Origin: Candidatus Bathyarchaeia archaeon
GTDB taxonomy: Archaea > Thermoproteota > Bathyarchaeia > Bathyarchaeales > Bathycorpusculaceae
Length of the DNA stretch: 64,000 bases
Direction: 5' to 3'
NCBI GenBank assembly: GCA_049515895.1
Contig: JBEKTQ010000010.1
Location: 66,259 to 130,258, forward strand
Part shown: one piece after another, positions 1-64,000 of the stretch
Position numbering within the stretch: the stretch's first letter is position 1
How the letters are laid out: every line of letters starts with the position of its first letter
The notes under the pieces: model-generated
What the model was told of the DNA's origin: nothing
What the model saw: the letters and a program-made list of their open reading frames with translations, nothing else
Databases searched by the model: none
Translations under genes and position numbers: made by a program

Positions 1-240
1 TTCGGCGAACCCCAGTTTTTGTGCCGGGTCATCTTTATAGCCGTCTTTTATGCCGTACTTCGCTGCTGTTGGGTGCCCAAAACTGCCGCCGCCATGAACG
101 ATGATTAGGTTATCAAGATCTGCCCGCTTAATTTCCTCAGCTAAGCGGTTTATAACCTCTGTCTTCGCGGCTAATTCTCCTGTTTTGTCTGTGATTGCTG
201 AGCCGCCGATTTTTAATATTACAGGTTTCGTCTCGTTCAA
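1..240 (-). CDS. ipk: Isopentenyl phosphate kinase (N-terminal part, runs off window)
   Basis: Hand translation from TTG at 240: MNETKPVILKIGGSAITDK...IIVHGGGSFGHPTAAKY; amino-acid-kinase family IPK motifs; near mevalonate genes. Confidence 0.9.
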   Translation of the reverse strand, partial: MNETKPVILKIGGSAITDKTGELAAKTEVINRLAEEIKRADLDNLIIVHGGGSFGHPTAAKYGIKDGYKDDPAQKLGFAE

Positions 241-380
241 TTATCATCTACCTTTACATGAAGTATTTAATCTCTCATTGAAAAGGATTACCGAGAACAA
301 AAAAAGACATCACTCCATTGGCGGCGAAAAAGGGCAGCTTTAGATTTGAGCCTGGCCTTAGAGGGAAAAAACTGAACTGT

Positions 381-1910
381 TTACTTTTTAGTTCTAGATT
401 TCGAAATGAATCTTTTCGCAGCGTAACCCAAAATTACAATCATCCATACTAGGACTAGTGCGATTGCAGTGGCGGTTGCTATCAAATTCAGGTTTATTAT
501 GTTGCCTACTTGGTAAGCGAATGTTTTAGAATATTGATCTGGCGTTGGCGTCGGAGTTGTTTGAGGTGTATCAATTGGTGTTGGGTTAGGCGTCTGCTTT
601 GTCGGAATAGGCGTAACCGTGGGTGTGTAGCTTGGGATGGCTGGGGCTGACGAGCTCGGTTGAGTCAAGAATGGAACAAACGTGATGGTTCCGAGGTGAT
701 GATCGATCTTTGAGTCGTAGATTGTTTGGTTGATCGTTGTTGTGTCGGTTATTCCCCACCAGTTGTTTTGTGCATCGATATTTGCGGTGGTTGAGGTTAT
801 GCTGTTTTGGGTGTTGGCGACGATGTTGTTGTTGCCGATGACTCCTGTCGTGGGGTTGTGTATTCCTATTTGGTTGTTTGTGATTGTGTTGGAACTTATG
901 CTTCCGCCTCCGTTTATTCCGTAGCGTGAATTGCCGTCAATCAGATTGCCAGTAATTGTCACTTGTGCTCCAGTGTCGATGTCTATTCCGTCCGTTCCTG
1001 TCAGGAAGGAGTTGCCTTGGACAGTTAATATGCTTCTGGCTTGAGCGCTGATTCCCATGAAGCAGCTTGAAAAAGTGTTGTTTGAAACGGTGAAGGCTGA
1101 GGCAGACGAATCATCGATGCCCGTTAAATATCCGTTGCCGTTGAACTGATTGCTTATTATTTGAGCGCTTCCTGAAGTTACTTTTATGCCGTCGCTGTTG
1201 TTGCCGTACTGAGCGCCGAAAGTGTTGCTTGTTATAACTGGGACTCCCGAGGTCACTGCTATGCCCACGTTGCTTGAGCCAGAGGAGGATCCCTCAAACT
1301 GGTTGTTGGTTATCAGCGGAGTTCCGCCGGATACGCTTATGGCGGTGAGGCTGTAGCCGGAACTTTGGACATTGTAATTTATGATGTTGTTGGAGATTTG
1401 AGGTGAACCGCCGTTGACGCTTAGGGGCGAGTTAAACGGTGTGGCATAATTAAAAACGCATGTATCGATTTCAGGCGATGAGCCTTCTACGTTTACGCTT
1501 ACTGAGTTTAAGACAGCGTTTTGGATAATTGACCCCGAGTTGATTGCGGCATTCCAAGGCGTACTTCCTGGACTAATAAATATCGGTTCGCTTGGAGTGA
1601 TTTGTGAAGTTTGGTTGGCGTTGGATTCAAAAATGATTTGGTTGTCTGCTTGGCCTTGGGCCGTCAGCGCTCCATAAATGAATAAATAGTACCTTTCCAA
1701 GTTGACCGTTACTCCAGGGTCAATCGTAAGAGTTGCGTTACTGCCTACTGTTACTGTTCCGTTAAAATTTATTGGGCTCTGTGCCACTGTCCATTCCGTA
1801 TTGGATGTTATTGTTACGCTCCCGGGGATTTGTGCGTGAGCGTTTGCAACAATGAACAGCCCGCTGAAAAGAATTGTCACAATTAAGAGGATGCAGGCGA
1901 CGCGCTTCAT
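381..1910 (-). CDS. Secreted, membrane-anchored parallel beta-helix (pectin-lyase/NosD-like) surface protein
   Basis: Signal peptide, Asn/Gly/Ile-rich beta-helix repeats, DAQNNWWG motif, Pro/Thr linker, C-terminal TM with basic tail. Confidence 0.8.
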   Translation of the reverse strand: MKRVACILLIVTILFSGLFIVANAHAQIPGSVTITSNTEWTVAQSPINFNGTVTVGSNATLTIDPGVTVNLERYYLFIYGALTAQGQADNQIIFESNANQTSQITPSEPIFISPGSTPWNAAINSGSIIQNAVLNSVSVNVEGSSPEIDTCVFNYATPFNSPLSVNGGSPQISNNIINYNVQSSGYSLTAISVSGGTPLITNNQFEGSSSGSSNVGIAVTSGVPVITSNTFGAQYGNNSDGIKVTSGSAQIISNQFNGNGYLTGIDDSSASAFTVSNNTFSSCFMGISAQARSILTVQGNSFLTGTDGIDIDTGAQVTITGNLIDGNSRYGINGGGSISSNTITNNQIGIHNPTTGVIGNNNIVANTQNSITSTTANIDAQNNWWGITDTTTINQTIYDSKIDHHLGTITFVPFLTQPSSSAPAIPSYTPTVTPIPTKQTPNPTPIDTPQTTPTPTPDQYSKTFAYQVGNIINLNLIATATAIALVLVWMIVILGYAAKRFISKSRTKK

Positions 1911-2016
1911 GCTGACACTGCTTGGTCTATTAGGCTCTTAAAATATAAATTACTTTGCATGGAACCAACACATGTTTCATCAAACCTTAAAAAGGCAACG
2001 GTATACATGGTAAGCT

Positions 2017-2946
2017 ATGGGGAAGCTTGCTTCGAACCTAGTTCAAGGGTTAGCCAGGTTTACGAACAAGAGCTTAGTAAAAAACCTCATTGTAATTACG
2101 CTATGTGTCATGTTCTTCTTTATCCAGTTATTCTACCCCTACAACTATTACGCTTCAGGTCCGAGAAACTCACATTCTGCCTTCCAAGTCGGCATACACT
2201 ACGTTTACGAGCAGGATAACCTGACTGATATTTATGGTCAGGTTACGCAGATCTATGATTTAGGCTTCAAAGTCATACGGGTAAATTTTGAGTGCGACCC
2301 TCAGTTCCTTACTGATCCGATAAATCAGAAGACAGACATGTTTTTCTCAGCTACAAGCCATTACGGATTAGCTGTGGCTCTTGTTATACCGAACGATGAA
2401 CCCACTGAAAGCATTAACTTTTACCTTAACCACTGGGGCGGCAACTTAACCTATGTTCAAATCATGAATGAACCTGAAACATCTTCCAGCTGGGACGTCG
2501 GTGCCCTTTTCACAGATGACGAAATACTCTCGACGTTTAACAACATTTACACAACCATTGATTCCCATCATCTTTCAGCGCAGCTATACACTAACTTCGG
2601 AATCGGATACGTCTTGAGAACCAATGTTCCAGTTGAGTTCAGCCAAAAGCTCAATTTCGTAGGGTTAGACGTCTACATGAATTCATTCCTAGTTTTGTCT
2701 CCCCTTTTCATCCAAAATCTACATGAAATTACCCACAAAGACGTGGTGATAACTGAGTTTGGAATGTCGACGGCTGACAGCGCTGCCCAAACCAGCTACA
2801 TCATCAACGGGCTCAACCTTTTCAAAAGCATGGGGCTCAAAGGATGCTGGATCGTGTATTGGAACAGTGCATATGACAACTACGGGATTCGGGGAACCCC
2901 AACAGAAACAGCTGTAGGTGACTGGATTGCAAAAAACGCAAAGTGA
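2017..2946 (+). CDS. Membrane-anchored clan GH-A type glycoside hydrolase (TIM barrel)
   Basis: N-terminal TM; QIMNEP (acid/base) and VVITEFG (nucleophile) motifs. Confidence 0.65.
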   Translation: MGKLASNLVQGLARFTNKSLVKNLIVITLCVMFFFIQLFYPYNYYASGPRNSHSAFQVGIHYVYEQDNLTDIYGQVTQIYDLGFKVIRVNFECDPQFLTDPINQKTDMFFSATSHYGLAVALVIPNDEPTESINFYLNHWGGNLTYVQIMNEPETSSSWDVGALFTDDEILSTFNNIYTTIDSHHLSAQLYTNFGIGYVLRTNVPVEFSQKLNFVGLDVYMNSFLVLSPLFIQNLHEITHKDVVITEFGMSTADSAAQTSYIINGLNLFKSMGLKGCWIVYWNSAYDNYGIRGTPTETAVGDWIAKNAK

Positions 2947-3379
2947 AAACAGAATTCTCCATCACTTCAAAAATCTGCGGTTAGCTGAAAAACTGCTTAT
3001 TCAAGGCTTAATAACAATCATTATTCTAATCGTAATACAAGCTTGGCTTTACGCTGCCCAGGACTCTTTTATGAACTACATGCCGCCAATAGGCTTCGCA
3101 TTCCTTCTGGCCATAACCTACTTTGCGCAGCCACTGATACTCGGCGTCGTGAACATCACATTAATCAACCGCTTGCATAAAACCAAAGGTTGGCAAGTTG
3201 GCATCTGGCTCAACGGCCTTTTTCTTCTGCTCGCATTCTCAACCCTCAATATTGTCTTACAAGTAACCTTCAACTTGCAGTTCCTGCCTGCCGTCGCAAT
3301 AATCGACCTGCTGCTGTCTTTTCCATTCGGCTGCCTAGCACGTTTCAGCAACGGCGGATGGACAAAGCCAATAGACTGA
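2918..3379 (+). CDS. Hypothetical 4-TM membrane protein
   Basis: Hydrophobic ORF overlapping the end of the GH gene. Confidence 0.7.
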   Translation: MTGLQKTQSENRILHHFKNLRLAEKLLIQGLITIIILIVIQAWLYAAQDSFMNYMPPIGFAFLLAITYFAQPLILGVVNITLINRLHKTKGWQVGIWLNGLFLLLAFSTLNIVLQVTFNLQFLPAVAIIDLLLSFPFGCLARFSNGGWTKPID

Positions 3380-3462
3380 GAAAATCGGCAAGACTGCTTC
3401 TTTTTGTAAAAAAATTCTTGACGCTGGAAAATGGGTTAATACATCAAAAATATGGGCACAAT

Positions 3463-3849
3463 CTATGATACGGTTATACTATCGCTTTCTATTTGGATTT
3501 TATCGCCTGTTTTGATTTTTGATAGGTCAATTTTGTCGACGCATGGAATTTCGCTGATTATGACGCCGACCGCAACCACAGTTTCGCATTCCTTGTTAAT
3601 CATGCCCGCGGGTGCGGTGCCGTTCTTTTTCATTCGGTACAACGTGTAGGAGCCGACGGTTGAGCCTTTGCCGGTTGGAAACACGAGAATTTTATCTTTG
3701 ACGCTTTGCCCTTGCAGTTCGTGCCCTTTCTCGATGATGATGCCGGTGGCTGGGTCAACTCCGCCGTAGAAAGAGATAGGCTGGCTAGTCACGAGCGCTT
3801 CGCCCTGTGCTTTGCCGTTATAGATTATTCTGCCTTTCAAATGCTCCAT
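3463..3849 (-). CDS. Phosphomevalonate dehydratase small subunit (AcnX swivel, DUF126)
   Basis: ISFYGGVDPATG and GKGSTVGSY motifs; start taken at ATG 3849. Confidence 0.9.
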   Translation of the reverse strand: MEHLKGRIIYNGKAQGEALVTSQPISFYGGVDPATGIIIEKGHELQGQSVKDKILVFPTGKGSTVGSYTLYRMKKNGTAPAGMINKECETVVAVGVIISEIPCVDKIDLSKIKTGDKIQIESDSITVS

Positions 3850-5045
3850 TTCCCGGTCACCGCTGCCTGTACGCACTCTTCTATGCTGCCCATCTTGGTT
3901 TTCATTAGGTTCTGCCTCGAGTAGAAGCAGCCTTTCGCCGAGGTTGTCGCCAACGACTTAAACCTGCCTTTCAGCGGGGCAACAGCCATGCATGTATCAC
4001 ACGCGAATTTGGCACCAGACGCTTCGATGATTTGGGTGTAGCCGCGTTTATCTGCGAGTTGCTTTGCGGTTCGTGAAGTTGCAATCCAAAACTCCGTGCC
4101 TGCCTCCACTTTTTTGCCCTCGACCAGCTGGGCGACTTTGGCGATTTCGTTAATTGAACAGTGTGGGCAGCCAACGCAAACAAGTTCTATGTTGTTTACT
4201 TGGTCGTTGATGTTGTCGTAAGCGTTTTTGATGTCGGCTTGTTCAATCGTATCTGTTTCGTTCGGTACTGTTTGTTGTTCTGACGCTGGGGTTATGCCTT
4301 TAATGTAGAAGAGCGGTTTAGCGCCGTAAGTCACAACTGACGCGCAGAACGATTTGAGCTCGTCTAAGTCAGCAACCTTGATGCCAGTGATATATGGGAT
4401 TTTGTTTTCCGCCTTCTTGCCTATCGCGTAGCCCAAGGCGCCCCAATCCGAAAGCTTCGTCAATTCCGCGTTCACCTGCACGTGGACATCGGGAACTCGG
4501 TTCCCATCCAAATGCAACCCGTAGCACGGCGTCTTGCCAATGAACGCTGCCGCCAATGCGGATGGTCCACCTTCCTTGTTCGTTTTGGCGCCAATCACCG
4601 AGTTCGCGAAGGTGACGGCGGAACTTTCCGACCACGCGATGTGTTCGCCGTAAAGAGGCAGGTTGCCGATCAAGTAGGGTGTGCATGTGCAGCTGACAAG
4701 TATTCCCATTTTCTCAAAGGCTTTTATGACGAGATTTTGTTTTTCAGCGAATTCTGGATTGATGCCAAGGTTGCGCCAGTTTTCCAAGTCCATGCCAGCA
4801 GGGTTGAGTGTTGTGAGAACTCGGACTTTGCCATCTTTTGCCAGTTCGTCGAGAAACTCCAACCCTGCGTCACCAAGGTTGTTGTATGATACGCCTGATA
4901 CTTGGACGCTGCCTACGTTGATGAGGCTTTTTGCTCCGTAAATGTCGCCCAGCGCAACCAGGATTTCCATGCTTTTCCGCACCGTGTAACCTTCAGCGCC
5001 GTCTAGCATTTTCTGCTCTTGCTTTGTTAACTGCATGTCTATCAC
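3837..5045 (-). CDS. Phosphomevalonate dehydratase large subunit (aconitase X, DUF521)
   Basis: CTCTPY, AWSESSA, GCPHCS and DTCM motifs. Confidence 0.9.
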   Translation of the reverse strand: MIDMQLTKQEQKMLDGAEGYTVRKSMEILVALGDIYGAKSLINVGSVQVSGVSYNNLGDAGLEFLDELAKDGKVRVLTTLNPAGMDLENWRNLGINPEFAEKQNLVIKAFEKMGILVSCTCTPYLIGNLPLYGEHIAWSESSAVTFANSVIGAKTNKEGGPSALAAAFIGKTPCYGLHLDGNRVPDVHVQVNAELTKLSDWGALGYAIGKKAENKIPYITGIKVADLDELKSFCASVVTYGAKPLFYIKGITPASEQQTVPNETDTIEQADIKNAYDNINDQVNNIELVCVGCPHCSINEIAKVAQLVEGKKVEAGTEFWIATSRTAKQLADKRGYTQIIEASGAKFACDTCMAVAPLKGRFKSLATTSAKGCFYSRQNLMKTKMGSIEECVQAAVTGKWSI

Positions 5046-6349
5046 AGGTACCTGTTTAAGTCCACTTTGATGTATTCTTCTTTTTTGAAGCCTTTTCCAG
5101 TTGTTACAAGCGGTATGGTTGCATCTAACCCAGCTTTGGCTGTGGTTGCTTTCTTTCCCTCACTTAGGTCGCCTGATGGGTCAAGCGATGAACCAGGCTG
5201 GTTTGACAGAATAACCGCGTTTTTGTCAGCTTGGAACCTTGTCGCAATAGCCCACTCCACCTCGCTGGAGTCATAAATATTAATATCCTCATCGACAATA
5301 ACCACGTGTTTAAGCGATTTATGCCCTTCGAAGGCTGCAGCAATTGCTTTTCTTCCGTCATCCGCGTTCTGCTTCTTTATCTGGACGACGGCGTGGAGCC
5401 AACTGCATCCTCCAGGGGTAATGTAAACGTCTTTGCATTGGCAAACCCTGTTGACTTCGTTGTAGATGGTTGGTTCCTTAGGCATGCCCATGAGGAATTT
5501 GTGCTCGTTTTTGCCAGCAAGAATCGTCTGGTAAATGGGGTTCTTTCGGTGGGTAACACATTTGATTTCGACGATTGGCTGCTGACGCACTCTGTCAACT
5601 ACGCCCGTTAAATCCAGAAATGGTCCTTCAGTTGCTTTCTCTTTGGTGATACGGCCTTCAAGCACAAACTCGCTGTCCGCTGGCACTTCCAAATCAATCG
5701 TTCTGCACTTTACCAACTCGGTATTCTCAAGCGCATTTGCCATTCCCAGCTCATCCACGCCTTTAGGCAGCGAAGTCGCAGCTGACAGCAAAACAGCCGT
5801 CGAGTTCCCGATGCAAATGGCCACGTCGAGTTCGCCGCCTGATTTTTTGAGCGCTGTGTCAGTTCCGCGGTCTTCAACGATGCGGGCGACGAAGTGGTTT
5901 TTGTTTTTAAGCATGAGGCGGTGGAAACACATGTTTCTGCCCAGCTGCGTGTCCTTAATGATAGTTATGGCTGAAGCGATGTATTTCCCGCCATCTTTTT
6001 CAGTGTAACGCATTATCGGGAGCTTGGTCAAGTCAACGTCCGTTTCAACAACTTCTTGACATTCGCCATTGCTAACAGTTATCGGAGCCTCGGGATGTTC
6101 GATTGCGCCGGATAATTTGGGCAGTAACCTGTCTTTTTGCGTGCCCAGTGACCTCGCAATCAACTCTTTGGATGATACAAGCCCTGCAACGACAGGGTAA
6201 CTGGATTCTTTAACTTTCTCAAAATAAACAGGCTTCTCACCCAAAGCATCTATTATTCCAGCTAACTCGTACTCAGTGGAGACTGGTTTTGTTATCCTGG
6301 TTAATTTACCACTCTTATCGAGCGCTTCTATGAAACTTCTTAAATCCAA
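5042..6349 (-). CDS. UbiD-family decarboxylase, likely trans-anhydromevalonate 5-phosphate decarboxylase
   Basis: EGPFLD, VDEDINI, WAIATR, SSLDPS motifs; between mvk and AcnX genes. Confidence 0.88.
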   Translation of the reverse strand: MDLRSFIEALDKSGKLTRITKPVSTEYELAGIIDALGEKPVYFEKVKESSYPVVAGLVSSKELIARSLGTQKDRLLPKLSGAIEHPEAPITVSNGECQEVVETDVDLTKLPIMRYTEKDGGKYIASAITIIKDTQLGRNMCFHRLMLKNKNHFVARIVEDRGTDTALKKSGGELDVAICIGNSTAVLLSAATSLPKGVDELGMANALENTELVKCRTIDLEVPADSEFVLEGRITKEKATEGPFLDLTGVVDRVRQQPIVEIKCVTHRKNPIYQTILAGKNEHKFLMGMPKEPTIYNEVNRVCQCKDVYITPGGCSWLHAVVQIKKQNADDGRKAIAAAFEGHKSLKHVVIVDEDINIYDSSEVEWAIATRFQADKNAVILSNQPGSSLDPSGDLSEGKKATTAKAGLDATIPLVTTGKGFKKEEYIKVDLNRYL

Positions 6350-6363
6350 CTTGCCCTCAACCC

Positions 6364-7305
6364 CTAATATTTTTCAACGCCGATCTTCGTGCTAAGGACT
6401 TCAAAGCCCAAGTGTTTGATTGCGCTTACAACTTTTCCTTGCAAATCCTTGCCGGGAGTTAACGCCACCATGCATCCACCACCGCCTCCCCCCGTGAGCT
6501 TCGATCCGAAAGCACCCTGTTTACGCGCCAAATCCACTAGCATATCCAGTTCCTTACTTGACACCTCGATCTGCTGCAGTAAATTGTGGTTTTCATTCAT
6601 TAGTTCGCCGAGTTTCTTAAGGTCATAAGCTTCAAGCGTTTTTCTTCCTGCAACCGCCAGGTTTTCTGCTTGCTTAACGATCGGGTCGTATTTAGCGGGG
6701 TTCTTTTTTTTGCGTTCAGCGACACCTTCCACCATGGCTTTGGTGTTTGCGACTTTGCCAGTGCTGCCGATTACGATTTCGATTGGCCTGCGAACGTGTA
6801 GACGCTCAACCTTGTCTGGCCCTCCCGCAAGGTTTTTTTTAAACCACATCAAACCGCCGTAGGTTGCCGCGGTATTGTCGATGCCCGACGGGTTGCCCGC
6901 GTAAGCTTTCTCAGCTTCGTAGGCGATCTGGTTAATTTTTTCGTCAGAAATTTGCATGTCCAGTTCCTGCGCTATGGCTCTTGCGATGGCGACGCTGCTT
7001 GCCGCGGAAGCACCTAATCCGCTGAATCCTGGAAGTGACCCGCCAATCCATATGTCAAGTCCAATTTTGGGGTTGATGTCCATGGTTTTTAGCATTCTCT
7101 CGATTGATTCGATTTGCTGGAGACGTTTTTCTTCGCTGTAGCCTTTAGCAGTTTTCCGTTCGTCTTTAACGTCTATTCCTTTTGCTGCTTTTTTAACTTC
7201 TGCGTCGGTTGTGGAATCAATCGCGGATACAATGCCGGGCGCACCGTGCACAACAAAGTGTTCGCCGAACAAAATTACTTTCCCGAAGCCTGACCCTTTA
7301 CCCAT
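6364..7305 (-). CDS. mvk: Mevalonate kinase
   Basis: GKVILFGEHFVVHG, GLGASAA, PSGID, KLTGGGGGG GHMP motifs. Confidence 0.95.
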   Translation of the reverse strand: MGKGSGFGKVILFGEHFVVHGAPGIVSAIDSTTDAEVKKAAKGIDVKDERKTAKGYSEEKRLQQIESIERMLKTMDINPKIGLDIWIGGSLPGFSGLGASAASSVAIARAIAQELDMQISDEKINQIAYEAEKAYAGNPSGIDNTAATYGGLMWFKKNLAGGPDKVERLHVRRPIEIVIGSTGKVANTKAMVEGVAERKKKNPAKYDPIVKQAENLAVAGRKTLEAYDLKKLGELMNENHNLLQQIEVSSKELDMLVDLARKQGAFGSKLTGGGGGGCMVALTPGKDLQGKVVSAIKHLGFEVLSTKIGVEKY

Positions 7306-7419
7306 TTAAAGTCACCCATGAAAGGAGCATATAATAGCAATTATAATAAAAACATTCTTTCTAAGGATTACAAGAACAAAATTGCTTGAAGTGATGGGTT
7401 AGAGGGGGTAAAAGTAGTG

Positions 7420-7510
7420 TTAGGCAGGCCAAACCACGCGTTAACAGGCACAGGCAAAAAAGTTTTTGGGCAAAGATGCCTCGTCGCCTGTTAGCAGCCA
7501 GACCGCCTAA
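7420..7510 (-). other. Long intergenic stem-loop, possible structured RNA
   Basis: Nested inverted repeats TTAGGC/GCCTAA, TAACAGGC/GCCTGTTA, AGGCA/TGCCT; extra G-U pairs on minus strand, followed by ACA. Confidence 0.45.
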
Positions 7511-7727
7511 CTGTTGTTGGCAATCCCTTGCTTTTTCCTTTCTCGCTCAAACCATTCTATGCATGAACCGAATATAAGATAATGTTGTTACACTTTGGAG
7601 TCACAAGCGCTTGCTATGGAAAACCCTGCCTCGTTTGTCCATCAAGCCTCGGCACCACTCCAAATTTTAAGTGGTTTCTCCATCATCAAGGCGCGAATAG
7701 TTAATTTGAGAAATCGTTGTTTTCGTC

Positions 7728-8606
7728 TTATTTCTTGAAACTCACAGCTGCATAGCCTACCACGCTCGAGTGGTCGCCTGTTATGTCGCCGCTGTTGCGG
7801 TAGTTTAACAGTTTAGCTTTAGCGCAGATGCCCTTCGCATAAGTGATTAAAGCCGTAATCGGTGCGTAGCCGCAGGCCGTGATGTTTCGTGTCTCAACGG
7901 TTTCGTAGAATTGTTTTGCATCCAAATCTATAACCGCTTTGAGTGCTGCTTGGTCTTTTTCGGCCGCGTTCTTTGCTGTTTCATAATGTGTCATATCTGA
8001 AGAAGCGATTACTACTGCATTTACTGTGTCCAAAGCTTCCTCAAGCGCACTTCCAACTTCAAAGGCTGAATCATAATCCTGCATCAAAAAGCAGATGGGA
8101 ACGATCTTGAAAGAGACTCCATAGAGAAATTGCAGAAACGGCAACTGCACCTCAATGGAGTGCTCGTAGCGGTGAGCAAATTCGTCAACGTCGATGAGGT
8201 TGGTTTCTTGTCTTATCTGATCAGCCAGTGCCGTGTCTATTTCTACGTTGCCAAGCGGTGTCTGCCAAGCGCCCTGCCTCATCATGCTTAACGCGCTGCC
8301 ATAGCCTGTGTGGTTTGGACCCATAAGAACAACTGTGTCAGGTTTGCCGTCTTTCGCTAACTCGTAATAAGCGGATGCTGCCACATGCCCCGAATACATG
8401 TAGCCAGCGTGGGGGCAAATTAAGCCAACTATGCTTCGCGGCTGGGAATGCAAGTTTACTTCTGGAAGTTTTTGTGGACCTATCTTGTGGAGGAAACAAC
8501 TTTTAATTTGTGCTCTGAGTTCTTCGGCGTCGGCTTCATAAAATTGTCCTGATACTGTTGGACGCCGAATAGTCGGCAACTCTTTAGGGTTCCTCCTCCT
8601 CTTCAC
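7728..8606 (-). CDS. MEMO1-family protein (AmmeMemoRadiSam protein B)
   Basis: PHAGYMYSG, GPNH, EHSIEVQLPFLQ, SSDMTHY, VVGYAA; true start probably TTG near 8579. Confidence 0.93.
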   Translation of the reverse strand: MKRRRNPKELPTIRRPTVSGQFYEADAEELRAQIKSCFLHKIGPQKLPEVNLHSQPRSIVGLICPHAGYMYSGHVAASAYYELAKDGKPDTVVLMGPNHTGYGSALSMMRQGAWQTPLGNVEIDTALADQIRQETNLIDVDEFAHRYEHSIEVQLPFLQFLYGVSFKIVPICFLMQDYDSAFEVGSALEEALDTVNAVVIASSDMTHYETAKNAAEKDQAALKAVIDLDAKQFYETVETRNITACGYAPITALITYAKGICAKAKLLNYRNSGDITGDHSSVVGYAAVSFKK

Positions 8607-9381
8607 GTGTCACTTTGGCTTCGAAGTCATCTATCGTTGCTGGGGGGTCTTTGTCTGGGCCAAGTTCGCCTCTTTCACGGAGCAATTGTCTTGCTAAAAG
8701 CCAGAATATGACTGCTAATGCTCTTCTTCCTTTATTGTTGGTTGGGATGACAAGGTCTACGCCTGCGAACTCGTTGTCTGTGCTGCATAAGGCGACAATT
8801 GGGATGCCGACGTTGCTGGCTTCTTTGACTGCTTGCGCGTCCGCTCTGGGGTCGGAGACAACTATGACTTCAGGGTCGATTCTGCCTGGATACTGCGGGT
8901 TAGACAGCTGCCCAGGAATGAATCGGCCTATTAGCGGTGTTGCGCCTGTCAATTGGCAGAATTTCTTGATTGGTTCTTGAGCGTACAGTCTGGTTGCTGC
9001 CACTGAGATTTTGGCGTGTTCATAACGTGACAGGAATTTCGCGGTGACCCTTATTCGGTCGTCCGTTTTTTTAACATCAAGCACGAATAACCCGTCTGGG
9101 CGGACACGGTAAATGAAAGGCTCCATGTCTAAGGTTTTCATTCTGGTTCCGATGTGGATGCCGGCTGACAGCAATGTATCGCGTGGCAAAAGTAGTTCTT
9201 CCCCCGGCGCTGGTTCTGCAGTCTGGGTAGTTTGAACCGGTTTGCTTTCAGCTGGTTGAGCTTCTTCATTTGCTAGCTTCTCCTCTTGCTGTTCTTCCGT
9301 GACGGCTTCCTCTTCTACGGGTTCACTAGACTTCTCTTCATTTTCAACTGGTTGATTATCTCTTACTTCGTCTTCAGACAT
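8584..9381 (-). CDS. rps2: 30S ribosomal protein S2 (uS2) with acidic N-terminal extension
   Basis: GIHIGT, GRFIPG, DPRADAQA, IPTNNKG. Confidence 0.97.
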   Translation of the reverse strand: MSEDEVRDNQPVENEEKSSEPVEEEAVTEEQQEEKLANEEAQPAESKPVQTTQTAEPAPGEELLLPRDTLLSAGIHIGTRMKTLDMEPFIYRVRPDGLFVLDVKKTDDRIRVTAKFLSRYEHAKISVAATRLYAQEPIKKFCQLTGATPLIGRFIPGQLSNPQYPGRIDPEVIVVSDPRADAQAVKEASNVGIPIVALCSTDNEFAGVDLVIPTNNKGRRALAVIFWLLARQLLRERGELGPDKDPPATIDDFEAKVTREEEEEP

Positions 9382-9397
9382 ACTTTCACTTTCTCTG

Positions 9398-10666
9398 TTA
9401 GCGTATTTTTAATTCAGCCATTTTGGCTCTGTGCCCAAGGAAATCCTCAATCCTTATTAGCTCATTGAGTTTGGCTATGCGCGCCCCTTCAACTACGCCT
9501 GTCTTGATGAGGGGACACTTGTAAGCCACAGCCAAATGAGCAATGTGCCAATCGCACGTGTCTCCCGAACGATGAGATACAACAGGATCGTACCCGTGCC
9601 TCTGCGCTGTCTCAATTGTCTGAGCGGCATCACTTAAAGTGCCAATCTGGTTGACTTTTATTATGATAGCATTTCCAGCGTTAATCTTTATTCCATTATT
9701 TAACCTTTCAGTATTAGTTGTGAACAAATCATCGCCGCAGATTAAGCAGTTTTTGGCTTTGCGGGTTAGCTCCGCGAAGCTTTCGTAGTCCTCCTCGTGG
9801 AATGGGTCCTCCACGTAGGTGAGATGATACTTTTCGATTAATTCAAGTAGGAACTCAAGCTGCTCAGCGGTCTCAAGCTTCTTTCCTTCGCTTGGATAAA
9901 CGTATTTTTCTTCTTTAGGCTTCCAAAGCGAGGAGGCTGCAACGTCTATGCCGAAGGCGCATTCAAAGTCTAGCTCGTTGCCGACTTCTTCGCATGCTTT
10001 CGCGATAACTTCAAACGCGTCAGATGTGTCTATGTTAGCTATCCAAGCGCCCTCATCGCTTTTGCCGCCGTTAAAAGTTGCGCTTTTCTTTTTCAGTGAA
10101 TCGCCGATTTTCCTGTGAATCTGAGTATTGGCTGTTTGGGCCTCAACAAAAGTTTCTGCGCCATGCGGCAACGCAAGGTACTCTTGAATGTCTGGGGATT
10201 TGCCCCTCGCATGTTGACCGCCGCTTATGCAATTGCCAAGGGGGTACGGAAGGGTTGTTGCGGCGTTTCCTCCAAGAAATTGGAATAGCAATAACCCGTG
10301 ACTGTTCGCGGCGGCTTCAGCGTTGGCTAGGGATATGGCGAAGGCTGTGTTTCCGCCTATGTTCTTAAAATCAGTTGACCCGTCCAGTTCATGGAGGGTA
10401 CTATCGATTTCCTCCTGAAAATCAGCGTTCAACCCTGCAAGTTCAGGAGCAATCAAATCGTCAACTTTCTTAATGGCTGCCTCCACTCCGCCCTGCGGGT
10501 AATAAACCACCTCAGCTCTCCCACGGCTTTTTCCAGCAGGAGCAGCCGCCCTTCCGAAGCCACCGGTGGTGATTACGTCAACCTCGATGGTTTCTTCTCC
10601 ACGGTTGTTGAAAACTTTTCTAGCAATGAGGTCTTCGATGATGGATGACACGCCTTTAAACCTCAA
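9398..10666 (-). CDS. eno: Enolase
   Basis: EDPFHEED, GDDLFTTN, IKVNQIGTL, VVSHRSG, RIAKLNEL. Confidence 0.95.
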   Translation of the reverse strand: MRFKGVSSIIEDLIARKVFNNRGEETIEVDVITTGGFGRAAAPAGKSRGRAEVVYYPQGGVEAAIKKVDDLIAPELAGLNADFQEEIDSTLHELDGSTDFKNIGGNTAFAISLANAEAAANSHGLLLFQFLGGNAATTLPYPLGNCISGGQHARGKSPDIQEYLALPHGAETFVEAQTANTQIHRKIGDSLKKKSATFNGGKSDEGAWIANIDTSDAFEVIAKACEEVGNELDFECAFGIDVAASSLWKPKEEKYVYPSEGKKLETAEQLEFLLELIEKYHLTYVEDPFHEEDYESFAELTRKAKNCLICGDDLFTTNTERLNNGIKINAGNAIIIKVNQIGTLSDAAQTIETAQRHGYDPVVSHRSGDTCDWHIAHLAVAYKCPLIKTGVVEGARIAKLNELIRIEDFLGHRAKMAELKIR

Positions 10667-11072
10667 ATGGGTACAATTTTGTTGCCAGCTTATTTTAGGT
10701 TTCGGAACATGCTTATTTTGAACCTGAACAGAAGCAATCCACGGTGGGGAGGCTAAAGCTCTTATTTTTCAGTCCAAATGTGCGGTAATAGAGAGCGCTG
10801 AAAAGAACAAGGATAAGATTACTGACAATGAAAACTCGACGGTAGGAGATTGGCGATAATGGCTTAGTAGGCCTACAAGACTTCGTTTGTTATTTGGCAT
10901 GCGCACATGTAGACGCTCAATCTTCCTTAACATTAAAAACTTCCGTTAAAATCAAATTATTGGTGTGACCTAGCGAGTTAATTTTTCTGTTGAATATTTG
11001 CCTATTTAGCCTCGCAAAATTCCAGCTCGATTATAGGAAAAAAATATGAAAAAGTTGCTCAAATACCCTTAA

Positions 11073-11279
11073 TTAGTTCACAGCGGTTATGAAAACCACG
11101 TTTTTTCTGGTTTTGGTTGAGGCAGCAACTTTCCCGCCGTATTTGGATGCCGACCTGTTTGTTTCCCGATGGCTCATGTGGCATCGTACACCCATTGTTT
11201 TTTTGTCTGGCGAGACCCAGACAACGCTTCCCAACGTTTGGCATTCGGGACACTTTATCGAATCACCGACACTAACCAT
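11073..11279 (-). CDS. Small Zn-ribbon-like hypothetical protein
   Basis: CPEC...CHMSH putative metal ligands. Confidence 0.6.
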   Translation of the reverse strand: MVSVGDSIKCPECQTLGSVVWVSPDKKTMGVRCHMSHRETNRSASKYGGKVAASTKTRKNVVFITAVN

Positions 11280-11587
11280 AAACTGAAACCCCCATATTTT
11301 CTCTATCTATTTTTCGAGAACTTTTGCGCTCGTTTTCTACCAGAGCCCAAGCTTCACACATTAAGTACATATTTTTTTACCCCTTATTGTTCTCCTCTTA
11401 GAAAAGAATCAGTGACTCAACAGGGCTAAACCCAGAGAACAAAAGAAACTCTTCAGGAACATAATGGGTCCCACGCTTATAAACACGCAAAAATGAGCCC
11501 ATCGCCCCTTCCAAAAGCTTTTGCATCTTTCGCATAAATATAAAATTTTTGTTAAACAGGTCAACAAGCCAAAACCGGCCTGAATCG

Positions 11588-12364
11588 CTAAAGCTCGCTT
11601 AGAAGCTTGTCAAAAAGAGCTTTGCTTCTAGCAATTTCTTCTATAGGAGTATCCTGCACAAGCTCCAGCGTTATTGGTCCATCATAACCGTAGCAATGCA
11701 GCTTTGTCAGAAAGGAGAGAAGTTCAGCCTTGGGTTCGGTGAAGGGTTTATGTGCTTTGTTTGCCATGTGAACGTTGCAGACGCGCTTTCCATATTTCTC
11801 GAGAAGGTTGTCTACTTCTTTGGTTTCTAGCGCGTGACACAAATCAAACGTTATCCCCATGTTGCCTGCGTCTATGACGGATAGGACTTCTTCAAGTTGC
11901 TCAACGTTTTTGCCAAAACCAGTGGACGTATAGGAGAGGTTTTCCAAAGCCAATTTTATGCCTAATTTTTTGGCAAAAGGCTTGATTTCATCATTAAAAA
12001 TCTCAGTTAAGCACCTCTCTCTCACATTTCGAGGCAACTTCTTTGAAACATCGGAATGTACGGTCATAAGCGAAACGCCAAGTGCGCGGGCGCATTCAAG
12101 TGAAATTTTCCCGTAATAGACCGCTTGATGCACCTCAATTGGGTCTTTTACGTGCAGAATGGCAGAGTGAAGGGTTAAGCAGTTCAATCCAGAAGCCGCT
12201 AACGCTTTCTGCTCCCGATAAACATCTCTGTCGCGCTCTTTCTTTATAGCTTTCATGTTAAACTCGATGTTTTCGAACCCGAGTTGCTTAACCGCTGCAA
12301 AGTTCCCATTCAAGCCTAGTTTGCTGAAGATTCCGTTGGACAAACTCAGCTTCTTATGCCTCAA
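11588..12364 (-). CDS. Sugar phosphate isomerase/epimerase family (AP endonuclease 2 TIM barrel)
   Basis: LALENL, FDLCHA, NVH, ITLE metal-binding motifs. Confidence 0.85.
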   Translation of the reverse strand: MRHKKLSLSNGIFSKLGLNGNFAAVKQLGFENIEFNMKAIKKERDRDVYREQKALAASGLNCLTLHSAILHVKDPIEVHQAVYYGKISLECARALGVSLMTVHSDVSKKLPRNVRERCLTEIFNDEIKPFAKKLGIKLALENLSYTSTGFGKNVEQLEEVLSVIDAGNMGITFDLCHALETKEVDNLLEKYGKRVCNVHMANKAHKPFTEPKAELLSFLTKLHCYGYDGPITLELVQDTPIEEIARSKALFDKLLSEL

Positions 12365-12854
12365 CTCAGCCCTTCAAGTTCGGTTTGCAGTTCTATTAAA
12401 ACAGCTTTAAAGATAAACAAGTCGGTCACGCACTTTTGCCAAATCACGAACTGGAAATTTGGGCTCTAAAATTTTCAATTAAGCTCTGAATTTTCCTGTG
12501 CCTATTTCGGTGCTGTTTTTCAAATTTTTTGGTCTTTTTTGAATAGTTCTAGATTCATCAGTTCATTTTATTGGCATTTAGACTCACAAAAGGAAAAAAA
12601 ATATATGTAACTTCGCCCAATGTCTAAATGTTGGCTGGGGCCTCTGGTTAAAAAACTCACCGTGGAAAAACTGCAATTCCCCAATTTTCCACTTTTCTTC
12701 CTTAATTTTTCCAGAGCCTCAGCCAAAATCCTTCGTAAAAAAGCAAGTATGCAAATCTTAGAGTTAATTTCCGGCTTGATCATAGATGAAACTGTTGTAC
12801 TGGGCGCAAGGGTTATTTTTTGGATTTTCCAATGATAGATATTGGTGAATCGAG

Positions 12855-13151
12855 ACGGTTGAGGTTAAAGTTCGCTTTTTCACTTCCCTCAGAGAAATCG
12901 TAAACAAAAGAGAAGAAACCCTTACTTTCTCCGAAGGCGAGAAGGTGACAGTGGATTCAATTCTTAAAATACTTTCAGAAAAATACGGTGCACCCTTTAG
13001 GAATTACGTTTATGACAGCAAAAATGGGCAGCCCAAAGGGTTCCTACAGTTCCTCGTTAACGGAAACAGCATATCAACAATGAACGGGCTGCAAACGGAG
13101 CTTGCGCATGGAGATATGTTGGCCATTCTGCCACCAGTAGGCGGCGGCTAA
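12855..13151 (+). CDS. MoaD/ThiS ubiquitin-like small archaeal modifier protein (SAMP)
   Basis: C-terminal ILPPVGGG; frame extends upstream of the listed GTG as VEVKVRFFTSLRE; probable ACG start after GGTGA. Confidence 0.9.
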   Translation, partial: TVEVKVRFFTSLREIVNKREETLTFSEGEKVTVDSILKILSEKYGAPFRNYVYDSKNGQPKGFLQFLVNGNSISTMNGLQTELAHGDMLAILPPVGGG

Positions 13152-13189
13152 GAAATTGTGAGAAAAAACCACCACAAAAAGAATTGACC

Positions 13190-14977
13190 CTACATGACGC
13201 CAGCCCAGAAGGGAATCTTTTTGCGCATAAGATTAATGTATTCTTTTAGTACTTCTTGCTCTTCCCCAGTTAAGTCATCCGCATGCGCTGTCAACAATGC
13301 TTGCGCATCCTTCTCAGGCACCTTCACGAACAACACATCCTTCTCGAAAACGTGCCTGCCTGCAACCGGCTTATCCATTGAAATTGCTACCTGCATGCCT
13401 ACCTTGGCCTCAGGTACCGCTTTGCCTTGGTCCTGAATCTGGTCTACCTCGCCAAGGTCACTGCCATCTTCAGCCCGCATAAGCCCATACTTCGCTTTCA
13501 ATCGGCCACCTAACACTTCAACACCAAAAATAGCGGGTTTAGCTCTACGGAAAATGCAGTTAGGCAAAACAGTAACTTTGCCCGGCTTTACAAGGGCCTC
13601 AAATTCAGCCTCACTCTTTGTTTCACGCTTATTCTTAGCCCACTGCAAATATGCGTCGATTAGATTGTAAATTATAGGCTGGTTAAAAATCGGGATACCA
13701 TTAGCCGCGGCTTCCTGCTCAGCGTCAGGCAACGTTTTAACTCCAAATGCCAAGATAGCCCCAACCAATGGCTCGCGTGTCTTTACAACCGACGCCTCAA
13801 TCACGTCACGCTTGCTTATGTCGCCAACATCGGCAATTCGAACCTGCACTTTGTTTGTCTTCAAGATTTCAGCCATAGCCTCAAGTGAACCAAGCGTGTC
13901 AGCTTTAACAATAACGCCCTCAATCTCCTTAGCAATCCTGATTCTGCCTATTTCTTCAGTGATAAGCTTGCAGTACTTTGCTGGGTCTTCGCCTGTAGGC
14001 ACTGCAAACAGCGGTGCACCAGCCAAAGCGCCCTCCAAATCAGGGGCAACAACTTTAACACCTGCGCTGGCAAAAACACAATCAACCGACGTGAACTTGT
14101 CCCGAGGGTCCCTCATCTCATCCAGTGGTTTAGGTACCAAAATCGCTCGTACACGCGCAGAAATCGGGCCATTGCGTCCTCCGACAACAATCAAGTCATC
14201 CTTGTGCAGTGTTCCGTCGTAAATGATCGTGTTCAATGTTAAACCTAAACCAGGCTCCTCCTTAACTTCCAAAACAGAACCCTTAGCAGCGCCCTCTGTT
14301 GTCTGCAGCCGTTTCTTAAGAAACTGCTGACTCAACCCAACCAAAACCATAACCAACTCGGATAAACCTTCGCCTGTTTTTGCGCTGGTCGGCACTAAAG
14401 CCACGTTAATTGTGAAGTCGCGAATGTGGTCGAAGCGGTCTGTTTTAAAACCTTGCCGACTGAACTCGCCCATAATAGTGTATAAACGATTATCCAGCGC
14501 TTCGCGCACAAAACTCGACTGGGAAGCATAAGACTTCAAAAAAGGCGTTCCCTGTTGCGCCGTCCAACCGGGAATTCGGTCAATCTTGTTAACTGCGACG
14601 AGAAAGGGGGTCTTACGCGCCTTTAAGATTTCTATGCACTCGTACGTTTGCGCCTCAAAACCCCTTAAAACATCAATGACAAGAATAGCAATGTCAGCGA
14701 CGCTTCCGCCCCTGCGCCGCAGATTCGTGAAAGCTTCATGTCCAGGGGTATCTACAATAAGCAACCCAGGAATTTCAATGCCACTTTTGAAATTAGACAG
14801 CAAAGGTCCAATTAGCTGTTTGAGTGTTTCAACAGGGAAAAAACTGGCGCCGATGTGTTGTGTCATTCCTCCCGCTTCGCGAGCTTGCACGCTGGTTTTT
14901 CTTAGTTCATCAAGAAGTGAGGTTTTGCCTGCGTCTACGTGTCCTAAGACGCATACGATGGGTTGGCGTGTGGGCAT
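13190..14977 (-). CDS. infB: Translation initiation factor aIF5B (IF-2)
   Basis: RQPIVCVLGHVDAGKT, DTPGHEAF, NKID, KADTLGSLEA. Confidence 0.97.
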   Translation of the reverse strand: MPTRQPIVCVLGHVDAGKTSLLDELRKTSVQAREAGGMTQHIGASFFPVETLKQLIGPLLSNFKSGIEIPGLLIVDTPGHEAFTNLRRRGGSVADIAILVIDVLRGFEAQTYECIEILKARKTPFLVAVNKIDRIPGWTAQQGTPFLKSYASQSSFVREALDNRLYTIMGEFSRQGFKTDRFDHIRDFTINVALVPTSAKTGEGLSELVMVLVGLSQQFLKKRLQTTEGAAKGSVLEVKEEPGLGLTLNTIIYDGTLHKDDLIVVGGRNGPISARVRAILVPKPLDEMRDPRDKFTSVDCVFASAGVKVVAPDLEGALAGAPLFAVPTGEDPAKYCKLITEEIGRIRIAKEIEGVIVKADTLGSLEAMAEILKTNKVQVRIADVGDISKRDVIEASVVKTREPLVGAILAFGVKTLPDAEQEAAANGIPIFNQPIIYNLIDAYLQWAKNKRETKSEAEFEALVKPGKVTVLPNCIFRRAKPAIFGVEVLGGRLKAKYGLMRAEDGSDLGEVDQIQDQGKAVPEAKVGMQVAISMDKPVAGRHVFEKDVLFVKVPEKDAQALLTAHADDLTGEEQEVLKEYINLMRKKIPFWAGVM

Positions 14978-15140
14978 TGTTTTTCGCTTCCATTACAAAT
15001 TGTCCAACTGTTTAATGTTTTTATGGTTTATAAATGGGGTGGACCCTTTTTAGAAGGTCAAACAACTTGGGGCAAAAGGTGGAAGGCTTAGGTTTGCCTG
15101 AAAACATTTAGTATTAGCTGAAAAAAGACTGGTAAAGACG

Positions 15141-15350
15141 TTATTCAGAAGGTCTTACAAGCAGCATGAACAGGCCAATCGCAATCAGGATTACGCTTAA
15201 AACCCCGAAAAACAGGCTGAACGCGCCAAGTTCGCTGGCGCTGGTGCTTGTAGCTGTCAAGTATAGTAGGACTCCGCCGATTACTATTACAATTAAGCCG
15301 AAGAATTTCTCGGCAAGCGATATCCAGAATGTGTCGCCTTGTTCACTCAT
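15141..15350 (-). CDS. Small 2-TM membrane protein
   Basis: Two hydrophobic helices; ATG at 15350. Confidence 0.65.
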   Translation of the reverse strand: MSEQGDTFWISLAEKFFGLIVIVIGGVLLYLTATSTSASELGAFSLFFGVLSVILIAIGLFMLLVRPSE

Positions 15351-15569
15351 TGTTTCGCCCCGTCTCTCTGTGTTATTGGCTACATTAAACAAGAGGGGTA
15401 TTTTAAATTATTTGTTCTTTGTCGCGGTTCAGTCTCCTTTTGCATGTGACTCGACGAATGGAAATCTGCTTCACACCAGTTTCACTCTGAAATGAAAAAC
15501 AATGGGGTAACCATAAAGGTGTGGAAGGAATGAATGTAAGAGGCTGCTGCCACGAAATAATGTAAGTGC

Positions 15570-16652
15570 TTAATTCTTTAGTTTTGTTGGCAAATACTCG
15601 TCAACAATGTAAGTTAAACCGTAACGGCTAAAAGCTTCTTGTTCCGCCTTTCTTTTTATTTTCAGGAACAATTTTATTTCTTTTTGCCAGATCGGGTCAT
15701 TTTGATACCTTGGGTCTTTCTGCAGCTCATACAGTCGTTTTATGTCTACATCATCCAGTGGGTCGGTCGGCAGTTTGTACTCGATTATGTCGCTTGCCCA
15801 AACCCCGCTCCACACAGCGTCGGGAGTGTTGAGATCTCTTAGGTGAGCTGCATTGGCTGAACCTGAAATTATGACTTGTGCAATGTGCATTCCCCACGGG
15901 TCTCCGTCGGTTAAAATGTAAACAGGAAGGTTCAGTTCATCGTGTAGGCGTCGGATGAAACTGCGGGTTTGCCTTGGCGCCTGTCCACCACATGAAATCA
16001 AAAGTGCCTTATGCTTGTTATGCACGTTTTCTTCAATGAACCTCGTGAACAGGGCGCCTTTCTCAATGGCGATGACTTTGTTGGCTTTTGTCTCCATCAA
16101 CTCTGATGAAGTTAAGGCAGGACCAATCAATACGCCGTCGGGGTGGCTGGTTAAATTCAAGGTTTTGCCCTCGTAGCCTGGGACAGTGTAGCCTATTGTT
16201 AAGTCGCCGAAGATTGCGCTACGCTCTTCTGGGAAAATGTTGAAGTCTTCTCGTGCAAACCCCGTTAAGGTTTCTAGGTCGGTGATGATATTGTTGGATT
16301 CCTGCTGGTCCGTGAAGGTCATCTCGTAAGCCTGGGCTGAGTAGTAAACGTCTCTTAATGTGCTGGTTTTGCGTTGGGTTGTAAGTTCATTGCTGAACAT
16401 GGCAGCCCACGCCAGTTGAGTAAACGGTTTAATGTGCCTTATGTTTCGGGCGCTGCGGCTAACTGATTTATCGCCTAAAATATACTGTCGGACAACCGAG
16501 TCGTAGGCTATGTTATCCGTGGACCGGCTTGGCATGTCAATAGTTGGGAAAACACCCTGGTCGAGCTGATTATAAATTTGGGTGCCGAAACTTCGGAGTC
16601 CACCGATGACTTCGTTTCTTTTCTCAATAATTTTAGCTTTCTTCTGCGCCAT
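15570..16652 (-). CDS. top6A: DNA topoisomerase VI subunit A
   Basis: TLRDVYY catalytic Tyr, IEK and DGDPWG TOPRIM motifs. Confidence 0.97.
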   Translation of the reverse strand: MAQKKAKIIEKRNEVIGGLRSFGTQIYNQLDQGVFPTIDMPSRSTDNIAYDSVVRQYILGDKSVSRSARNIRHIKPFTQLAWAAMFSNELTTQRKTSTLRDVYYSAQAYEMTFTDQQESNNIITDLETLTGFAREDFNIFPEERSAIFGDLTIGYTVPGYEGKTLNLTSHPDGVLIGPALTSSELMETKANKVIAIEKGALFTRFIEENVHNKHKALLISCGGQAPRQTRSFIRRLHDELNLPVYILTDGDPWGMHIAQVIISGSANAAHLRDLNTPDAVWSGVWASDIIEYKLPTDPLDDVDIKRLYELQKDPRYQNDPIWQKEIKLFLKIKRKAEQEAFSRYGLTYIVDEYLPTKLKN

Positions 16653-18258
16653 ACTTCTGTACACTCTTCAATAGTTTATCTATGTCGGGAACACGCTCTT
16701 GCCCAGCCAGCGTGGTTGAGAACTGGGCGATTTTAGGTAGGTACTTGCTGAAGATTCCAAGCCGCTTCTTTTCCATGTGGACGTGCTCTTGACGTGACAG
16801 GAAATGCTGCAATTGGCGGGCAACTTCGCGGATCGCGTTTGCTTCTTCTCGGCGGACTTCGGGGCGGTCGGCGATGAATTCTTTTCCAACCGTCTTGTAG
16901 GGCACTTTTGTGCTGCAAATGTGCACGACGATAGCTATGGGCATGTCCGGAGAGACTTTGTAGCGGCGCCAGTTCATGGCTGAGATTACGCGGTAAGAAA
17001 CATCGCTGGCCTCATCATATAGCAACGGGATTTTGTTGGCAAAACGGTAAATCACAAAGCTGCCTCGCTTTGGTACTCCGCCGCCGTAGGCAATTGCCAT
17101 TTCAACGATGAAGGGGTGACCTGCATAAGTGGATGGCTTGCGTTGGTTTACGACAAGGTACTCTGGGTTTAACTCTTTTTGTACGCCGGCTTTAAGCAGT
17201 TCCTCGCCTAAGGGTGAGAGGCAGCTGGCGTCTGGCGGCAGGAAATCCTTGTATTTCTTGAGGTTCTGCATCAAGCGAACAATTTCCTCATGGGACAGCC
17301 GTTTAGGGTTCTTAGTGCTTGATTGTGCGTCTTTCCCGCATTGGGGACAAACAGGCCGGTTGTCAACCAATTTTATCTGGTCACTTAGAATTTTACCGTG
17401 ATTCGCACAGGTGAACGAGATCAAATCGCTGAAGATTAAGAATTTAAGAGCCGTGACATCGCCGACACGGTGAAAGTGCCCGGTCAAGAAATCAGTCATG
17501 TTGTTGTAGGGGGTAATCTGTATGAGACGCTGTAGAAGCTCCACGTCTACGCCGTAGGGGTGTGGCAGCGTTTCTTTAGGCGGTTCCGGCATGTCAGTGG
17601 TTGCGCGGGTAAACTTGTAGAGCCTGCCTTTTGGGTCGACAAACGTCAGATTCGCATATGGGTTTACCATGGCTGTTTGTTTGAAGTAATCGAGGATTTT
17701 AGGCATGGCCCTGAGATAGTCGCCTTCAAGGGAGAACTCGACTATTGTTCCGCGCCAGTTGTCCTTGTTGATTTGGACTTTGCGGTCAAGGATTATCGGG
17801 CGGTTCCTTTGAATATCGATCATTAATTTGAAACTGTAAATTTTTGCTTGACCCGTACATGAAACAACAAAGGCTGGTTGATGAGTAGTGATTTGCCCGT
17901 ACAGTACAGCCATTTTTCCGCCCAGTCCGAAGGTTCCACGCGTCTGCTTCAGCTTATATTTGCTGCCGAAGAGCACCTGCCCAAAAGCGGACGGTATAAA
18001 GCGTGGCTGGATTCCGCTGCCGTTATCTTCTACACGCAGCTTGTAAATTTGAGTGTCTTTTGTGGCTTCCCCTTCAAAGGATAGGCGCACGTAGATGTTG
18101 GGTGGAATTTTTTGGCTTTCAGCGGCGTCTAAAGAGTTTTCGACTAACTCACGGATTGCGGCGAATATGGCTCTAGATGGGTTTGTGAAGCCAGCGATGT
18201 CTCTGTTTCTGTAAAAAAAGTCACTGGCGGAAATCTCTTCGAAGGTTGCTTGAGCCAC
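16633..18258 (-). CDS. top6B: DNA topoisomerase VI subunit B
   Basis: ELVENSLDA, EDNGSG, RGTFGLG, RFANKIPLL, STKVPY. Confidence 0.97.
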   Translation of the reverse strand: MAQATFEEISASDFFYRNRDIAGFTNPSRAIFAAIRELVENSLDAAESQKIPPNIYVRLSFEGEATKDTQIYKLRVEDNGSGIQPRFIPSAFGQVLFGSKYKLKQTRGTFGLGGKMAVLYGQITTHQPAFVVSCTGQAKIYSFKLMIDIQRNRPIILDRKVQINKDNWRGTIVEFSLEGDYLRAMPKILDYFKQTAMVNPYANLTFVDPKGRLYKFTRATTDMPEPPKETLPHPYGVDVELLQRLIQITPYNNMTDFLTGHFHRVGDVTALKFLIFSDLISFTCANHGKILSDQIKLVDNRPVCPQCGKDAQSSTKNPKRLSHEEIVRLMQNLKKYKDFLPPDASCLSPLGEELLKAGVQKELNPEYLVVNQRKPSTYAGHPFIVEMAIAYGGGVPKRGSFVIYRFANKIPLLYDEASDVSYRVISAMNWRRYKVSPDMPIAIVVHICSTKVPYKTVGKEFIADRPEVRREEANAIREVARQLQHFLSRQEHVHMEKKRLGIFSKYLPKIAQFSTTLAGQERVPDIDKLLKSVQKYGAEES

Positions 18259-18489
18259 TTGCCGCTTACACCACTATTTCCCTGTTTTTCTCCCTTTCGA
18301 GTGCTTAGTATATTTGTTGCTTGTTTTTTAAGTTAACTGCATCTTAAGAAGAAAACATTTGATTTTGGCAGAGAGCTTTTGCTGGAAAATGGTTATTTTT
18401 GCTTTAAACGTGTAAAATAAGCCTACTTTATGCGTAACGGCTACAAGAAGAGCATAGCTTTGAAAATCGAAGAAATGCAGGAACATTGG

Positions 18490-20295
18490 CTACTTTTTAG
18501 GGGGCGTTTCTGGTTTGGTTGTTTTGGTGTAGTAGTATTCGCCTATGCCTTTTTGGAACTTGTCCATTTGGGAGTCTTCTTTGTTGACTCTTGGGCGCAT
18601 GGTGACTGAGTCTCTCCGGAAGGTTATGTCCATTTCTTTAAGGAACGAGTTCATGCCTTTCCTGAGACTGGTGGGGGATTGAGCTATGCCGCTTACGCCT
18701 GGTTCGCCGTTGAAAACCATTAAGCGGTCTGCGATGAAGTCTTGGGTCACAACGTCATGTTCAACGACGAAGGCTGGAATGCCGTGCGCTTCGACAACCC
18801 GACGTAACGTCTTAGCCATGTTTAAGCGTTCTTCGACATCTAGGTAAGCGCTTGGCTCGTCAAGTAGAAACAGGTCAGCTTTGCGGCTGAGGCAAGCGGC
18901 GATGGCGACTTTTTGCAGTTCACCACCGCTAAGCTCCATCACATTTCGATCCATCAAAACCTGAAGTCTCAGTGGCTGGGCAACTTCGGTTTTGTACCAG
19001 CTTGACGTAAAGTTTTCTTTAGCAACACTCATGAGAAGTTCTTGAACTGTGCCGGCATAATCAGGTGCTATGTACTGGGGCTTGTAGCTTACAGTTAATT
19101 CGCCAAACTTCTGCTTGTCATCGCTTAACTCAACGCCAGCAAGAATCTTTACAAACGTGGTTTTTCCAATACCGTTGGGACCTAGAATGCCAACTATTTC
19201 ACCGACTTTGATTTCGCCGGGTTCAACTGATAGTTTAAATTCGTTGAAGGACTTTTCCATGTGATCCCACTTTAAGATTGGTTCGCCTACATTTGTGCCC
19301 GCCGTCGGCGGCTTTTCGTGGAAAACGATTGCTTCCCTGCGGAACATTATGTTCTCGTCTGGGATGTAGCCTTGCAAGTAAATGTTTATGCCTGTTCGCA
19401 CCCCATGAACGTGCGAAACCACCCCATAGACGCTTGGTTCGCCGTAGAAGAGGCAGATTTGATCGGACAGGTAATCGATTATGGCTAAGTCGTGTTCAGC
19501 TACAACTATGGTTTTCTGTAGTTCCTTGAGGCTGCGTATCGCCCTTGCCACGACAAGCCTCTGTTTCACGTCCAGGTAGCTTGACGGCTCATCAAAAAGG
19601 TAAACATCCGCGTCGCGGCTCAGCGCGGCTGCAACTGCTACACGCTGAAGTTCCCCACCGCTAAGAACGTCTAAGGATCGATCCCACACTTTTTTTAGTT
19701 CAAGCTCTTCAGCGATTGCGTTTAACTGTTTTCTTTCATCGACCTTTTCCAGCAAATCGCCGACTTTGCCAGCGATTGCCTTTGGGATTTTATCCACGTA
19801 TTGTGGTTTGGTACTCACCTTGAGTTTTTTCTCGCTCATTTTTTGGAAGTAATCTTGAAGGCTTGAACCCCGATAATATTGAATTATCTCTGGCCAATCT
19901 GGCGGGTCATTGAACTTGCCAAAGTTCGGTATGATCTCGCCCGAGAAAACCTTAAGGGTCGTGGTTTTGCCGATACCGTTTTGTCCAAGTAAACCTAGCA
20001 CTGTGCCGGGTGAAGGCATGGGCAAACGGAAAAGTTTGAAGCTGTTTTCGCTAAAGCGGTGGCTGCAATCTTTCTCCAGCTCGTCCGGCAAATTGACGAT
20101 GCTGATGGCTTTGAACGGGCATTTCTTGACGCATATCCCGCAGCCGCTGCAAAGAGTTTCAGATATTACTGCTTTGTTTCCTTCAACTCTTATGGCTTCC
20201 ACTCGGCTGCGAACCATCGGGCAGAAGCTAACGCAGGGTTGGTTGCACTTTTTGACTTTGCATTTGTCCTGGTTAAGAACAGCAATTCTAGTCAT
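18490..20295 (-). CDS. abce1: Ribosome recycling ATPase ABCE1/Rli1
   Basis: N-terminal 2x[4Fe-4S] Cys motifs, two ABC domains (GQNGIGKTT, LSGGELQ, DEPS). Confidence 0.97.
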   Translation of the reverse strand: MTRIAVLNQDKCKVKKCNQPCVSFCPMVRSRVEAIRVEGNKAVISETLCSGCGICVKKCPFKAISIVNLPDELEKDCSHRFSENSFKLFRLPMPSPGTVLGLLGQNGIGKTTTLKVFSGEIIPNFGKFNDPPDWPEIIQYYRGSSLQDYFQKMSEKKLKVSTKPQYVDKIPKAIAGKVGDLLEKVDERKQLNAIAEELELKKVWDRSLDVLSGGELQRVAVAAALSRDADVYLFDEPSSYLDVKQRLVVARAIRSLKELQKTIVVAEHDLAIIDYLSDQICLFYGEPSVYGVVSHVHGVRTGINIYLQGYIPDENIMFRREAIVFHEKPPTAGTNVGEPILKWDHMEKSFNEFKLSVEPGEIKVGEIVGILGPNGIGKTTFVKILAGVELSDDKQKFGELTVSYKPQYIAPDYAGTVQELLMSVAKENFTSSWYKTEVAQPLRLQVLMDRNVMELSGGELQKVAIAACLSRKADLFLLDEPSAYLDVEERLNMAKTLRRVVEAHGIPAFVVEHDVVTQDFIADRLMVFNGEPGVSGIAQSPTSLRKGMNSFLKEMDITFRRDSVTMRPRVNKEDSQMDKFQKGIGEYYYTKTTKPETPPKK

Positions 20296-20554
20296 AGACA
20301 AACTCCTACCTATCAAGATAACAACTAAGTTATAAATTTAAAAAATAAAAAATCAAATCTTACAAATGATTGTTCAGCTGTAAAATTCGAAAATGGTCTT
20401 TGTTTTCAGAGACAGCCAACCAGAACAAACAGTAGTTAAGAAAATAAGAAGACAAAGACTTTCATCGGTCCTCAAAAAATAACCTCAAAACCTAATGGGC
20501 AAAATCATTTCGACTTAAAAGAAAAATATATTGAAAATATCTTGGCGGGTTAGT

Positions 20555-20623
20555 CTACCATTCTTCTTCTTCCCACTCTTCATCTTCGCCTTCTTCCCAT
20601 TCATCTTCCTCTTCGAATATCAT
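20555..20623 (-). CDS. 22-aa acidic Trp-containing micropeptide MIFEEEDEWEEGEDEEWEEEEW
   Basis: GGAGGTGA SD upstream of the ATG, TATA-like TTTAAAC further upstream, strongly biased composition. Confidence 0.6.
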   Translation of the reverse strand: MIFEEEDEWEEGEDEEWEEEEW

Positions 20624-20863
20624 GTCGATTTTTCACCTCCAAACAAGACGTATAGTCTACCCAGCCCTTGCGTCAGTTTAAACGTTTAGATTCGTCAACT
20701 GTCGTTAATCCCAAATGACAATTCAGTGCTAAAACATGTTTCATGCACAGATTTTCCACATAATCTTCGAATGCCTATTGGTGATGGGTTATCTCAAATA
20801 CCGATCTTTGACTTTTCGCTTAGCAACAAAATGAATAAATTTCTGCAGACCCACATTGATGGC

Positions 20864-20926
20864 GGGATGATGTGAGGCGACGGCTTCGAGCTTACGCTGT
20901 GAGAAATCGTCAAACATAGCTGACCC
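20864..20926 (+). ncRNA. Candidate C/D-box sRNA
   Basis: GGG/CCC terminal stem, C-box-like ATGATGT, D box CTGA, internal D'/C'-like TCGA and TGTGAGA, about 63 nt. Confidence 0.5.
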
Positions 20927-21079
20927 AAATTCTACAAAATTATTTTATCCTCATCAGTTGGAGACCGGGTAGGATAGGCGCTGAATGTGAGTAAGACCTC
21001 CTAAGCTCGCGAAGCGTCAATTTTAAAAGGCTTAAGCAGTCTATTTTGATTTGTAGTTTTAACCTAAAGCGGGATCGAT

Positions 21080-22105
21080 GTGAGTAACGAAAAAACTGGA
21101 AAAAGCGGTGCTTTCAAAAGCACAGACATGGGTGAACGGAGAATAATTGACATCATCGCCAGCCACCTTGAAGCCATGCCCAACCTCCCAGTGCCGTTCG
21201 GAGATGACGTATCCGCCGTCAGCATAGACGAAAAACAGGTTGCTGTACTCAAAACTGACATGCTTGTAGGCAAAACCGACGTGCCCCCCAGCATGAGCCT
21301 GTGGCAAGCCTCACGCAAAGCGGTAGTAATGAACATCAGCGACTTCGCCTCCAAAGGTGTCCAACCAGCGGCTGCGCTTGTATCGCTCGGGTTGCCCAAA
21401 GGATTAATACAAAAGGATATTGAAGAAATCGCACGTGGCTTAAATGCCGGAGCAAGGGAATACGGCGCTTACATTATCGGCGGAGACACCGGTGAAGCCT
21501 CAGACCTTATAATCTCTATCAGTCTTTTTGGCAAAGCTGAAAAATCGAGTCTAATGCTGCGCAGCGGGGCTAAGCCCGGCGATATGTTAGCGGTCACTGG
21601 GTTCTTCGGCAAATCAGCGGCTGGGCTACGTTTGCTGATGAATAATTGTTCAGCGTCACATCATCTGCGTGATGTCTTGTTGGGTGCGGTTTGCATGCCA
21701 AAAGCCCGACTGAAAGAAGGATTAGCACTTGGCCGTTCAGGCGCAGCGTCAGCCTCTATCGATTCAAGCGATGGCTTAGCTTGGAGCCTGCATGAAATCG
21801 CCAAAATGAGCAACGTTGGCTTCGTGGTCAACACCGTTCCTGTCTCAGACGAAGTTAGACGGTTCGCTGAATTCAACCATTTCGACCCCCTTGAGCTGGC
21901 ACTTTACGGCGGCGAAGAATATGAACTGGTCGTGACAATCAAACCTAACAAGTGGGTTGAAGCCGAAGTCGCAGTTGAAGCCGTCGGCGGATGCCTCCTG
22001 CCAATTGGAAAAGCCACAAGGGACACGCAATTGCTCTTAGACGTTGACGGCACGAAACGTTCTATTGAAGCTAGAGGTTGGGAACACTTCAAAAGCAAGA
22101 TTTAG
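21080..22105 (+). CDS. thiL: Thiamine-monophosphate kinase
   Basis: GDD, TDML, NISDFA, IGGDT, DSSDGL, GGEEYEL. Confidence 0.95.
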   Translation: MSNEKTGKSGAFKSTDMGERRIIDIIASHLEAMPNLPVPFGDDVSAVSIDEKQVAVLKTDMLVGKTDVPPSMSLWQASRKAVVMNISDFASKGVQPAAALVSLGLPKGLIQKDIEEIARGLNAGAREYGAYIIGGDTGEASDLIISISLFGKAEKSSLMLRSGAKPGDMLAVTGFFGKSAAGLRLLMNNCSASHHLRDVLLGAVCMPKARLKEGLALGRSGAASASIDSSDGLAWSLHEIAKMSNVGFVVNTVPVSDEVRRFAEFNHFDPLELALYGGEEYELVVTIKPNKWVEAEVAVEAVGGCLLPIGKATRDTQLLLDVDGTKRSIEARGWEHFKSKI

Positions 22106-22661
22106 CTTTGTAATCCAGCAAGTAATTGATTATTGTTATGCACGAAGCTGCCAAGTAAGGCTTTTTGCCCAAACTGATTTTTTCGCCAAACCTAAGCGCA
22201 AACCTCTCGACGTTTCTAGGCAACCCAACATGGTCACCAAGAACATAAATAGCGTCATCAGTTAAATCCGCCTCAACAGCGTTTTTTCCGCCTTCCTCCA
22301 AAACGTAAACCTTATGGGCCTGGGCTTCGGACTTAAGCAGGGATTCAAAACTTGTTTTGTCGGTGCTAATGCCCGGGTGTGGTTTGCCCGCGATAGTTTT
22401 TCTGAGGATTTGCTGCCATGTGTCCACGTCTGTGCGCACATCATACAGTTTTTCCCCGTCGATTTTTATGTGCAGTGGAGGCTTCGGTGGACCATTCAAT
22501 ACGGCGTGGAAGGTCACATCCCTGCGGATGCCATGAGACAGGAAAAGGCTGGCAACTATGCATTCGTGTGCTATGTCTAAGCGTCCAGCGTCATGGAGGT
22601 TATGGAATGACGCGTCGGTTTCTCCTAAACGTGAGAAAAGGATGAATTGTCTTGGCACCAC
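22089..22661 (-). CDS. trmY: tRNA pseudouridine(54) N1-methyltransferase (SPOUT)
   Basis: GRLDI, LFLSHGIRRD, VLGDHVG, ISLG..YLA. Confidence 0.88.
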   Translation of the reverse strand: MVPRQFILFSRLGETDASFHNLHDAGRLDIAHECIVASLFLSHGIRRDVTFHAVLNGPPKPPLHIKIDGEKLYDVRTDVDTWQQILRKTIAGKPHPGISTDKTSFESLLKSEAQAHKVYVLEEGGKNAVEADLTDDAIYVLGDHVGLPRNVERFALRFGEKISLGKKPYLAASCITIINYLLDYKAKSCF

Positions 22662-22923
22662 AGTTCACATTTTAGTGCTATTCAAACTTGCTTTAAAAGC
22701 ACTTCCCCACCCAGCAAGCTCAAGCTCCAAGATTGTTACATAATCAAATGCAGGAAGACAATGTTATTCGTTCAAACTATCGGCAGGCACAATTCAAGGT
22801 TGAAGTGAGCCATTTTCAATGCTCTCATGGCAATTTTAAACAAGTTAGAGTGTGGTCTGCCTTTGCAATGAGTAACTTCAATGAGTAACTTGAAAACCTG
22901 CAAGCTTAAGCTGTGCAGCTTAT

Positions 22924-23343
22924 TTAGATTAGAACCCTCTTAATTATTCCTGAATGATTCGCGCTTTTCTCCATGAATACGCTTATCTTGTTTTCCCCTA
23001 TCTTTATGAGAAGCACTTTCAGGTTTTTGCCTTCCGCCAACGCACTTTCTATTTCAGAAACGTTTAGCAGTTTTGCAATTTCCAGGCTGGAATCGTGCAG
23101 TTGATAAGATAACAAGGCATATTTGCTTATTTTGTCACTTTCAGTCAAGTCCATAATGGCTGAAGTGTTGCCTCTCATGATGTAGCCTAATACTCCTTTC
23201 AGTTTTCGTATTTCTGCCAGACTCGCGCCTAAACTTGCGAAAGCGGGATCTTCGCCATCCGAAGTTGTTATGGCGGCAACGTTAGTTAATGTTGTTTCAG
23301 CTCGGGTTATGTCTGCGCTCTGGCTCAATTTTTCTCCTCCCAC
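22924..23343 (-). CDS. Roadblock/LC7-like protein
   Basis: LAEIRKLKGVLGYI helix-strand pattern and C-terminal beta hairpin typical of Roadblock fold. Confidence 0.6.
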   Translation of the reverse strand: MGGEKLSQSADITRAETTLTNVAAITTSDGEDPAFASLGASLAEIRKLKGVLGYIMRGNTSAIMDLTESDKISKYALLSYQLHDSSLEIAKLLNVSEIESALAEGKNLKVLLIKIGENKISVFMEKSANHSGIIKRVLI

Positions 23344-24173
23344 GCCCCAGGGATAACAGGTTTAACCATCACAATCTTGCCTCTGCCTGTCCGCAAAATC
23401 TGCAGAATCCTCTCAGGAATCTGAATTATCCCTTTAGCTTTACCGTCTGCCTCCGTCATGGATCTAAACTTGCAAATGACCGATTTGCCCTCTAAGGTTT
23501 CAACGTTTACCTCAGAAATTTCCCTCTTACCATAAAGGTCGCTCCACTTAGCAACGACGTCAGCATCAACCCGCACCATATCTGAAGCAACCAGCAACCC
23601 CCCGATTCTCTCTACAATAAACTGATTCACGGGCGGTTTCGGAAAAACCTGCTTGGAAGACTCGGCTGGCGCATCTGGACTCTGTTCTGCAGGCTTGGGT
23701 TCTTCAGACAGTTCTTCAGGTGGCTTTTCAGGCAGCTGGGCAGTCTCTTTGACCTCTTCAACTTCAGACTTCACTTCATCCGATGGCTCGTTGTCGGGGG
23801 CTGATGGAGTAACTTGATCTAGAAGCTTGATGACGGTTGGCACGACAACGCAGTTTAAAGCTTTAACCATTTTTTCGTCTACCCCACGCGAAGAAACAGT
23901 TGCAATGTAGCGGCTGTTTGTAGATGTAATGTCAAGCTGGCTGCTTACGCCTTGTATAGTTAAGATCTCCATGCCCCCTACAACCTCCGCTTGGTTTGCT
24001 ATCTCGTCGAAAGCGTCTGCCAGTTTTTTGGCTTGATCCTCGGCGATGCTGTCTCCATTGCTAGCTAAGATTTCGCCGTCTTTTTTGAAAATGAAGGCTT
24101 TGGTCAGTTCTGGGCTGATGTTTTTGAATTCGTCCAAAACTGTTTGCAATGGGGTTAAATCGGCTTCGGTCAC
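23325..24173 (-). CDS. Roadblock-like N-terminal domain + Pro/Glu linker + small beta-barrel C-terminal domain
   Basis: AFIFKKDGEILAS Roadblock-like segment; low-complexity linker; IIQIPERILQIL..GRGKIVMVKP. Confidence 0.55.
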   Translation of the reverse strand: MTEADLTPLQTVLDEFKNISPELTKAFIFKKDGEILASNGDSIAEDQAKKLADAFDEIANQAEVVGGMEILTIQGVSSQLDITSTNSRYIATVSSRGVDEKMVKALNCVVVPTVIKLLDQVTPSAPDNEPSDEVKSEVEEVKETAQLPEKPPEELSEEPKPAEQSPDAPAESSKQVFPKPPVNQFIVERIGGLLVASDMVRVDADVVAKWSDLYGKREISEVNVETLEGKSVICKFRSMTEADGKAKGIIQIPERILQILRTGRGKIVMVKPVIPGAWEEKN

Positions 24174-24195
24174 TTTTTGCTGCCAACCTGTCCGG

Positions 24196-24621
24196 TTAAG
24201 TTATTTTGAAGAGAATTCTCTCTGGGATGCCCTCGTCTTGCAGCACTAGATACTTGAGACCCTCTGTGTCTCCGAGCTGGTCCAGCCATTTCAAGGCTTC
24301 ACGAACCTTCTGTAAAACCAACAGTCGCTCCTGATAGCTACGCACTACAGCCTCTATGGCCGTTAACTCATGGAAGGCGTTCGCGTCCAAAACAATATTT
24401 AAGGACCCCACAGTAATTTCGCCTAGATTCTCCGTCGTCGCTTTTTTGCCCGCCAACTTCATCACGACTTCGCGGACTTTCTTTGACTTCTCAGCCAACG
24501 ACCGAATCTCATCCAAACGACGCAGATACTCGCCCAACACGCTTTTGGTTTCAGACAATTCCTTGTCTAAAGCATCCGCTATTGCCTGTGCTGAATTATA
24601 CTCCTGTATTTGAGTTACCAT
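24196..24621 (-). CDS. Coiled-coil hypothetical protein
   Basis: Two long amphipathic helices around a short beta hairpin; SD GGAGGT. Confidence 0.7.
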   Translation of the reverse strand: MVTQIQEYNSAQAIADALDKELSETKSVLGEYLRRLDEIRSLAEKSKKVREVVMKLAGKKATTENLGEITVGSLNIVLDANAFHELTAIEAVVRSYQERLLVLQKVREALKWLDQLGDTEGLKYLVLQDEGIPERILFKIT

Positions 24622-24728
24622 AGCATTTTACCTCCAAAAGAGAAAAACAAAAGAGAAAGAAAAGTGGTGATGCAATTTCACCTTACCCCCGAATTTCCAA
24701 ACTAAAGATTGTGGAAAGCTAGGTTTGT

Positions 24729-25166
24729 TTATGGTCCAGTGTATGATGCTGAAGTTGTGAGACTGTTGCCTTTAGCAGTTTGCAGTTTTATTGTGTACTG
24801 TGCACTGTTTGCAAATGGGTAAGCATTGACTGTGATGGTGACATCTACTGAAGAACCCTTAGCAATTACTGCTGGAGTTGGTGAGTTTATAGTTGCGGTT
24901 TTTCCATCTATGGTTGCTAAGTTTATGGTCACTGAAGCGGAACCTGTGTTTTGAACTGTAATGACAGCCTGACCATCACCACTAACGTTGGATAATACGA
25001 CGTTTGTTATTGACGCTTGTTCCGAGTTTCCCATGAATCCTATGGTTAGTGCTCCCATCCATGCTGCTACGACGACGCTGACTGCGACGGTGACGGCGAT
25101 GAGTATGATTGTTGCGATTACGGGGCTTAGTGCTTTTGCATTTTTCCTAAATTTTCTGAAATTCAA
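24729..25166 (-). CDS. Archaeal type IV pilin (class III signal peptide)
   Basis: KKNAKA/LSPVIATIILIAVTVAV-type N-terminus (RKNAKA-LSPVIATIILIAVTVAV). Confidence 0.9.
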   Translation of the reverse strand: MNFRKFRKNAKALSPVIATIILIAVTVAVSVVVAAWMGALTIGFMGNSEQASITNVVLSNVSGDGQAVITVQNTGSASVTINLATIDGKTATINSPTPAVIAKGSSVDVTITVNAYPFANSAQYTIKLQTAKGNSLTTSASYTGP

Positions 25167-25379
25167 TTTGTTTCTTTACCCTCCTTTGGGTTGCTGAATA
25201 TACGTTCCACTTTAAGAGTTAATAAATATTATGACTTAATACACCATATTAAAGAAGTGTAAAACAAAACTACAGCAAGCAACCAAATCCTAAAACTCTA
25301 GCTAATCCCCGGACCTGCCGCTAACAATGAGCCCCTAAAAAAGATTAAGAGCAAAACAAAAAACTTTAGGAATACGCAA

Positions 25380-25712
25380 TTAAGCTTCGAGTTCACCGAA
25401 GAATCCGAGAAGCATCTTAGCAACTTTTTCGCCGAGTTCAGTCTTCAAGTAGAACTTTTTGAGCGGATCAATGCGTTCGCTCTTAGCTAAACCAAGCGAT
25501 TCAATCTCGATCATTCTTGCCCTAAACGTACCGTCACTTAGCGTCAGGTTGTTTGTGTGCATAAAGTCTTTGGCTTCCTTCCATTTGCCGCGGCTGGCGT
25601 AAAGCAGCAGCAGGCAGTCGATTGCGTGGTCTTTTTCAAGCATGGCTTTGATTGCAGACAGTTTAGGGTCAGTCAGAATGTGCTTAATCTTCTCGTCCTC
25701 ATTTTTCGCCAT
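25380..25712 (-). CDS. Winged-helix DNA-binding protein
   Basis: LSDGTFRARMIEIESLGLA helix and wing FYLKTELGEK. Confidence 0.7.
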   Translation of the reverse strand: MAKNEDEKIKHILTDPKLSAIKAMLEKDHAIDCLLLLYASRGKWKEAKDFMHTNNLTLSDGTFRARMIEIESLGLAKSERIDPLKKFYLKTELGEKVAKMLLGFFGELEA

Positions 25713-26045
25713 TTTTTAAACACCTTTTCTCCTTTCATTTGTTGTTAAACCAAAAGTTAGCGTCTTTCGCTTTTAAACCATATTGCGAATCATGAAACAT
25801 ATCTGCAGACGCCTTCCTTCCGAAATCAACTATAACAAGCAACTTGCTTATAAATTGTTACCGAGCAAGCTAGAAATGATTAATGTTAAACATTCATTCA
25901 TTAAATGGAATTGAAATCAATAAAGCTTCGAAGTTTTTTGAAGATTAGTGGCTGGCCGGCTTGGGTTTTTTGATGTTTATGTGGGTGGACTGGTGACTTG
26001 TGAGCGTTAAACTTAACTAAGGAAACCTGCAAATCATCACTTATT

Positions 26046-26654
26046 ATGAGGTGTGGAGAAGTGGTTTCCGAAACTGAATATGAAGTTCCAACTTGGAATC
26101 AGATATACGACATGTTGCTGAACCAAGCCGGGAAAATCCGAGGCGATGGCTACGCACCCGACATCATCGTGGGAATTGCGCGGGGTGGATTGGTGCCTTC
26201 ACGCATTTTGGCGGATCTTCTGGAGACGCGGGACTTCGCAATAATCACGATAGAATATTACTTTGGCATCGCCCAGAGGCAACGAGAGCCCATATTGAAA
26301 CAGTGCCTCCACACCCAGCTAACGGGCAAAAAGGTTTTGTTGGTTGATGATGTTTCCGACGGCGGCAGAAGCCTGCAGCTTGCCAAGAAGCATCTGGAGG
26401 AGCAGTGCGCCAAAGAAATCAAGATTGCCACGATCTACTGCAAACCCGGCACCGTAACGACGCCTGATTATTTCGAAAAGGAGACAAGCCACTGGATTGT
26501 TTTTCCCTGGGAAGCCAGAGAAACCTTGACGAAGATAGGGCGCAGAGTTGACGACAAACGCGCGATGGGCCAGGAAGTTTCAAATCTTGTGAGGGCAGGC
26601 TTTCCCAAGCAGTTGGCTGAGAAACTGCTTAGTGATGGCGGTCAGAACCCGTAA
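26046..26654 (+). CDS. Type I phosphoribosyltransferase (purine PRT-like)
   Basis: GIARGG, VLLVDDVSDGGRSL, WIVFPWE. Confidence 0.9.
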   Translation: MRCGEVVSETEYEVPTWNQIYDMLLNQAGKIRGDGYAPDIIVGIARGGLVPSRILADLLETRDFAIITIEYYFGIAQRQREPILKQCLHTQLTGKKVLLVDDVSDGGRSLQLAKKHLEEQCAKEIKIATIYCKPGTVTTPDYFEKETSHWIVFPWEARETLTKIGRRVDDKRAMGQEVSNLVRAGFPKQLAEKLLSDGGQNP

Positions 26655-27220
26655 TGCTGCATTATTTTGAAGAGTTCGGCGTGTACTGTGAGGTAACGGG
26701 GTTTAAGGGGGTAAGGTTTTCTGACGCAGAAGGTTTCCTGAAAGAGAGCCGAAAGAGAACTCGTTTAAAAGTTGAGATGCAGTTTTTCGATGCAAATGTA
26801 ATTGCTTCCTATCGGCATCTTTACTTCGCTGTTCTTAACGCGTTGCAAGCCTTCCAGAACAAAACAAACCTTTCGAGAAGTTTAGCCGTCGAAACGATGC
26901 TTTATGCTTCTGCGCAGCGGCAGATACAAAAAGCGATCCAACGCTGCGGTATCAAGCCTCAAACCGCAAACATGGCAACCACAATAATCGGCGAAAAACC
27001 CGGTGAAATCCGCGCCATGGTCGGAGAAATCAAGGCATGCGTTGGAGCGGAACCTGATGAAACCGTGCTGGAAATGACCGAGGTTAAGCTTGAGAGAATT
27101 AAGGTAGTCTTTCAGATTAAAGCTGAAGAGATTAAGTCTGTAATGAAGGATGAATGCCAAACCGATGCCGTTGTCAACCTTGTCGTTGAGCGTGTAGCCT
27201 TGCTTGCGACTCAGCTTTGA
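26654..27220 (+). CDS. cgi121: KEOPS complex subunit Cgi121
   Basis: HLYFAVLNA, ETMLYASAQRQIQKAI, VVERVALL. Confidence 0.9.
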   Translation: MLHYFEEFGVYCEVTGFKGVRFSDAEGFLKESRKRTRLKVEMQFFDANVIASYRHLYFAVLNALQAFQNKTNLSRSLAVETMLYASAQRQIQKAIQRCGIKPQTANMATTIIGEKPGEIRAMVGEIKACVGAEPDETVLEMTEVKLERIKVVFQIKAEEIKSVMKDECQTDAVVNLVVERVALLATQL

Positions 27221-27222
27221 GT

Positions 27223-27780
27223 CTACAGCATTTTCTCTTTCATAACAGACAGGATCTCGCTGGGTTTAAGCAGAGAGATGCCTGTTAACGCTCCAAGAAC
27301 CTCGATAAGCAAGATTCGATCTGGGTTATCCATGTCTGCTTTGCGTTTGATGTCAGAAGCGGCTGCCTCGATGATGTCTTTGGAGTGCAGCGTAGTGAAG
27401 CGTTTCTCAACCGTGACTCGGAAGGACTCCTGCTCGCCGATTCTGGCGGCTAATTCTTGGGTTACCCGCTTAATTTCCTCTAAGTCAGTAGGAATAACCC
27501 GTTCGATGGGCATGATTCTTAGGGCGTACCGGAATTCGTAAGGGCGCTCCCTTAGGATAACTCGCAGTTTCTCTATGGCGTCGAATGGGTCCAGCGTGGT
27601 TTTGGCTACGATTAAACCTTTGATTTTGGTTTTGCTTGTCTGTGGTTCTAGGTCGCCTAACTCTTCTTTGAGCAAATAGAACAGCTCGTTGCACATCGGA
27701 CGCTCGTTGCCCCGTGAAGTCGTCGCAACAATGTTGAAGTCGCTGATCATAACATTTCTCTCAGAAGTGAAAATGTACAT
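27223..27780 (-). CDS. Stand-alone THUMP-domain RNA-binding protein (TAN1-like)
   Basis: SFRVTVEKR, ADMDNPDRILLIEVLG. Confidence 0.85.
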   Translation of the reverse strand: MYIFTSERNVMISDFNIVATTSRGNERPMCNELFYLLKEELGDLEPQTSKTKIKGLIVAKTTLDPFDAIEKLRVILRERPYEFRYALRIMPIERVIPTDLEEIKRVTQELAARIGEQESFRVTVEKRFTTLHSKDIIEAAASDIKRKADMDNPDRILLIEVLGALTGISLLKPSEILSVMKEKML

Positions 27781-28013
27781 AGGCTATTTTTGCCTTTAGT
27801 TTCACGCTACTTTTGGCTTAGGGGCGTTTGTGTTTGCTTGTACAGCCTAACCCCCGGGTCCACTAGATGCTTCTATTAGGCTTCAAATATGAAACGATCT
27901 TGTTCGGTTGGAGCTGGTGTCTGCACTTTCACGTTTAATAATTTTTTTCAACGTGGTGTCAGGATTAAACATTTAAAAACTCGGATTTCACTGATTAGCA
28001 AACATAAACGTGC

Positions 28014-28090
28014 GCCTCGATGGCTCAGCCTGGTAGAGCGGCTGCCTCGTAAGCAGCAGGCCGCGGGACCGAAGCCCGCTCGAGGCTCCA
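28014..28090 (+). tRNA. tRNA-Thr (anticodon CGT), CCA encoded
   Basis: GCCTCGA/TCGAGGC acceptor stem, anticodon arm CTGC-CTCGTAA-GCAG, T-arm GCGGG/CCCGC; TATA TTTAAAAA upstream. Confidence 0.93.
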
Positions 28091-28245
28091 CACCTTTTTT
28101 CAGCAATAATAGCAGTTCTTTCTCAATCAATCCTGTCCAATATTGGATGATTACTAGTAGTCTTCCTTTTCTGAAGGATTATGCCACGGAAGGGTAAAAC
28201 GAGGACTTTGATTATTTTGCGCCACAAATAAAGCTCTGTTAGAAA

Positions 28246-28294
28246 TAAAAAAAGAGAGGAGCCAAATTCCTATTTAGGCGGGCACGGAATTGGC
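28246..28294 (-). terminator. Hairpin plus T-rich tract
   Basis: GCCAATTCC...GGAATTTGGC followed by CTCTCTTTTTTT on minus strand. Confidence 0.45.
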
Positions 28295-28365
28295 TTATTG
28301 ATTTTGTGTCATAACTACTTCGCTCTTTTTGTTCACCTCCTTTTGTTTTGCTCTGAGGCAGTGGG

Positions 28366-28479
28366 TTAGGTTGGGTTACCTTTGATGAATTTTCGGTATT
28401 TCATATTATAGTATGCGAAGGCCGCAGTTAACGAGCTTAAGCATAGCACAAACATGGGTGAACTTGTCTCCGCTATCAT
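28366..28479 (-). CDS. 37-aa single-TM small protein
   Basis: MIAETSSPMFVLCLSSLTAAFAYYNMKYRKFIKGNPT after AGGTGA SD. Confidence 0.4.
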   Translation of the reverse strand: MIAETSSPMFVLCLSSLTAAFAYYNMKYRKFIKGNPT

Positions 28480-28857
28480 TCTTTCTCACCTATACATGAG
28501 GGAAGTACAGGGTTTCTTCTTTTGGAGCTGTCTTGTTTGGGGATTTTTTTTCCATTTTTTCACCATCGTTTTCTGACATTTACGGGTCGATAAATAATAT
28601 AAGGCTGTTTGAGATTTGTTCATAATTATTGTGAAAAGTTGCATAAATAACATAATTGTAATTGTATGCGCTGTGACAACGTTTGGTAATTGCATGAAAA
28701 GATTTACATTTGTGGAATTAGGGTGGCGCATGACTCTCTTCGGTCCCTATTGTTAGTGTATCTGTGTTGTGCTGTTAGGCTAGGCATCGCACTGTGAAGT
28801 AAGCTTTATTAAATGTTACTATACTCGATGTTAAATTGAACGTGGGAGGCGAATGAC

Positions 28858-29190
28858 GTGCAGCTTTTCCATGGGCATGAACAAAAACTAAAATGCCCTT
28901 ACAAAGGATGCGAAAAAGTATTCGACAAGCCAAGCGTCATTACGGACAACAGTACCATCCCGAGGCAAACCCATTTCGCCTGCCCCTACTGTATGTCCAA
29001 GCTCAAACTAATCACTGAAAAAAATCGGGTTCTCGAGGTTAGGCCGACCGAGTACCCCACAGTCTTCGACAGCCCAGCTAAGTGCGCCCGGTACAGCAGC
29101 CTACTCCACGCGCCTGGAGAAAGCATGCTTTCACAAGAGGAATGCCTAGTCTGCCCCAAAGTGCTCCAATGCAACATACGCAAAAAATAG
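28858..29190 (+). CDS. Cys-rich Zn-finger hypothetical protein
   Basis: CPYKGC, CPYC, CLVC...C. Confidence 0.7.
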   Translation: MQLFHGHEQKLKCPYKGCEKVFDKPSVITDNSTIPRQTHFACPYCMSKLKLITEKNRVLEVRPTEYPTVFDSPAKCARYSSLLHAPGESMLSQEECLVCPKVLQCNIRKK

Positions 29191-29194
29191 TTAG

Positions 29195-29731
29195 TTATAA
29201 TCTAAAGTTAAATGAGCCTGAAGACGATTGCTTTTCGGTAACTTCCACGTGCTCTATTACGATCACTGCTCCAATAACTACCCTATGATCAACTTCGCCC
29301 GTTATCGACACGCCTAATTGGTCTCTCACTGTTACCCATTTCTTGTGGACAGTGGCGACTGATTGCCCCGAGACCTCTATTTGGTATTCGTGTTCGGTGA
29401 AGTCTCCGTAGATGCGCATGAACTCGGCGCCGTCTTTTTCCACCCAGAACTCTTCGCCGACCAGTTTGGCTATCTTTCTCTTTATTGTTCCCAGCTCTTC
29501 CCCCGATGAGCCATAGAGAGAGAATTCTTTGCGCAGGGACAGGGTTTTGCCTTGCAGGTGCATGAGTTCTATGCCGTGGGTGTCTCTGACTTGGAATTTG
29601 GGCGGAACTTGGATGAGGTTGCCGTCGGCTTCGGCTAGCTTGTTGCCTTTAAGGTCTAAGAAATCGTAGTGTTCGTGGGCTGAGAGGATTTTTTTCTGCA
29701 ATATGAAATCGTTTGCTTCAAGCAGACTCAT
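29195..29731 (-). CDS. LURP-one/scramblase (Tubby C2-like) family protein
   Basis: KKILSAHEHYD, GTIKRK, GDFTEHEY, VHKKWVTVRD. Confidence 0.8.
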   Translation of the reverse strand: MSLLEANDFILQKKILSAHEHYDFLDLKGNKLAEADGNLIQVPPKFQVRDTHGIELMHLQGKTLSLRKEFSLYGSSGEELGTIKRKIAKLVGEEFWVEKDGAEFMRIYGDFTEHEYQIEVSGQSVATVHKKWVTVRDQLGVSITGEVDHRVVIGAVIVIEHVEVTEKQSSSGSFNFRL

Positions 29732-29952
29732 AACAGTTCACTGGAATTGAGTGTGTTGGTTTAGGCTAAAAAAGCCTTCGCACCACTAAAGAGTGACCCA
29801 TACTATTTTTGGTTAAAACCACACAAAAAACAGCATCCAACCATCATTCAGCACCATAACCAACCTAAATCAAAGGTAAAAGTTTATATTTCCGTTGACT
29901 TTTTGCTTATTTCCGATATAATAAAACAAGTTCTACTAAGATGGGATAACAT

Positions 29953-31608
29953 ATGGCGTATTTAACAACAACAGGTTCAGGACAACCAGTCCTGATTCTT
30001 AAAGAAGGAACAACCCGAAGCAGGGGCAAAGAAGCCCAAAGAAACAACATAATGGCCGCACGAGTCATAGGTGAAGTTCTCAAAACCACCCTTGGCCCAA
30101 GAGGCATGGACAAAATGCTCATCGACAGCCTAGGCGATATAACAATAACAAACGACGGCGCTGCAATACTCAAAGAAATTGACGTCGAACACCCAGCAGC
30201 AAAAATGATGGTTGAAATCGCCAAAACACAGGACGACATGGTCGGCGACGGAACAACCACCGCCGTGGTCCTCGCAAGCGAACTTCTCAAAAAAGCTGAA
30301 GAACTCCTCGATCAAAACATTCACCCCACAATACTGGTCAGCGGCTACCGAAAAGCAGGCCAGAAAGCGATTGAAATTATAAACAAAATTGCCATACCAC
30401 TTGACATCAACGACAAAGCCACACTTCTCAAAGTTTCCCTGACAAGCATGAGCAGCAAATCCGTCGGCAGCGCACGTGAACACCTCGCAGAAATAAGCAT
30501 AGAAGCCGTTAAGCAGATATCTGAGCAACGCGGAGACAAAACCATCGCTGACATCGACAACATACAACTGATAAAGAAAGTTGGCAAAAGCCTCCTAGAA
30601 ACACAACTTATCCAAGGCATAATCATCGACAAAGAAGTCGTTAACCCGGGAATGCCCAAAATCAAAGAAAACGCGAAAATCTTGCTTTTGGATGCAGCGC
30701 TCGAAATCGAAAAAACCGAAATCAGCGCAGAAATCCGCATAAAAGACCCGTCACAAATGAAAGCTTTCCTTGACCAGGAAAACGATATGATGCAGAGGAT
30801 GGTCACGAAAGTCAAGGGTTCAGGCGCAGATATCGTGTTCTGCCAGAAAGGCATCGACGATATGGTGCAGCATTTCCTCTCCAAAGAAGGGATCATGGCG
30901 GCACGACGCGTAAAAGAATCCGACATGGAGAAACTCTCACGGGCAACAGGCGCACGCATCATCAGCGACCTCGACGACCTCAAGGCAGCAGACCTTGGCT
31001 TGGCAGGGCATGTGGAAGAACGCAAAATTGGCGACGACAAAATGATCTTCGTCGAAAAATGCAAGGACCCACACAGCGTGGCCATACTCATCCGCGCAGG
31101 CTTAGAACGCCTCGTAGATGAAGCAGAAAGAGCCATGATCGACTCATTATCGGTCGTTTCTGACGTGATCGAAAACAACAAGATCGTCCCAGGCGGCGGC
31201 GCAGTAGAAATCGAAATCGCTAAGGAACTACGCAAATATGCCACTAAAGTCGGCGGAAGAGAACAACTTGCCGTTGAAGCATTCGCAGACGCGGTCGAAG
31301 TGATCCCGCGCACGCTAGCGGAAAACGCAGGTTTAGAACCGATAGACATCCTCGTCGAATTACGGCAAAGACACGATGCAGCAGACGGCAAGAACATAGG
31401 CATCAACGTTTTCACGGGCAAACTGCAGGATAGTGTCGCAAACGGAGTCATAGAACCAATCGTGGTCAAGGAACAAGCCATCAAATCAGCAGCGGAATCA
31501 GCAGCCATGATACTGCGAATAGACGACGTTATAACAGCCAAATCACCTAAAGGCGGTCCGGGCGGCCCAGGCGGCGGAATGCCTGGCGGTCCTGAAGGCG
31601 AAGAATAA
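29953..31608 (+). CDS. ths: Thermosome (group II chaperonin) subunit
   Basis: [31 protein letters not shown]-rich tail. Confidence 0.97.
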
Positions 31609-31618
31609 ACAAATATCT

Positions 31619-31640
31619 AATTTTTTCTTTTTCTTTTTTT
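31619..31640 (+). terminator. Oligo-T terminator
   Basis: Long T tracts just after thermosome stop. Confidence 0.55.
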
Positions 31641-31675
31641 AAATCCGAAGATTTCTGTTTGTATGTTTTCTATCT

Positions 31676-32137
31676 TTAAGTTTGATTCTTAGGCTTCATC
31701 CTGAACCGAACTGCGGTAACAAGAAAAAGCAGGGCGGAAGCGATGGTGGTTATGATCCAAAGCCAGAATGACTCTTGGATTGAAGACCCTAAAACCAAAT
31801 GAGGAATCAAAACGGCAATTTCAGCGATCAAAATGCCTACAAAAATGAAGCCGAAAATAACGAAGCTTGGCATTAGGGTTTTCCCAACCCACATGTAGCC
31901 TCTCATGTTTACTTTTTCTTTAACCACGTAGTTGCTGTACTCGTCTTTTATGACTAGACCTAAATCCACGAGTTTCTGAAGATTCCTGTAAGCAACACTG
32001 GGGCTGCTCAAGCTAGCTCCGCGCATGACGTCTCGGGGTCCAACAGGCTTCCCGACTTTAACAAGATACATGTAAGTTTGGAAAGTCGACGCGTTGAGTC
32101 CTTCGTTTTGCTCCAAGCCAAGGCACCCTTCAATCAT
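31676..32137 (-). CDS. Winged-helix regulator with two C-terminal TM helices
   Basis: GPRDVMRGASLSSPSVAYRNLQKLVDLGLV HTH followed by two TMs. Confidence 0.75.
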   Translation of the reverse strand: MIEGCLGLEQNEGLNASTFQTYMYLVKVGKPVGPRDVMRGASLSSPSVAYRNLQKLVDLGLVIKDEYSNYVVKEKVNMRGYMWVGKTLMPSFVIFGFIFVGILIAEIAVLIPHLVLGSSIQESFWLWIITTIASALLFLVTAVRFRMKPKNQT

Positions 32138-32269
32138 CTAGCGTGTCTGCCTTAAAAACCCAAGCCATAACCCTTTCTTCACCTTCTTTTCTTGAAACAA
32201 TCGAAAACCTATTGAGTTTCCTCTGGATTCAGTTAAGTTGAAAGTAATCGAATTTTTGGGGGGACTTTA

Positions 32270-33208
32270 ATGGTGGAAACAGAAAACAAGAATGTTGACG
32301 TATTAATCATCGGAAGCGGACCCGCTGGGTTAACCGCGGCAATTTATTCTGCGTGGCTGGGGTTGAAAACTGTTGTGTTGGAATCAGGCATAGTTGGCGG
32401 ACGCGCGTGGTTGGCGCCTAAAATTGAGAATTTTCCGGGATTCGAATTTGGCATTAAAGGCAACGATTTGGCCGAAAAAATGCGTTTGCAAGCCTTACGT
32501 TTTCACGCGGAAATCCTTGAAGCGGAAGAAGTGGTCGGGCTGGACCTGACGGGCGAATGTAAACGTGTCGTCTCGCGCAAGCAAACTTACGGGGCGTCTG
32601 CTTTGATCATTGCAACTGGAACTCAACGGAGGAAACTGTTGGTGGCGGGCGAAACTGATTTTGTCGGGCGGGGAGTCAGCTACTGCGTGACATGTGACGG
32701 CCCATTATTCAAGAACGCAACCGTGGCAGTGGTGGGCAACGGCGAAGAAGCAGCTATTGACGCGCTGTTCATGGCTGACTTAGCAAGCCAAGTACTACTC
32801 GTCAGTGAACAGCAAGAACTCAACATTGAAGGCACCTTAATGGACAGGCTTAAAAACAAGCTAAACATCGAAATCATCAAAGGGCAAGTCTTAAAGATTG
32901 TCGGCGAACAAGTTGTTAATGCATTAAGGATCTTGGAGTTTGATTCAAGACGCGAGGTAGAGCGGACCGTGAAAGGCATTTTTGTTTCTTTAGGCGGCGT
33001 TCCCATGACAACCATAATCAAAAATGCCGGAGTCGCCACAGACCCAACCGGCTGCTTAATTGTTGATCGGCAGCAAAAAACAAGCGTTGAAGGAGTATTC
33101 GCTGCAGGAGACTGCACATGTGGCGGGATGCAGGTGGTCACGGCGGCTGGGGAAGGTGCCATGGCAGCAATGCGTGCATCAGCCTACGTTAGAAAAGTCA
33201 AAACATAG
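32270..33208 (+). CDS. trxB: Thioredoxin reductase family FAD oxidoreductase
   Basis: GSGPAG, GRGVSYCVTCDG, GVFAAGD. Confidence 0.9.
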   Translation: MVETENKNVDVLIIGSGPAGLTAAIYSAWLGLKTVVLESGIVGGRAWLAPKIENFPGFEFGIKGNDLAEKMRLQALRFHAEILEAEEVVGLDLTGECKRVVSRKQTYGASALIIATGTQRRKLLVAGETDFVGRGVSYCVTCDGPLFKNATVAVVGNGEEAAIDALFMADLASQVLLVSEQQELNIEGTLMDRLKNKLNIEIIKGQVLKIVGEQVVNALRILEFDSRREVERTVKGIFVSLGGVPMTTIIKNAGVATDPTGCLIVDRQQKTSVEGVFAAGDCTCGGMQVVTAAGEGAMAAMRASAYVRKVKT

Positions 33209-33324
33209 AAGCGGCGGCATTTTTCAGAATACATAATACAAAACAACCAATTCACCGCTAACATTCTGCACTTTAGCTAAGGTTTTTATGATTCATCAGA
33301 AATTATCTTTCCCTGCAACACAGC

Positions 33325-33399
33325 GGGGCTGTCGGCTAGCTTGGTCTAGGCTTGTAGACTTGGGCTCTATAGACTCCGGTTCAAATCCGGGCAGCCCCA
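33325..33399 (+). tRNA. tRNA-Pro (anticodon TGG)
   Basis: GGGGCTG/CAGCCCC acceptor, GTAGA-CTTGGGC-TCTAT anticodon arm, GGTTCAAATCC T-loop. Confidence 0.93.
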
Positions 33400-33722
33400 C
33401 CGGTAGAGACTCAACCCGCGCGCTATCTCTTGTGATTTAGCACTTCGTCTGCCTCGTTTATGTGTCAAAGTAGAAAACCGCATTCCCAACTTTTGGGTGA
33501 AGGGAGCGAATTTGATAATAGCCATGGAGCTAGCGCTCGCCCAAATATCGAGCGCAGTAGATATAGCCTCCTTCTTAAAAAACTACCGATTTGGAGCAAA
33601 AGAACGACCCTTTTTAATCCATAAATACTTTTTTTAAAAGAGTTGAAACAAATACACTTTTGGGGACTTGATGTAAAGGTCCCAAGAAAAGGTTTCTTAA
33701 AAAAAAGAAAAAGAGGGTTTGT

Positions 33723-34546
33723 TTAATCTATTTTCCATCTTTTGGCTACCTTCACTATGAGGAACACGATGAGTGCCACAAAGATGAAGGTGATTAGCGC
33801 CACCAAGAAGTCGCCTATTCCAAAAGACTGCTTCGTAACCGAAACTGCATAGGTAGCTAAGTTTGACATGCCTGGAATTGCTAAGCCTAAGAGAGGAATT
33901 ATGAAGTCTGCGACAACCGCCTTGACCACAGCGCCAAGATACAAACCTAAAACGAACGCGACAGCTAGGCCAAGGACTTTGTACGATGATAGGAAGTCTT
34001 TGAACTCGTTCCATAGTCCTTTTGGCGGTGCCGTTGGGGGAGCTTTTTCAACCGCTTCTCTAATTTTCTTTAGTTCTTCTAACATTTGATCCTCTTTGTC
34101 CAATGTTATCACCTCAGATTCAGTTTTACTTATGACTTGCGAGGTCTCTGTTCCTGCAGCTGGCATCGATGACTCTAGTGATTCTGTCGAATCCTCTATT
34201 TCGGCATCGCAGCTTTGTCCCACCACTTCAATGCCGTTTAGGCAAGCTTCTTTTGTTTCATATCCTTCGCTGTCAGCAATAATTTCCCCGTTCCTTGCAT
34301 AGAGACGAAATCTAAACCTTCCAGCAGCGTCTTTATGAACTTGAAATTTTGGGTTTGACAGAGTTGGACCTTCGATTGTTGTGTCTTCAATTTTTGCGTT
34401 GCAATTTTTCTGTATACTTTTGATTCCGTTTATGCAACCTGCATGCTGTCATATGCTTCTCCTACAGCTACAATTTTGTTGTTGTCAGCTCGAAGACGAA
34501 AACGACATTTACCCGCGGCGTCTTTGTACATTTGAAATTTTGGCAA
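33723..34546 (-). pseudogene. Tandem DUF1508 (YegP-like) - MscL fusion with one frameshift
   Basis: KFQMYKDAAGKCRFRLRADNNKIVA and KFQVHKDAAGRFRFRLYARNGEIIADSEGY, the second in frame with MscL (EFKDFL..YKVLGLAVAFVLG); 1-nt loss near 34450. Confidence 0.8.
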
Positions 34547-34705
34547 CAGTAAGCCTCAATTTGTATTTCTAAGCAAGTTCTACAAAAGCTTTGCTAACGG
34601 TCTATTGTTTTAACTAGCGATATTTAATTTAAACCATTTTTTGACATGGACAGGCTGAAAAGTTTATATCGATTAAACAAAATCTTTGGATTAAGGTGAG
34701 TAATT

Positions 34706-35152
34706 TTGGGAGTTAAAGAAAATCTTGAGTTGATGAAAACGCTCGATGATTCGTGGAACGCAGGACCTAATAGTCCACTTTGGGAAACGTTCAAGAAACG
34801 CCACAGAGAAGACGTCAAAGTGTATTGGCCAGCCCAACCCCTGCCTACAGTAGGACGACACAACCATGATGTTGAGGCTACAGAATTCTTCAAAACTTTT
34901 GACAACCGATTAGTAAACAACCCCTACAAGATCGCCTTCGGTGATGAAAATCACACATGCACTGTTGCTGATTGGACGGTGACCATGAAAGGACCGATGA
35001 AAGGCGCAGACGGAAAGATTATCCCGTCAACCGGAAAAACGGCGAAGCTCGAATTTTGCACTGTCGCCACATGGAAAAACGGAGAAATCGTCGAAGAGCG
35101 ATTATTCTACGATGTCGTAGGTTTTATGCAGCAACTTGGGTTGTCAAAGTAA
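34706..35152 (+). CDS. SnoaL-like ester cyclase (NTF2 fold)
   Basis: IPSTGKT...TVATWKNGEIVEERLFYD...QQLGL. Confidence 0.85.
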   Translation: MGVKENLELMKTLDDSWNAGPNSPLWETFKKRHREDVKVYWPAQPLPTVGRHNHDVEATEFFKTFDNRLVNNPYKIAFGDENHTCTVADWTVTMKGPMKGADGKIIPSTGKTAKLEFCTVATWKNGEIVEERLFYDVVGFMQQLGLSK

Positions 35153-35179
35153 ACAGACTCCTTTTTTTCTTTTCGTGAG

Positions 35180-36049
35180 GTGGTTGGTATGGAGAGAAAG
35201 GTTGACAGGATTCTAAATCGTCGTACAACTTTAGAAGGCGCTGGTGTTAAGTTAAGAAGAGTTTTGGGAAATGATGATGACTCTACGCTTGATCCTTTCT
35301 TGCTTTTGGACCACTTTGGATCAGTTGATCCTGACGATTATATTCTAGGTTTTCCTTGGCATCCTCATAGGGGTATGGAGACAGTTACTTACATGTGGAC
35401 TGGTGAAGTTGAACACGGCGATAGCATGGGCAACAAAGGCGTAATCAAATCTGGAGACGTGCAGTGGATGACTGCTGGTTCAGGTATAATTCATCAAGAA
35501 ATGCCTCAAAAATACAATGGGTTAATGCAAGGCTTCCAACTATGGGTAAATCTGCCCGCAAAAAAGAAAATGATCGACCCTAAATATCGAGGAATAGAAA
35601 AACAACAAATCCCAGTACTCGAAAAAGATGGCTCAAAAATAAAAGTCATAGCAGGCAAGGTCGATGGAACGGAAGGACCAGTTCGCGACTTAGCAATATA
35701 CATAGAATACTTCGATGTAGAGCTAGATGCCGGAAAAACATTCGAGCACGTCACACCTAAGAATGATACGGTTTTTGCCTACGTCATTGAAGGATCAATA
35801 GAGATTGGGAGCAAGAAGATATTGCAGGGTCAGTGTGCAGTTTTTAGTGAAGGTGATTTAGTCAAAATAGTCTCGAAAGGCGGCGCTCGGTTTCTGTTTG
35901 TGTCTGGAGAACCTTTGAACGAGCCTGTGGCGTGGAGAGGACCAATCGTTATGAACACTGAAGAAGAGCTCGATAAAGCCTTTGAAGAATTAGATTCAGA
36001 TACTTTTATCAAAATTAAGAATCCAGTTAAGCATAAAAAATCAGTGTGA
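35180..36049 (+). CDS. Pirin family protein
   Basis: DPFLLLD, HPHRGMETVTY, QWMTAGSGIIHQE, GPIVMN. Confidence 0.95.
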   Translation: MVGMERKVDRILNRRTTLEGAGVKLRRVLGNDDDSTLDPFLLLDHFGSVDPDDYILGFPWHPHRGMETVTYMWTGEVEHGDSMGNKGVIKSGDVQWMTAGSGIIHQEMPQKYNGLMQGFQLWVNLPAKKKMIDPKYRGIEKQQIPVLEKDGSKIKVIAGKVDGTEGPVRDLAIYIEYFDVELDAGKTFEHVTPKNDTVFAYVIEGSIEIGSKKILQGQCAVFSEGDLVKIVSKGGARFLFVSGEPLNEPVAWRGPIVMNTEEELDKAFEELDSDTFIKIKNPVKHKKSV

Positions 36050-36056
36050 TGTAAGT

Positions 36057-36395
36057 ATGAGTACACGTAAAAAAATTTCAACTGAGAACAAAAAGAAGAG
36101 TATTTTCCACGAGAAGGTAGGCATTAAAGACAAAGCGGTTGTGCTGTTCTATGCGACTTGGTGCCCGTTTTCGCGGGCGTTTTTGCCTATCTTTGAAGAG
36201 TATTCAAAGAGCAATCCGGAAGAGTGCCTTAGCGTTATTGTTGATGAAGAGCCTGATGTTTGCGAAGAATATGGCATAGAGTACTATCCGACAGTGATAA
36301 TGTTCAAGAAAGAAATAGTGCGCAAGCGCTTGGACGCAGAGCCACATGTTGGTTTAAGCAAAAAACAGCTTAAGGACTTTACTGCAAAAGAGTAA
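36057..36395 (+). CDS. Thioredoxin-like protein (CxxS)
   Basis: FYATWCPFS, YPT cis-Pro loop. Confidence 0.85.
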   Translation: MSTRKKISTENKKKSIFHEKVGIKDKAVVLFYATWCPFSRAFLPIFEEYSKSNPEECLSVIVDEEPDVCEEYGIEYYPTVIMFKKEIVRKRLDAEPHVGLSKKQLKDFTAKE

Positions 36396-36441
36396 ATCCT
36401 TAAGCCTTCTCTTTTCTTTGGGCGCTTATTTCTCGTATATT

Positions 36442-37131
36442 TTATTTTAGGGATTCGTCGCCGTCGTTGAAGCCTTCGTCAATGTGAGAGCCGTCGCAGA
36501 AAGGTTTATTCTGGGATTTACCGCATCTGCAAAGGGTTTGGCGGTTCCGAACTTCATAGGTAGTTCCATCTGAAGATTCCACCGGTATGCCACCTCTGAG
36601 CCCGATTGGACCGCTTACCTTGTTCTGTGGGTCCTCTATGAGGCTTATTGACTGTGTAAATTCTTTTTCGAAAACTTTCCCGGTTTTTTTGTCAGATTCA
36701 ACGAGTCGTCCTGATGGACATTGGCATGCTTCTTCGATAGCTAACTCGCGGGCTTTTGGATCTCGATGGCAGAATCTGGCAGCAGCACAAAGTGCAGGAG
36801 CGTCTTCAAGCTTCAAAGTCGATCCATCCATGACTTTTGCTTGTTTATCATGTGTTTTTTTGCTTGCAGTTTCCGTGCCATTGAATTTAATTTTGCCATG
36901 GGTGCCATCGCAGAATGGTTTGCTTTTTGACTCACCGCAGCGACATAATGCGCATGTTTCGCCAGCAGGCACTTTCTTGCCTTGAACCCATGTTTCAGGT
37001 TCGCCTTCTTTTCCTATTCCAATTATCTGTTTGTCAATGGGTAAACCGCCACTTACAAGATAAGGGCCGTCCTTGGTCACCATGATTTTTGCTTTCGTTT
37101 CTTTTGGCATAATCAAGAATGGCTTTGCCAA
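36442..37131 (-). CDS. Double CDGSH iron-sulfur domain protein
   Basis: CRCGESKSKPFCDGTH and CRCGKSQNKPFCDGSH with central CPSGRL. Confidence 0.9.
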   Translation of the reverse strand: MAKPFLIMPKETKAKIMVTKDGPYLVSGGLPIDKQIIGIGKEGEPETWVQGKKVPAGETCALCRCGESKSKPFCDGTHGKIKFNGTETASKKTHDKQAKVMDGSTLKLEDAPALCAAARFCHRDPKARELAIEEACQCPSGRLVESDKKTGKVFEKEFTQSISLIEDPQNKVSGPIGLRGGIPVESSDGTTYEVRNRQTLCRCGKSQNKPFCDGSHIDEGFNDGDESLK

Positions 37132-37218
37132 GTATTTAATAGCTGTGTGTAACCACTTTTATTTGAGGAAAGCGAAAGAAACGTACGCTTCCTTTTGAAA
37201 AGACAGAGGTTATCTCAT

Positions 37219-37640
37219 ATGGAAAAGTCAAAATACAATTCACGTGTTTATTTTGGGAACCCGTTGCCTCCTGCAGGAGAGTATGTAGTTGACCCCGTAC
37301 ATAGCTTCACTGAATTTGCTGTAATCTGATAGTGGGTCAAGTTAGGGGTCGTTTTAACTCGATTTCTGGCGAGATCAGGATAGCTGATGAACCGTTATTG
37401 TCAAGTTTTGAGTTTAGCGTAGACACAGCCAGTATAGATACGCATCACTCAGGACGCGACGCGGACCTTCGAGGTTCGAGATTCTTTGATGTAGAGAAAT
37501 ACCCGAAGATGACTTTTTCCAGCACTGGAATGAAAGTCGAGCCGGGAGGCAACTTCACAGTCGAGGGCGATTTTACCATATGTGGGATAACCCGAAAGAT
37601 TATCGCTGCACTAAAATTTAGGTTAGTTCACCAACTATGA
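37219..37640 (+). pseudogene. YceI-family pseudogene
   Basis: YVVDPVHSFTEFAV, frameshift near 37325, then LIVGQVRGRF...RDADLR..FFDVEKYP; 3' truncated. Confidence 0.8.
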
Positions 37641-37693
37641 CCAGCTTAATTGATCGAATGGAAAGAAAGGGGTTAGTGAAACGAGCAGCATGA
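37625..37693 (+). pseudogene. MarR-type HTH fragment
   Basis: SSPTMTSLIDRMERKGLVKR. Confidence 0.55.
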
Positions 37694-38085
37694 AAAAGCT
37701 AGAGAGCAATTTAGAGAGTTTTTCCAGAAATCAGCACAGCGTCACGGTCATAGAGATGTTAGGGGAAGTCGGCATTGACCTAGGAATGTACCGGAAGCTG
37801 GCCGTGATGGAGCATGTCAAAGAAGCGGGAATTAAAACGCTCGTTAACACCAAATGTATTGAATTTCAAAAGGACGCAGTGATTGCTGAATGCAAAGATG
37901 AGCAGCAGCGCATTCTATCTGACAGCGTCGTGGTTGCCGTCGGTTCAACGTCAAGAGATTATGCAGCACTAAAGACGTACTGCGAACAAAAAGGAATCCC
38001 CTACAGCGTAATCGGCGACGCAAAAAAACCGCGTAAAGCAATCGATGCCATTGCAGAAGCGGCCGAAGTAGCGCGGAAAATTTGA
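37690..38085 (+). pseudogene. C-terminal fragment of OYE/2,4-dienoyl-CoA reductase-type flavoprotein
   Basis: VTVIEM, DSVVVAVG, IGDAKKPR..DAI; TIM barrel absent. Confidence 0.75.
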
Positions 38086-38134
38086 GCGCACCATAAAGGC
38101 TCATGGTCTTTGCGTACGCGGTTATCCTCCGCAT

Positions 38135-38227
38135 TCAAATCGTAAGCGTAAAGGATACGATTTTTTCTTCGTAAACGCTTGGCGCTTCATCAAAAGCTGC
38201 AATTTTGAACTCAACGTTAGCACTCAT
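38135..38227 (-). pseudogene. N-terminal stub of tape-measure-like gene
   Basis: MSANVEFKIAAFDEAPSV matches MSANVEFNITAFVEASSV at 48744. Confidence 0.55.
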
Positions 38228-38349
38228 AAATGGGTCCTCTCAAGTAGTCACCAATTGCGCATTCAAGGCTAAGGCTATCACAAAGTGGCTGCCCTAAACT
38301 TAAAAACTAATAAAGGAAAGATGCATAACGCTATATTAGATGATTAAAC

Positions 38350-38748
38350 ATGAAAGGGTATTCAACAGCTATCGAGAAAGAAACACTCAAAAACACTGAC
38401 TTCAGACGTGTACTCTACACAGGGAAGAACAGCCAGCTCGTTTTAATGAGTTTGCAGCCAATGGAAGAAATTGGAATGGAAGTCCACAAAAACAGAGACC
38501 AGTTTTTTAGGTTTGAAAAGGGCGAGGGCAAGGTTGTGATCGACGGAGTTGAGCACAAGGTAAAAGACGGAGATGCAGTAATAGTGCCGGCAGGCGCAAA
38601 GCACAACGTTGTTAACGTGTCAAAGAAAGTGGCACTCAAACTTTACACGATATATTCTCCACCAGAGCACCAAGACAAGGTCGTACGCCACACAAAAGCA
38701 GACGCCGAGGCTTCTCCAGAAGAGTATGACGGAAAGCCCACGGAATAG
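38350..38748 (+). CDS. Cupin domain protein (copy 1)
   Basis: FRRVLYTG, EIGMEVH, DQFFRFE, PAGAKHN, YSPPEH. Confidence 0.92.
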   Translation: MKGYSTAIEKETLKNTDFRRVLYTGKNSQLVLMSLQPMEEIGMEVHKNRDQFFRFEKGEGKVVIDGVEHKVKDGDAVIVPAGAKHNVVNVSKKVALKLYTIYSPPEHQDKVVRHTKADAEASPEEYDGKPTE

Positions 38749-38847
38749 CAAACGCTCAAGCACGCATGAATCACTAAAAAAAGAAACAGGCAGCCCGAAG
38801 TTCATCGACTACATTAGTTAGAGAATCTAGTAATAATCCGCGCGCGC

Positions 38848-38877
38848 TACCATGAAACAAAGGGGCATGAGGACTAA
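38848..38877 (+). pseudogene. 3' remnant of C2H2 zinc-finger gene
   Basis: YHETKGHED* starts right after a (GC)n tract; matches HHETKGHE* of 55331-55522. Confidence 0.6.
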
Positions 38878-38970
38878 CCACTATGTCCAAACCCAACAGA
38901 GCGCGCACGGCAATTCTTATTAGCCGTGAAACATTTTTCTATCTTAGGTTGGATATTGCGGAGGTATATT

Positions 38971-39216
38971 ATGAAGGTCAAACCTGACAGAAAATTAGAC
39001 GCCTTGGGTCTTTACTGTCCTGAACCCGTTTTTAAGACTAGAAAGGAACTAGACAAGATGAAGGTTGGGGAGACCTTGGAGGTTGTGGCAGATGACCCTG
39101 CTGCAGAATCCGACATCAAAACCCTCATCAAACATTTGCAACAAGAGGTACTGAGCATTAACAAAGAGGGAGAGGCAACGCACATTCTAATCAGAAAGAT
39201 AAAAGAAGTAAGTTAG
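38971..39216 (+). CDS. tusA: TusA/SirA-family sulfur carrier (copy 1)
   Basis: LDALGLYCPEP, ADDPAAESDI; GGAGGT SD before ATG 38971. Confidence 0.9.
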   Translation: MKVKPDRKLDALGLYCPEPVFKTRKELDKMKVGETLEVVADDPAAESDIKTLIKHLQQEVLSINKEGEATHILIRKIKEVS

Positions 39217-39433
39217 CGAAGAACGAACACAATTAATTGGGACCGACCGCAAAACAAGTGTATGTGATCAAGCAAACATTGTGCTCAGCCTGTAGTTGCT
39301 ATGTAGCCTAATTTGTAAACTTGTCCGGTCGGTGTGGAAGACATTACCTGATGAAACAAGAAAGGCCACAAGCAACTTTGACTTACGTCAAAATCGCTGC
39401 AGTGGTTCAAATCGAATGTCAAATCGGTTGTCA

Positions 39434-39463
39434 GTTGTTGTTGCCCACGGCAATTCTTATTAA
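39434..39463 (+). promoter_or_regulatory. GYYG-N10-CGGC site plus TATA (CTTATTA)
   Basis: TCAGTTG-N10-CGGCAATTCTTATTA upstream of DsrE copy 1. Confidence 0.65.
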
Positions 39464-39497
39464 TGAACGGCTCTTTACGTAACTTAAGGTGAGATTT

Positions 39498-39917
39498 ATG
39501 TCTGAAAAGAAAAAACTCGCATTGATAGTTGAAAGCGGAACTATAGACAAACTTTATTGCGCCTTTATCTTGGGGTCTTCAGCAACGGCAATGGGGTGGG
39601 AAGCCCACCTTTACTTCACATTCTGGGGTCTTACCTCGCTGGTCAAAGGAGCAATGGAAAAGGCAAGCTTGCCTAGTGACTACAAACAAATGGAGAGCCA
39701 AATGACTGAGAGACTAAAACAGATGAAGTACCCGACTCCTTATGAGATGTTAAAACGGATGAAAGCTTCTGGGCTCCTTAAAATATACGCGTGCACACCT
39801 TCTATGCAGATGTTCAATATCAAGAAGGAAGATCTTATTCCAGAAGTTGATGAAATGGCAGGAGCCACAACGTTTCTAGATGTTGCGGCGAATGCAGACG
39901 TGACTCTTTTCATCTAG
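39498..39917 (+). CDS. DsrE/DsrF/DrsH-like (DsrE2) sulfur relay protein (copy 1)
   Basis: LYFTFWGL, IYACTPSM, AGATTFL. Confidence 0.9.
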   Translation: MSEKKKLALIVESGTIDKLYCAFILGSSATAMGWEAHLYFTFWGLTSLVKGAMEKASLPSDYKQMESQMTERLKQMKYPTPYEMLKRMKASGLLKIYACTPSMQMFNIKKEDLIPEVDEMAGATTFLDVAANADVTLFI

Positions 39918-39940
39918 TTTAGAAACAGCATCAACTGACT

Positions 39941-40288
39941 TCAAAGCGTTTCTACTTCAACGTCTTTATCATTCAGCAGTCTCATGAATTTTCCTCCTTC
40001 ATGAACGATCTCTCCTATACCTGCCGTATTAGTCTCCAAGAGTAAGTGCCAAGCGTTCATACCCGACTCTACCGCCAAGTAAAATTTCTGATGTGCGTCT
40101 GGAGCAAGACGCAATCGTATTTCGGCCTCTCTATTGTTCAACGATTCCTGCTTTGTGAATTCCAGGAGTCTTCCTATTGTTTCTGACTTTTCAATCAAAC
40201 TTTTTTTTATGAGTTGCCTGTCCTTTCTTGAAACTTTGGTTTTTTTGCACCAAAGTATTTGGAATCCTTCAAAAGAAAATTTGCTCAA
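39941..40288 (-). CDS. Hypothetical protein (copy 1)
   Basis: Paralogue at 62732-63078. Confidence 0.7.
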   Translation of the reverse strand: MSKFSFEGFQILWCKKTKVSRKDRQLIKKSLIEKSETIGRLLEFTKQESLNNREAEIRLRLAPDAHQKFYLAVESGMNAWHLLLETNTAGIGEIVHEGGKFMRLLNDKDVEVETL

Positions 40289-40434
40289 CAGACATTCCTA
40301 CAAATACTAAATGTAGCAAATATAAATAATTAGCTCTCCTGTTCAGTCTCGTCTCATCTGAATAGGGATAATTTCAGTTTTTGATCACAAAATTACTTGG
40401 TTATTTAGTTCGATTATGCTTCTTGTTCACATAG

Positions 40435-40821
40435 CTACGTCAAATGCTTCAAAGGAGTACCTGGACCAATATTTTCTTCTTTCTTTGAGAGAAACTCTTT
40501 GACTGTGGGCACTACTTTTTTGATCTCGTGATATCCTACCATGCTGCCGATGACTCTACCTTGATAGAATACTTCCAGTGTGGGAACTGTTCGGACTCCT
40601 CTACTGTGAGCTAAGGTTCGATTTGCCTTGTTGCGAATAACATCGATTTTGACGAATCGTGCCTCTCCTTCTAACGATTCAGCTAGCTGCTCGTATACTG
40701 GACTAAACTTTATACAGTGCGGGCAGGACTGACCAAAGAACTCGACTACAACAGGCTCTTCAACATGCAGAACCTCTTTATCGAAGGAACCTGCAGTAAT
40801 CTCACAGATATTGGGCAACAA
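40435..40821 (-). CDS. Thioredoxin (CPHC, copy 1)
   Basis: VVVEFFGQSCPHC, VRTVPT. Confidence 0.9.
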   Translation of the reverse strand: MLPNICEITAGSFDKEVLHVEEPVVVEFFGQSCPHCIKFSPVYEQLAESLEGEARFVKIDVIRNKANRTLAHSRGVRTVPTLEVFYQGRVIGSMVGYHEIKKVVPTVKEFLSKKEENIGPGTPLKHLT

Positions 40822-41131
40822 CTATCACCTGTTTGGTTCTTGTTTTTTCGTGATTTTGATGTTTACCAAACCATTTTCAGTATTGTGCAAGTAATAAAGT
40901 TATGTGCCTGCGAATCCGCAACAAACGTGTTGTTATTTCTTTGGCGGGTTTGGCGCGCGCGCCGGTCGTCGGCTTTGGCTAACACTCGGTTGTTTTCTGA
41001 TATCTGGAATGATTATTTTGGAACTTACTTGGAAGGCGGATTGCCGCGTTTTGTTTTGAAAAACAAGTGCAACAAAACATGTGATTTAACTGAATAAGTC
41101 ACTAAGTTAATACTATTCGGTTGACTATATC

Positions 41132-43021
41132 TTGTTGAAGGGAAAACGTTTGTTTTCTTACGCAGGAAAAATTTTACGCGTTAACCTCACAACAGGAGAA
41201 ACAAAAACTACTCCTTTATCAGAAGAGATGGCTAAACAGTACATCGGCGGGATAGGTTTAGGCATCCGCTTGCTTATGGACAATTCAAAACCGGGCACCG
41301 ACCCTTTCGACCCAGATAACCCCTTGATTTACAGTGCTGGTCCGCTCAGCGGCACCATGGGTCCGACAGCTGGGAACGGTTACGCGGTTGTTTCCAAGTC
41401 ACCTGCTACTAGAGGAGTGGGCGAAGGCAAAGCACATGGGTTCTTTGGTCCAGACCTTAAACGTGCAGGATACGACGCAGTCATCATCACTGGTAAAGCA
41501 CCAAAATTATCATACCTTTGGATTGACGATGACAAAGTTGAAATCCGAAACGCTGAATACCTAAAGTACGCAACACCTTACGAGGCTGACCTTAAAATCC
41601 GAGATGAACTCGGCGACTTTTACATCCGTGTTTCAGCCATTGGCGAAGCTGGAGAGAAACTTTGCAGGTTTGCAGCCATAATAAACGATGAGTTTCGTGC
41701 CATTGGAAGAAGCGGCATGGGCGGAGTCATGGGCTCCAAGAACCTGAAGGCGGTCGCTGTCCGAGGAACACATGACGTTAACGTTGCAAACCTTGAAGGA
41801 TTTAGAGAATTCATCGAAAAGATTTTTGAACGCATGGAGGGTCCATCAACCAAGAAATACAAAACTTTGGGGACACCTGAAAATGTTCTTGTTCTTAATT
41901 CTCTTTTTGCGTTAGCTACAAGGAACTGGACTAATGCCAGTTTTGAGGGCGCAGACAAAGTCAGTGGTGAATACTTAAACGAGCACTTTGTTAAGAAAAT
42001 TGTCGGTTGCGCAACATGCGGTATGCGCTGCGACCATATTGCAGTTGTGTCAGAAGGGCCATACAAGGGTTCAACTTCAAGGCTTGAGTTCGAGTGTCTT
42101 TGGAGCATGGGCCCATTATGCGGTATTGACCGTTTAGACGCTATCATTGAAGCTATGCGAATCGTTAATGAGTATGGCATGGACGGCATATCCATCGGCG
42201 TCGTCGTCGCATTTGCCATGGACTGCTACGAGCACGGCATGATCACAAAAGAGCAAACTGACGACATTGATCTTCGTTTTGGAAATGCAGAAGCCTTAAT
42301 CGCTATGATCCACAAAATTGGCAAACGCGAGGGCTGGCTCGGAAACGCACTGGCTGAAGGTGTTGCGAAAGCTGCTGAAATCATCGGCGGAGACGCATAC
42401 AAGTATGCTTGCCACATTAAAGGCTTAGAATTACCCGGCTATGACATTCGAACGCTAAAGACTGCGGCACTTGGTTTCAGTGTATCGTTTCGTGGTGCCT
42501 GCCATCTAAGGAACGGAGCTTACTCACCTGATGTTAAAGGTAAGGTTAATCGCTTCAAGATTGAGAAAGGCAGGGGTAAATTGATTGCGGACGAAGGCAA
42601 CATGTACAACGTCATTGACTCGCTTATCGTTTGCAAGTTTAGCAGAGGCACATACTACGATGGCTGGAAGGACTTGGCGAACTATTACACATTAGCCACT
42701 GGGCTGCCTATGACTCCGGAAGAAATGACAAAGAGCGGTGAACGCATCGAAAATCTGGCGAAACTCTTCAACATTCGAGAAGGCAAAGGCACACGTAAAT
42801 TCGACACCTTGCCCTGGAAGATAAAGAATGTTCCAGTGCCTGATGAGGGACCTGCCAAAGGCATGTACGTTAGCGAGGAGGAATTTCAAGTTGGCTTGGA
42901 CGATTACTACTCTGTCAGAGGCTGGACTGCCGATGGAGTGCCCACAACTGAGAAGCTCAAAGCGTTAGATCTCGGCGACTTTGCGTATATTGCTGAGAAA
43001 GTAACCATAGGGAGCTCATAG
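41132..43021 (+). CDS. aor: Tungsten-dependent aldehyde:ferredoxin oxidoreductase family protein
   Basis: KSPAT, GRSGMGGVMGSKNLKA, CATCGMRC, YGMD, KGLELPGYD, RGACH. Confidence 0.93.
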   Translation: MLKGKRLFSYAGKILRVNLTTGETKTTPLSEEMAKQYIGGIGLGIRLLMDNSKPGTDPFDPDNPLIYSAGPLSGTMGPTAGNGYAVVSKSPATRGVGEGKAHGFFGPDLKRAGYDAVIITGKAPKLSYLWIDDDKVEIRNAEYLKYATPYEADLKIRDELGDFYIRVSAIGEAGEKLCRFAAIINDEFRAIGRSGMGGVMGSKNLKAVAVRGTHDVNVANLEGFREFIEKIFERMEGPSTKKYKTLGTPENVLVLNSLFALATRNWTNASFEGADKVSGEYLNEHFVKKIVGCATCGMRCDHIAVVSEGPYKGSTSRLEFECLWSMGPLCGIDRLDAIIEAMRIVNEYGMDGISIGVVVAFAMDCYEHGMITKEQTDDIDLRFGNAEALIAMIHKIGKREGWLGNALAEGVAKAAEIIGGDAYKYACHIKGLELPGYDIRTLKTAALGFSVSFRGACHLRNGAYSPDVKGKVNRFKIEKGRGKLIADEGNMYNVIDSLIVCKFSRGTYYDGWKDLANYYTLATGLPMTPEEMTKSGERIENLAKLFNIREGKGTRKFDTLPWKIKNVPVPDEGPAKGMYVSEEEFQVGLDDYYSVRGWTADGVPTTEKLKALDLGDFAYIAEKVTIGSS

Positions 43022-43314
43022 AAATAGTGCGACCGCTCGCGCTTGTGCAGCTAGAAGGTGGCAAACCCAGGCTATTCGTGTTCGAAGGAGACGAGATTAC
43101 GGAAAGAGCCGACATCTAACTAGCGCGCAGTTTGTCTTTGGCTACAGAGTGTGTGCGCGCTGAATTAGGTAAGACGTTGAAGCAAGTTTACGATGCCATG
43201 CTAACTGCATATCGCGCATGTAAGGATAAGAAGCAGGCGAAAGGAGTATCCACTATTTTATGAAAAGTCGGGTTGTAGACTGCCTTTTTTGTGAGTTGGC
43301 GGGCTACATTCGAA

Positions 43315-43473
43315 TTACATTTTCTTTTTAACTTTTTCTTCCAAAGCTTTCAGGCGGGCATCTAAATCGTCAAGTCTTTTCTTGTCGGCATGTACCGCTT
43401 CAGCGGTGTGTTTCTTAATGTTAGCGTCAAGTTCATCTAGTTTTTTCTTAATTTTTTCAATTTCACTGGACAT
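43315..43473 (-). CDS. 52-aa coiled-coil small protein
   Basis: MSSEIEKIKKKLDELDANIKKH...RLKALEEKVKKKM with GAGGTGA SD. Confidence 0.6.
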   Translation of the reverse strand: MSSEIEKIKKKLDELDANIKKHTAEAVHADKKRLDDLDARLKALEEKVKKKM

Positions 43474-43702
43474 GTTTTTCACCTCAACTATTTAGTTATC
43501 GAATTAGAAGATAAAGTTGTGTGGCTGTGACACAACAGAAGGTGCGACTGGGAATACACACTAGTAGCGCCGCGCTATCATAACGAAAAGCTTGTTAAAT
43601 TAGGGGTTGACAAGGTATTCGTTGTGATTTCAGTTTAAATTTCTTCAGGAATTCAATGAACCAATCCTTTTTTCTCCTGTAATCTAAAGTGCGTTGGAAG
43701 GA

Positions 43703-44077
43703 TCATTGGTGTTCTATAAATGTCTCTTTTGTAGCTTCTTTTTTCATATACGCCTTGAGTTTTTCGGGAGGTATACAACTCTTGAGATTAGGGCAATATT
43801 TGTTCGTATGAAAAGTCAGAAGCTCAGAAAGCGGTGCAAAAACTTCCATGTTCAAAGAGTAAAGCTTCTCTTTTCCAGAACTTTCTGAGCGCAATAGTGA
43901 AGAACGTTCCAGTAGTTTGAGGTTATGAGCGACTATGGTTTCCTCTTGTTCTAGAGTACCTGAAACTTCTGAAAGGTTTTTGGGACCTTCTTTTAGAACA
44001 TCAATTATGGCTAGACGCGTTCTGTTTGCTAGTGTAGAGAAAAACAAATAATATGCTTCGTTGGAGAAACCTTCCAT
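43703..44077 (-). CDS. ArsR/SmtB-family transcription regulator
   Basis: FSTLANRTRLAII, VAHNLKLL, YSLN; Cys/His in tail. Confidence 0.85.
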   Translation of the reverse strand: MEGFSNEAYYLFFSTLANRTRLAIIDVLKEGPKNLSEVSGTLEQEETIVAHNLKLLERSSLLRSESSGKEKLYSLNMEVFAPLSELLTFHTNKYCPNLKSCIPPEKLKAYMKKEATKETFIEHQ

Positions 44078-44678
44078 TTTAATTCACTATAGGAAGAACT
44101 ATCATTAATCCAAATTAAACTTACGTCCCGGAGTACTTTAGTTTTGCTTAATGTTCAGAAGTTGCGTAGTTTTTCAATGGTTACCCGAGAGTTTGAACGT
44201 CGGCCTGACCTGGGTTTGATGTAGCCCGGGATAGGTTCAAACTCTCGTTCAAACTTTTCTGTGCTACCCTCAATTTGCTACTTAAAATGTAGCTTAATGC
44301 TATTAAAATGCTATCATTATTGCTATTTTTTGATAGCACACCCGAGAGTTCGACAATTTTCATAGGTCATGTTATATCCATGTTATGGCGTCCCCGAAAA
44401 CCAAAATCCTGCTGGCATTGACTTCGAAAATGCTGTTTAATGCGACGTCTATTTAGGAAAAAGGGCTCGTGGTGGGCCGCTGGTTTTTTCTGACTCGAGC
44501 GAGAAAAAGTACTGTTTTTGGGTGTTTTTATTCTGAGACCTCCTTCTTTATGAGCTCCTTAAGCTGTTCAGCCAGGATAGATAGCTGATGAGTCTGTGTC
44601 TGTTCTAAGGTCTCAGTTATATTCCCCCGCAACAAAGCTTCTCTGGTTAGAATTTCTTCGGGATTTTCTCCGCGCGCG

Positions 44679-45095
44679 CTAAGGGCGTTCTACAACAAGG
44701 GCTTCCCAGATATCCTCAGCTAAAGTTTCGTTGGACAGTTGGCACAATACGTCAGATGCAACTAGAATTCCCGCAACCCCGCCGCTCTCGGTGACTGGAA
44801 GACGCCTTATCTTACGTTCGCCCATAATTCGGGCTGCTTTCTTCAGGGTAACATTAGCGTTGATTGTTATGAGGGGCGATGACATGACCTCCGAAACTGG
44901 AGTAGTGTGAGGCAGGTTTTTTGCGATGGCTCTTATAACAAGATCTCTCGCGGTTATGATGCCGACAGTAATTTTGCCATCAACAATCAGCAAACTACTA
45001 TAACCAGACTCATTCATGAGGTTAGCAGCTTCCAAGACTGTCCGGTTCGACCCTATATTAACGACAGGTTTCATTATCTCTTTAACTGTGCGCAT
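44679..45095 (-). CDS. CBS-pair protein
   Basis: GIITARDL, VMSSPLITI, IRRLPV; ATG at 45095; stop abuts (GC)n tract. Confidence 0.88.
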   Translation of the reverse strand: MRTVKEIMKPVVNIGSNRTVLEAANLMNESGYSSLLIVDGKITVGIITARDLVIRAIAKNLPHTTPVSEVMSSPLITINANVTLKKAARIMGERKIRRLPVTESGGVAGILVASDVLCQLSNETLAEDIWEALVVERP

Positions 45096-45392
45096 AATCT
45101 TCGTAATACACAGGTGAACAAAAATAAGGTTTTCTATGGCGCACGCCAGTCGTTGGTTATTCAGCTTTTTTGTGTTTAGTTTCTGTTCATCTTGTGAGCA
45201 AGGTTTTGGACCAGGCTTCTTTACCCTGTTTAATCGAAATGCAGCAACCATGGAAGCATCGCGATCGTTTTTTTTGTCCATCTTTGGTGATGCTATATTC
45301 CTTTGTGTTTCTGCCATACCTAACTACGCGGCCAGAACACAGGAAAAACCAAAAATTCTTTCTATTTTTTTGTCTCGCGCAATGAACCAACA

Positions 45393-45647
45393 TTATAGTC
45401 CTTGTTTTATCCTAGACCTGCCTAATGCAGTTAATTTTACAGACTTGAATTTATAAGGTGCTGTACCTAAGATTTGAAGCGATTTTACTAAACACTTGCT
45501 TTCGAGAAGTTCAACTGCGTCATTCAAGTTTTCTACTGATAGCTCTGTTTTTTGTTCCAATTGCTTGTTATCAATCCAGGTATTTCTATTTGCCTCATTT
45601 AGAGCATTAAGGACTTTTTTCATATCACCATCTATCGGAATTGACAA
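45393..45647 (-). CDS. Small winged-helix protein
   Basis: LEQKTELSVENLNDAVELLESKCLV...VKLTALGR. Confidence 0.65.
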   Translation of the reverse strand: MSIPIDGDMKKVLNALNEANRNTWIDNKQLEQKTELSVENLNDAVELLESKCLVKSLQILGTAPYKFKSVKLTALGRSRIKQGL

Positions 45648-45877
45648 GTTTAGTCACATCAGTAGTAGGTTCTCTGTAAGATAATAAGTTTTACTAAGAG
45701 AATTCTAAGGGTCTGTTACTTGTAAATCGCGCGCGCATTTTGCAGCAGTTCACCTCGGGGAAAACAGCTCGCGAACGAGTGCCCTCCTATTCCCGTTACA
45801 AGTTCATGCTTTGAAATATGACTTAGCAAAAAATCGGACTTCTAACCTCAAGCACGCGCTCCACCATGGTGTTCAAA

Positions 45878-47005
45878 TTAAAACATCATCTTTCCACCCT
45901 TTTGTTGGACATTCTGGTCTAGTTCTTTGGCCAGCTCTTCCAGTAGGGCCCTTTGACGCTGAGTCAGCTTTTCAGGGACAACCACATTCACACGAACTCG
46001 CAGATCGCCTCTGCCATATCCTCCAATTCTCGGCATGCCCCTGCCTTTAACCCTCAGAATCTGCCCAGACTGTGTTCCAGGATGAATTCTCAGGTTAGCC
46101 TTTCCTTCGATCGCTGGTATTGTGACTTCCGCGCCTAAAGCTGCTTGAGTAAAGCTAATATTTAGATTGTACAAGAGATTGTCTCCGTCTCTTCTGAAGT
46201 ATTGATGAGGCGCCATGTGAATCAGAATGTATAAATCTCCTGAGGGGCCTTCGCCAGTCGGTGCTTCTCCTTGTCCTTTAAGCCTAAGCTGATATCCTTC
46301 ATTTACGCCAACCGGTATCTTCACCGTAATCTTTCGCGCCCTTTTTACGCGGCCTTTTCCCTTACAGTTTCTGCACGGTGAAACAATGATTTGGCCTCTG
46401 CCTTTGCAAGCAGAACACGGCACGACCTGCACAAACGTGCCAAATTCGCTTCCGCTTGTGTTTTGGAGCTTTCCAGACCCTTTGCACTTTGGACATGTTT
46501 GCACAGAAGTGCCTGGGGCAGCTCCAGAGCCCCCACAGACTTCGCATCTCTCAATTCTTGGGATCTCAATTTCCTTTTCAACACCGCGCGCTGCTTCTTC
46601 AAGGGCTATGTTAACTTCGCAGCGCAAATCCCGACCGCTGATAACTTCCTGTCTTTCTTCGAAGTCTCGACCCCCGAAGAAAACGTTGAAGAGATCTCCA
46701 AAACCGGAACTGACTCCCATGTCGCGAAATATCGAGTCGAAATCTGCACCTCGGAAAATGTCCTCCCGACTATACCTTTGATCAAATCCAGCGCCACCCA
46801 AATTGTCATACTGTTGCCGCTTCGCATCATCCGACAGCACTGCGTAGGCTTCGGATATCTCCTTGAACTTCTCTTCAGCTTCCGGAGACTTGTTCCTGTC
46901 AGGATGATATTGCAGCGCTAGTTTCCTGTAGGCGTCTTTTATCACGTCTTTGGAAGCATCCTTTGGAACACCTAGAATCTCGTAGTAATTCCTTTTTTCA
47001 GTCAT
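45878..47005 (-). CDS. dnaJ: Chaperone DnaJ (class A)
   Basis: HPD J-domain, four CxxCxGxG repeats. Confidence 0.96.
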
Positions 47006-47162
47006 TACTTACCTGTCTCTTAACTTTGGACTTGAAACAACTACTATATAATAATTGCAAAAGAAGCGCTTTGCACGCGCTTGTTCTCTGACTATCTGGA
47101 AGCGCTTGCTATATGCGCGCGCGAGTTTTCTGAAAAACTATTAATTAGTCGCTTAGCCTAAA

Positions 47163-47582
47163 GTGAATGTTGAGGTTTTTAATCTGGTATCTGAAAAAGT
47201 GGTCCATTTTGAAGGAAAAAACAAGGACCTGAATCAACTATCACTGCAGATCGTTCAGCATCTAAAAGCCGAAGGCTACAAAACACAGACAGCCACTAAG
47301 CCTTTGGGAATAATCATACAAGCGCAGAAGGCCGGGATTTTGAGGGGTATCATCACTGCTGACAGAGCGTTCAGCATTCTAATAGCGGGACAGCCGAATG
47401 ATTTCGCAATCCACGTAGGCATAGGCAAATGGATCCAGAACTTAGCAGTGGCAGCAGTCGAAGCCGTCTTAACGTCCATGCTGTTTCTAGCCGTTGACGT
47501 GCCCGAAATGCTGTGGACTCGCGAGGTAGAAAAAGGAATCATCAAGGAAATAACGGGTATTGTCGTAACTGGCGATAGTTAA
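47163..47582 (+). CDS. Hypothetical protein
   Basis: Clean ORF with TATA-like element upstream. Confidence 0.65.
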   Translation: MNVEVFNLVSEKVVHFEGKNKDLNQLSLQIVQHLKAEGYKTQTATKPLGIIIQAQKAGILRGIITADRAFSILIAGQPNDFAIHVGIGKWIQNLAVAAVEAVLTSMLFLAVDVPEMLWTREVEKGIIKEITGIVVTGDS

Positions 47583-47862
47583 TTGTTGATGCAAGAATTC
47601 ATGCCAAGTCCAGACATGATCCGCTCAAACTCGTTAAGGAAATTCCAATAAAACTGAAACAGGCAAATCGAACAAACAAGCCCTCCACGGCTGGTTCTGG
47701 CAGCCCAAGGCTTGTCGCGGATTGGGAGGCATAGAGTAAGACAAATCAAAATTTATTTTATATTTTTTATATGTTCTGATGATAAGGTAAAATCAGGCAA
47801 GCTTTTCTCCCTCTATACCCCAAGATTTTGGAAGGCCTTGCGCATGCCCAGATCAGCGCGTG

Positions 47863-48744
47863 CTAAAATTTTAAACTTTCGACGAGAATTCTCTTCATTA
47901 TTCCCAAGCCATGTCGGAGCTTAAGCTTTTTCTCGCCCAGCCTAATCCGGTAATCAATTGGGATTTCAACAATTCGGTAACCTTTACGCCCAACAATCGC
48001 GTTCATTTCAGCTTCCACGTCGAAGCCTTTGCTCTTGGGTTTCCAGCCTTCGAGTATTTCACTCCTAACAACACGCTGACCAGACAGAGGATCATTAAGC
48101 TTAACACCGTTCATTACGAACTGGGCAAGCGTCCAAAGAGCCATGCTGAGTCCGTCAGTCATCATAGTTGAAGCGCTACCGACCAGGCCAAAACTAGTAA
48201 GCACCGTGCTCAGGCTTGTAAACGCGCCAATAACACTTGGGATAATGGTTAGTGAACTCATCATTATTGTTTGGTTCATGTTATTTTGTGCGTCTTGTAC
48301 CCGTTGCTGGGCGACAGAAAGCGCGTCCCGGGCAGCCTTAAGCTTGTCTGCTGCGTCTATCGCTTGTTGACTGTTAGGACCATACTTAGCCACGGCTTCT
48401 TTGTACTTTTCTTGGGCTGTCTGCACGCCATTAGTGTCCTTCTCAACAACTACGTGAGCTCTATCCAGAGACGTCTCAGCACTTTCAAGGCTATGGACGC
48501 TGGTAACTAAACCAGCAGCACTGAGAACAGCTGTATTCATAGCCATTGCATTCTTGGTAAAACTGCCACTGCTAACCTCGGATGCCGACGCAATCTGACT
48601 ACTTGAAGCGCTAACGTCTTCCGCAGCCTGCGAAGCGCCGTTCGTTACAGTGGTGAATCATTCAGTGGCGCTGCTGCTGATGTCTTGGAAAACGCTTGAT
48701 GCTTCAACAAACGCTGTAATGTTAAACTCAACATTCGCACTCAT
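47863..48744 (-). pseudogene. Chimeric pseudogene: tape-measure-like N-terminus fused to GT2 (DPM1-like) C-terminus
   Basis: ATG 48744, in-frame TGA 48658-48660, Ala/Ser-rich helical region, then NDPLSGQR..GFDVEAEM..EIPIDYR.RLGEKKL. Confidence 0.65.
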
Positions 48745-48832
48745 AGCTATCCCTCACAACAATTAATTTGCAAACCCTAATCCCAAAATTAATAAAAGAA
48801 CGCAAAAGCTAACCTAACTTTAGGTGATTTGT

Positions 48833-49231
48833 TTGAAAGGCTATAACATTTCAATCGAGAAAGAGACAAGAAAGAATACTGATTTCCGTCGAGTCCTATA
48901 CACGGGAAAGAACAGTCAACTTGTCTTGATGAGTCTTCAACCTATGGAAGAAATCGGAATGGAAGTTCATAGTCACATTGACCAGTTCTTCCGGTTTGAA
49001 GAGGGCGAAGGCAAAGTCGTTATAGATGGAGTGGAACACAAGGTAAAAGACGGAGACGCCGCAATCGTGCCCGCAGGAGCCAAACACAACGTCATCAACA
49101 CGTCAAAGAAAGATACACTCAAGCTCTACACAATATATTCGCCGCCAGAACACCAAGACAAGGTTGTAAGACACACTAAAGCAGACGCAGAAGCCTCACC
49201 AGAAGAATACGATGGAAAGCCAACAGAATAA
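48833..49231 (+). CDS. Cupin domain protein (copy 2)
   Basis: Near-identical to 38350-38748. Confidence 0.92.
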   Translation: MKGYNISIEKETRKNTDFRRVLYTGKNSQLVLMSLQPMEEIGMEVHSHIDQFFRFEEGEGKVVIDGVEHKVKDGDAAIVPAGAKHNVINTSKKDTLKLYTIYSPPEHQDKVVRHTKADAEASPEEYDGKPTE

Positions 49232-49255
49232 CAAAACAAGGCTTGAGCGCAAAAA

Positions 49256-49738
49256 TCAAATAGTAATCAGAGTTAGCCTTGATTGACAGCCACTTTTTTC
49301 TATTTTCTCTTTGTAGTTATTGACTATCGCGGAATCAGCGTTAAAGAAAACAACAACCAGGTTATCTAAGCCTTCCAAATAAGTCTTAATTTGGCTGCAT
49401 AGGCAATCTAGTTCCTTCTGATCCGGCTTGAACATTACCTTAAGACCAGTTCTACCAAGTGTAGCTTCAGCTCCCAAGTTGTCGTCATTTTGGCTTAGTT
49501 TTATTTCAGGAAATCTTTGCTGCAGATGATTCATCAGTGAATTGACGCATGACTTTTTGCTGTTAAGTGTCATAGTAAGGGGCGCAACTTTTTTGAATTC
49601 ATAAATTTCGTTAAGCAACCAATTACACTCACACTGCATGGCAAAGGTTCTTTCCGAGTTAGCTTTCTTTTCTTTGCTTTCAGACTTTCGTTTGGCATTG
49701 TTGCGTTCCTTTTTAGGCATGTTCCCACTTTCTGCCAA
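49256..49738 (-). CDS. Hypothetical protein
   Basis: 160-aa ORF within provirus relic. Confidence 0.55.
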   Translation of the reverse strand: MAESGNMPKKERNNAKRKSESKEKKANSERTFAMQCECNWLLNEIYEFKKVAPLTMTLNSKKSCVNSLMNHLQQRFPEIKLSQNDDNLGAEATLGRTGLKVMFKPDQKELDCLCSQIKTYLEGLDNLVVVFFNADSAIVNNYKEKIEKSGCQSRLTLITI

Positions 49739-49793
49739 TTCGAAGCTGTTTATTCTTTTGCATTAAGTCTTAGCGCTCTTATCAAGTTATTTC

Positions 49794-50092
49794 TCAAAGT
49801 CTTCGGATAAACTCTATTCCAGCTAACAATATTTGAATTTGAAGACGACTAAGCTGCCCTCCCCGCTCTAAGTCGTAGGCGGGAAAGTAGTGGCAGATTA
49901 GGAGGATGCTTTGCAGTTCGCTGCTGCTGTTGAGCCAGGCCTGGACGTCTTCTTGGCTGGTAAGAAACTTGCATTCAAAACGGTTTCCTGGAGAACTCTG
50001 GAAACGTCATATGGCAAGGCTCTTAGTTTTTCAAGAGTAACATCGGAATCAGCGGCTGCCATCGACCTAAACAAAGCCTGCAGATTGCGCTC
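49794..50092 (-). pseudogene. 5'-truncated tail assembly chaperone-like G/GT overlapping frames
   Basis: ERNLQALFRSMAAADSDVTLEKLRALPYD...ASFLPAKK and -1 frame FLTSQEDVQAWLNSS...LSRLQIQILLAG. Confidence 0.45.
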
Positions 50093-50285
50093 TCACGCGC
50101 GCTACTATATCTTCAGCGTATTTCCTTGCAGAACCACAAGGTCTAAACTCCAAGAGTTAATTGGTGGTTTACTTGCTTGTCAGTTGAATCATTCATTGCT
50201 CAACATCAGGGAGACGACTATAATAGATAGCGCCATAGAGATTCCAAGCGGCGCATTTGCAAGCGAAAGTTCGGGAAAAAAATGG

Positions 50286-51068
50286 ATGAGGAAAAATAAA
50301 CCTTTACAGAAAAATGATTCATTCCAAAAGTTACAAACCGCCTCCAATTCCACGAGAAATCATGTCAGAGGACTGCACAAATACTGGCATTATCTATTCG
50401 TAATTTCCGTTCTAACAGTATTGCTGAGCGTACTAGCTCTAATTAATGGATATTTTCATTTAATCACCATCTCGCCCTATAGTACAAGTCAGCAAAATGT
50501 GTCGTCGGTAACTTTAATGTCGGGATACCTTGGCATGTTCCTCAGCATCACATTTTCACCAGTTCCCGATTACTTTCTCGTCCCAGCATACGGCTATCTA
50601 TCAATGATTGGGATATTCAATCCATATTACACTTTCATCTTATGTCTATTGGGCTCCTTGGTTCCCATAGAATACTTATGCGGCAGATTTGCGGCCAGAC
50701 CCTTACTGAAGAAAGTTCTGTCTTTCATGCGCATATCCGAGCAAAACCTGGAAAAGACAGATAACTGGTTAATAGAGCACGGGAAATTCTCCATTTTCAT
50801 ATCCACCTTCATCCCCTTCTTTTACAGTGCGGCTTCTCTGGCTGCCGGGACTCTAAAAATGAAATTAACCGAATTTTTTCTGTCTAGCACCGCAGGCTTC
50901 GCGTTAAGATTCTTATTCTTAGAGGCCGTGGGCTACTATGGCATCTATGTATTCACATCATCGTTTGATTACTCCCAGAGGAACTTGTTCTTTGTGCTAC
51001 TGCTGCTTTCATCTGTTTACGTTGCTATTCATCTTGTAAGAGTTTTAGCCCGCAATTGGATTAAGTAA
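50286..51068 (+). CDS. DedA/VTT-family membrane protein
   Basis: SPVPDYF, YLCGRF, FISTFIPF, AGTLKM; start ATG 50286 rather than 49911. Confidence 0.85.
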   Translation: MRKNKPLQKNDSFQKLQTASNSTRNHVRGLHKYWHYLFVISVLTVLLSVLALINGYFHLITISPYSTSQQNVSSVTLMSGYLGMFLSITFSPVPDYFLVPAYGYLSMIGIFNPYYTFILCLLGSLVPIEYLCGRFAARPLLKKVLSFMRISEQNLEKTDNWLIEHGKFSIFISTFIPFFYSAASLAAGTLKMKLTEFFLSSTAGFALRFLFLEAVGYYGIYVFTSSFDYSQRNLFFVLLLLSSVYVAIHLVRVLARNWIK

Positions 51069-51297
51069 TTAAAGCGCAGTTGATTGCGCGTATGACTACA
51101 CCTATTTAACCTGGTTAACTAAGCGCGCGCGTTTTCAATTCATCATATTTCTGTCTCAATTGAGCTTTATAGGGTTAAATGTTTACACTTGCAATAAATG
51201 CGGTAACCATTTCAAGGTAATTAGCTAAAGGCTACTTAGATTAGGCACAAAAGACGCCGAGAAAGCAAACAAGATCTTTCGGAGACCCATATTTCGC

Positions 51298-51675
51298 TTA
51301 GCGCGCACGCTTATTGATCTCTCTTTGTTTTGCTTCTGGAATCAACTGATTCAGTTTACTAACCAGCTTCTCGGCTTCTTCTGTTCGAAGCGGAATATTT
51401 ACATCTACGTCGGGCAATGCTATTTTGACTTCTCCCGTTTTTTCCATATTCACAGAATTAATGTCAGATAAGTGGATATGCAATGGCACAAAGACCCTCA
51501 AGATACGACCAAATGTTTCCGTAAGGCCTGGCGCGTTTTCAAGCGCTTCCTCGATTTCGTTTTTCACGTTTCCTCTCACGTCTATTTTCAACAGATTGTT
51601 GGAAACCTTAATAACAAAATTTGGATGGTCAATCTCCAAAACCAAATCGGTCTCTGACATTCTTAACCCCTTCAA
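51298..51675 (-). CDS. Hypothetical protein (PH-like), 3' end at a (GC)n tract
   Basis: IHLSDINSVNME pattern; last codons are the GCGTGCGCGC tract. Confidence 0.55.
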   Translation of the reverse strand: MKGLRMSETDLVLEIDHPNFVIKVSNNLLKIDVRGNVKNEIEEALENAPGLTETFGRILRVFVPLHIHLSDINSVNMEKTGEVKIALPDVDVNIPLRTEEAEKLVSKLNQLIPEAKQREINKRAR

Positions 51676-51865
51676 TTCTCGTTACAACTATAGACGCGGA
51701 AATAAACTTTCACTTGCGAAAATGGAGGCGCCGCTCCATCGGCGTCCGCTTGAAAATTTGGTCGCCAAACCCAAAATTAAAATTAGTGAACACATAAAAC
51801 TATGCTAATTGGAATTTATTTCAATAGCGGGGAAAAACACTCGAAAGTTATGTCTAAGTTGATTA

Positions 51866-52137
51866 CTACTTCGTTTTAGCTTTATCCCTGAGGGCTTCGA
51901 GTTTCTCTGAGACTTTTTTGCTTCGTTCTTCTGCTTCAGCCAGCATGGGTTTCCAATCTTTGTTTTTGACTATATTGGTTATTCGTTCAGTTTCTGCGGG
52001 CAACTTCTCCAGGGTTTCGCTCATGCGTTTATCGGCTTCTTCATCAGTGGTTACGATCTCTAGGGCTTCTTCGGGGCAGAATTCTACACATTGAGGTTCC
52101 CCGCCGCAAAGATCGCATGCTACTGAAAAGCCTGTGT
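51866..52137 (-). pseudogene. C-terminal fragment of 4Fe-4S dicluster protein
   Basis: ACDLCGGEPQCVEFCPEEAL then helical tail; 5' part missing at the IS boundary. Confidence 0.75.
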
Positions 52138-52144
52138 CGCGCGC

Positions 52145-53241
52145 TGGTTTGTCCCGAAATTGAAAAGCTTATTTTAATAGAGGGGTCTCGTATCAAATAA
52201 GTCACGTCCAAGCTTAGGAGGTGAGTCCTAGCGGGACAAGATGAACACGAGACCCTAGAAGTCCTCTTCAGAAACATTGACTTAAGCTTTGCTAAACGAG
52301 TTATGAGAGGCTGCTTTCACACTTATGGACCAGGCAGGCATCCCAGAAATCCATTTGGCCTTTTCAGAACCATCATCATAATGAAGATGAAAGGCGTTCG
52401 CAGCCTAAGAGAAATGACCCGCCTACTTGACACTGATTTGCGACTTAGAAAGTTGTGTTTAATAAAGAAAAAGGAAACAGCGTACCCTAGAAGCGTTCTG
52501 AGCAGGTTCAGTGGAAGGGTTGGAGAAGACAAACTAACCAAAATAATAGAGGAGAAGGTTGTTAAGCTCTTGAAACAGAACGGCGCGAAAGAAGTTGATG
52601 CTGTTTTTGATGCTTCTTTCATTAAAGTTTGGAGTACACGAGACCCGGAAGACAACCAAACGGGATACTCAGACGCAGAAGCCAGAGTTGGAAGAGCAGG
52701 CAGAACATTCGGGCTTGGATACAAGTTACATTTGGCTATTGACTCTAAGACTATGCTTCCTTTGGCTTGCACCTTTGCATCCGCCAACCAGAACGAGCAG
52801 AAACACTCCTTGAACATGTTAGAGAAGGCAAAGCTGGTTCTCAAACAATCTGCGGCCAAACTGAAAAGCGTGATTGCTGACAGTCAGTACAGCGACGGCA
52901 AACTCAGAAACGCCGTTGACAAGACGGTGATTCCTTATCGGTCAAACCAGAAACGTAACGTTAATGGTTTGCTTAGGGTAGACAAGAAGTTCAGAACCTA
53001 CGGACCTGAAGAACAGAAAATGGAGTATCACAAAAGGCCACGCATTGAAGCGGTCTACAGCTTCCTGAAGACTCAGTGCAGTCTGACAATCAACAAGGTT
53101 AGAGGCTTGGGCAACGTAGCTTCATACGCTCTCTTCAGCATTCTTTGCTTGGTTCTCAACCGAGAGGCAGCTGAAAACATCGGCAGATCTGATAAAGCAG
53201 TATCACCTACCTACTTCAACACGTAATATCGGGACAAGGCA
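52145..53241 (+). mobile_element. IS element A (IS5/IS1182-like DDE)
   Basis: TIRs TGGTTTGTCCCGAAATT / TGCCTTGTCCCGATATT, each directly flanked by GCGCGC. Confidence 0.88.
52303..53226 (+). CDS. DDE transposase (DDE_Tnp_1-like)
   Basis: DASFI, GYKLHL, ADSQYS, RPRIE; frame extends to 52228 after a GGAGGTGA SD. Confidence 0.9.
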   Translation: MRGCFHTYGPGRHPRNPFGLFRTIIIMKMKGVRSLREMTRLLDTDLRLRKLCLIKKKETAYPRSVLSRFSGRVGEDKLTKIIEEKVVKLLKQNGAKEVDAVFDASFIKVWSTRDPEDNQTGYSDAEARVGRAGRTFGLGYKLHLAIDSKTMLPLACTFASANQNEQKHSLNMLEKAKLVLKQSAAKLKSVIADSQYSDGKLRNAVDKTVIPYRSNQKRNVNGLLRVDKKFRTYGPEEQKMEYHKRPRIEAVYSFLKTQCSLTINKVRGLGNVASYALFSILCLVLNREAAENIGRSDKAVSPTYFNT

Positions 53242-53466
53242 GCGCGCGAACAAGTACTCATTTTTACTAGCACCAAACCAAAGTTTACTGAGCGCGCTAG
53301 CTTATGGTCAAACAATCCAGTTCTAGTCCGAGTAATCCAACAGTGGTATGATTTCATGTGGGAAAAGAGTAGCTTAAAATGTGTTAGATAGTGCAGATAG
53401 AAGGTTTTCTTAATGATGCTATTCTTGTTCTACAACTTTAGATTCGGGCGTTCAAATTAATCTCTG

Positions 53467-53679
53467 TTAAGGAAAGGCAATATTTATCATCGTTAATATC
53501 AAAATATTGAATTTGAGGACGGGCTCTCTTTTGCGCCGGCTTAGTATCACGGACTTTAGAATTGGATTCTTTGTTGGAATCTTACCAAAAAAACGAAGCA
53601 AGGAATAGCTGAGACAGCATCCGATAATCATACCACCAAGCAAAGATATTGATTGTGGTCTGAACCCATTACGGTTCAA
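53467..53679 (-). pseudogene. Fragment of a membrane protein gene
   Basis: SLLGGMIIGCCLSYSLLRFFGKIPTKNPILKSVILS core with non-coding-like ends. Confidence 0.4.
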
Positions 53680-53694
53680 ATCCCGCTCGATCCA
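53673..53694 (+). other. tRNA 3'-end remnant (att-like, tRNA-Ala-like)
   Basis: GGTTCAAATCCCGCTCGATCCA without 5' half. Confidence 0.55.
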
Positions 53695-53821
53695 CTACTC
53701 ACATCTTTTTACTGGTAAATTGGCGTCAAAATCCCATTCCCGGGGCCTTTTTAAGACGTCTATTGAGCTTAGCGCGCGCGCTAAATCAGGGCAAAAGTTT
53801 TTTTAAGCTCATGACATGAAA

Positions 53822-53868
53822 CGACCCGACAAAGCAGTCTCACCAACCATTTCAACATGTAGTATCGA
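53822..53868 (+). pseudogene. 3' remnant of an IS-A-type transposase gene
   Basis: CGACCCGACAAAGCAGTCTCACCAACC..TTCAACATGTAGTATCG resembles IS-A end GATAAAGCAGTATCACCTACCTACTTCAACACGTAATATCG. Confidence 0.7.
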
Positions 53869-53874
53869 GCGCGC

Positions 53875-54982
53875 CAGTTTGTTGCTTAAATATTGAAGTG
53901 AACATATTCATGTTTAAATTTGTTCGAACTTGAGTATATAGGGTGAAGGATGGAAGAACCCGAATTTTCATGTACCATCCTGTCAAAACTGAACCTATGT
54001 GACATAGAAAAAGTCGTCAAGGAAGCCTACCATAAAGAAAATAGTCCGGGCCGCCCTCCGAGAAAACCCATGGGCATCTTTAAAGCGCTCATCGTTAAAC
54101 GGCTCCAGCAGATTCCCAGCGAAAGAGAAATCTGCAGACGATTATGGAAAGACGAGAATCTTAGAGAACTCTGCGACATAGAAGCTGAAGAGAATCCTTA
54201 TCACCCGTCTCAGTTGTCACGGTTTAAGAAGCGTGTCGGAAATAGGAGGCTTCAGAGAATCATGGACAAGCTGCTCAAGGAGTTATTGAGGGGCGGTGTT
54301 ATAAGCGGCGAAACGGTGGACTCGGACGCTACGTTCGTAGCCGCGTACAGTCGGCGTGACCCGCACGATAACAGTCGTGGAAAGTCTGATCCCGAAGCTA
54401 GGGTTGGCAGAGACGGAAAAACCTACGGGCTCGGCTACAAACTGCACATAATTACGGATGCTAAGTCAGAGTTGCCCTTGGCAGTTATCGCTGCGCCTGC
54501 GAACGATAACGAGAAGAAGCATGCTCCTGCCCTTTTTCGCAGGGCTTGGAAGGTAAGCGAGCATCGAATTAAAACTTTCATTGCAGATTCACAGTATTCA
54601 AGCAGAAAACTAAGAGACCGGCTTTCAGCGTGCGGTGTCAACGCGGTGGTTCCCTATCCGGCCAATCAGAAAAAAGAAGAGGCTGCGGGTGGACAAGTAC
54701 TTCAGAACCATGGTCCCAGCTTAGAGAAGCAGCTCTACAGGCAGAGAAGCGGGGTTGAGCGGGTGAATTCGAGGCAGAAGGAGCAGCTTTGTCTTGAAAG
54801 GCATAGGGCTAGAGGTCTAAAACGAGTAACTACGCATGCGCTGCTCTTCATGATCGCCATGCTGCTCAATGGGGTGGTAGCGTTGAGGCTAGGCAGACCG
54901 GAAAAAGCGAGATCAATCACTATGCTCGCAAGGTAAAGGCAAACAGACGTTAACACAAAGAAATCGAATTAGCAACAAGCTG
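53875..54982 (+). mobile_element. IS element B (same family as A)
   Basis: TIRs CAGTTTGTTGCT / CAGCTTGTTGCT flanked by GCGCGC and GCGCGCGC. Confidence 0.88.
53950..54936 (+). CDS. DDE transposase with a short out-of-frame segment
   Basis: GRPP, DATFV, GYKLH, ADSQYS, RSGVER; conserved LRVDKYFR lies in another frame at about 54680-54710. Confidence 0.85.
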   Translation: MEEPEFSCTILSKLNLCDIEKVVKEAYHKENSPGRPPRKPMGIFKALIVKRLQQIPSEREICRRLWKDENLRELCDIEAEENPYHPSQLSRFKKRVGNRRLQRIMDKLLKELLRGGVISGETVDSDATFVAAYSRRDPHDNSRGKSDPEARVGRDGKTYGLGYKLHIITDAKSELPLAVIAAPANDNEKKHAPALFRRAWKVSEHRIKTFIADSQYSSRKLRDRLSACGVNAVVPYPANQKKEEAAGGQVLQNHGPSLEKQLYRQRSGVERVNSRQKEQLCLERHRARGLKRVTTHALLFMIAMLLNGVVALRLGRPEKARSITMLAR

Positions 54983-54990
54983 GCGCGCGC

Positions 54991-55326
54991 CCAATTTAGG
55001 GATTAATTCACCTTTGACGTCCTCTCCAGCGATGTCCTCGTTGTAGTTTTCGTCTTCATGAGCTTCTTCTTCGGACCCTTCTTCTGCATCTTCTTCAATT
55101 GCTCTTTCTCTGGCGCCTGCAGCCCGTGCTTCATCTTCAGCTTCGCCTTTTGGAGGAAAAGCATCGTCTAACCACACAGTTTAAACTGTTTTTTGCCTTC
55201 AGGATTGGAAAAAGCCCACTCACACAATTCACTGAAAACGCTATTCAGGTCAACTTGGTGCTCGTTAGCTAACTGTTTTAGGTATTGTTCCCACTTAGCA
55301 GGAATAGATATCGCTAATCTGCTCAT
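54991..55326 (-). pseudogene. Frameshifted ribbon-helix-helix-like protein with acidic tail
   Basis: MSRLAISIPAKWEQYLKQLA...KQFKL / WLDDAFPP split at a TGTGTG near 55175; runs into IS-B tract. Confidence 0.6.
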
Positions 55327-55330
55327 TTTC

Positions 55331-55522
55331 TTACTCGTGCCCTTTTGTTTCATGGTGAATTGTATCTCTGTGTCTCTCCATCTCTGAGTTGGTCTTGAAG
55401 GTTTTACCGCAATCTGGACAAGGAATCTGGCTTGGTTCTACTCCCCTCACTGGTATTTCTTGAGATGAAGGCGCTCCCAACGTGTGAGGCTGATGAGTCT
55501 CTTTCTTTTTCATGACTTGCAC
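55331..55522 (-). CDS. Small C2H2 zinc-finger protein
   Basis: CPDCGKTFKTNSEMERHRDTIH. Confidence 0.75.
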   Translation of the reverse strand: MQVMKKKETHQPHTLGAPSSQEIPVRGVEPSQIPCPDCGKTFKTNSEMERHRDTIHHETKGHE

Positions 55523-55845
55523 CCAAACACTCTAGAAGAGGGTTCAAGCTTTCTTAAATATATGTGGATGTAGCGAAACAATAACAAAGTCACTTTTGTT
55601 TCAAGACTCGAGTGGTTGTTAAAGTGCAAACTAATAGTTGACAGTTAACAAAAGGATTTTCCGTTTGTTTGGGTTTTTGGATTAAATCTTAATCCCACAC
55701 ACACTTGTTTTTCATTAATTATCCTGAAATAGCATCTTAAATATGTGAACCTTAAATGAGAATCGTACGTAGTCTTGATTATATGAGAATCCTTGTATTC
55801 ACTGAAGGTACGCTAATCAGCACAAGCCTAACATCTCTAAAGGAG

Positions 55846-57243
55846 TCAGAGGTCATATTCTTCCAAGTATACGGGAGCGGTCACTTCCCATCCGCCTTTT
55901 GAATTCAGGTAGTTTTCTAAGCTCAAGATCGATCCTTCTTCGCCATGAGTCAAGAAAACATGCTTCGGCGGAGCTTTGAAGTTGTCAAGCCAGCGGTGCA
56001 AATCATTCATACCAGCATGCGCAGATAAACCATTAATGTTCTCAATCCTCATCCGTACGGGGTAGGATTCACCGAGAATACTTACTGGGGAAACGCCGTC
56101 CAAGATTTGTCGTCCAAGGGTTCCAACCGCTTGGTACCCCACAAAAATAAGTGCAGATTCGGGACGCGTTATTTCTCTGACCAGATGATGTTTAATTCGT
56201 CCTCCAGTAATCATCCCCGAACCAGCCATTATGATTGTTGACCCTTTGATCAGGTTGATCGCTTTCGATCCTTCAACAGATTCGACTAGCTTCAATCCTG
56301 GAAAATCAAAGGGTGTTTGACCATCCTTGAATAGTTCCAGAGCTTTTTTGTCAAAGTACTTCTTGCTCTGTTCAAAAACCTTCGTGATTTCTACAGCCAT
56401 AGGGCTATCGAGAAACGTAACAATGTAAGGAATTCTTTTTGCACGCGCCAACAAGCTAATATGGTATAAGAGCTCTTGGGCTCGTTCAATAGCGAAGGTG
56501 GGGATAATGACATTACCGCCAGATTTTATTGTGTCATTGATAATCTTGCTGAGTTTATCATCAATATCTTGTAAGTTATCATGATTTCGATCTCCATATG
56601 TGGACTCCATGACCACGTAATCTGCTCGATCAAATACTGTGGGGTTGTTGAGTAGAGGCGTATCCCACTGTCCGATATCGCCAGAGAATATGACGTTTCG
56701 CGACCCGTTCTCGTCTTGTAAAACGATCTCAATCATGGCCGAGCCAAGGATGTGGCCGGCATCGTGGAAACAAACCTTGATTTGATCGTTTAGCGGCAGA
56801 AACTCTTCGTATGGAACAGCTTTCAGGAGGGGAAAGCACTTTTCTGCATCTTGGACTGTGTATAAAGGGGTTTCCGTGTAAGGCTCCTCATGTTCTTCGT
56901 TGTTGTTTCGGTTTTTCTTGAAGGCAGCGTCTTCTTCTTGGATGCGGGCAGAATCTAAAATCACTATTGGGAACAACTCCTTAGAAGCAGCGGTTAGTAG
57001 AATATCTCCGTGAAACCCTTCTTTGACAAGTTTAGGAATAAGTCCAGAGTGGTCTTGGTGAACATGGGTGAGGAGGAGATATTCGATCTGGTCTGGAGGA
57101 ATAGGGAAAGCCTCCCAGTTTCTGTGGGAATAGTCCCGTTCTTGAAACATGCCGCAATCGATGAGGATTTTCACTTTGGCGGTTTCCAGTAAGTAGCTTG
57201 ATCCTGTCACTTGATGTGTTGCGCCTAGGAATTTTATTTTCAT
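55846..57243 (-). CDS. MBL-fold beta-CASP ribonuclease (YSH1/CPSF-like)
   Basis: THVHQDHSG, AGHILGS, SGD, ESTYG, GYQAVGTLGR, SAHA, HGE. Confidence 0.93.
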   Translation of the reverse strand: MKIKFLGATHQVTGSSYLLETAKVKILIDCGMFQERDYSHRNWEAFPIPPDQIEYLLLTHVHQDHSGLIPKLVKEGFHGDILLTAASKELFPIVILDSARIQEEDAAFKKNRNNNEEHEEPYTETPLYTVQDAEKCFPLLKAVPYEEFLPLNDQIKVCFHDAGHILGSAMIEIVLQDENGSRNVIFSGDIGQWDTPLLNNPTVFDRADYVVMESTYGDRNHDNLQDIDDKLSKIINDTIKSGGNVIIPTFAIERAQELLYHISLLARAKRIPYIVTFLDSPMAVEITKVFEQSKKYFDKKALELFKDGQTPFDFPGLKLVESVEGSKAINLIKGSTIIMAGSGMITGGRIKHHLVREITRPESALIFVGYQAVGTLGRQILDGVSPVSILGESYPVRMRIENINGLSAHAGMNDLHRWLDNFKAPPKHVFLTHGEEGSILSLENYLNSKGGWEVTAPVYLEEYDL

Positions 57244-57549
57244 GATCTTCTTTCACTACATTGTTATTTCTCATTTCTGCCCTATGAGTTCTTCCATTAC
57301 TACTCGTAGTTGAGTGCAATCTCTTTGTATGCTGCAGGCTCAGCGCGCGCTGCGGCACTACTTTTAAGTAGTTTTATATTGCCATTAAATAGGTGATGAA
57401 AGAATGTCAGGACTGATCCTTTCTGGAAAAGCAAACGAACTTGTTTGTTGAGCCTCAGAAAATCTTGCAATTGCTTGACTGAAACTTCAAGTTATCTTTT
57501 TCTTTCATCTGAAAAGTGACGTAAATCTATGAAAGGGAGGTGAAGACCT

Positions 57550-58191
57550 CTGAGAATAGTATATCCTATTGAATTTGAGCTGAATCCCAAAGAAATGGAA
57601 CCTGGAATTCGTTGGGTAACATTGCGATTAAAAAATATAGGAAGTGAAACCGTAAAATTTCTTGATGTGAAATTGCATACACTCGACTCTTATTACATTC
57701 GAGTTTTTGGCACAGGAGAATACATAATTAATCTTGCGCCAGGTGAAGAAGCAACTCGCGCTTTCCAGCTTGAAGCTACATCGACCTCTGATCTGTATGC
57801 TTCTGTTTACGGTTTCTCACCTAAAGGCGCCTTTTCAATAGAATCTCTACCGGTGACAATTGCAGTAACGGGGAAAGCAGCAGAGATCGTATCTATGTTT
57901 GCAATGTCAATGCCTTATACTCCAATGGGAAAAGCCGTTAAGATCCAAGCAATAGTGAAAGGACTCAAGGATAGCAGGGACCTCGATTTAGAGTTTTATG
58001 CTCAGATGCCGCTAAAATGGCCTGAAGAGTTGGCAAAGATCGAGATAAAAAGGATTTCCAAAGACGAAGAGCAACGGTATTCGGCTGAATTAATACCCAA
58101 AGAAGAAGGATTCTATGTAATACGGGCATATCTATACGATAAAGACAAGAGGATAGATCTAAAGAATGATACCATTTGGGCACAAAAATGA
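57550..58191 (+). CDS. Unknown tandem Ig-like domain protein (paralogue 1), CTG start
   Basis: GGAGGTGA SD then CTG AGA ATA GTA TAT CCT aligning with MRLVYP of paralogue 3. Confidence 0.8.
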   Translation: MRIVYPIEFELNPKEMEPGIRWVTLRLKNIGSETVKFLDVKLHTLDSYYIRVFGTGEYIINLAPGEEATRAFQLEATSTSDLYASVYGFSPKGAFSIESLPVTIAVTGKAAEIVSMFAMSMPYTPMGKAVKIQAIVKGLKDSRDLDLEFYAQMPLKWPEELAKIEIKRISKDEEQRYSAELIPKEEGFYVIRAYLYDKDKRIDLKNDTIWAQK

Positions 58192-58279
58192 GACTTCCGA
58201 CTATGTAAATCTTTCTCGCTGCACAATTAAGACCCATTTCACGTCTTGAAGTGGAGCCTATTGTTCTTGGATATTTTAA

Positions 58280-59413
58280 TTGATAAATTGGGAATCAAGC
58301 TTTCAAGTTGTGATTGGTTTGATAAAAGTAAATGTTAAAAATTTGGAGGATTACCTCTCCATCATTTACAAGGCAAAATCTCAGGTTGTATCTTTGAGCG
58401 AGCTAGGCGATAAGATTGGAAAACAAGAAGAAAAGCTGAAGACTTTTGGATATGGGAGCCCTTATTTAATCGAATTCAACGTGAATGACGAGAACAAACG
58501 TGTAGTGTTAGAGTCCGTGCGTCCGGGGGGATTCGGCCACGACCACTTTTCAGACCGCGCCAGAATAGCCTTGTGGCAACACTCTGCCTTCAATAAACTT
58601 CCCAAACATGTGCACTCGATTGATGTGGGAGCATTCACTACTGATGGATCGATCAAATCTCTGGGAAATTGTTGTGAGTGTTTTATTATTACTTGGTTTG
58701 TAGACGGAAAACCATACGCCAGAGACTTAGAAAGGATTAGAGAACAAAAAAACATAACACAGTTGGATAAAGATAGATGCAAAGCTCTTTCAAATTATCT
58801 AGCAGTTATACATTCTACAAAGAAGGATTCTCCTGAACTGTACACAAGACGTATTCGTGAGTTAATAGGAAGTGGAGAATGCATAATGGGCTTATGCGAC
58901 AGTTATCCTTCTGGGCTAGAATACATTAACGAAAAAGACCTGTGCAATATAGAAAAGAAAAGCGTGGAATGGAGATGGAAGATAAAACAGCGATTTGCTC
59001 ACAGATGCTCACAAGTTCATGGCGATTTTCATCCATGGAATATCTTATTTCAAAAAGGTGAAGATTTCACTGTTCTAGACCGCAGTAGAGGCGAATGGGG
59101 AGAACCAGCAGATGACCTGAGTGCAATGAGTATTAACTACATCGTCTATTCTTTGCTATTGCACGGTAAACTCGAAGGATCCTTTGAAACGCTTTTTGAC
59201 CTATTTTGGAGAAATTATTTGGACAAAACAGGGGACATGGAAGTCTTTAGGGTCATACAACCTTTCTATGTTTGGAGAGGTTTAGTGTTAGCTTCGCCTA
59301 TTTGGTATCCCGAACTAAACCCCAGTGTACGCATTGGAATTCTTAACTTCGTGAGAAACATGCTCAAAATTGATATATTCGACATCAAAGACGTGAATTC
59401 CTATATCAAATAA
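58280..59413 (+). CDS. Aminoglycoside phosphotransferase/choline kinase-like protein
   Basis: LAVIH, VHGDFHPWNILF, LD, GEPADDL; start may be TTG near 58319. Confidence 0.85.
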   Translation: MINWESSFQVVIGLIKVNVKNLEDYLSIIYKAKSQVVSLSELGDKIGKQEEKLKTFGYGSPYLIEFNVNDENKRVVLESVRPGGFGHDHFSDRARIALWQHSAFNKLPKHVHSIDVGAFTTDGSIKSLGNCCECFIITWFVDGKPYARDLERIREQKNITQLDKDRCKALSNYLAVIHSTKKDSPELYTRRIRELIGSGECIMGLCDSYPSGLEYINEKDLCNIEKKSVEWRWKIKQRFAHRCSQVHGDFHPWNILFQKGEDFTVLDRSRGEWGEPADDLSAMSINYIVYSLLLHGKLEGSFETLFDLFWRNYLDKTGDMEVFRVIQPFYVWRGLVLASPIWYPELNPSVRIGILNFVRNMLKIDIFDIKDVNSYIK

Positions 59414-59975
59414 CAAACTCCGGCAACAACCAAACGGCTGGTGTGTTTGGGTAACGGGTCTTCCGGGAAGCGGAAAGTCTACCGTTTCTCGAGCTTTGCA
59501 TGAGCACTTGGAGGACATCGGGGTCCACGCTCAAATTGTTTCCTCAGATGCATTGCGCGAAGTCATGACCCCTAATCCTTCGTACACCGAAGAAGAGCGG
59601 GACGCTGTTTATGCGGTCATATTTTTTGTAGCGAAACTTTTGACCAAAAACGGCGTTAACGTAATAATTGATGCTACGGGTAACCGTCGAAGATACCGCG
59701 ATGTGGCTAGAAAAAAAATTAGGTGCTTCGTTGAGGCATATATCCGATGCCCAATAGAAATATGTATCAAAAGAGAAGCCCAACGACGAAAGAGTTTCCA
59801 TGCCCCCAAAAACATATACAAAAATGGCTTAACTGGAAAAAGTGTAACCGTTCCAGGCATTGGTGTTCCTTACGAGGAACCTTTGCACGCAGATGTAATT
59901 GTAGATTCCGACAAGTTAAACCCCAAACAATCCGCCCATAAGATTTTCGAAGCGATCATAAAAAAAGTTATGTGA
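59403..59975 (+). CDS. Adenylyl-sulfate kinase-like P-loop kinase
   Basis: CVWVTGLPGSGKST upstream of the listed ORF, DALR, IDATG, VPGIGVPYEEP; probable ATA start. Confidence 0.85.
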   Translation: MSNNKLRQQPNGWCVWVTGLPGSGKSTVSRALHEHLEDIGVHAQIVSSDALREVMTPNPSYTEEERDAVYAVIFFVAKLLTKNGVNVIIDATGNRRRYRDVARKKIRCFVEAYIRCPIEICIKREAQRRKSFHAPKNIYKNGLTGKSVTVPGIGVPYEEPLHADVIVDSDKLNPKQSAHKIFEAIIKKVM

Positions 59976-60274
59976 ATACACTTAATATATTTGGTCAAAT
60001 TAAGGCATGAAAAGTATTACTCCAAAAGCCAAGTTAGTACAAAAGGAAAGATAGTATTCCTGAGATGTGAACTTAAGTCTTTTCACTGATAAGTGACTTT
60101 ACAAAAAATCAATTGGGTTTTGATACATAGTGATTGTCTATTTTGCGATCTTTCGTTTTTTATTTGACTCTTTTTAGTCTATTTCCCTTCTAATAGAATA
60201 TAGGTTTCATTCGTCTATTTAGTTAAAAGGGGGTAAATTGTAATAGGAGATAAAAAGAGCTCCTAATAATGTCA

Positions 60275-60303
60275 GTCGAGGCGACTTACGGCACTTTTTT
60301 AAA
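60275..60303 (+). promoter_or_regulatory. GTCG-N10-CGGC site plus TATA
   Basis: TCAGTCGAGGCGACTTACGGCACTTTTTTAAA. Confidence 0.65.
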
Positions 60304-60352
60304 TTCCTTCTCATCACTCTAATTAGTGTTGAAGTCAAGGTGGTGAATTCAG

Positions 60353-61039
60353 CTGAGAATAGCATATCCTTTTGAATTTGACCTAAATCCTAAAGTTATG
60401 GATAACGGGATTCATTGGGTGACATTGCGGTTGAAAAACGTTGGCAGTGAAACCTTACAGGGTCTCGATGTAAAATTACACACACTTGACTCTTATTCTA
60501 TTAGGGTCTTGGGAACCGGAGAGTATTTTTCCAGTCTTGCTCCTGAAGAACAGGCAACTGGATCTTTTCAAGTTGAAGCGACCGTAACAAGTGAAGTGTA
60601 CGTTTCTGTGTCCGGTTCAACAAGCAAAGGTCCTTTCTCAATGGATTCTCCCTGGGCAACGATCGAGGTAACTGGAAATGCAGCAGAACTCATATCTATT
60701 TTTGCCATGACAATGCCCTACACTCCCATAGGAAAGGCTGTCAGGGTCGAGGCAAGAGTTAAGGGACTTAGGTACAGCGAAAATCTTGATTTAGAGTTTT
60801 GGGCAAGAAAACCCTCCGGAGAGCTAGCAAAGATTGACATCCAAAAGCTTTCTGGGGGCGAAGAGCAACGTTACTCGGCCGAAATCACGCCTAAACAAGA
60901 AGGGTTTTACATAATACACGGATACCTCTATGACAACAACAAAAGAATAGGCCTCAAGACCTGCACTATATGGGCTGAAGAACAATTAACACCACATACC
61001 CCATTCAGGGCAACTTATGGAGAGACGAGAGGAGGTTAA
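60353..61039 (+). CDS. Unknown tandem Ig-like domain protein (paralogue 2), CTG start
   Basis: GGTGA SD then CTG AGA ATA GCA TAT CCT TTT GAA. Confidence 0.8.
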   Translation: MRIAYPFEFDLNPKVMDNGIHWVTLRLKNVGSETLQGLDVKLHTLDSYSIRVLGTGEYFSSLAPEEQATGSFQVEATVTSEVYVSVSGSTSKGPFSMDSPWATIEVTGNAAELISIFAMTMPYTPIGKAVRVEARVKGLRYSENLDLEFWARKPSGELAKIDIQKLSGGEEQRYSAEITPKQEGFYIIHGYLYDNNKRIGLKTCTIWAEEQLTPHTPFRATYGETRGG

Positions 61040-61043
61040 GAGA

Positions 61044-61685
61044 ATGAGGCTTGTTTATCCTTTTGAGTTTGAATTGAACCCCAAAGAGATAGATACAGGA
61101 ATTCAATGGGTTAGGCTACGATTAAAGAACATAGGTGATGAGACCGTGCATGGTCTTGATGTAAAATTGCACTCTCTTGATAGTTTCGGTATTTCAATTT
61201 TCGGAACAGGAGAATACATCTTCATGTTGATGCCTGGCGAAGAAAAATTCCGTGCTTTTCAAGTCTTAGCTGACGCAACAACAGAGTTGTACGTTTCTGT
61301 CGCCGGTCTCAAAGATAGGGAACGTTTCTTGGTAGAATCCCCTTGGGTAACGGTCAAGGTGGGTAAGGAGGTTGCGGAGCTTGAATCTGTGTTCGCGTTG
61401 ACTGAACCATATACTTCGATGGGTAAAGTCGTCAAAATCGAAGCAAAAGTCAAAGGATTAAAAGACAGCAAAGGGCTTGATCTAGAATTCCGGGCACAAA
61501 CGCCTTCTGGAGAATCGAAGGAGCTTGCAAAAATAGAAACTAAGGAGCTTTCTGCTGGACAAGAAGTACGATACACAGCTGAGATGACGCCCAAAGAAAG
61601 CGGATTCTTCACCATCCATGCATATCTGTACCACAACTGGCGAAGAATAGGTCATAAGTCAGAAACTATTTGGGTGGAAAAATAG
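61044..61685 (+). CDS. Unknown tandem Ig-like domain protein (paralogue 3)
   Basis: GGAGGT SD, ATG 61044, MRLVYPFEFELNPKE. Confidence 0.8.
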   Translation: MRLVYPFEFELNPKEIDTGIQWVRLRLKNIGDETVHGLDVKLHSLDSFGISIFGTGEYIFMLMPGEEKFRAFQVLADATTELYVSVAGLKDRERFLVESPWVTVKVGKEVAELESVFALTEPYTSMGKVVKIEAKVKGLKDSKGLDLEFRAQTPSGESKELAKIETKELSAGQEVRYTAEMTPKESGFFTIHAYLYHNWRRIGHKSETIWVEK

Positions 61686-61749
61686 ACAATCCGATTTAGA
61701 CAGAAGACGACTACCACATAATGAGTCGTGATTCTAGATTTAATTATCA

Positions 61750-61779
61750 GTCGTTGTAGTGTACGGCAACTTCTTATTA
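61750..61779 (+). promoter_or_regulatory. GTCG-N10-CGGC site plus TATA
   Basis: TCAGTCGTTGTAGTGTACGGCAACTTCTTATTA upstream of tusA copy 2. Confidence 0.7.
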
Positions 61780-61826
61780 GCATAGAAATGTTTTCTATCT
61801 TAGAATTGGGATATAACGGAGGTAAT

Positions 61827-62081
61827 TTGACGAAGGTCAAACCTAGTAGAAAACTAGACTGCTTAGGTCTTTATTGCCCCGAACCCGTTTTTAAGACGAA
61901 GGCAGAATTGAATAAGATGAAGGTTGGGGAGACTCTTGAGGTTATTGCAGATGATCCTGCTGCTGAATCTGATATTAGGAGCCTCATCAAACACTTACAC
62001 CAAGAGATAATAGCCACTAACAAAGAAGGAGAAGAAACGCACATTTTAATCAAGAAAATAAGAGCAAGTAACAACGAATGA
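61827..62081 (+). CDS. tusA: TusA/SirA-family sulfur carrier (copy 2)
   Basis: LDCLGLYCPEP; GGAGGT SD before TTG 61827. Confidence 0.9.
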   Translation: MTKVKPSRKLDCLGLYCPEPVFKTKAELNKMKVGETLEVIADDPAAESDIRSLIKHLHQEIIATNKEGEETHILIKKIRASNNE

Positions 62082-62220
62082 GCGCAATTATCTACTTTGT
62101 ACATGAAGCAAGTATTATGTAACCAAGCAAGCGTCCTGGCGCGACTATTGCACAACTATTTTTTATATGCAATATTTGTTGAAGCACCCATTTTTCCAGA
62201 GATTCCGAATTGAGTTATCA

Positions 62221-62250
62221 GTCGTTGTGGTGTACGGCAATTTCTTATTA
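62221..62250 (+). promoter_or_regulatory. GTCG-N10-CGGC site plus TATA
   Basis: TCAGTCGTTGTGGTGTACGGCAATTTCTTATTA upstream of DsrE copy 2. Confidence 0.7.
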
Positions 62251-62287
62251 GGTCAAGAGCGGCACTAATTATTTAGGCGACGAAACT

Positions 62288-62707
62288 ATGTCTGAAAAAA
62301 AGAAACTCGCGCTGATTGTTCATAGCGGTACTTTAGACAAACTTTATTGCGCATTTATATTAGGGTCTACCGCAACGACAATGGGCTGGGAAGTTCATCT
62401 GTATTTTACATTTTGGGGTCTAACGGCGATTGTCAAAGGAGCAATGGAGAAGGCAGGTTTGCCCGGAGATTACAAACAAATGGAAAATCAAATGAGAGAA
62501 AGACTAAAGCAGATGAAGTATCCGACACCTTATGAGTTGCTTAAACGGATGAAGGAGTCTGGGCTCGTTAAAATATATGCATGCACTCCGACCATGCAAA
62601 TGTTCAATATCAAGAAAGAAGAACTAATTCCTGAAGTAGATCAAATGGCTGGCGCCAGCACATTTTTGGATGTTGCGGCAGATGCGGACGTAACTCTTCT
62701 GGTTTAG
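62288..62707 (+). CDS. DsrE2-like protein (copy 2)
   Basis: Close paralogue of 39498-39917. Confidence 0.9.
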   Translation: MSEKKKLALIVHSGTLDKLYCAFILGSTATTMGWEVHLYFTFWGLTAIVKGAMEKAGLPGDYKQMENQMRERLKQMKYPTPYELLKRMKESGLVKIYACTPTMQMFNIKKEELIPEVDQMAGASTFLDVAADADVTLLV

Positions 62708-62731
62708 TTCAAAAAATAAAGCATGTTATGA

Positions 62732-63078
62732 TTATGCAGTATCCACTTCAATGTCTTTATCTTCTAGCATCTTGATAAATGGCCCACCTTTACGCACGAT
62801 CTCTCCTAAACAATCCTTATCTGTCTCTAAGATTAGGTGCCACGCATGGTACCAGCCTCTATTGCCAAATAGAAATCCTGGTCAGAATCTGAGAAAAGAG
62901 GCAGTCGCATTTCGTACACTCGGCCATTCAACATTTCTCGCTTGGTTGTTTCCATGCATTCCACTATTTTCTCCGCCTTTTCCTCTAAACTTTTTTTTAT
63001 GCGTTGCCTCTTTCTTTTCGGAGTTCTTACTTTTTTGTTCCAATATATCTGGTAATCTTTAATTGAAAATTTGCTCAA
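62732..63078 (-). pseudogene. Hypothetical protein copy 2, 1-nt frameshift
   Basis: 347 nt vs 348 nt for copy 1; AWHLILETDKD continues in another frame near 62848. Confidence 0.75.
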
Positions 63079-63112
63079 AGACTTCAGCTTGTTAAATCCA
63101 GAACTTTTTTGT

Positions 63113-63514
63113 TTATCTCGCTGTTAGGTGTTCCAAAGGAGTGCTTGGTCCAACATTTTCTTCTTTTTTGACTAAAAAGCCTTTGATGGCGTCACGCACC
63201 TTTTCGAACAGATGAAAACCTACAACATTGCCTATGACTCTGCCCTGATAGAAAACCTCTATCGTAGGAACTGTCCGGACTCCTCGTCTATGCGCTAGAC
63301 TTCTATTATTGGTGCTGGATAGAACGTCGATTCTTAAGAACTTCGCGTCGCCATGCAGAGCGTGGGCAAGTTCTTCGTAAACAGGCGCAAACTTTATGCA
63401 GTGCGGGCAGGAATGGCTAAAAAATTCGACTACTATGGGTTCCTCCGATCTAAGAACTTCTTTGTCGAAAGAAGCAGCAGAAATATCTTTGACTTCGGAA
63501 ACTACGTTTTGCAT
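63113..63514 (-). CDS. Thioredoxin (CPHC, copy 2)
   Basis: IVVEFFSHSCPHC, VRTVPT. Confidence 0.9.
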   Translation of the reverse strand: MQNVVSEVKDISAASFDKEVLRSEEPIVVEFFSHSCPHCIKFAPVYEELAHALHGDAKFLRIDVLSSTNNRSLAHRRGVRTVPTIEVFYQGRVIGNVVGFHLFEKVRDAIKGFLVKKEENVGPSTPLEHLTAR

Positions 63515-63577
63515 TCCTTTTTTCCTCCTCAGCCAAACTTATTATGAAAAGCGACCATTTTATTTAAATGCGTATCA

Positions 63578-63607
63578 GTCGAGGCGCAGTACGGCAATTT
63601 CTTATTA
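63578..63607 (+). promoter_or_regulatory. GTCG-N10-CGGC site between divergent TATA boxes
   Basis: TCAGTCGAGGCGCAGTACGGCAATTTCTTATTA; TTTAAAT on the thioredoxin side. Confidence 0.7.
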
Positions 63608-63751
63608 GCACGCACAGGATTATAAAATGCAATTGGTCTGTCAACTGCAAGGCAGGATACTCTGGACCAAATATCTGGATTAAAATAGCAAGACCGAGTT
63701 GCCTTGCAAAGTAAACTTGCACCAAGAGATAGATGTATGAGGGAGTTCTTT

Positions 63752-64000
63752 ATGGATGAATGGATTTTGTTACAGCCAATCAAGATCGGTCCTTTGTCGC
63801 TAAGAAACAGGATTGTGATGGCTCCAATGTGCAGTCGGCTTGCTGGTTCTAATGGCTCTGTGACACAGAAAATGATAAGTTACTACTCGGAAAGAGCCAG
63901 AGGCGGCGTAGGAATGATTATTATCGAGTATAGTTATGTCGATGAAAAAGAGAGCAAAGCGGCCATAAGTCAACTTGGTGTTCAAAATGATCATATGATA
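63752..64000 (+). CDS. NADH:flavin oxidoreductase / Old Yellow Enzyme family (N-terminal, runs off window)
   Basis: LQPIKIGPLSLRNRIVMAPM, YYSERARGGVGMIIIE. Confidence 0.92.
   Translation, partial: MDEWILLQPIKIGPLSLRNRIVMAPMCSRLAGSNGSVTQKMISYYSERARGGVGMIIIEYSYVDEKESKAAISQLGVQNDHMI

Follow-up and report, generated by a model that had tools for sequence, protein, structure and literature searches.

GC-dinucleotide tracts in a variable island of a Bathyarchaeia genome as the probable terminal signature of an IS5/IS1182-like insertion sequence family

Several groups of mobile elements use short palindromic targets which are duplicated on insertion and can be restored on excision, e.g. TTAA (piggyBac), TA (IS630/Tc1) and YTAR (IS5). 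A different behaviour is described in two reports: insertion of an E. coli IS5/IS1182 element was accompanied by a 62-kb deletion, while its target was not duplicated (bioRxiv 10.1101/2024.06.02.596822), and IS1272 replaces target stem-loops, again with no duplication (PMC5678879). The stretch of 64,000 nucleotides analysed here (the window) belongs to a Candidatus Bathyarchaeia archaeon and carries, at 33417-57350, 20 alternating G/C tracts of 6-10 nt (runs of at least 6 nt, counted across the window); 14 of them measure at least 7 nt and the longest 10 nt. The original prediction read such tracts as targets and scars of a process that assembles an integron-like array without attC sites, probably driven by the resident IS family. 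Their non-random occurrence at gene and fragment junctions and their link to the IS were borne out, the integron-like array was not. We consider it somewhat more probable than all else that the (GC)n tracts mark the termini of an IS family, found so far in Bathyarchaeia only, and not integron-like cassette joints.

The tracts are real and non-random. Of the 25 positions listed originally, 22 are the exact start of a strictly alternating G/C run of at least 5 nt and the other three (43567, 45852, 47073) lie 3-4 nt upstream of such a run; the tract within dnaJ at 46585 was absent from that list. The first ~33 kb had been said to hold only isolated 6-mers within CDSs, and indeed the three tracts of at least 6 nt in 1-33416 are each 6 nt long and all lie within ORF calls; the same count gave zero such runs in 57351-64000. 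The window contains 32 GCGCGC compared to 13.7 +/- 3.4 in 100 dinucleotide shuffles, of which 0/100 reached 32, and 31 of the 32 fall in 33417-57350. By crude ORF calls, 18/20 tracts lie in intergenic DNA or at the edge of a gene, in agreement with the spacers and gene ends named before. The island's 18 non-coding tracts in 7.39 kb of intergenic DNA stand against 3.2 expected (Poisson 1e-8) from a genome-wide intergenic density that is itself inflated. Of the 330 bins of 10 kb that make up the 3.18-Mb genome, C10:110001-120000 (window 43743-53742) has the most tracts. Genome-wide, GCGCGC exceeds Markov expectation 3-6x and GCGCGCGC 11-33x in intergenic DNA, and no excess of either was found in coding DNA. 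The excess is confined to intergenic DNA and specific to alternating GC. Solo and IS-flanking tracts share an A...T context. Individual 6-mers can also arise through point changes.

The island beside tRNA-Pro is a variable region with two intact IS copies, at least two end relics and tract-truncated genes (Table 1), and its segments are dispersed over the genomes of relatives. The gene modules named originally were confirmed with Pfam, and the three ORFs that end at 44679, 47863 and 51298 each have a stop codon abutting or overlapping a tract, as claimed.

Table 1. Features of the tract-rich island (window coordinates)
Feature	Position	Strand	Evidence
tRNA-Pro(TGG); left boundary of variable island	33325..33401	+	ARAGORN
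(GC)n tract, 7 nt, 15 nt past tRNA	33417..33423		run count
(GC)n tract, 9 nt, solo	38839..38847		run count; bridged by X1 and X2 contigs
(GC)n tract, 6 nt	38901..38906		run count
TusA, DsrE, hypothetical and thioredoxin genes, tract-bracketed	38926..40821		Pfam
(GC)n tract, 10 nt, between divergent trx and aor	40953..40962		run count
Aldehyde:ferredoxin oxidoreductase gene (aor)	41132..43021	+	Pfam AFOR_N + AFOR_C
Ferredoxin gene start, severed at CGCGC run 43038-43042	43023..43042		alignment with L032-L034
Two 6-nt tracts, 26 nt apart	43123..43160		run count, sequence view
(GC)n tract, 9 nt, overlaps CBS gene stop codon	44671..44679		run count
IS_B-type end relic, tip = decayed tract GCGCACGC	45139..45266		BLAST vs IS library, sequence view
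(GC)n tract, 9 nt, solo, downstream of dnaJ	45728..45736		run count; contig-bridged
dnaJ, bracketed by tracts 45728 and 47115	45878..47005	-	Pfam
Internal dnaJ tract, 7 nt	46585-46591		run count
(GC)n tract, 9 nt	47115..47123		run count
Decayed tract GCGCGTGC + 274 nt of gene 3' end	47856..48131		paralogous comparison
(GC)n tract, 7 nt, in long DedA/VTT ORF	50096..50102		run count, Pfam
(GC)n tract, 9 nt, solo, between convergent genes	51123..51131		run count; contig-bridged
(GC)n tract, 6 nt, abuts stop codon	51301..51306		run count
Block ending in 2x[4Fe-4S] ferredoxin gene, 5' part severed by IS_A	51698..52137	-	vs G064:C12
IS_A	52138..53248	+	Pfam DDE_Tnp_1 + DUF772, inverted repeat
IS_A transposase ORF	52303-53226	+	Pfam DDE_Tnp_1 + DUF772
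(GC)n tract, 6 nt, 43 nt past IS_A end	53292..53297		run count
(GC)n tract, 10 nt	53772..53781		run count
IS_A-type right-end relic, ~41 nt, abuts IS_B left tract	53828..53868	+	by-eye comparison with IS_A right end
IS_B	53869..54990	+	Pfam
IS_B transposase ORF	53950-54936	+	Pfam
(GC)n tract, 8 nt, last of cluster	57343..57350		run count

Among the matches listed, 10 of 20 island tracts lie at most 12 nt from a homology-block boundary seen in relatives, and some boundaries have no tract. Collinearity of window 26003-33399 with G064:C8 ends at the 3' end of tRNA-Pro. The TusA module occurs a second time (TusA-DsrE-hyp-trx, 61728-63514), and the similarity begins at 38907, immediately past tract 38901..38906. 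Homology to the aor locus of G059 begins 31 nt right of tract 40953..40962; the aor loci of G059, G019, G047 and G003 are 85-86% identical and have no tracts. Relatives have a ferredoxin gene after aor, of which the window keeps only the first codons, and the homology block stops at 43034-43036 in at least five genomes. Two blocks found in different genomes, 44470-44679 and 44678-45139, both end at tract 44671..44679, and the IS_B-type relic (84% over 134 nt) directly adjoins the end of the CBS block. Further to the right, homology to relatives begins at 47128, 5 nt right of tract 47115..47123, the block of one relative stops 10 nt short of tract 50096..50102, and the beta-CASP block stops 10 nt before the last tract. 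The 274-nt gene 3' end is 97% identical to C11:16140-16413, which ends at GCGCGC followed by an IS_B-type end; the window copy has the decayed solo tract only. The block 51698..52137 is 89% identical to G064:C12, where the ferredoxin gene runs on and the junction has no GC tract. Tract-bounded right-end fragments like that at 53828..53868 are found at C3:7093-7149 and C34:1566-1637. The paired tracts in 43123..43160 are a possible mini-relic, as by eye the inner sequence seems to open like an IS inverted repeat (AGTTTGTC...), a resemblance that BLAST did not detect.

The family consists of ~1.1-kb IS5/IS1182-like DDE elements of three subfamilies and of MITE derivatives. Like described IS5/IS1182-type elements, including the ~1-kb element of E. 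coli C and IS1272, they have a single transposase of ~310-330 aa with DUF772 and DDE_Tnp_1 domains (Pfam), terminal inverted repeats, no duplication visible outside the ends and insertion coupled with loss of target DNA. The D, D, E residues and the Y-2-R-3-E-6-K spacing, which we take to be a mark of IS4/IS5 transposases, are invariant in an alignment of three sequences. Unlike those elements, the transposase does not reach the curated NCBIfam cut-off of either family (IS1182, 150.5 versus 270 bits; IS5_4, 122.9 versus 140 bits), an invariant GCGCGC stands outside otherwise divergent inverted repeats, and hundreds of solo copies of the hexamer occur in intergenic DNA. As predicted, the tracts are tied to the resident IS: GCGCGC abuts both window copies, and in the window genome and related Bathyarchaeia every recognisable inverted-repeat end has it directly outside, sometimes as 7-10 nt. 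Within the window genome it abuts 12 of 15 IS ends examined, the remaining three being decayed or missing; the copies of relatives have the same ends. In 55 public Bathyarchaeia loci with full flanks, a tract stands against the inverted repeat on both sides in 30, on one side in 22 and on neither in three. The inverted repeats of IS_A have 25 nt and begin CGCGCGC / GCGCGCG; IS_B starts with GCGCGC followed by CAGTTTGTTGC and ends with GCAACAAGCTG followed by GCGCGCGC, and its copies in G019, G042 and G016 are 88-92% identical. In-register clustering of 1144 tract flanks gave 32 similar pairs versus one in displaced controls, and the clusters correspond to IS_A, IS_B, a C12-type IS and MITEs of ~165 and ~480 nt. 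The latter resemble MITEs elsewhere in being transposase-less with family inverted repeats, here with GCGCGC at both ends, and are present in several genomes; most tracts differ in having no recognisable MITE attached. No target duplication outside the tract was visible at the IS and MITE elements examined, and no description of GCGCGC-abutting IS ends of this kind was found in the literature searched.

For six IS/MITE junctions, the counterpart in another genome lacks a tract; therefore the tract seems to come with the element, and the role as 'targets' given to it originally is doubtful. These are the left end of IS_A inside the ferredoxin gene, both ends of a MITE (C26:45870-46034), an IS_A relic beside the beta-CASP block in G042, the left end of IS_B in G004 (versus G000 C1) and the left end of IS_A at L127 (versus G000 C19). 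The MITE replaces ~340 nt of an MscL gene, intact in G056, and neither junction is at a GC-rich site. At the right end of IS_B relatives have GAGCGCCC, and a 6-nt tip plus the flanking GC gives exactly the observed 8-nt tract. Elements are located at deletions or synteny breaks; a simple insertion with both flanks contiguous in another genome was not found. Tract abundance follows the IS across 61 genomes of the genus: genomes with IS matches (n=18) have a median of 5.8 GCGCGCGC per Mb versus 1.9 in those without (n=43), tract density correlates with IS copy number (Spearman rho 0.53-0.55, relatedness uncorrected), and each of the six densest genomes has at least six IS matches. Many congeners have 0-6 GCGCGCGC per genome.

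We propose that the hexamer would be carried or made by the element rather than be a pre-existing target, and that insertion would proceed without classical duplication, often with replacement of target DNA. As GCGCGC equals its reverse complement, the inverted termini double as direct repeats of 6 bp. Between these, slippage or microhomology-mediated deletion could excise the element, with a single solo tract of 6-10 nt and variable register left behind. Where an accessory region tolerates it, repeated insertion, rearrangement mediated by the IS and element loss might thus place solo tracts at gene and fragment junctions. Decayed tracts such as GCGCACGC and GCGCGTGC lie at old IS ends and paralogous sites, and fit the CpG decay suggested before. 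That solo tracts are footprints of lost elements we infer for some 85-90% of them, since among the 498 flanks of non-coding tracts no more than 32 (~6%; control, 3) are recognisable IS/MITE ends. This small share counts against the IS-signature reading. So do the orthologous comparisons, where no locus was found that holds the element in one genome but, with both flanks shared, a solo tract in a second one, the point changes mentioned above, and genomes free of IS matches with moderate counts (G054, 24; G002, 15; G022, 13; G012, 13). G030, from another family, has 53. The lengths and sharing of tracts at IS ends, considered next, count against it as well.

The foremost alternative, which we hold possible at about half the weight of the terminal signature, is that intergenic (GC)n tracts pre-exist, through slippage or a structural or regulatory role, that the IS inserts into A-GCGCGC-T and duplicates 6 bp, and that deletions and rearrangements end at the tracts as they are fragile or recombinogenic. 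In its favour, flanking lengths sum to N+6, with N distributed as in solo tracts; they are 7+7 for IS_A and 6+8 for IS_B in the window and, in public loci, (6,6) in 14, (8,6) in seven, (6,7) in five and (8,8), (7,7), (7,6) and (6,10) in one each. Extensions in 2-nt steps exceed chance, with at least 8 nt at 10/60 IS ends compared to ~5% for a 6-nt tip with random flank (a rough, uncomputed estimate). Where two IS types abut with one common tract (C11, an X3 contig and the window, here IS_A-type and IS_B-type ends), a 6-bp duplication of a tract target is the better fit. The A...T context common to solo and flanking tracts agrees with it, and PMC5678879, citing Siguier et al., names palindromes as target of some IS1182 members. 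Against this stand the six tract-less orthologous sites, of which two, in a ferredoxin gene and in MscL, are within coding sequence, and the MscL junctions, neither of which is at a GC-rich site. It also names no source for the 3-33x intergenic excess, missing in most congeners. The elements piggyBac, IS630/Tc1 and IS5 resemble the family in a short palindrome at both ends, and by analogy the solo copies could represent donor sites restored on excision; a palindrome at sites whose orthologues lack it is not expected from pure target duplication, and piggyBac and IS630 differ in transposase family.

It is improbable that the tracts are functional intergenic punctuation unrelated to mobile elements, such as a palindromic binding site or a Z-DNA-prone element absorbing supercoils. 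The strict intergenic bias and the palindrome in A/T context would suit such a role. Yet divergent, convergent and tandem spacers are all occupied, so that placement relative to gene starts and ends is inconsistent, positions are not conserved in orthologues of relatives, counts per genome vary between 0 and 112 in a single genus, and tracts decay at dead IS ends. REP/RAYT systems (REPtrons) likewise link a short palindromic, over-represented and intergenic motif to a transposase family; they differ in motif size (20-40 nt versus 6-10 nt) and in relying on a single domesticated gene, whereas the enzyme linked to the tracts is an IS-borne DDE transposase. A search for Y1 transposases gave no match in the window genome but did match the control genomes.

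Still less credible is a dedicated rearrangement system that builds an integron-like cassette array with the tracts as recombination sites. As in integron arrays, single genes or small modules of an accessory region are bracketed by short palindromes, the small gene 51298-51675 is tract-bracketed also in G047 (L043) with other neighbours, and island segments are dispersed among relatives. Unlike in integrons, there is no IntI, attI or attC and no common orientation, genes lying on both strands, and several 'cassettes' are truncated genes, not units. Besides IS transposases no integrase or recombinase is encoded in the island or on the contig (no tyrosine recombinase on the contig or among 40 ORFs scanned), and a repeat search of the window found no site larger than the tract common to the junctions. 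Moreover, of the 19 homologous loci retrieved from relatives, 14 have no flanking tract, and block boundaries at 55810, 45878 and the MscL indel 33592-34704 are tract-less.

Chance, base composition, general microsatellite slippage or misassembly can practically be dismissed: other intergenic dinucleotide 8-mers also exceed expectation 2-5x, but (GC)4 does so 15-33x, none of the shuffles attained the count of the window, the Poisson estimate for the island is as low as given above, and the junctions are bridged by contigs of other studies. Tracts of 6-10 nt are far below assembler word length. Metagenome contigs from runs X1, X2 and X3, three different studies, span the tracts at 38839, 38901, 40953, 43123, 43155, 44671, 45728, 47115, 50096, 51123 and 51301 with 0 differences, and because these contigs are independent the junctions are not assembly chimeras, the artefact that the original prediction had considered.

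The best-supported account of the tract-rich island (window 33417-57350) is that of an accessory region beside a tRNA-Pro gene, repeatedly hit and rearranged by a Bathyarchaeia family of IS5/IS1182-like insertion sequences (ISs) with invariant GCGCGC ends. Bathyarchaeia are abundant and uncultured, and to our knowledge almost nothing is known about the remodelling of their genomes. Full-text literature searches turned up no account of such GC-tipped elements, nor of (GC)n punctuation, in these archaea.

All strictly alternating G/C runs of the window were listed. The coordinates of the original prediction proved accurate, 22 of 25 being exact run starts and the other three lying 3-4 nt upstream of a run. 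Runs of at least 6 nt are concentrated as it had proposed: 20 fall into the island, 14 of them 7-10 nt long, versus three in window 1-33416 (all hexamers within ORF calls) and none in 57351-64000. The window contains 32 copies of GCGCGC, 31 of them within the island, as compared to 13.7 +/- 3.4 in dinucleotide shuffles, and 32 was reached in none of 100 shuffles. The source genome G000 (3.18 Mb, 53 contigs; the window is C10:66259-130258) carries 572 tracts of at least 6 nt and 199 of at least 7 nt. The densest of its 330 10-kb bins is window 43743-53742, with 8 tracts of at least 7 nt versus a mean of 0.59.

Genome-wide, the excess is confined to intergenic DNA. Crude ORF-based gene calls, which label 82% of G000 as coding, place 120 of the 199 longer tracts in intergenic DNA, four at an edge and 75 in 'coding' sequence; 5-nt alternating runs, unlike the long tracts, are distributed according to the coding fraction. 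Under Markov models of orders 1-3, 54-111 intergenic copies of GCGCGC and 2.4-7.2 of GCGCGCGC are expected in G000, where 304 and 80 are observed, while coding GCGCGC is at or under expectation (262 versus 280-539). In the same comparison other G+C-rich hexamer palindromes were not enriched, and other dinucleotide 8-mers were only 2-5 times above expectation. The island is again 5.6 times denser than this already inflated intergenic background (18 non-coding tracts in 7.39 kb versus 3.2 expected). The only bias in flank composition around the 199 longer tracts is towards A at -1 (49%) and towards T at +1 (50%). G000 has about two copies of GCGCGCGC for each CGCGCGCG (112 versus 57), and most tract-rich relatives show a similar ratio. 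The mosaic is no assembly artefact, since contigs of three metagenome runs from three different studies span most of the junctions with no differences.

The original prediction had linked the tracts to the resident IS family, and this link was borne out, as the terminal inverted repeats of both window elements, IS_A and IS_B, begin exactly at a tract. The IS_A arms are 25 nt long and 88% complementary (52137-52161 and 53225-53249), with matching ends in all copies. By tblastn, approximately ten further copies or fragments are present in G000 (13 matches), several at contig ends; a copy on contig C12 represents a third subfamily with 28-31% protein identity and quite different inverted repeats. 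GCGCGC abuts 12 of the 15 IS ends examined in G000, the remaining three being decayed or missing, and also ends of copies from other genomes of the genus, 18 of 61 of which contain IS matches. A DDE_Tnp_1 domain with N-terminal DUF772, terminal inverted repeats and multiple copies at different loci are shared with IS5/IS1182-type DDE elements, even though curated NCBIfam cut-offs are not reached: all three transposases score under every one of them (best IS1182, 150.5 bits, cut-off 270; IS5_4, 122.9, cut-off 140). All of 80 public loci are titled Bathyarchaeia or Bathyarchaeota except one, 'uncultured archaeon'. Among the 55 with full flanks, a tract lies against the inverted repeat on both sides in 30, on one side in 22 and on neither in 3. 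Contigs of four runs continue with many different sequences after position 53247.

Clustering of the outward flanks of the 572 tracts gave 32 similar in-register pairs versus 1 in displaced controls. Hereby, derivatives of ~165 and ~480 nt were uncovered, likewise GCGCGC-bounded, which correspond to miniature elements (MITEs) in being short and in occurring in several copies. The three copies named in the table all lie outside the window.

Features of the tract-bounded elements and of the island (window positions unless a contig is named)
Feature	Position	Description
tRNA-Pro	33325-33401	left boundary of the island
IS_A	52138-53248	~1.1 kb; ends CGCGCGC/TGGTTTGTCCCG ... CGGGACAAGGCA/GCGCGCG
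IS_A transposase ORF	52303-53226	Pfam DDE_Tnp_1 1.4e-15, DUF772 6.4e-7
IS_B	53869-54990	~1.1 kb; ends GCGCGC/CAGTTTGTTGC ... GCAACAAGCTG/GCGCGCGC
IS_B transposase ORF	53950-54936	Pfam DDE_Tnp_1 1.3e-24, DUF772 5e-14
MITEs	C26:45870-46034, C26:4759-5240, C28:17451-17933	IS-family inverted repeats, no transposase; copies in other genomes
aor		downstream neighbour in relatives is a ferredoxin gene, in the window cut after four codons at a CGCGC run
Tracts adjacent to block boundaries (among the matches listed)	38901, 44671, 47115, 50096, 51301, 52138, 53242, 53869, 54983, 57343	

The terminal hexamer may be either the element's own tip or a 6-bp target duplication; approximately 19 complete elements inspected by eye have no direct repeat outside the GC tract. 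Comparison of orthologous sites speaks for the tip. The left end of IS_A interrupts a 2x[4Fe-4S] ferredoxin gene, which continues without a GC run in the related genome G064. The MITE at C26:45870-46034, both hexamers included, takes the place of ~340 nt of an MscL gene. An intact copy of this gene is present in another genome (G056) and at three further loci, and the sequence is not GC-rich at either junction. In G042 an IS_A relic with GCGCGC adjoins the beta-CASP block, where the window and two other genomes are tract-free, and where a G004 element and the fetched locus L127 have their left junctions, the corresponding G000 sites are AT-rich and tract-free. At the right end of IS_B, relatives have GAGCGCCC, GATCGCCC or GACGCCC, and a 6-nt tip plus the flanking GC yields the observed 8-nt tract. 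In each of these comparisons only one flank is orthologous, the elements lying at deletions or synteny breaks. When the flanks of IS loci from other genomes (29 + 12 + 80 loci) were compared with G000 by BLAST, in no case were the two flanks contiguous there, and a genus search with the C28 MITE flanks gave no orthologues of them. The position of the elements fits what is published on related elements: in E. coli C, insertion of a ~1-kb IS5/IS1182 element was accompanied by a 62-kb deletion and gave no duplication (bioRxiv 10.1101/2024.06.02.596822), and IS1272 of the IS1182 family replaces target stem-loops without duplication (PMC5678879).

Insertion of the family into tract targets with duplication of 6 bp is a serious rival. 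Flanking tracts of at least 8 nt are found at 10 of 60 ends, versus a rough guess of ~5% for a 6-nt tip next to random flank. Flanking tract lengths add up as N+6, and on contig C11, on an X3 run contig and in the window, IS_A-type and IS_B-type ends abut on one common hexamer. Since these three points are better explained by duplication of a 6-bp tract, we retain this model beside the element tip, to which the tract-free orthologous sites point. A hybrid may also apply, with a hexamer that is carried by the element and in addition promotes insertion at tracts already present.

Most tracts stand alone. The 249 non-coding tracts have 498 flanks, of which only 32 match a known IS or MITE end at 12 or more of 16 positions (3 in controls), and therefore ~85-90% of the tracts are solo. 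A search with the inverted-repeat expression YTTGTY gave a weak signal (24 of 498 intergenic flanks versus 5 in controls), and a test for mini-relics showed a slight excess of tract gaps of up to 100 nt (28 versus 18.6 simulated). By BLAST the window contains one further relic only, at 45139-45266; by eye a ~41-nt fragment of an IS_A right end was recognized at ~53828-53868. Stretches of 45-87 nt at C3:7093-7149, C34:1566-1637 and window 53772-53874 end in a ~41-54-nt IS_A-type right-end fragment and carry a GC tract on the inner side too.

Several observations connect the solo tracts with the IS family. Across the 61 genus genomes, GCGCGCGC counts range from 0 to 112, and G000 has both the highest count and the most IS matches. 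The median per Mb is 5.8 in genomes with IS matches (n=18) versus 1.9 in those without (n=43), with a Spearman rho of 0.53-0.55, figures that all ignore kinship. The gene ending at 47863 has a 3'-terminal stretch of 274 nt with 97% identity to a fragment on contig C11. The C11 fragment ends in GCGCGC followed by an IS_B-type end, while the window copy ends in a decayed solo tract. The prediction that synteny breakpoints fall in tracts held in part. Judged from the 150 matches listed of 283 in a genus search with window 38001-58000, at least 10 of the 20 tracts of the island have a homology-block boundary no more than 12 nt away, a count made with no formal control, and the same applies to the 5-nt runs at 43038 and 47856; many other boundaries fall at plain gene ends free of tracts (e.g. 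55810, 45878, 47582). Fourteen of 19 homologous loci fetched from relatives are tract-free. As GCGCGC is its own reverse complement, the two termini of an element are also direct repeats, and a deletion between them would leave one tract in variable register. Among the loci compared, none was found that carries an element in one genome and a solo tract at the orthologous position of another. Some hexamers clearly arose from point changes. G030, from another family of the order, has 53 copies of GCGCGCGC and no match to the transposase of the IS family.

Three candidate cases were set aside. In the fetched locus L153, considered as an IS at the 3' junction of the window's dnaJ, the IS end lies ~190 nt from the start of homology and does not correspond to the junction of the window. 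Run-contig joints of 45882 to 52139 and 44171 to 52141 (opposite strands), whose short sides measure 27-37 nt, probably stem from paralogous or related loci. The comparison of tract-rich G045 with tract-free G012 at one common locus is not informative about scars, because the two 6-mers that align there differ by point changes or by an indel of 2 nt.

Concerning the island itself, Pfam annotation bears out the gene modules named in the original prediction. The order is MscL, SnoaL, pirin, thioredoxin, CDGSH, YceI and pyridine-nucleotide oxidoreductase fragments, cupin, TusA-DsrE-hypothetical-thioredoxin, aor, wHTH, CBS, wHTH, dnaJ, cupin, DedA/VTT and beta-CASP. Collinearity with G064 (window 26003-33399) ends at the 3' end of tRNA-Pro, and the first tract follows 15 nt past this gene. 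Window 34704-37621 is a single conserved, tract-free block in G056, and the adjoining MscL-containing indel has tract-free edges as well. The dense mosaic spans 38.8-57.3 kb. A boundary at a tRNA 3' end is typical of tRNA-linked integrative islands, but neither an integrase nor a far-end tRNA repeat was found: no repeat of the tRNA-Pro end occurs among direct repeats of at least 18 nt in 33000-58500. The contig ends at window 64000, and the far boundary may lie further out. The integron-like array of the original prediction is not upheld, as integrons carry an IntI-type tyrosine recombinase beside the array and attC sites (imperfect palindromes of roughly 55-140 nt) between co-oriented cassettes, whereas here no integrase is present in the island or on C10 (all 12 PF00589 matches of G000 are on other contigs, and none of 40 island and flank ORFs scanned with Pfam matches Phage_integrase), junctions share no repeat larger than the tract and genes lie on both strands. 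REP/RAYT systems likewise differ in their Y1 (IS200/IS605-like) RAYT transposase (PF01797), which had no match in G000 and matches in 6 of 14 control genomes.

A more far-reaching reading, which we consider rather unlikely, is that the family carries or regenerates its GCGCGC ends, possibly by way of a circular or staggered-cut intermediate with a single GCGCGC junction. Insertion would involve no classical duplication of the target, would often take place at breaks and cost target DNA, and recombination between the two palindromic termini would later remove the element. What remains after every cycle would be a (GC)3-5 scar, prone to Z-DNA formation and a preferred landing site for the next element. 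If so, the family would seed its own landing pads, and accessory islands would become the focus of insertions, gene truncation and shuffling of segments, with the family acting as a transposase-driven analogue of REP or attC punctuation.

Intergenic (GC) tracts of at least three units provide a simple marker of present or past insertion sites and rearrangement junctions, usable in Bathyarchaeia genomes and metagenome bins, and the family offers a testable case for duplication-free insertion by DDE transposases of the IS5/IS1182 group. ORFs beside tracts call for caution in annotation, being often truncated or chimeric, as are the ferredoxin genes at 43023 and 52137, a CBS ORF entering an IS relic and possibly the DedA ORF. 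The 'CBS' ORF (44679-45317, 212 aa) passes from a conserved CBS block, with homology to 45139, into an IS-end relic, and the N-terminal portion of this ORF is probably spurious. At 37332-38085, a YceI-like ORF of 102 aa and a Pyr_redox_2-like ORF of 131 aa match their Pfam models only partially and look like gene fragments.

Several segments in and around the island are duplicated. Two paralogous TusA-DsrE-hypothetical-thioredoxin modules (38926-40821 and 61728-63514) share 70-79% DNA identity; only the first is tract-bracketed, and similarity to its tract-free paralogue starts directly after the tract 38901-38906. The palindromic motif ACGGCAATTCTTATTAGCCGT and close variants lie upstream of TusA and DsrE (38907-38927 and 39447-39462) and again at both ends of the paralogous module (~61763 and ~63600); the palindrome resembles an operator controlling the sulfur-relay genes and appears to have nothing to do with the IS family. 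The start of contig C6 (1-2736) carries paralogues of window segments, namely the dnaJ 5' end (94%), the beta-CASP gene (84%) and a wHTH gene (89%), and thus parts of the island are duplicated elsewhere in G000. Within the island, the cupin genes at 38351-38650 and 48834-49133 are 77% identical over 300 nt, and the spacer beside MscL contains a 50-nt direct repeat, 76% identical, at 34303-34352 and 34494-34543 (separation 191 nt).

Follow-up and report, generated by a model that had tools for sequence, protein, structure and literature searches.

We show that two insertion sequences in the genome of a peat archaeon, IS-A and IS-B, both directly flanked by GCGCGC, are IS5/IS1182-like DDE elements of a Bathyarchaeia lineage across which this flanking pattern is general. 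This lineage most likely inserts only into short alternating G/C tracts by IS5-like cut-and-paste transposition, with a short target duplication hidden inside the tract, a reading to which we assign a probability of about 65%. Both elements lie in a window of 64,000 nucleotides, i.e. the whole stretch of DNA analysed here.

The core of IS-A comprises 1097 bp on the plus strand (52145..53241) and is bounded by the inverted repeats TGGTTTGTCCCGA (52145-52157) and TGCCTTGTCCCGA (reverse complement of 53229-53241), which match in 11 of 13 nucleotides. It is preceded by the tract CGCGCGC (52138..52144, with GCGCGC at 52139-52144) and followed by GCGCGCG (53242..53248), the junctions reading ..gtgtC GCGCGC/TGGTTTGTCCCGA and TCGGGACAAGGCA/GCGCGCG aac... 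The core of IS-B, also on the plus strand, has 1108 bp (53875..54982) and the inverted repeats CAGTTTGTTGCT and CAGCTTGTTGCT (11 of 12 nucleotides matching); it is bordered by GCGCGC (53869..53874) and by (GC)4 (54983..54990), resulting in the junctions ..atcga GCGCGC/CAGTTTGTTGCT and AGCAACAAGCTG/GCGCGCGC cc... Each element has one intact open reading frame on the plus strand, encoding a transposase with DUF772 and DDE_Tnp_1 domains of 307 amino acids in IS-A (52303..53226) and 328 in IS-B (53950..54936), the two being 41% identical. The boundaries reported for both elements in the initial annotation are correct to the base, and the contact of all four ends with a (GC)3-4 tract, which it had also described, can be read directly from the sequence. 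Counting overlaps, the 3.18-Mb source genome contains GCGCGC 571 times, corresponding to about one start per 5.6 kb, so that finding it at four of four ends is far beyond chance.

The further tracts mentioned in that annotation are present between IS-A and IS-B, i.e. a solo GCGCGC (53292..53297) and a solo (GC)5 (53772..53781) in the context TTA-(GC)5-TAA. A T-arm-like stretch near 53670-53700 was ruled out as a tRNA by ARAGORN. What is left of a third A-type element, a right-end remnant alignable to IS-A 53180-53234, also lies in this interval (53810..53868, plus strand). Its repeat is missing the final 11 nt, and its last bases, ..gtatcga, are followed immediately by the hexamer, so that the GCGCGC at 53869..53874 is common to this remnant and the left end of IS-B. 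Short right-end remnants resembling it lie at C34:1578-1631 and C3:7105-7143. IS-A is the sole full copy in the source genome (G000), the relative G016 having full copies with 79% identity, and diverged copies or fragments of IS-B are found in the source genome on C26, C28, C11, C45, C34, C36 and C27.

Both transposases score above the cut-offs of PF01609 (DDE_Tnp_1; 58 bits for IS-A, 87.5 bits for IS-B) and PF05598 (DUF772; 29.7 and 52.5 bits), and stay below the cut-off of 140 with the best NCBIfam IS5 model, NF033581 (74.5 and 122.9). With inverted repeats bounding 1097 and 1108 bp, both elements lie within the range of about 0.8-1.5 kb of the IS5 family. The lineage is abundant, a near-length search having yielded 1317 related proteins at E <= 1e-5, and the relatives' transposases comprise 290-340 amino acids.

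From 79 loci of Bathyarchaeia MAGs we obtained 54 complete elements likewise bounded by terminal inverted repeats, 40 of which have GCGCGC on both flanks, and the hexamer is present at 140 of the 176 unique ends of the Bathyarchaeia relatives. Collecting copies with their flanks in a target logo, as had been suggested initially, revealed a near-fixed GCGCGC at the relatives' ends: reading outward, the 108 ends give G108, C108, G106, C104, G104 and C98, followed at position 7 by G40/T46/A16/C6. In the source genome GCGCGC adjoins all B-type ends except one with GCATGC, and a third element of this genome (C12:83359-84557), only 26-28% identical, has it on either side. Flank variants, i.e. GCACGC (4 ends) and GCATGC, occur on one side only, the opposite side being without the same change. 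In none of the complete elements examined, IS-A, IS-B and the C12 element among them, was a direct repeat found outside the hexamers.

A flank this constant might be the inverted repeat's own conserved tip of 6 bp, carried by the element without any target preference or visible duplication; in insertion sequence families, conservation is usually strongest at the repeat tips. The hexamer is common to three types of element with unrelated inner repeats, those of the C12 element (ATAAGTGTTCATTAATTC) bearing no relation to the repeats of IS-A and IS-B. The lack of a duplication outside the hexamer, the homologues of two flanks showing a junction without any tract, and contigs of other copies in four peat/wetland runs, which share the element plus hexamer and then diverge (loose ends at 52138/52139 and 53247), point in the same direction. 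We nevertheless regard this explanation as highly improbable in view of four observations on the outer part of the tract. Firstly, G016 has five copies that are 99.5-99.8% identical over 1100 nt, two of which are flanked by GCGCGC/GCGCGG and ACGCGC/GCGCGT; these young copies differ at 3 of 24 flank positions (P of about 3e-5 at that divergence), precisely at the outermost bases of the hexamer, so that this base must stem from the target and be neither carried nor duplicated. The outermost flank bases are thus target DNA. Secondly, G/C alternation continues to at least 8 nt in 16 of 93 runs of at least 6 nt, far above the approximately 4.5% expected (P 4e-6). Thirdly, in L057 the interrupted rubrerythrin-like gene runs on in frame through the left hexamer GCACGC (..E T V H A), where its homologue in the source genome has gtt cat gcg cac, showing that this hexamer is native coding sequence with its A demanded by the His codon. 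Fourthly, abutting ends of different elements have a single common hexamer and not one apiece, in the window as well as in L076/L019 and L083. The odd outer G of GCGCGG in L074 is part of a repeated GGGGTAA...TTACCCC element, and the outer CGC/GCGC of the right tract of IS-B, i.e. 3-4 nt, is present in four relatives without IS-B.

At least part of the tract is target DNA and not merely the tip of the repeat. The (GC)n target specificity proposed in the initial annotation is thereby supported by four independent, indirect lines, i.e. the young copies, the extended alternation, L057 and the shared hexamers, although the innermost one to three bases may be the element's own; the opposite case it had envisaged, GCGCGC being part of the terminal repeat and absent from empty sites, does not apply to the outer bases.

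A true empty allele or a filled-empty pair was found neither in relatives nor in four metagenome runs, metagenome contigs or MAG flanks. Five close genomes lack any counterpart of the regions with elements and MITEs, the flanks of the G016, G003 and G004 copies lie side by side nowhere in G000, and the flanks of the 54 elements from other MAGs gave one-sided matches only. Contigs of the four runs over 50000-57500 contain no joint skipping IS-A or IS-B; two joints in run X3 (53246/53249 to 53827/53869) derive from a relative of about 90% identity and are read more coarsely than at base level. At 80 metagenome loci around the neighbouring beta-CASP gene synteny ends at the gene end, and the 540 kb that these loci comprise yielded a single decayed MITE fragment but no insertion that could be used. 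In the MAG with L057, the other half of the interrupted gene is absent. For 51 of the 54 insertion sites, three with too little flank being left out, the shorter open reading frame arm has at most 75 codons, the sites lying outside long reading frames. Scoring three candidates per genome, we found no further young bursts genus-wide, the next best copy being 89% identical. Paralogues of the left flank of IS-A read ..cctgtgtc/tgggtg.., with no G/C tract where the hexamer starts, and the comparison of G000 C37 with the G016 MITE in L037 likewise shows none at this place; as the far-side homology never resumes, both represent rearranged junctions rather than empty sites.

The data are consistent with a model according to which the transposase would pick a short alternating G/C palindrome (consensus GCGCGC, often longer) and the element would enter it mid-tract, a short staggered cut within the tract, most likely of 2-4 bp of G/C, being filled in and one terminal C...G possibly being added by the element. 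The insert would thereby end up flanked by GCGCGC on both sides, turning one target into two, so that ends of different elements would accumulate at common hexamers. The palindromic, repetitive nature of the tract would make the duplication invisible and let it mimic a longer inverted repeat, which agrees with the initial statement that its length is not readable, any repeat inside a G/C tract being hidden. The only models rejected are those with a duplication of 6 bp or with a hexamer carried in full, the clear cases being consistent with empty sites of 6, 8 and 10 nt alike. Conservation declines outward from two invariant innermost bases (108/108), a pattern also compatible with inner bases that are part of the element, to which they may be assigned. 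The 20-nt palindrome at the right end of L047 predicts a tip situated one base inside the hexamer (...CTGG). At the right flank of IS-B the tract has 8 nt in the window versus only CGC/GCGC in relatives, so that a duplication of 4 bp would presuppose an ancestral tract longer than that, and the one-sided GCACGC and GCATGC variants argue against a 4-bp duplication over that position unless old copies have mutated.

The invariant inner bases, the mere 3-4 ancestral tract bases retained at the right of IS-B and the variants lacking a mirror on the opposite side would also be expected if the element carried most of the hexamer, i.e. up to five of six bases, and replaced or bluntly joined a G/C palindrome or structure without any duplication. 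The top NCBIfam match of both transposases is in fact the IS1182 model NF033551, although below its cut-off of 270 (86.7 for IS-A, 150.5 for IS-B) and matched in 2-3 separate stretches. A precedent is IS1272, which is reported to target inverted-repeat structures without leaving a duplication; the evidence comes from sister strains differing by three new insertions and from 19 pairs in databases (PMC5678879). We consider this route unlikely: the elements are IS5-like in size (1.1 kb, 307-331 amino acids) and not IS1182-like, the nearest bounded relative, an element of Mesorhizobium terrae, has a 4-bp duplication, and positions 1-3 of the L057 hexamer are native, leaving at most three bases to be carried. 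Insertion into the G/C tract with a short hidden duplication is the reading we prefer.

The source genome contains 572 tracts of at least 6 nt in 3.18 Mb, and 19 of these fall into 18.6 kb of the window (38.8-57.4 kb) versus about 3 predicted from the genome average. Solo tracts such as those between IS-A and IS-B may represent used or left-over sites. The initial annotation had gone further in proposing that tracts elsewhere are footprints and that the elements build a self-amplifying hotspot. The tract statistics fit this proposal, which remains a conjecture. In G024, however, which belongs to another family, 53 GCGCGCGC sites were counted without a single transposase of this lineage being matched, so that tracts can also arise independently of it. 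Intergenic (GC)n might accordingly be a host feature or a mutational by-product (slippage, a binding or a structural motif) on which the element merely lands, with neither footprints nor self-amplification. This is a serious possibility, albeit one we consider somewhat improbable. It would explain G024 and also G016, which has nearly as many transposase matches as G000 (12 vs 13) and yet 17 GCGCGCGC sites versus 112; tracts moreover bracket ordinary genes, e.g. a sugar-modification cluster on C28, and recognisable element ends adjoin only 22 of the 572 tracts. Against it stands a strong phase bias that would not follow from slippage alone. At 8-10 nt, GC-phase tracts, which lie mostly outside long reading frames, outnumber CG-phase tracts 8-12 times ((GC)4 49 vs (CG)4 6; (GC)5 12 vs 1). 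The longest tract in the source genome is not above 12 nt, which equals the sum of two flank hexamers, and the clustering of tracts around the elements speaks against a mere landing site as well. The same holds for abundance, since tract number follows the number of transposase matches across 19 genus genomes (Spearman 0.68, kin not being independent); the 112 GCGCGCGC sites of the source genome compare with 0-27 in 18 sampled genus relatives. Tract spacing shows general clustering below about 1.1 kb; intervals of 1.1 kb were rejected as hidden elements, most of them holding ordinary genes without inverted repeats.

More speculatively, and in our estimation improbably, element and tract might form a co-amplifying pair. 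Insertion would double the tract and loss by end joining on G/C microhomology would leave 6-12 nt, by which almost all intergenic spacers of variable regions would with time gain landing pads and single genes would become bracketed by tracts like cassettes; recognition might perhaps be of DNA structure (Z-DNA-prone or cruciform alternating G/C) rather than of base sequence, as proposed for the stem-loops of IS1272.

If the proposed target choice is true, this lineage would be among the most sequence-selective simple insertion sequences, using a nearly fixed G/C palindrome of 6-10 bp. It comes from an uncultured archaeal class with mobile elements undescribed, and our literature searches on insertion sequences with a GCGCGC target site and on insertion sequences and transposases of Bathyarchaeota yielded unrelated work only. 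The flanking pattern accounts for the short (GC)n runs that mark points where genes are truncated and contigs break in these genomes and calls for caution in annotation, as the flanks imitate a longer inverted repeat. If the tracts multiply with the element, it would provide a concrete case of a transposon shaping its own target supply.

Comparison with known systems places IS-A and IS-B close to the IS5 family, with which they share one open reading frame of about 310-330 amino acids with DUF772 and DDE_Tnp_1, a length of about 1.1 kb and short terminal inverted repeats, whereas plasmid IS5-family transposases are only 26-29% identical to this lineage. The nearest plasmid-borne relative, the Mesorhizobium terrae element annotated as 'IS5 family transposase' (29% identical), has a similar repeat (TGGGCCTGTTGCG) and its 4-bp duplication (TCAT) lies in istB. 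The IS5 group duplicates 4 bp, IS5 itself the palindromic-type target YTAR; its target is an A/T-centred tetramer, in contrast to the 6-10 bp alternating G/C tract hiding the repeat here. IS1397 and ISKpn1 insert in REP units and IS186 at G-rich...C-rich sites, being, like this lineage, confined to short palindromic, mostly intergenic targets; they belong, however, to other transposase families and use host repeats existing independently of the element, and to our knowledge none of them regenerates its own target on both sides. Elements of the IS1182 family span about 1.3-1.9 kb with transposases of about 450-550 amino acids, IS-A and IS-B with 1.1 kb and 307 and 328 amino acids being much shorter. 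PMC3281130 gives duplications of 2 and 9 bp for the IS5 family depending on the group, and for ISPse1 of the IS1182 family a length of 1653 bp and a 4-bp duplication. IS1272, also of the IS1182 family, likewise has palindromic (inverted-repeat) targets and shows no duplication (PMC5678879); its targets differ in sequence from one another, in contrast to the almost invariable sequence found here.

In the source genome of the window, G000 (3.18 Mb, 44% G+C, 53 contigs; window C10:66259-130258), the insertion sequences IS-A (core 52145-53241) and IS-B (core 53875-54982) read ..gtgtC GCGCGC/TGGTTTGTCCCGA...TCGGGACAAGGCA/GCGCGCG aac.. and ..atcga GCGCGC/CAGTTTGTTGCT...AGCAACAAGCTG/GCGCGCGC cc.., respectively, the slash marking the element ends. 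All four ends touch GCGCGC exactly as described in the initial annotation, and since the genome contains only 571 GCGCGC sites, these contacts are not due to chance. Each element carries a single intact ORF (307 aa in IS-A, 328 aa in IS-B), and the two proteins, sharing 41% identity, both contain DUF772 and DDE_Tnp_1. The top NCBIfam model is IS1182 with 86.7 (IS-A) and 150.5 bits (IS-B), below its cut-off of 270, while an IS5 model scores 74.5 and 122.9 bits, below its cut-off of 140.

The G/C flanks are widely distributed among relatives. Within G000 each recognisable end resembling those of IS-B (B-type) abuts GCGCGC, save one at GCATGC, and the ends resembling those of IS-A (A-type), including two MITEs, adjoin GCGCGC or a one-base variant. 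GCGCGC is also found on both sides of a third element type on contig C12, the transposase of which is only 26-28% identical and the inverted repeats of which (ATAAGTGTTCATTAATTC) are unrelated to those of IS-A and IS-B; no direct repeat is present outside these flanks. In public records of Bathyarchaeia MAGs we found 79 loci with 54 delimitable complete elements, 40 of which have GCGCGC at both sides; in the other 14, one flank (in one case both) differs by one or two bases. Over all sequences examined, GCGCGC is present at 140 of 176 unique ends, and some of the other 36 match the end pattern only by chance. The transposase family comprises 1317 proteins at E <= 1e-5, many encoded on contigs of about 1.1 kb. 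G000 furthermore contains non-autonomous elements of about 470 bp with A-type ends and G/C flanks (C12:24581-25049 and C26:4765-5234), their small ORF, as read from the translation, resembling a winged-helix DNA-binding protein with C-terminal cysteines. The C26 copy has 13 unrelated bases replacing the terminal repeat on one side and still ends at GCGCGC.

As GCGCGC is a direct and an inverted repeat at once, a target is hard to distinguish from an element tip. Four lines of evidence support the (GC)n target specificity initially proposed, at least for the outer bases of the hexamer. Firstly, the related genome G016 has five copies being 99.5-99.8% identical across 1100 nt, two of which are flanked by GCGCGC/GCGCGG and ACGCGC/GCGCGT, respectively; with so little divergence, the P of three changes among the 24 flank positions is about 3e-5, and therefore the element does not bring the outermost base with it, nor is that base duplicated. 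These young copies reject a 6-bp duplication as well as a hexamer carried in full by the element. Secondly, the alternation extends further than 6 nt. Read outward, the logo of 108 ends is G108, C108, G106, C104, G104, C98 and then G40/T46/A16/C6, and among 93 ends with a run of at least 6 nt, 34 continue to 7 and 16 to at least 8, against about 4.5% predicted to reach 8 from flank composition (P 4e-6). If the hexamer were carried, this continued alternation would be left unexplained. Thirdly, a flank can be native to the interrupted sequence. The rubrerythrin-like gene at locus L057 is split by a B-type element, and the left hexamer GCACGC extends the reading frame of the gene (..E T V H A). 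At this position the G000 homologue reads gtt cat gcg cac, and the variant A is the base demanded by the His codon. Similarly, the odd outer G at L074 in G016 is part of a repeated GGGGTAA...TTACCCC element. Fourthly, abutting ends of two elements have one hexamer in common in the window, at L083 and at L076/L019, where GCGCGT separates an A-type end from a B-type remnant; on C11 the spacer between abutting ends is 10 nt (GCGCGCATGC). Beyond these four lines, four relatives without IS-B possess the outer CGC or GCGC of its 8-nt right-hand tract (..tttgaGCGCccaatt, ..tttgatCGCccaattt, ..ttgacCGCccaag and ..aatCGCTccgtt). The palindromic element which the L074 insertion directly abuts, GGGGTAA(N)TTTTC...TTTTTTACCCC, is repeated in two genomes of the genus, arranged as tandem-like pairs (G000 C21:~124284-124389 and C24:~19348-19435; G016 L074).

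The initial annotation named GCGCGC being part of the TIR and absent from empty sites as the contrary case. For the outermost base the young copies assign the origin to the target; a true empty allele was not found. The two paralogues of the IS-A left flank, located terminally on C2 and C25, show ..cctgtgtc/tgggtgaattgag.. without a G/C tract, and comparison of the G016 MITE L037 with G000 C37 likewise reveals no tract at the junction, these being rearranged junctions rather than empty sites because homology is not resumed past the element. In the logo the two innermost bases are invariant and conservation drops outward, and one-sided variants (GCACGC at four ends; GCATGC) have no mirror on the opposite side. 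Taken together with the junctions lacking a tract, this suggests that up to three of the inner bases, and at least one, may stem from the element or from a very short duplication. Models with empty sites of 6, 8 or 10 nt all fit. The B-type right end of L047 has, where the right hexamer is usual, a perfect 20-nt palindrome, AACGCACTGG/CCAGTGCGTT (whole: AACGCACTGGCCAGTGCGTT), the sole such case among 176 ends. End-hairpin chemistry is known from Tn5/Tn10, and if the palindrome is a mis-resolved end hairpin, it would put the tip one base into the hexamer.

Between IS-A and IS-B lie a solo GCGCGC (53292), a solo (GC)5 (53772) and the right-end remnant of a third A-type element (53810-53868), ending ..gtatcga right against the hexamer also bordering IS-B. 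This remnant and two others of the A-type right end, all 45-90 nt long (C34:1566-1637, C3:7093-7149, window 53772-53874), are bounded on their inner side by (GC)6, CGCGCG and (GC)5, respectively. The T-arm-like sequence at 53670-53700 (GGTTCAAATCCCGCT..) is not a tRNA, ARAGORN finding none in 36000-60000. The IS-A left flank is a piece of a 4Fe-4S ferredoxin-like gene, the 3' part of which exists in three copies (95-99% identical), two at contig ends (C2, C25): at 51982-52138, truncated at IS-A, at C2:187818-187974, the sole full-length gene, and at C25:54137-54328, truncated after 192 nt.

The initial annotation further regarded the 9-10 nt tracts as footprints of a self-amplifying hotspot. 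In the window, 38.8-57.4 kb contain 19 tracts of at least 6 nt, almost all between long ORFs, vs about 3 predicted from the genome average (572 per 3.18 Mb). Tracts beginning with G outnumber those beginning with C at 6 nt (260 vs 113), 8 nt (49 vs 6) and 10 nt (12 vs 1), and the longest are one of 11 and one of 12 nt. Long ORFs contain 76% of the hexamers beginning with C, equal to the genome at large, 53% of those beginning with G and 12-26% of tracts of at least 8 nt. G000 has 112 GCGCGCGC sites vs 0-27 in each of 18 other members of the genus that were sampled; genus-wide, site counts and transposase matches correlate (Spearman 0.68, kin not being independent). A 12-nt ceiling in the GC phase only would be expected if the two flank hexamers join on microhomology after element loss. 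Against this idea count that only 22 of 572 G000 tracts abut a recognisable element end, that G016 has as many transposase matches as G000 yet only 17 GCGCGCGC sites, and that G024 (same order, other family) has 53 sites in 1.9 Mb and one 14-nt tract with no match to the transposase lineage; in G024 such tracts may be made by a different element or process. Footprints and self-amplification are plausible, though less likely than not. Many tracts simply bracket ordinary genes, e.g. for an epimerase, aminotransferase, methyltransferase and glycosyltransferase on C28/C11, as read from translations. On C28 (34 kb), about 16 (GC)3-5 spacer tracts without inverted repeats bracket single genes of a sugar-modification-like cluster (e.g. 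9457-10560, 16308-17450, 17934-19179 and 25834-26987). A (GC)5 at C11:14732-14741 lies in frame within a B-type transposase remnant (..H S A R A A D P E A..); the corresponding codons of IS-B are unrelated and span almost the same length.

The IS5 target is palindromic and REP-targeting insertion elements exist; with IS1272 as a further example, palindromic or repeat-directed insertion is already known and the present case is not new in kind. In the portion of the literature available to us, we found no account of a near-fixed alternating G/C target, regenerated on both sides, in at least three diverged archaeal IS5-like types. Published duplications in related groups are 2, 4 or 9 bp long (PMC3281130), and IS1272, an IS1182 family member, uses inverted-repeat targets leaving no duplication (PMC5678879). 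Among relatives with defined boundaries, the closest is an IS5-family element of Mesorhizobium (29% identity, repeat TGGGCCTGTTGCG), located in istB with a 4-bp duplication, TCAT.
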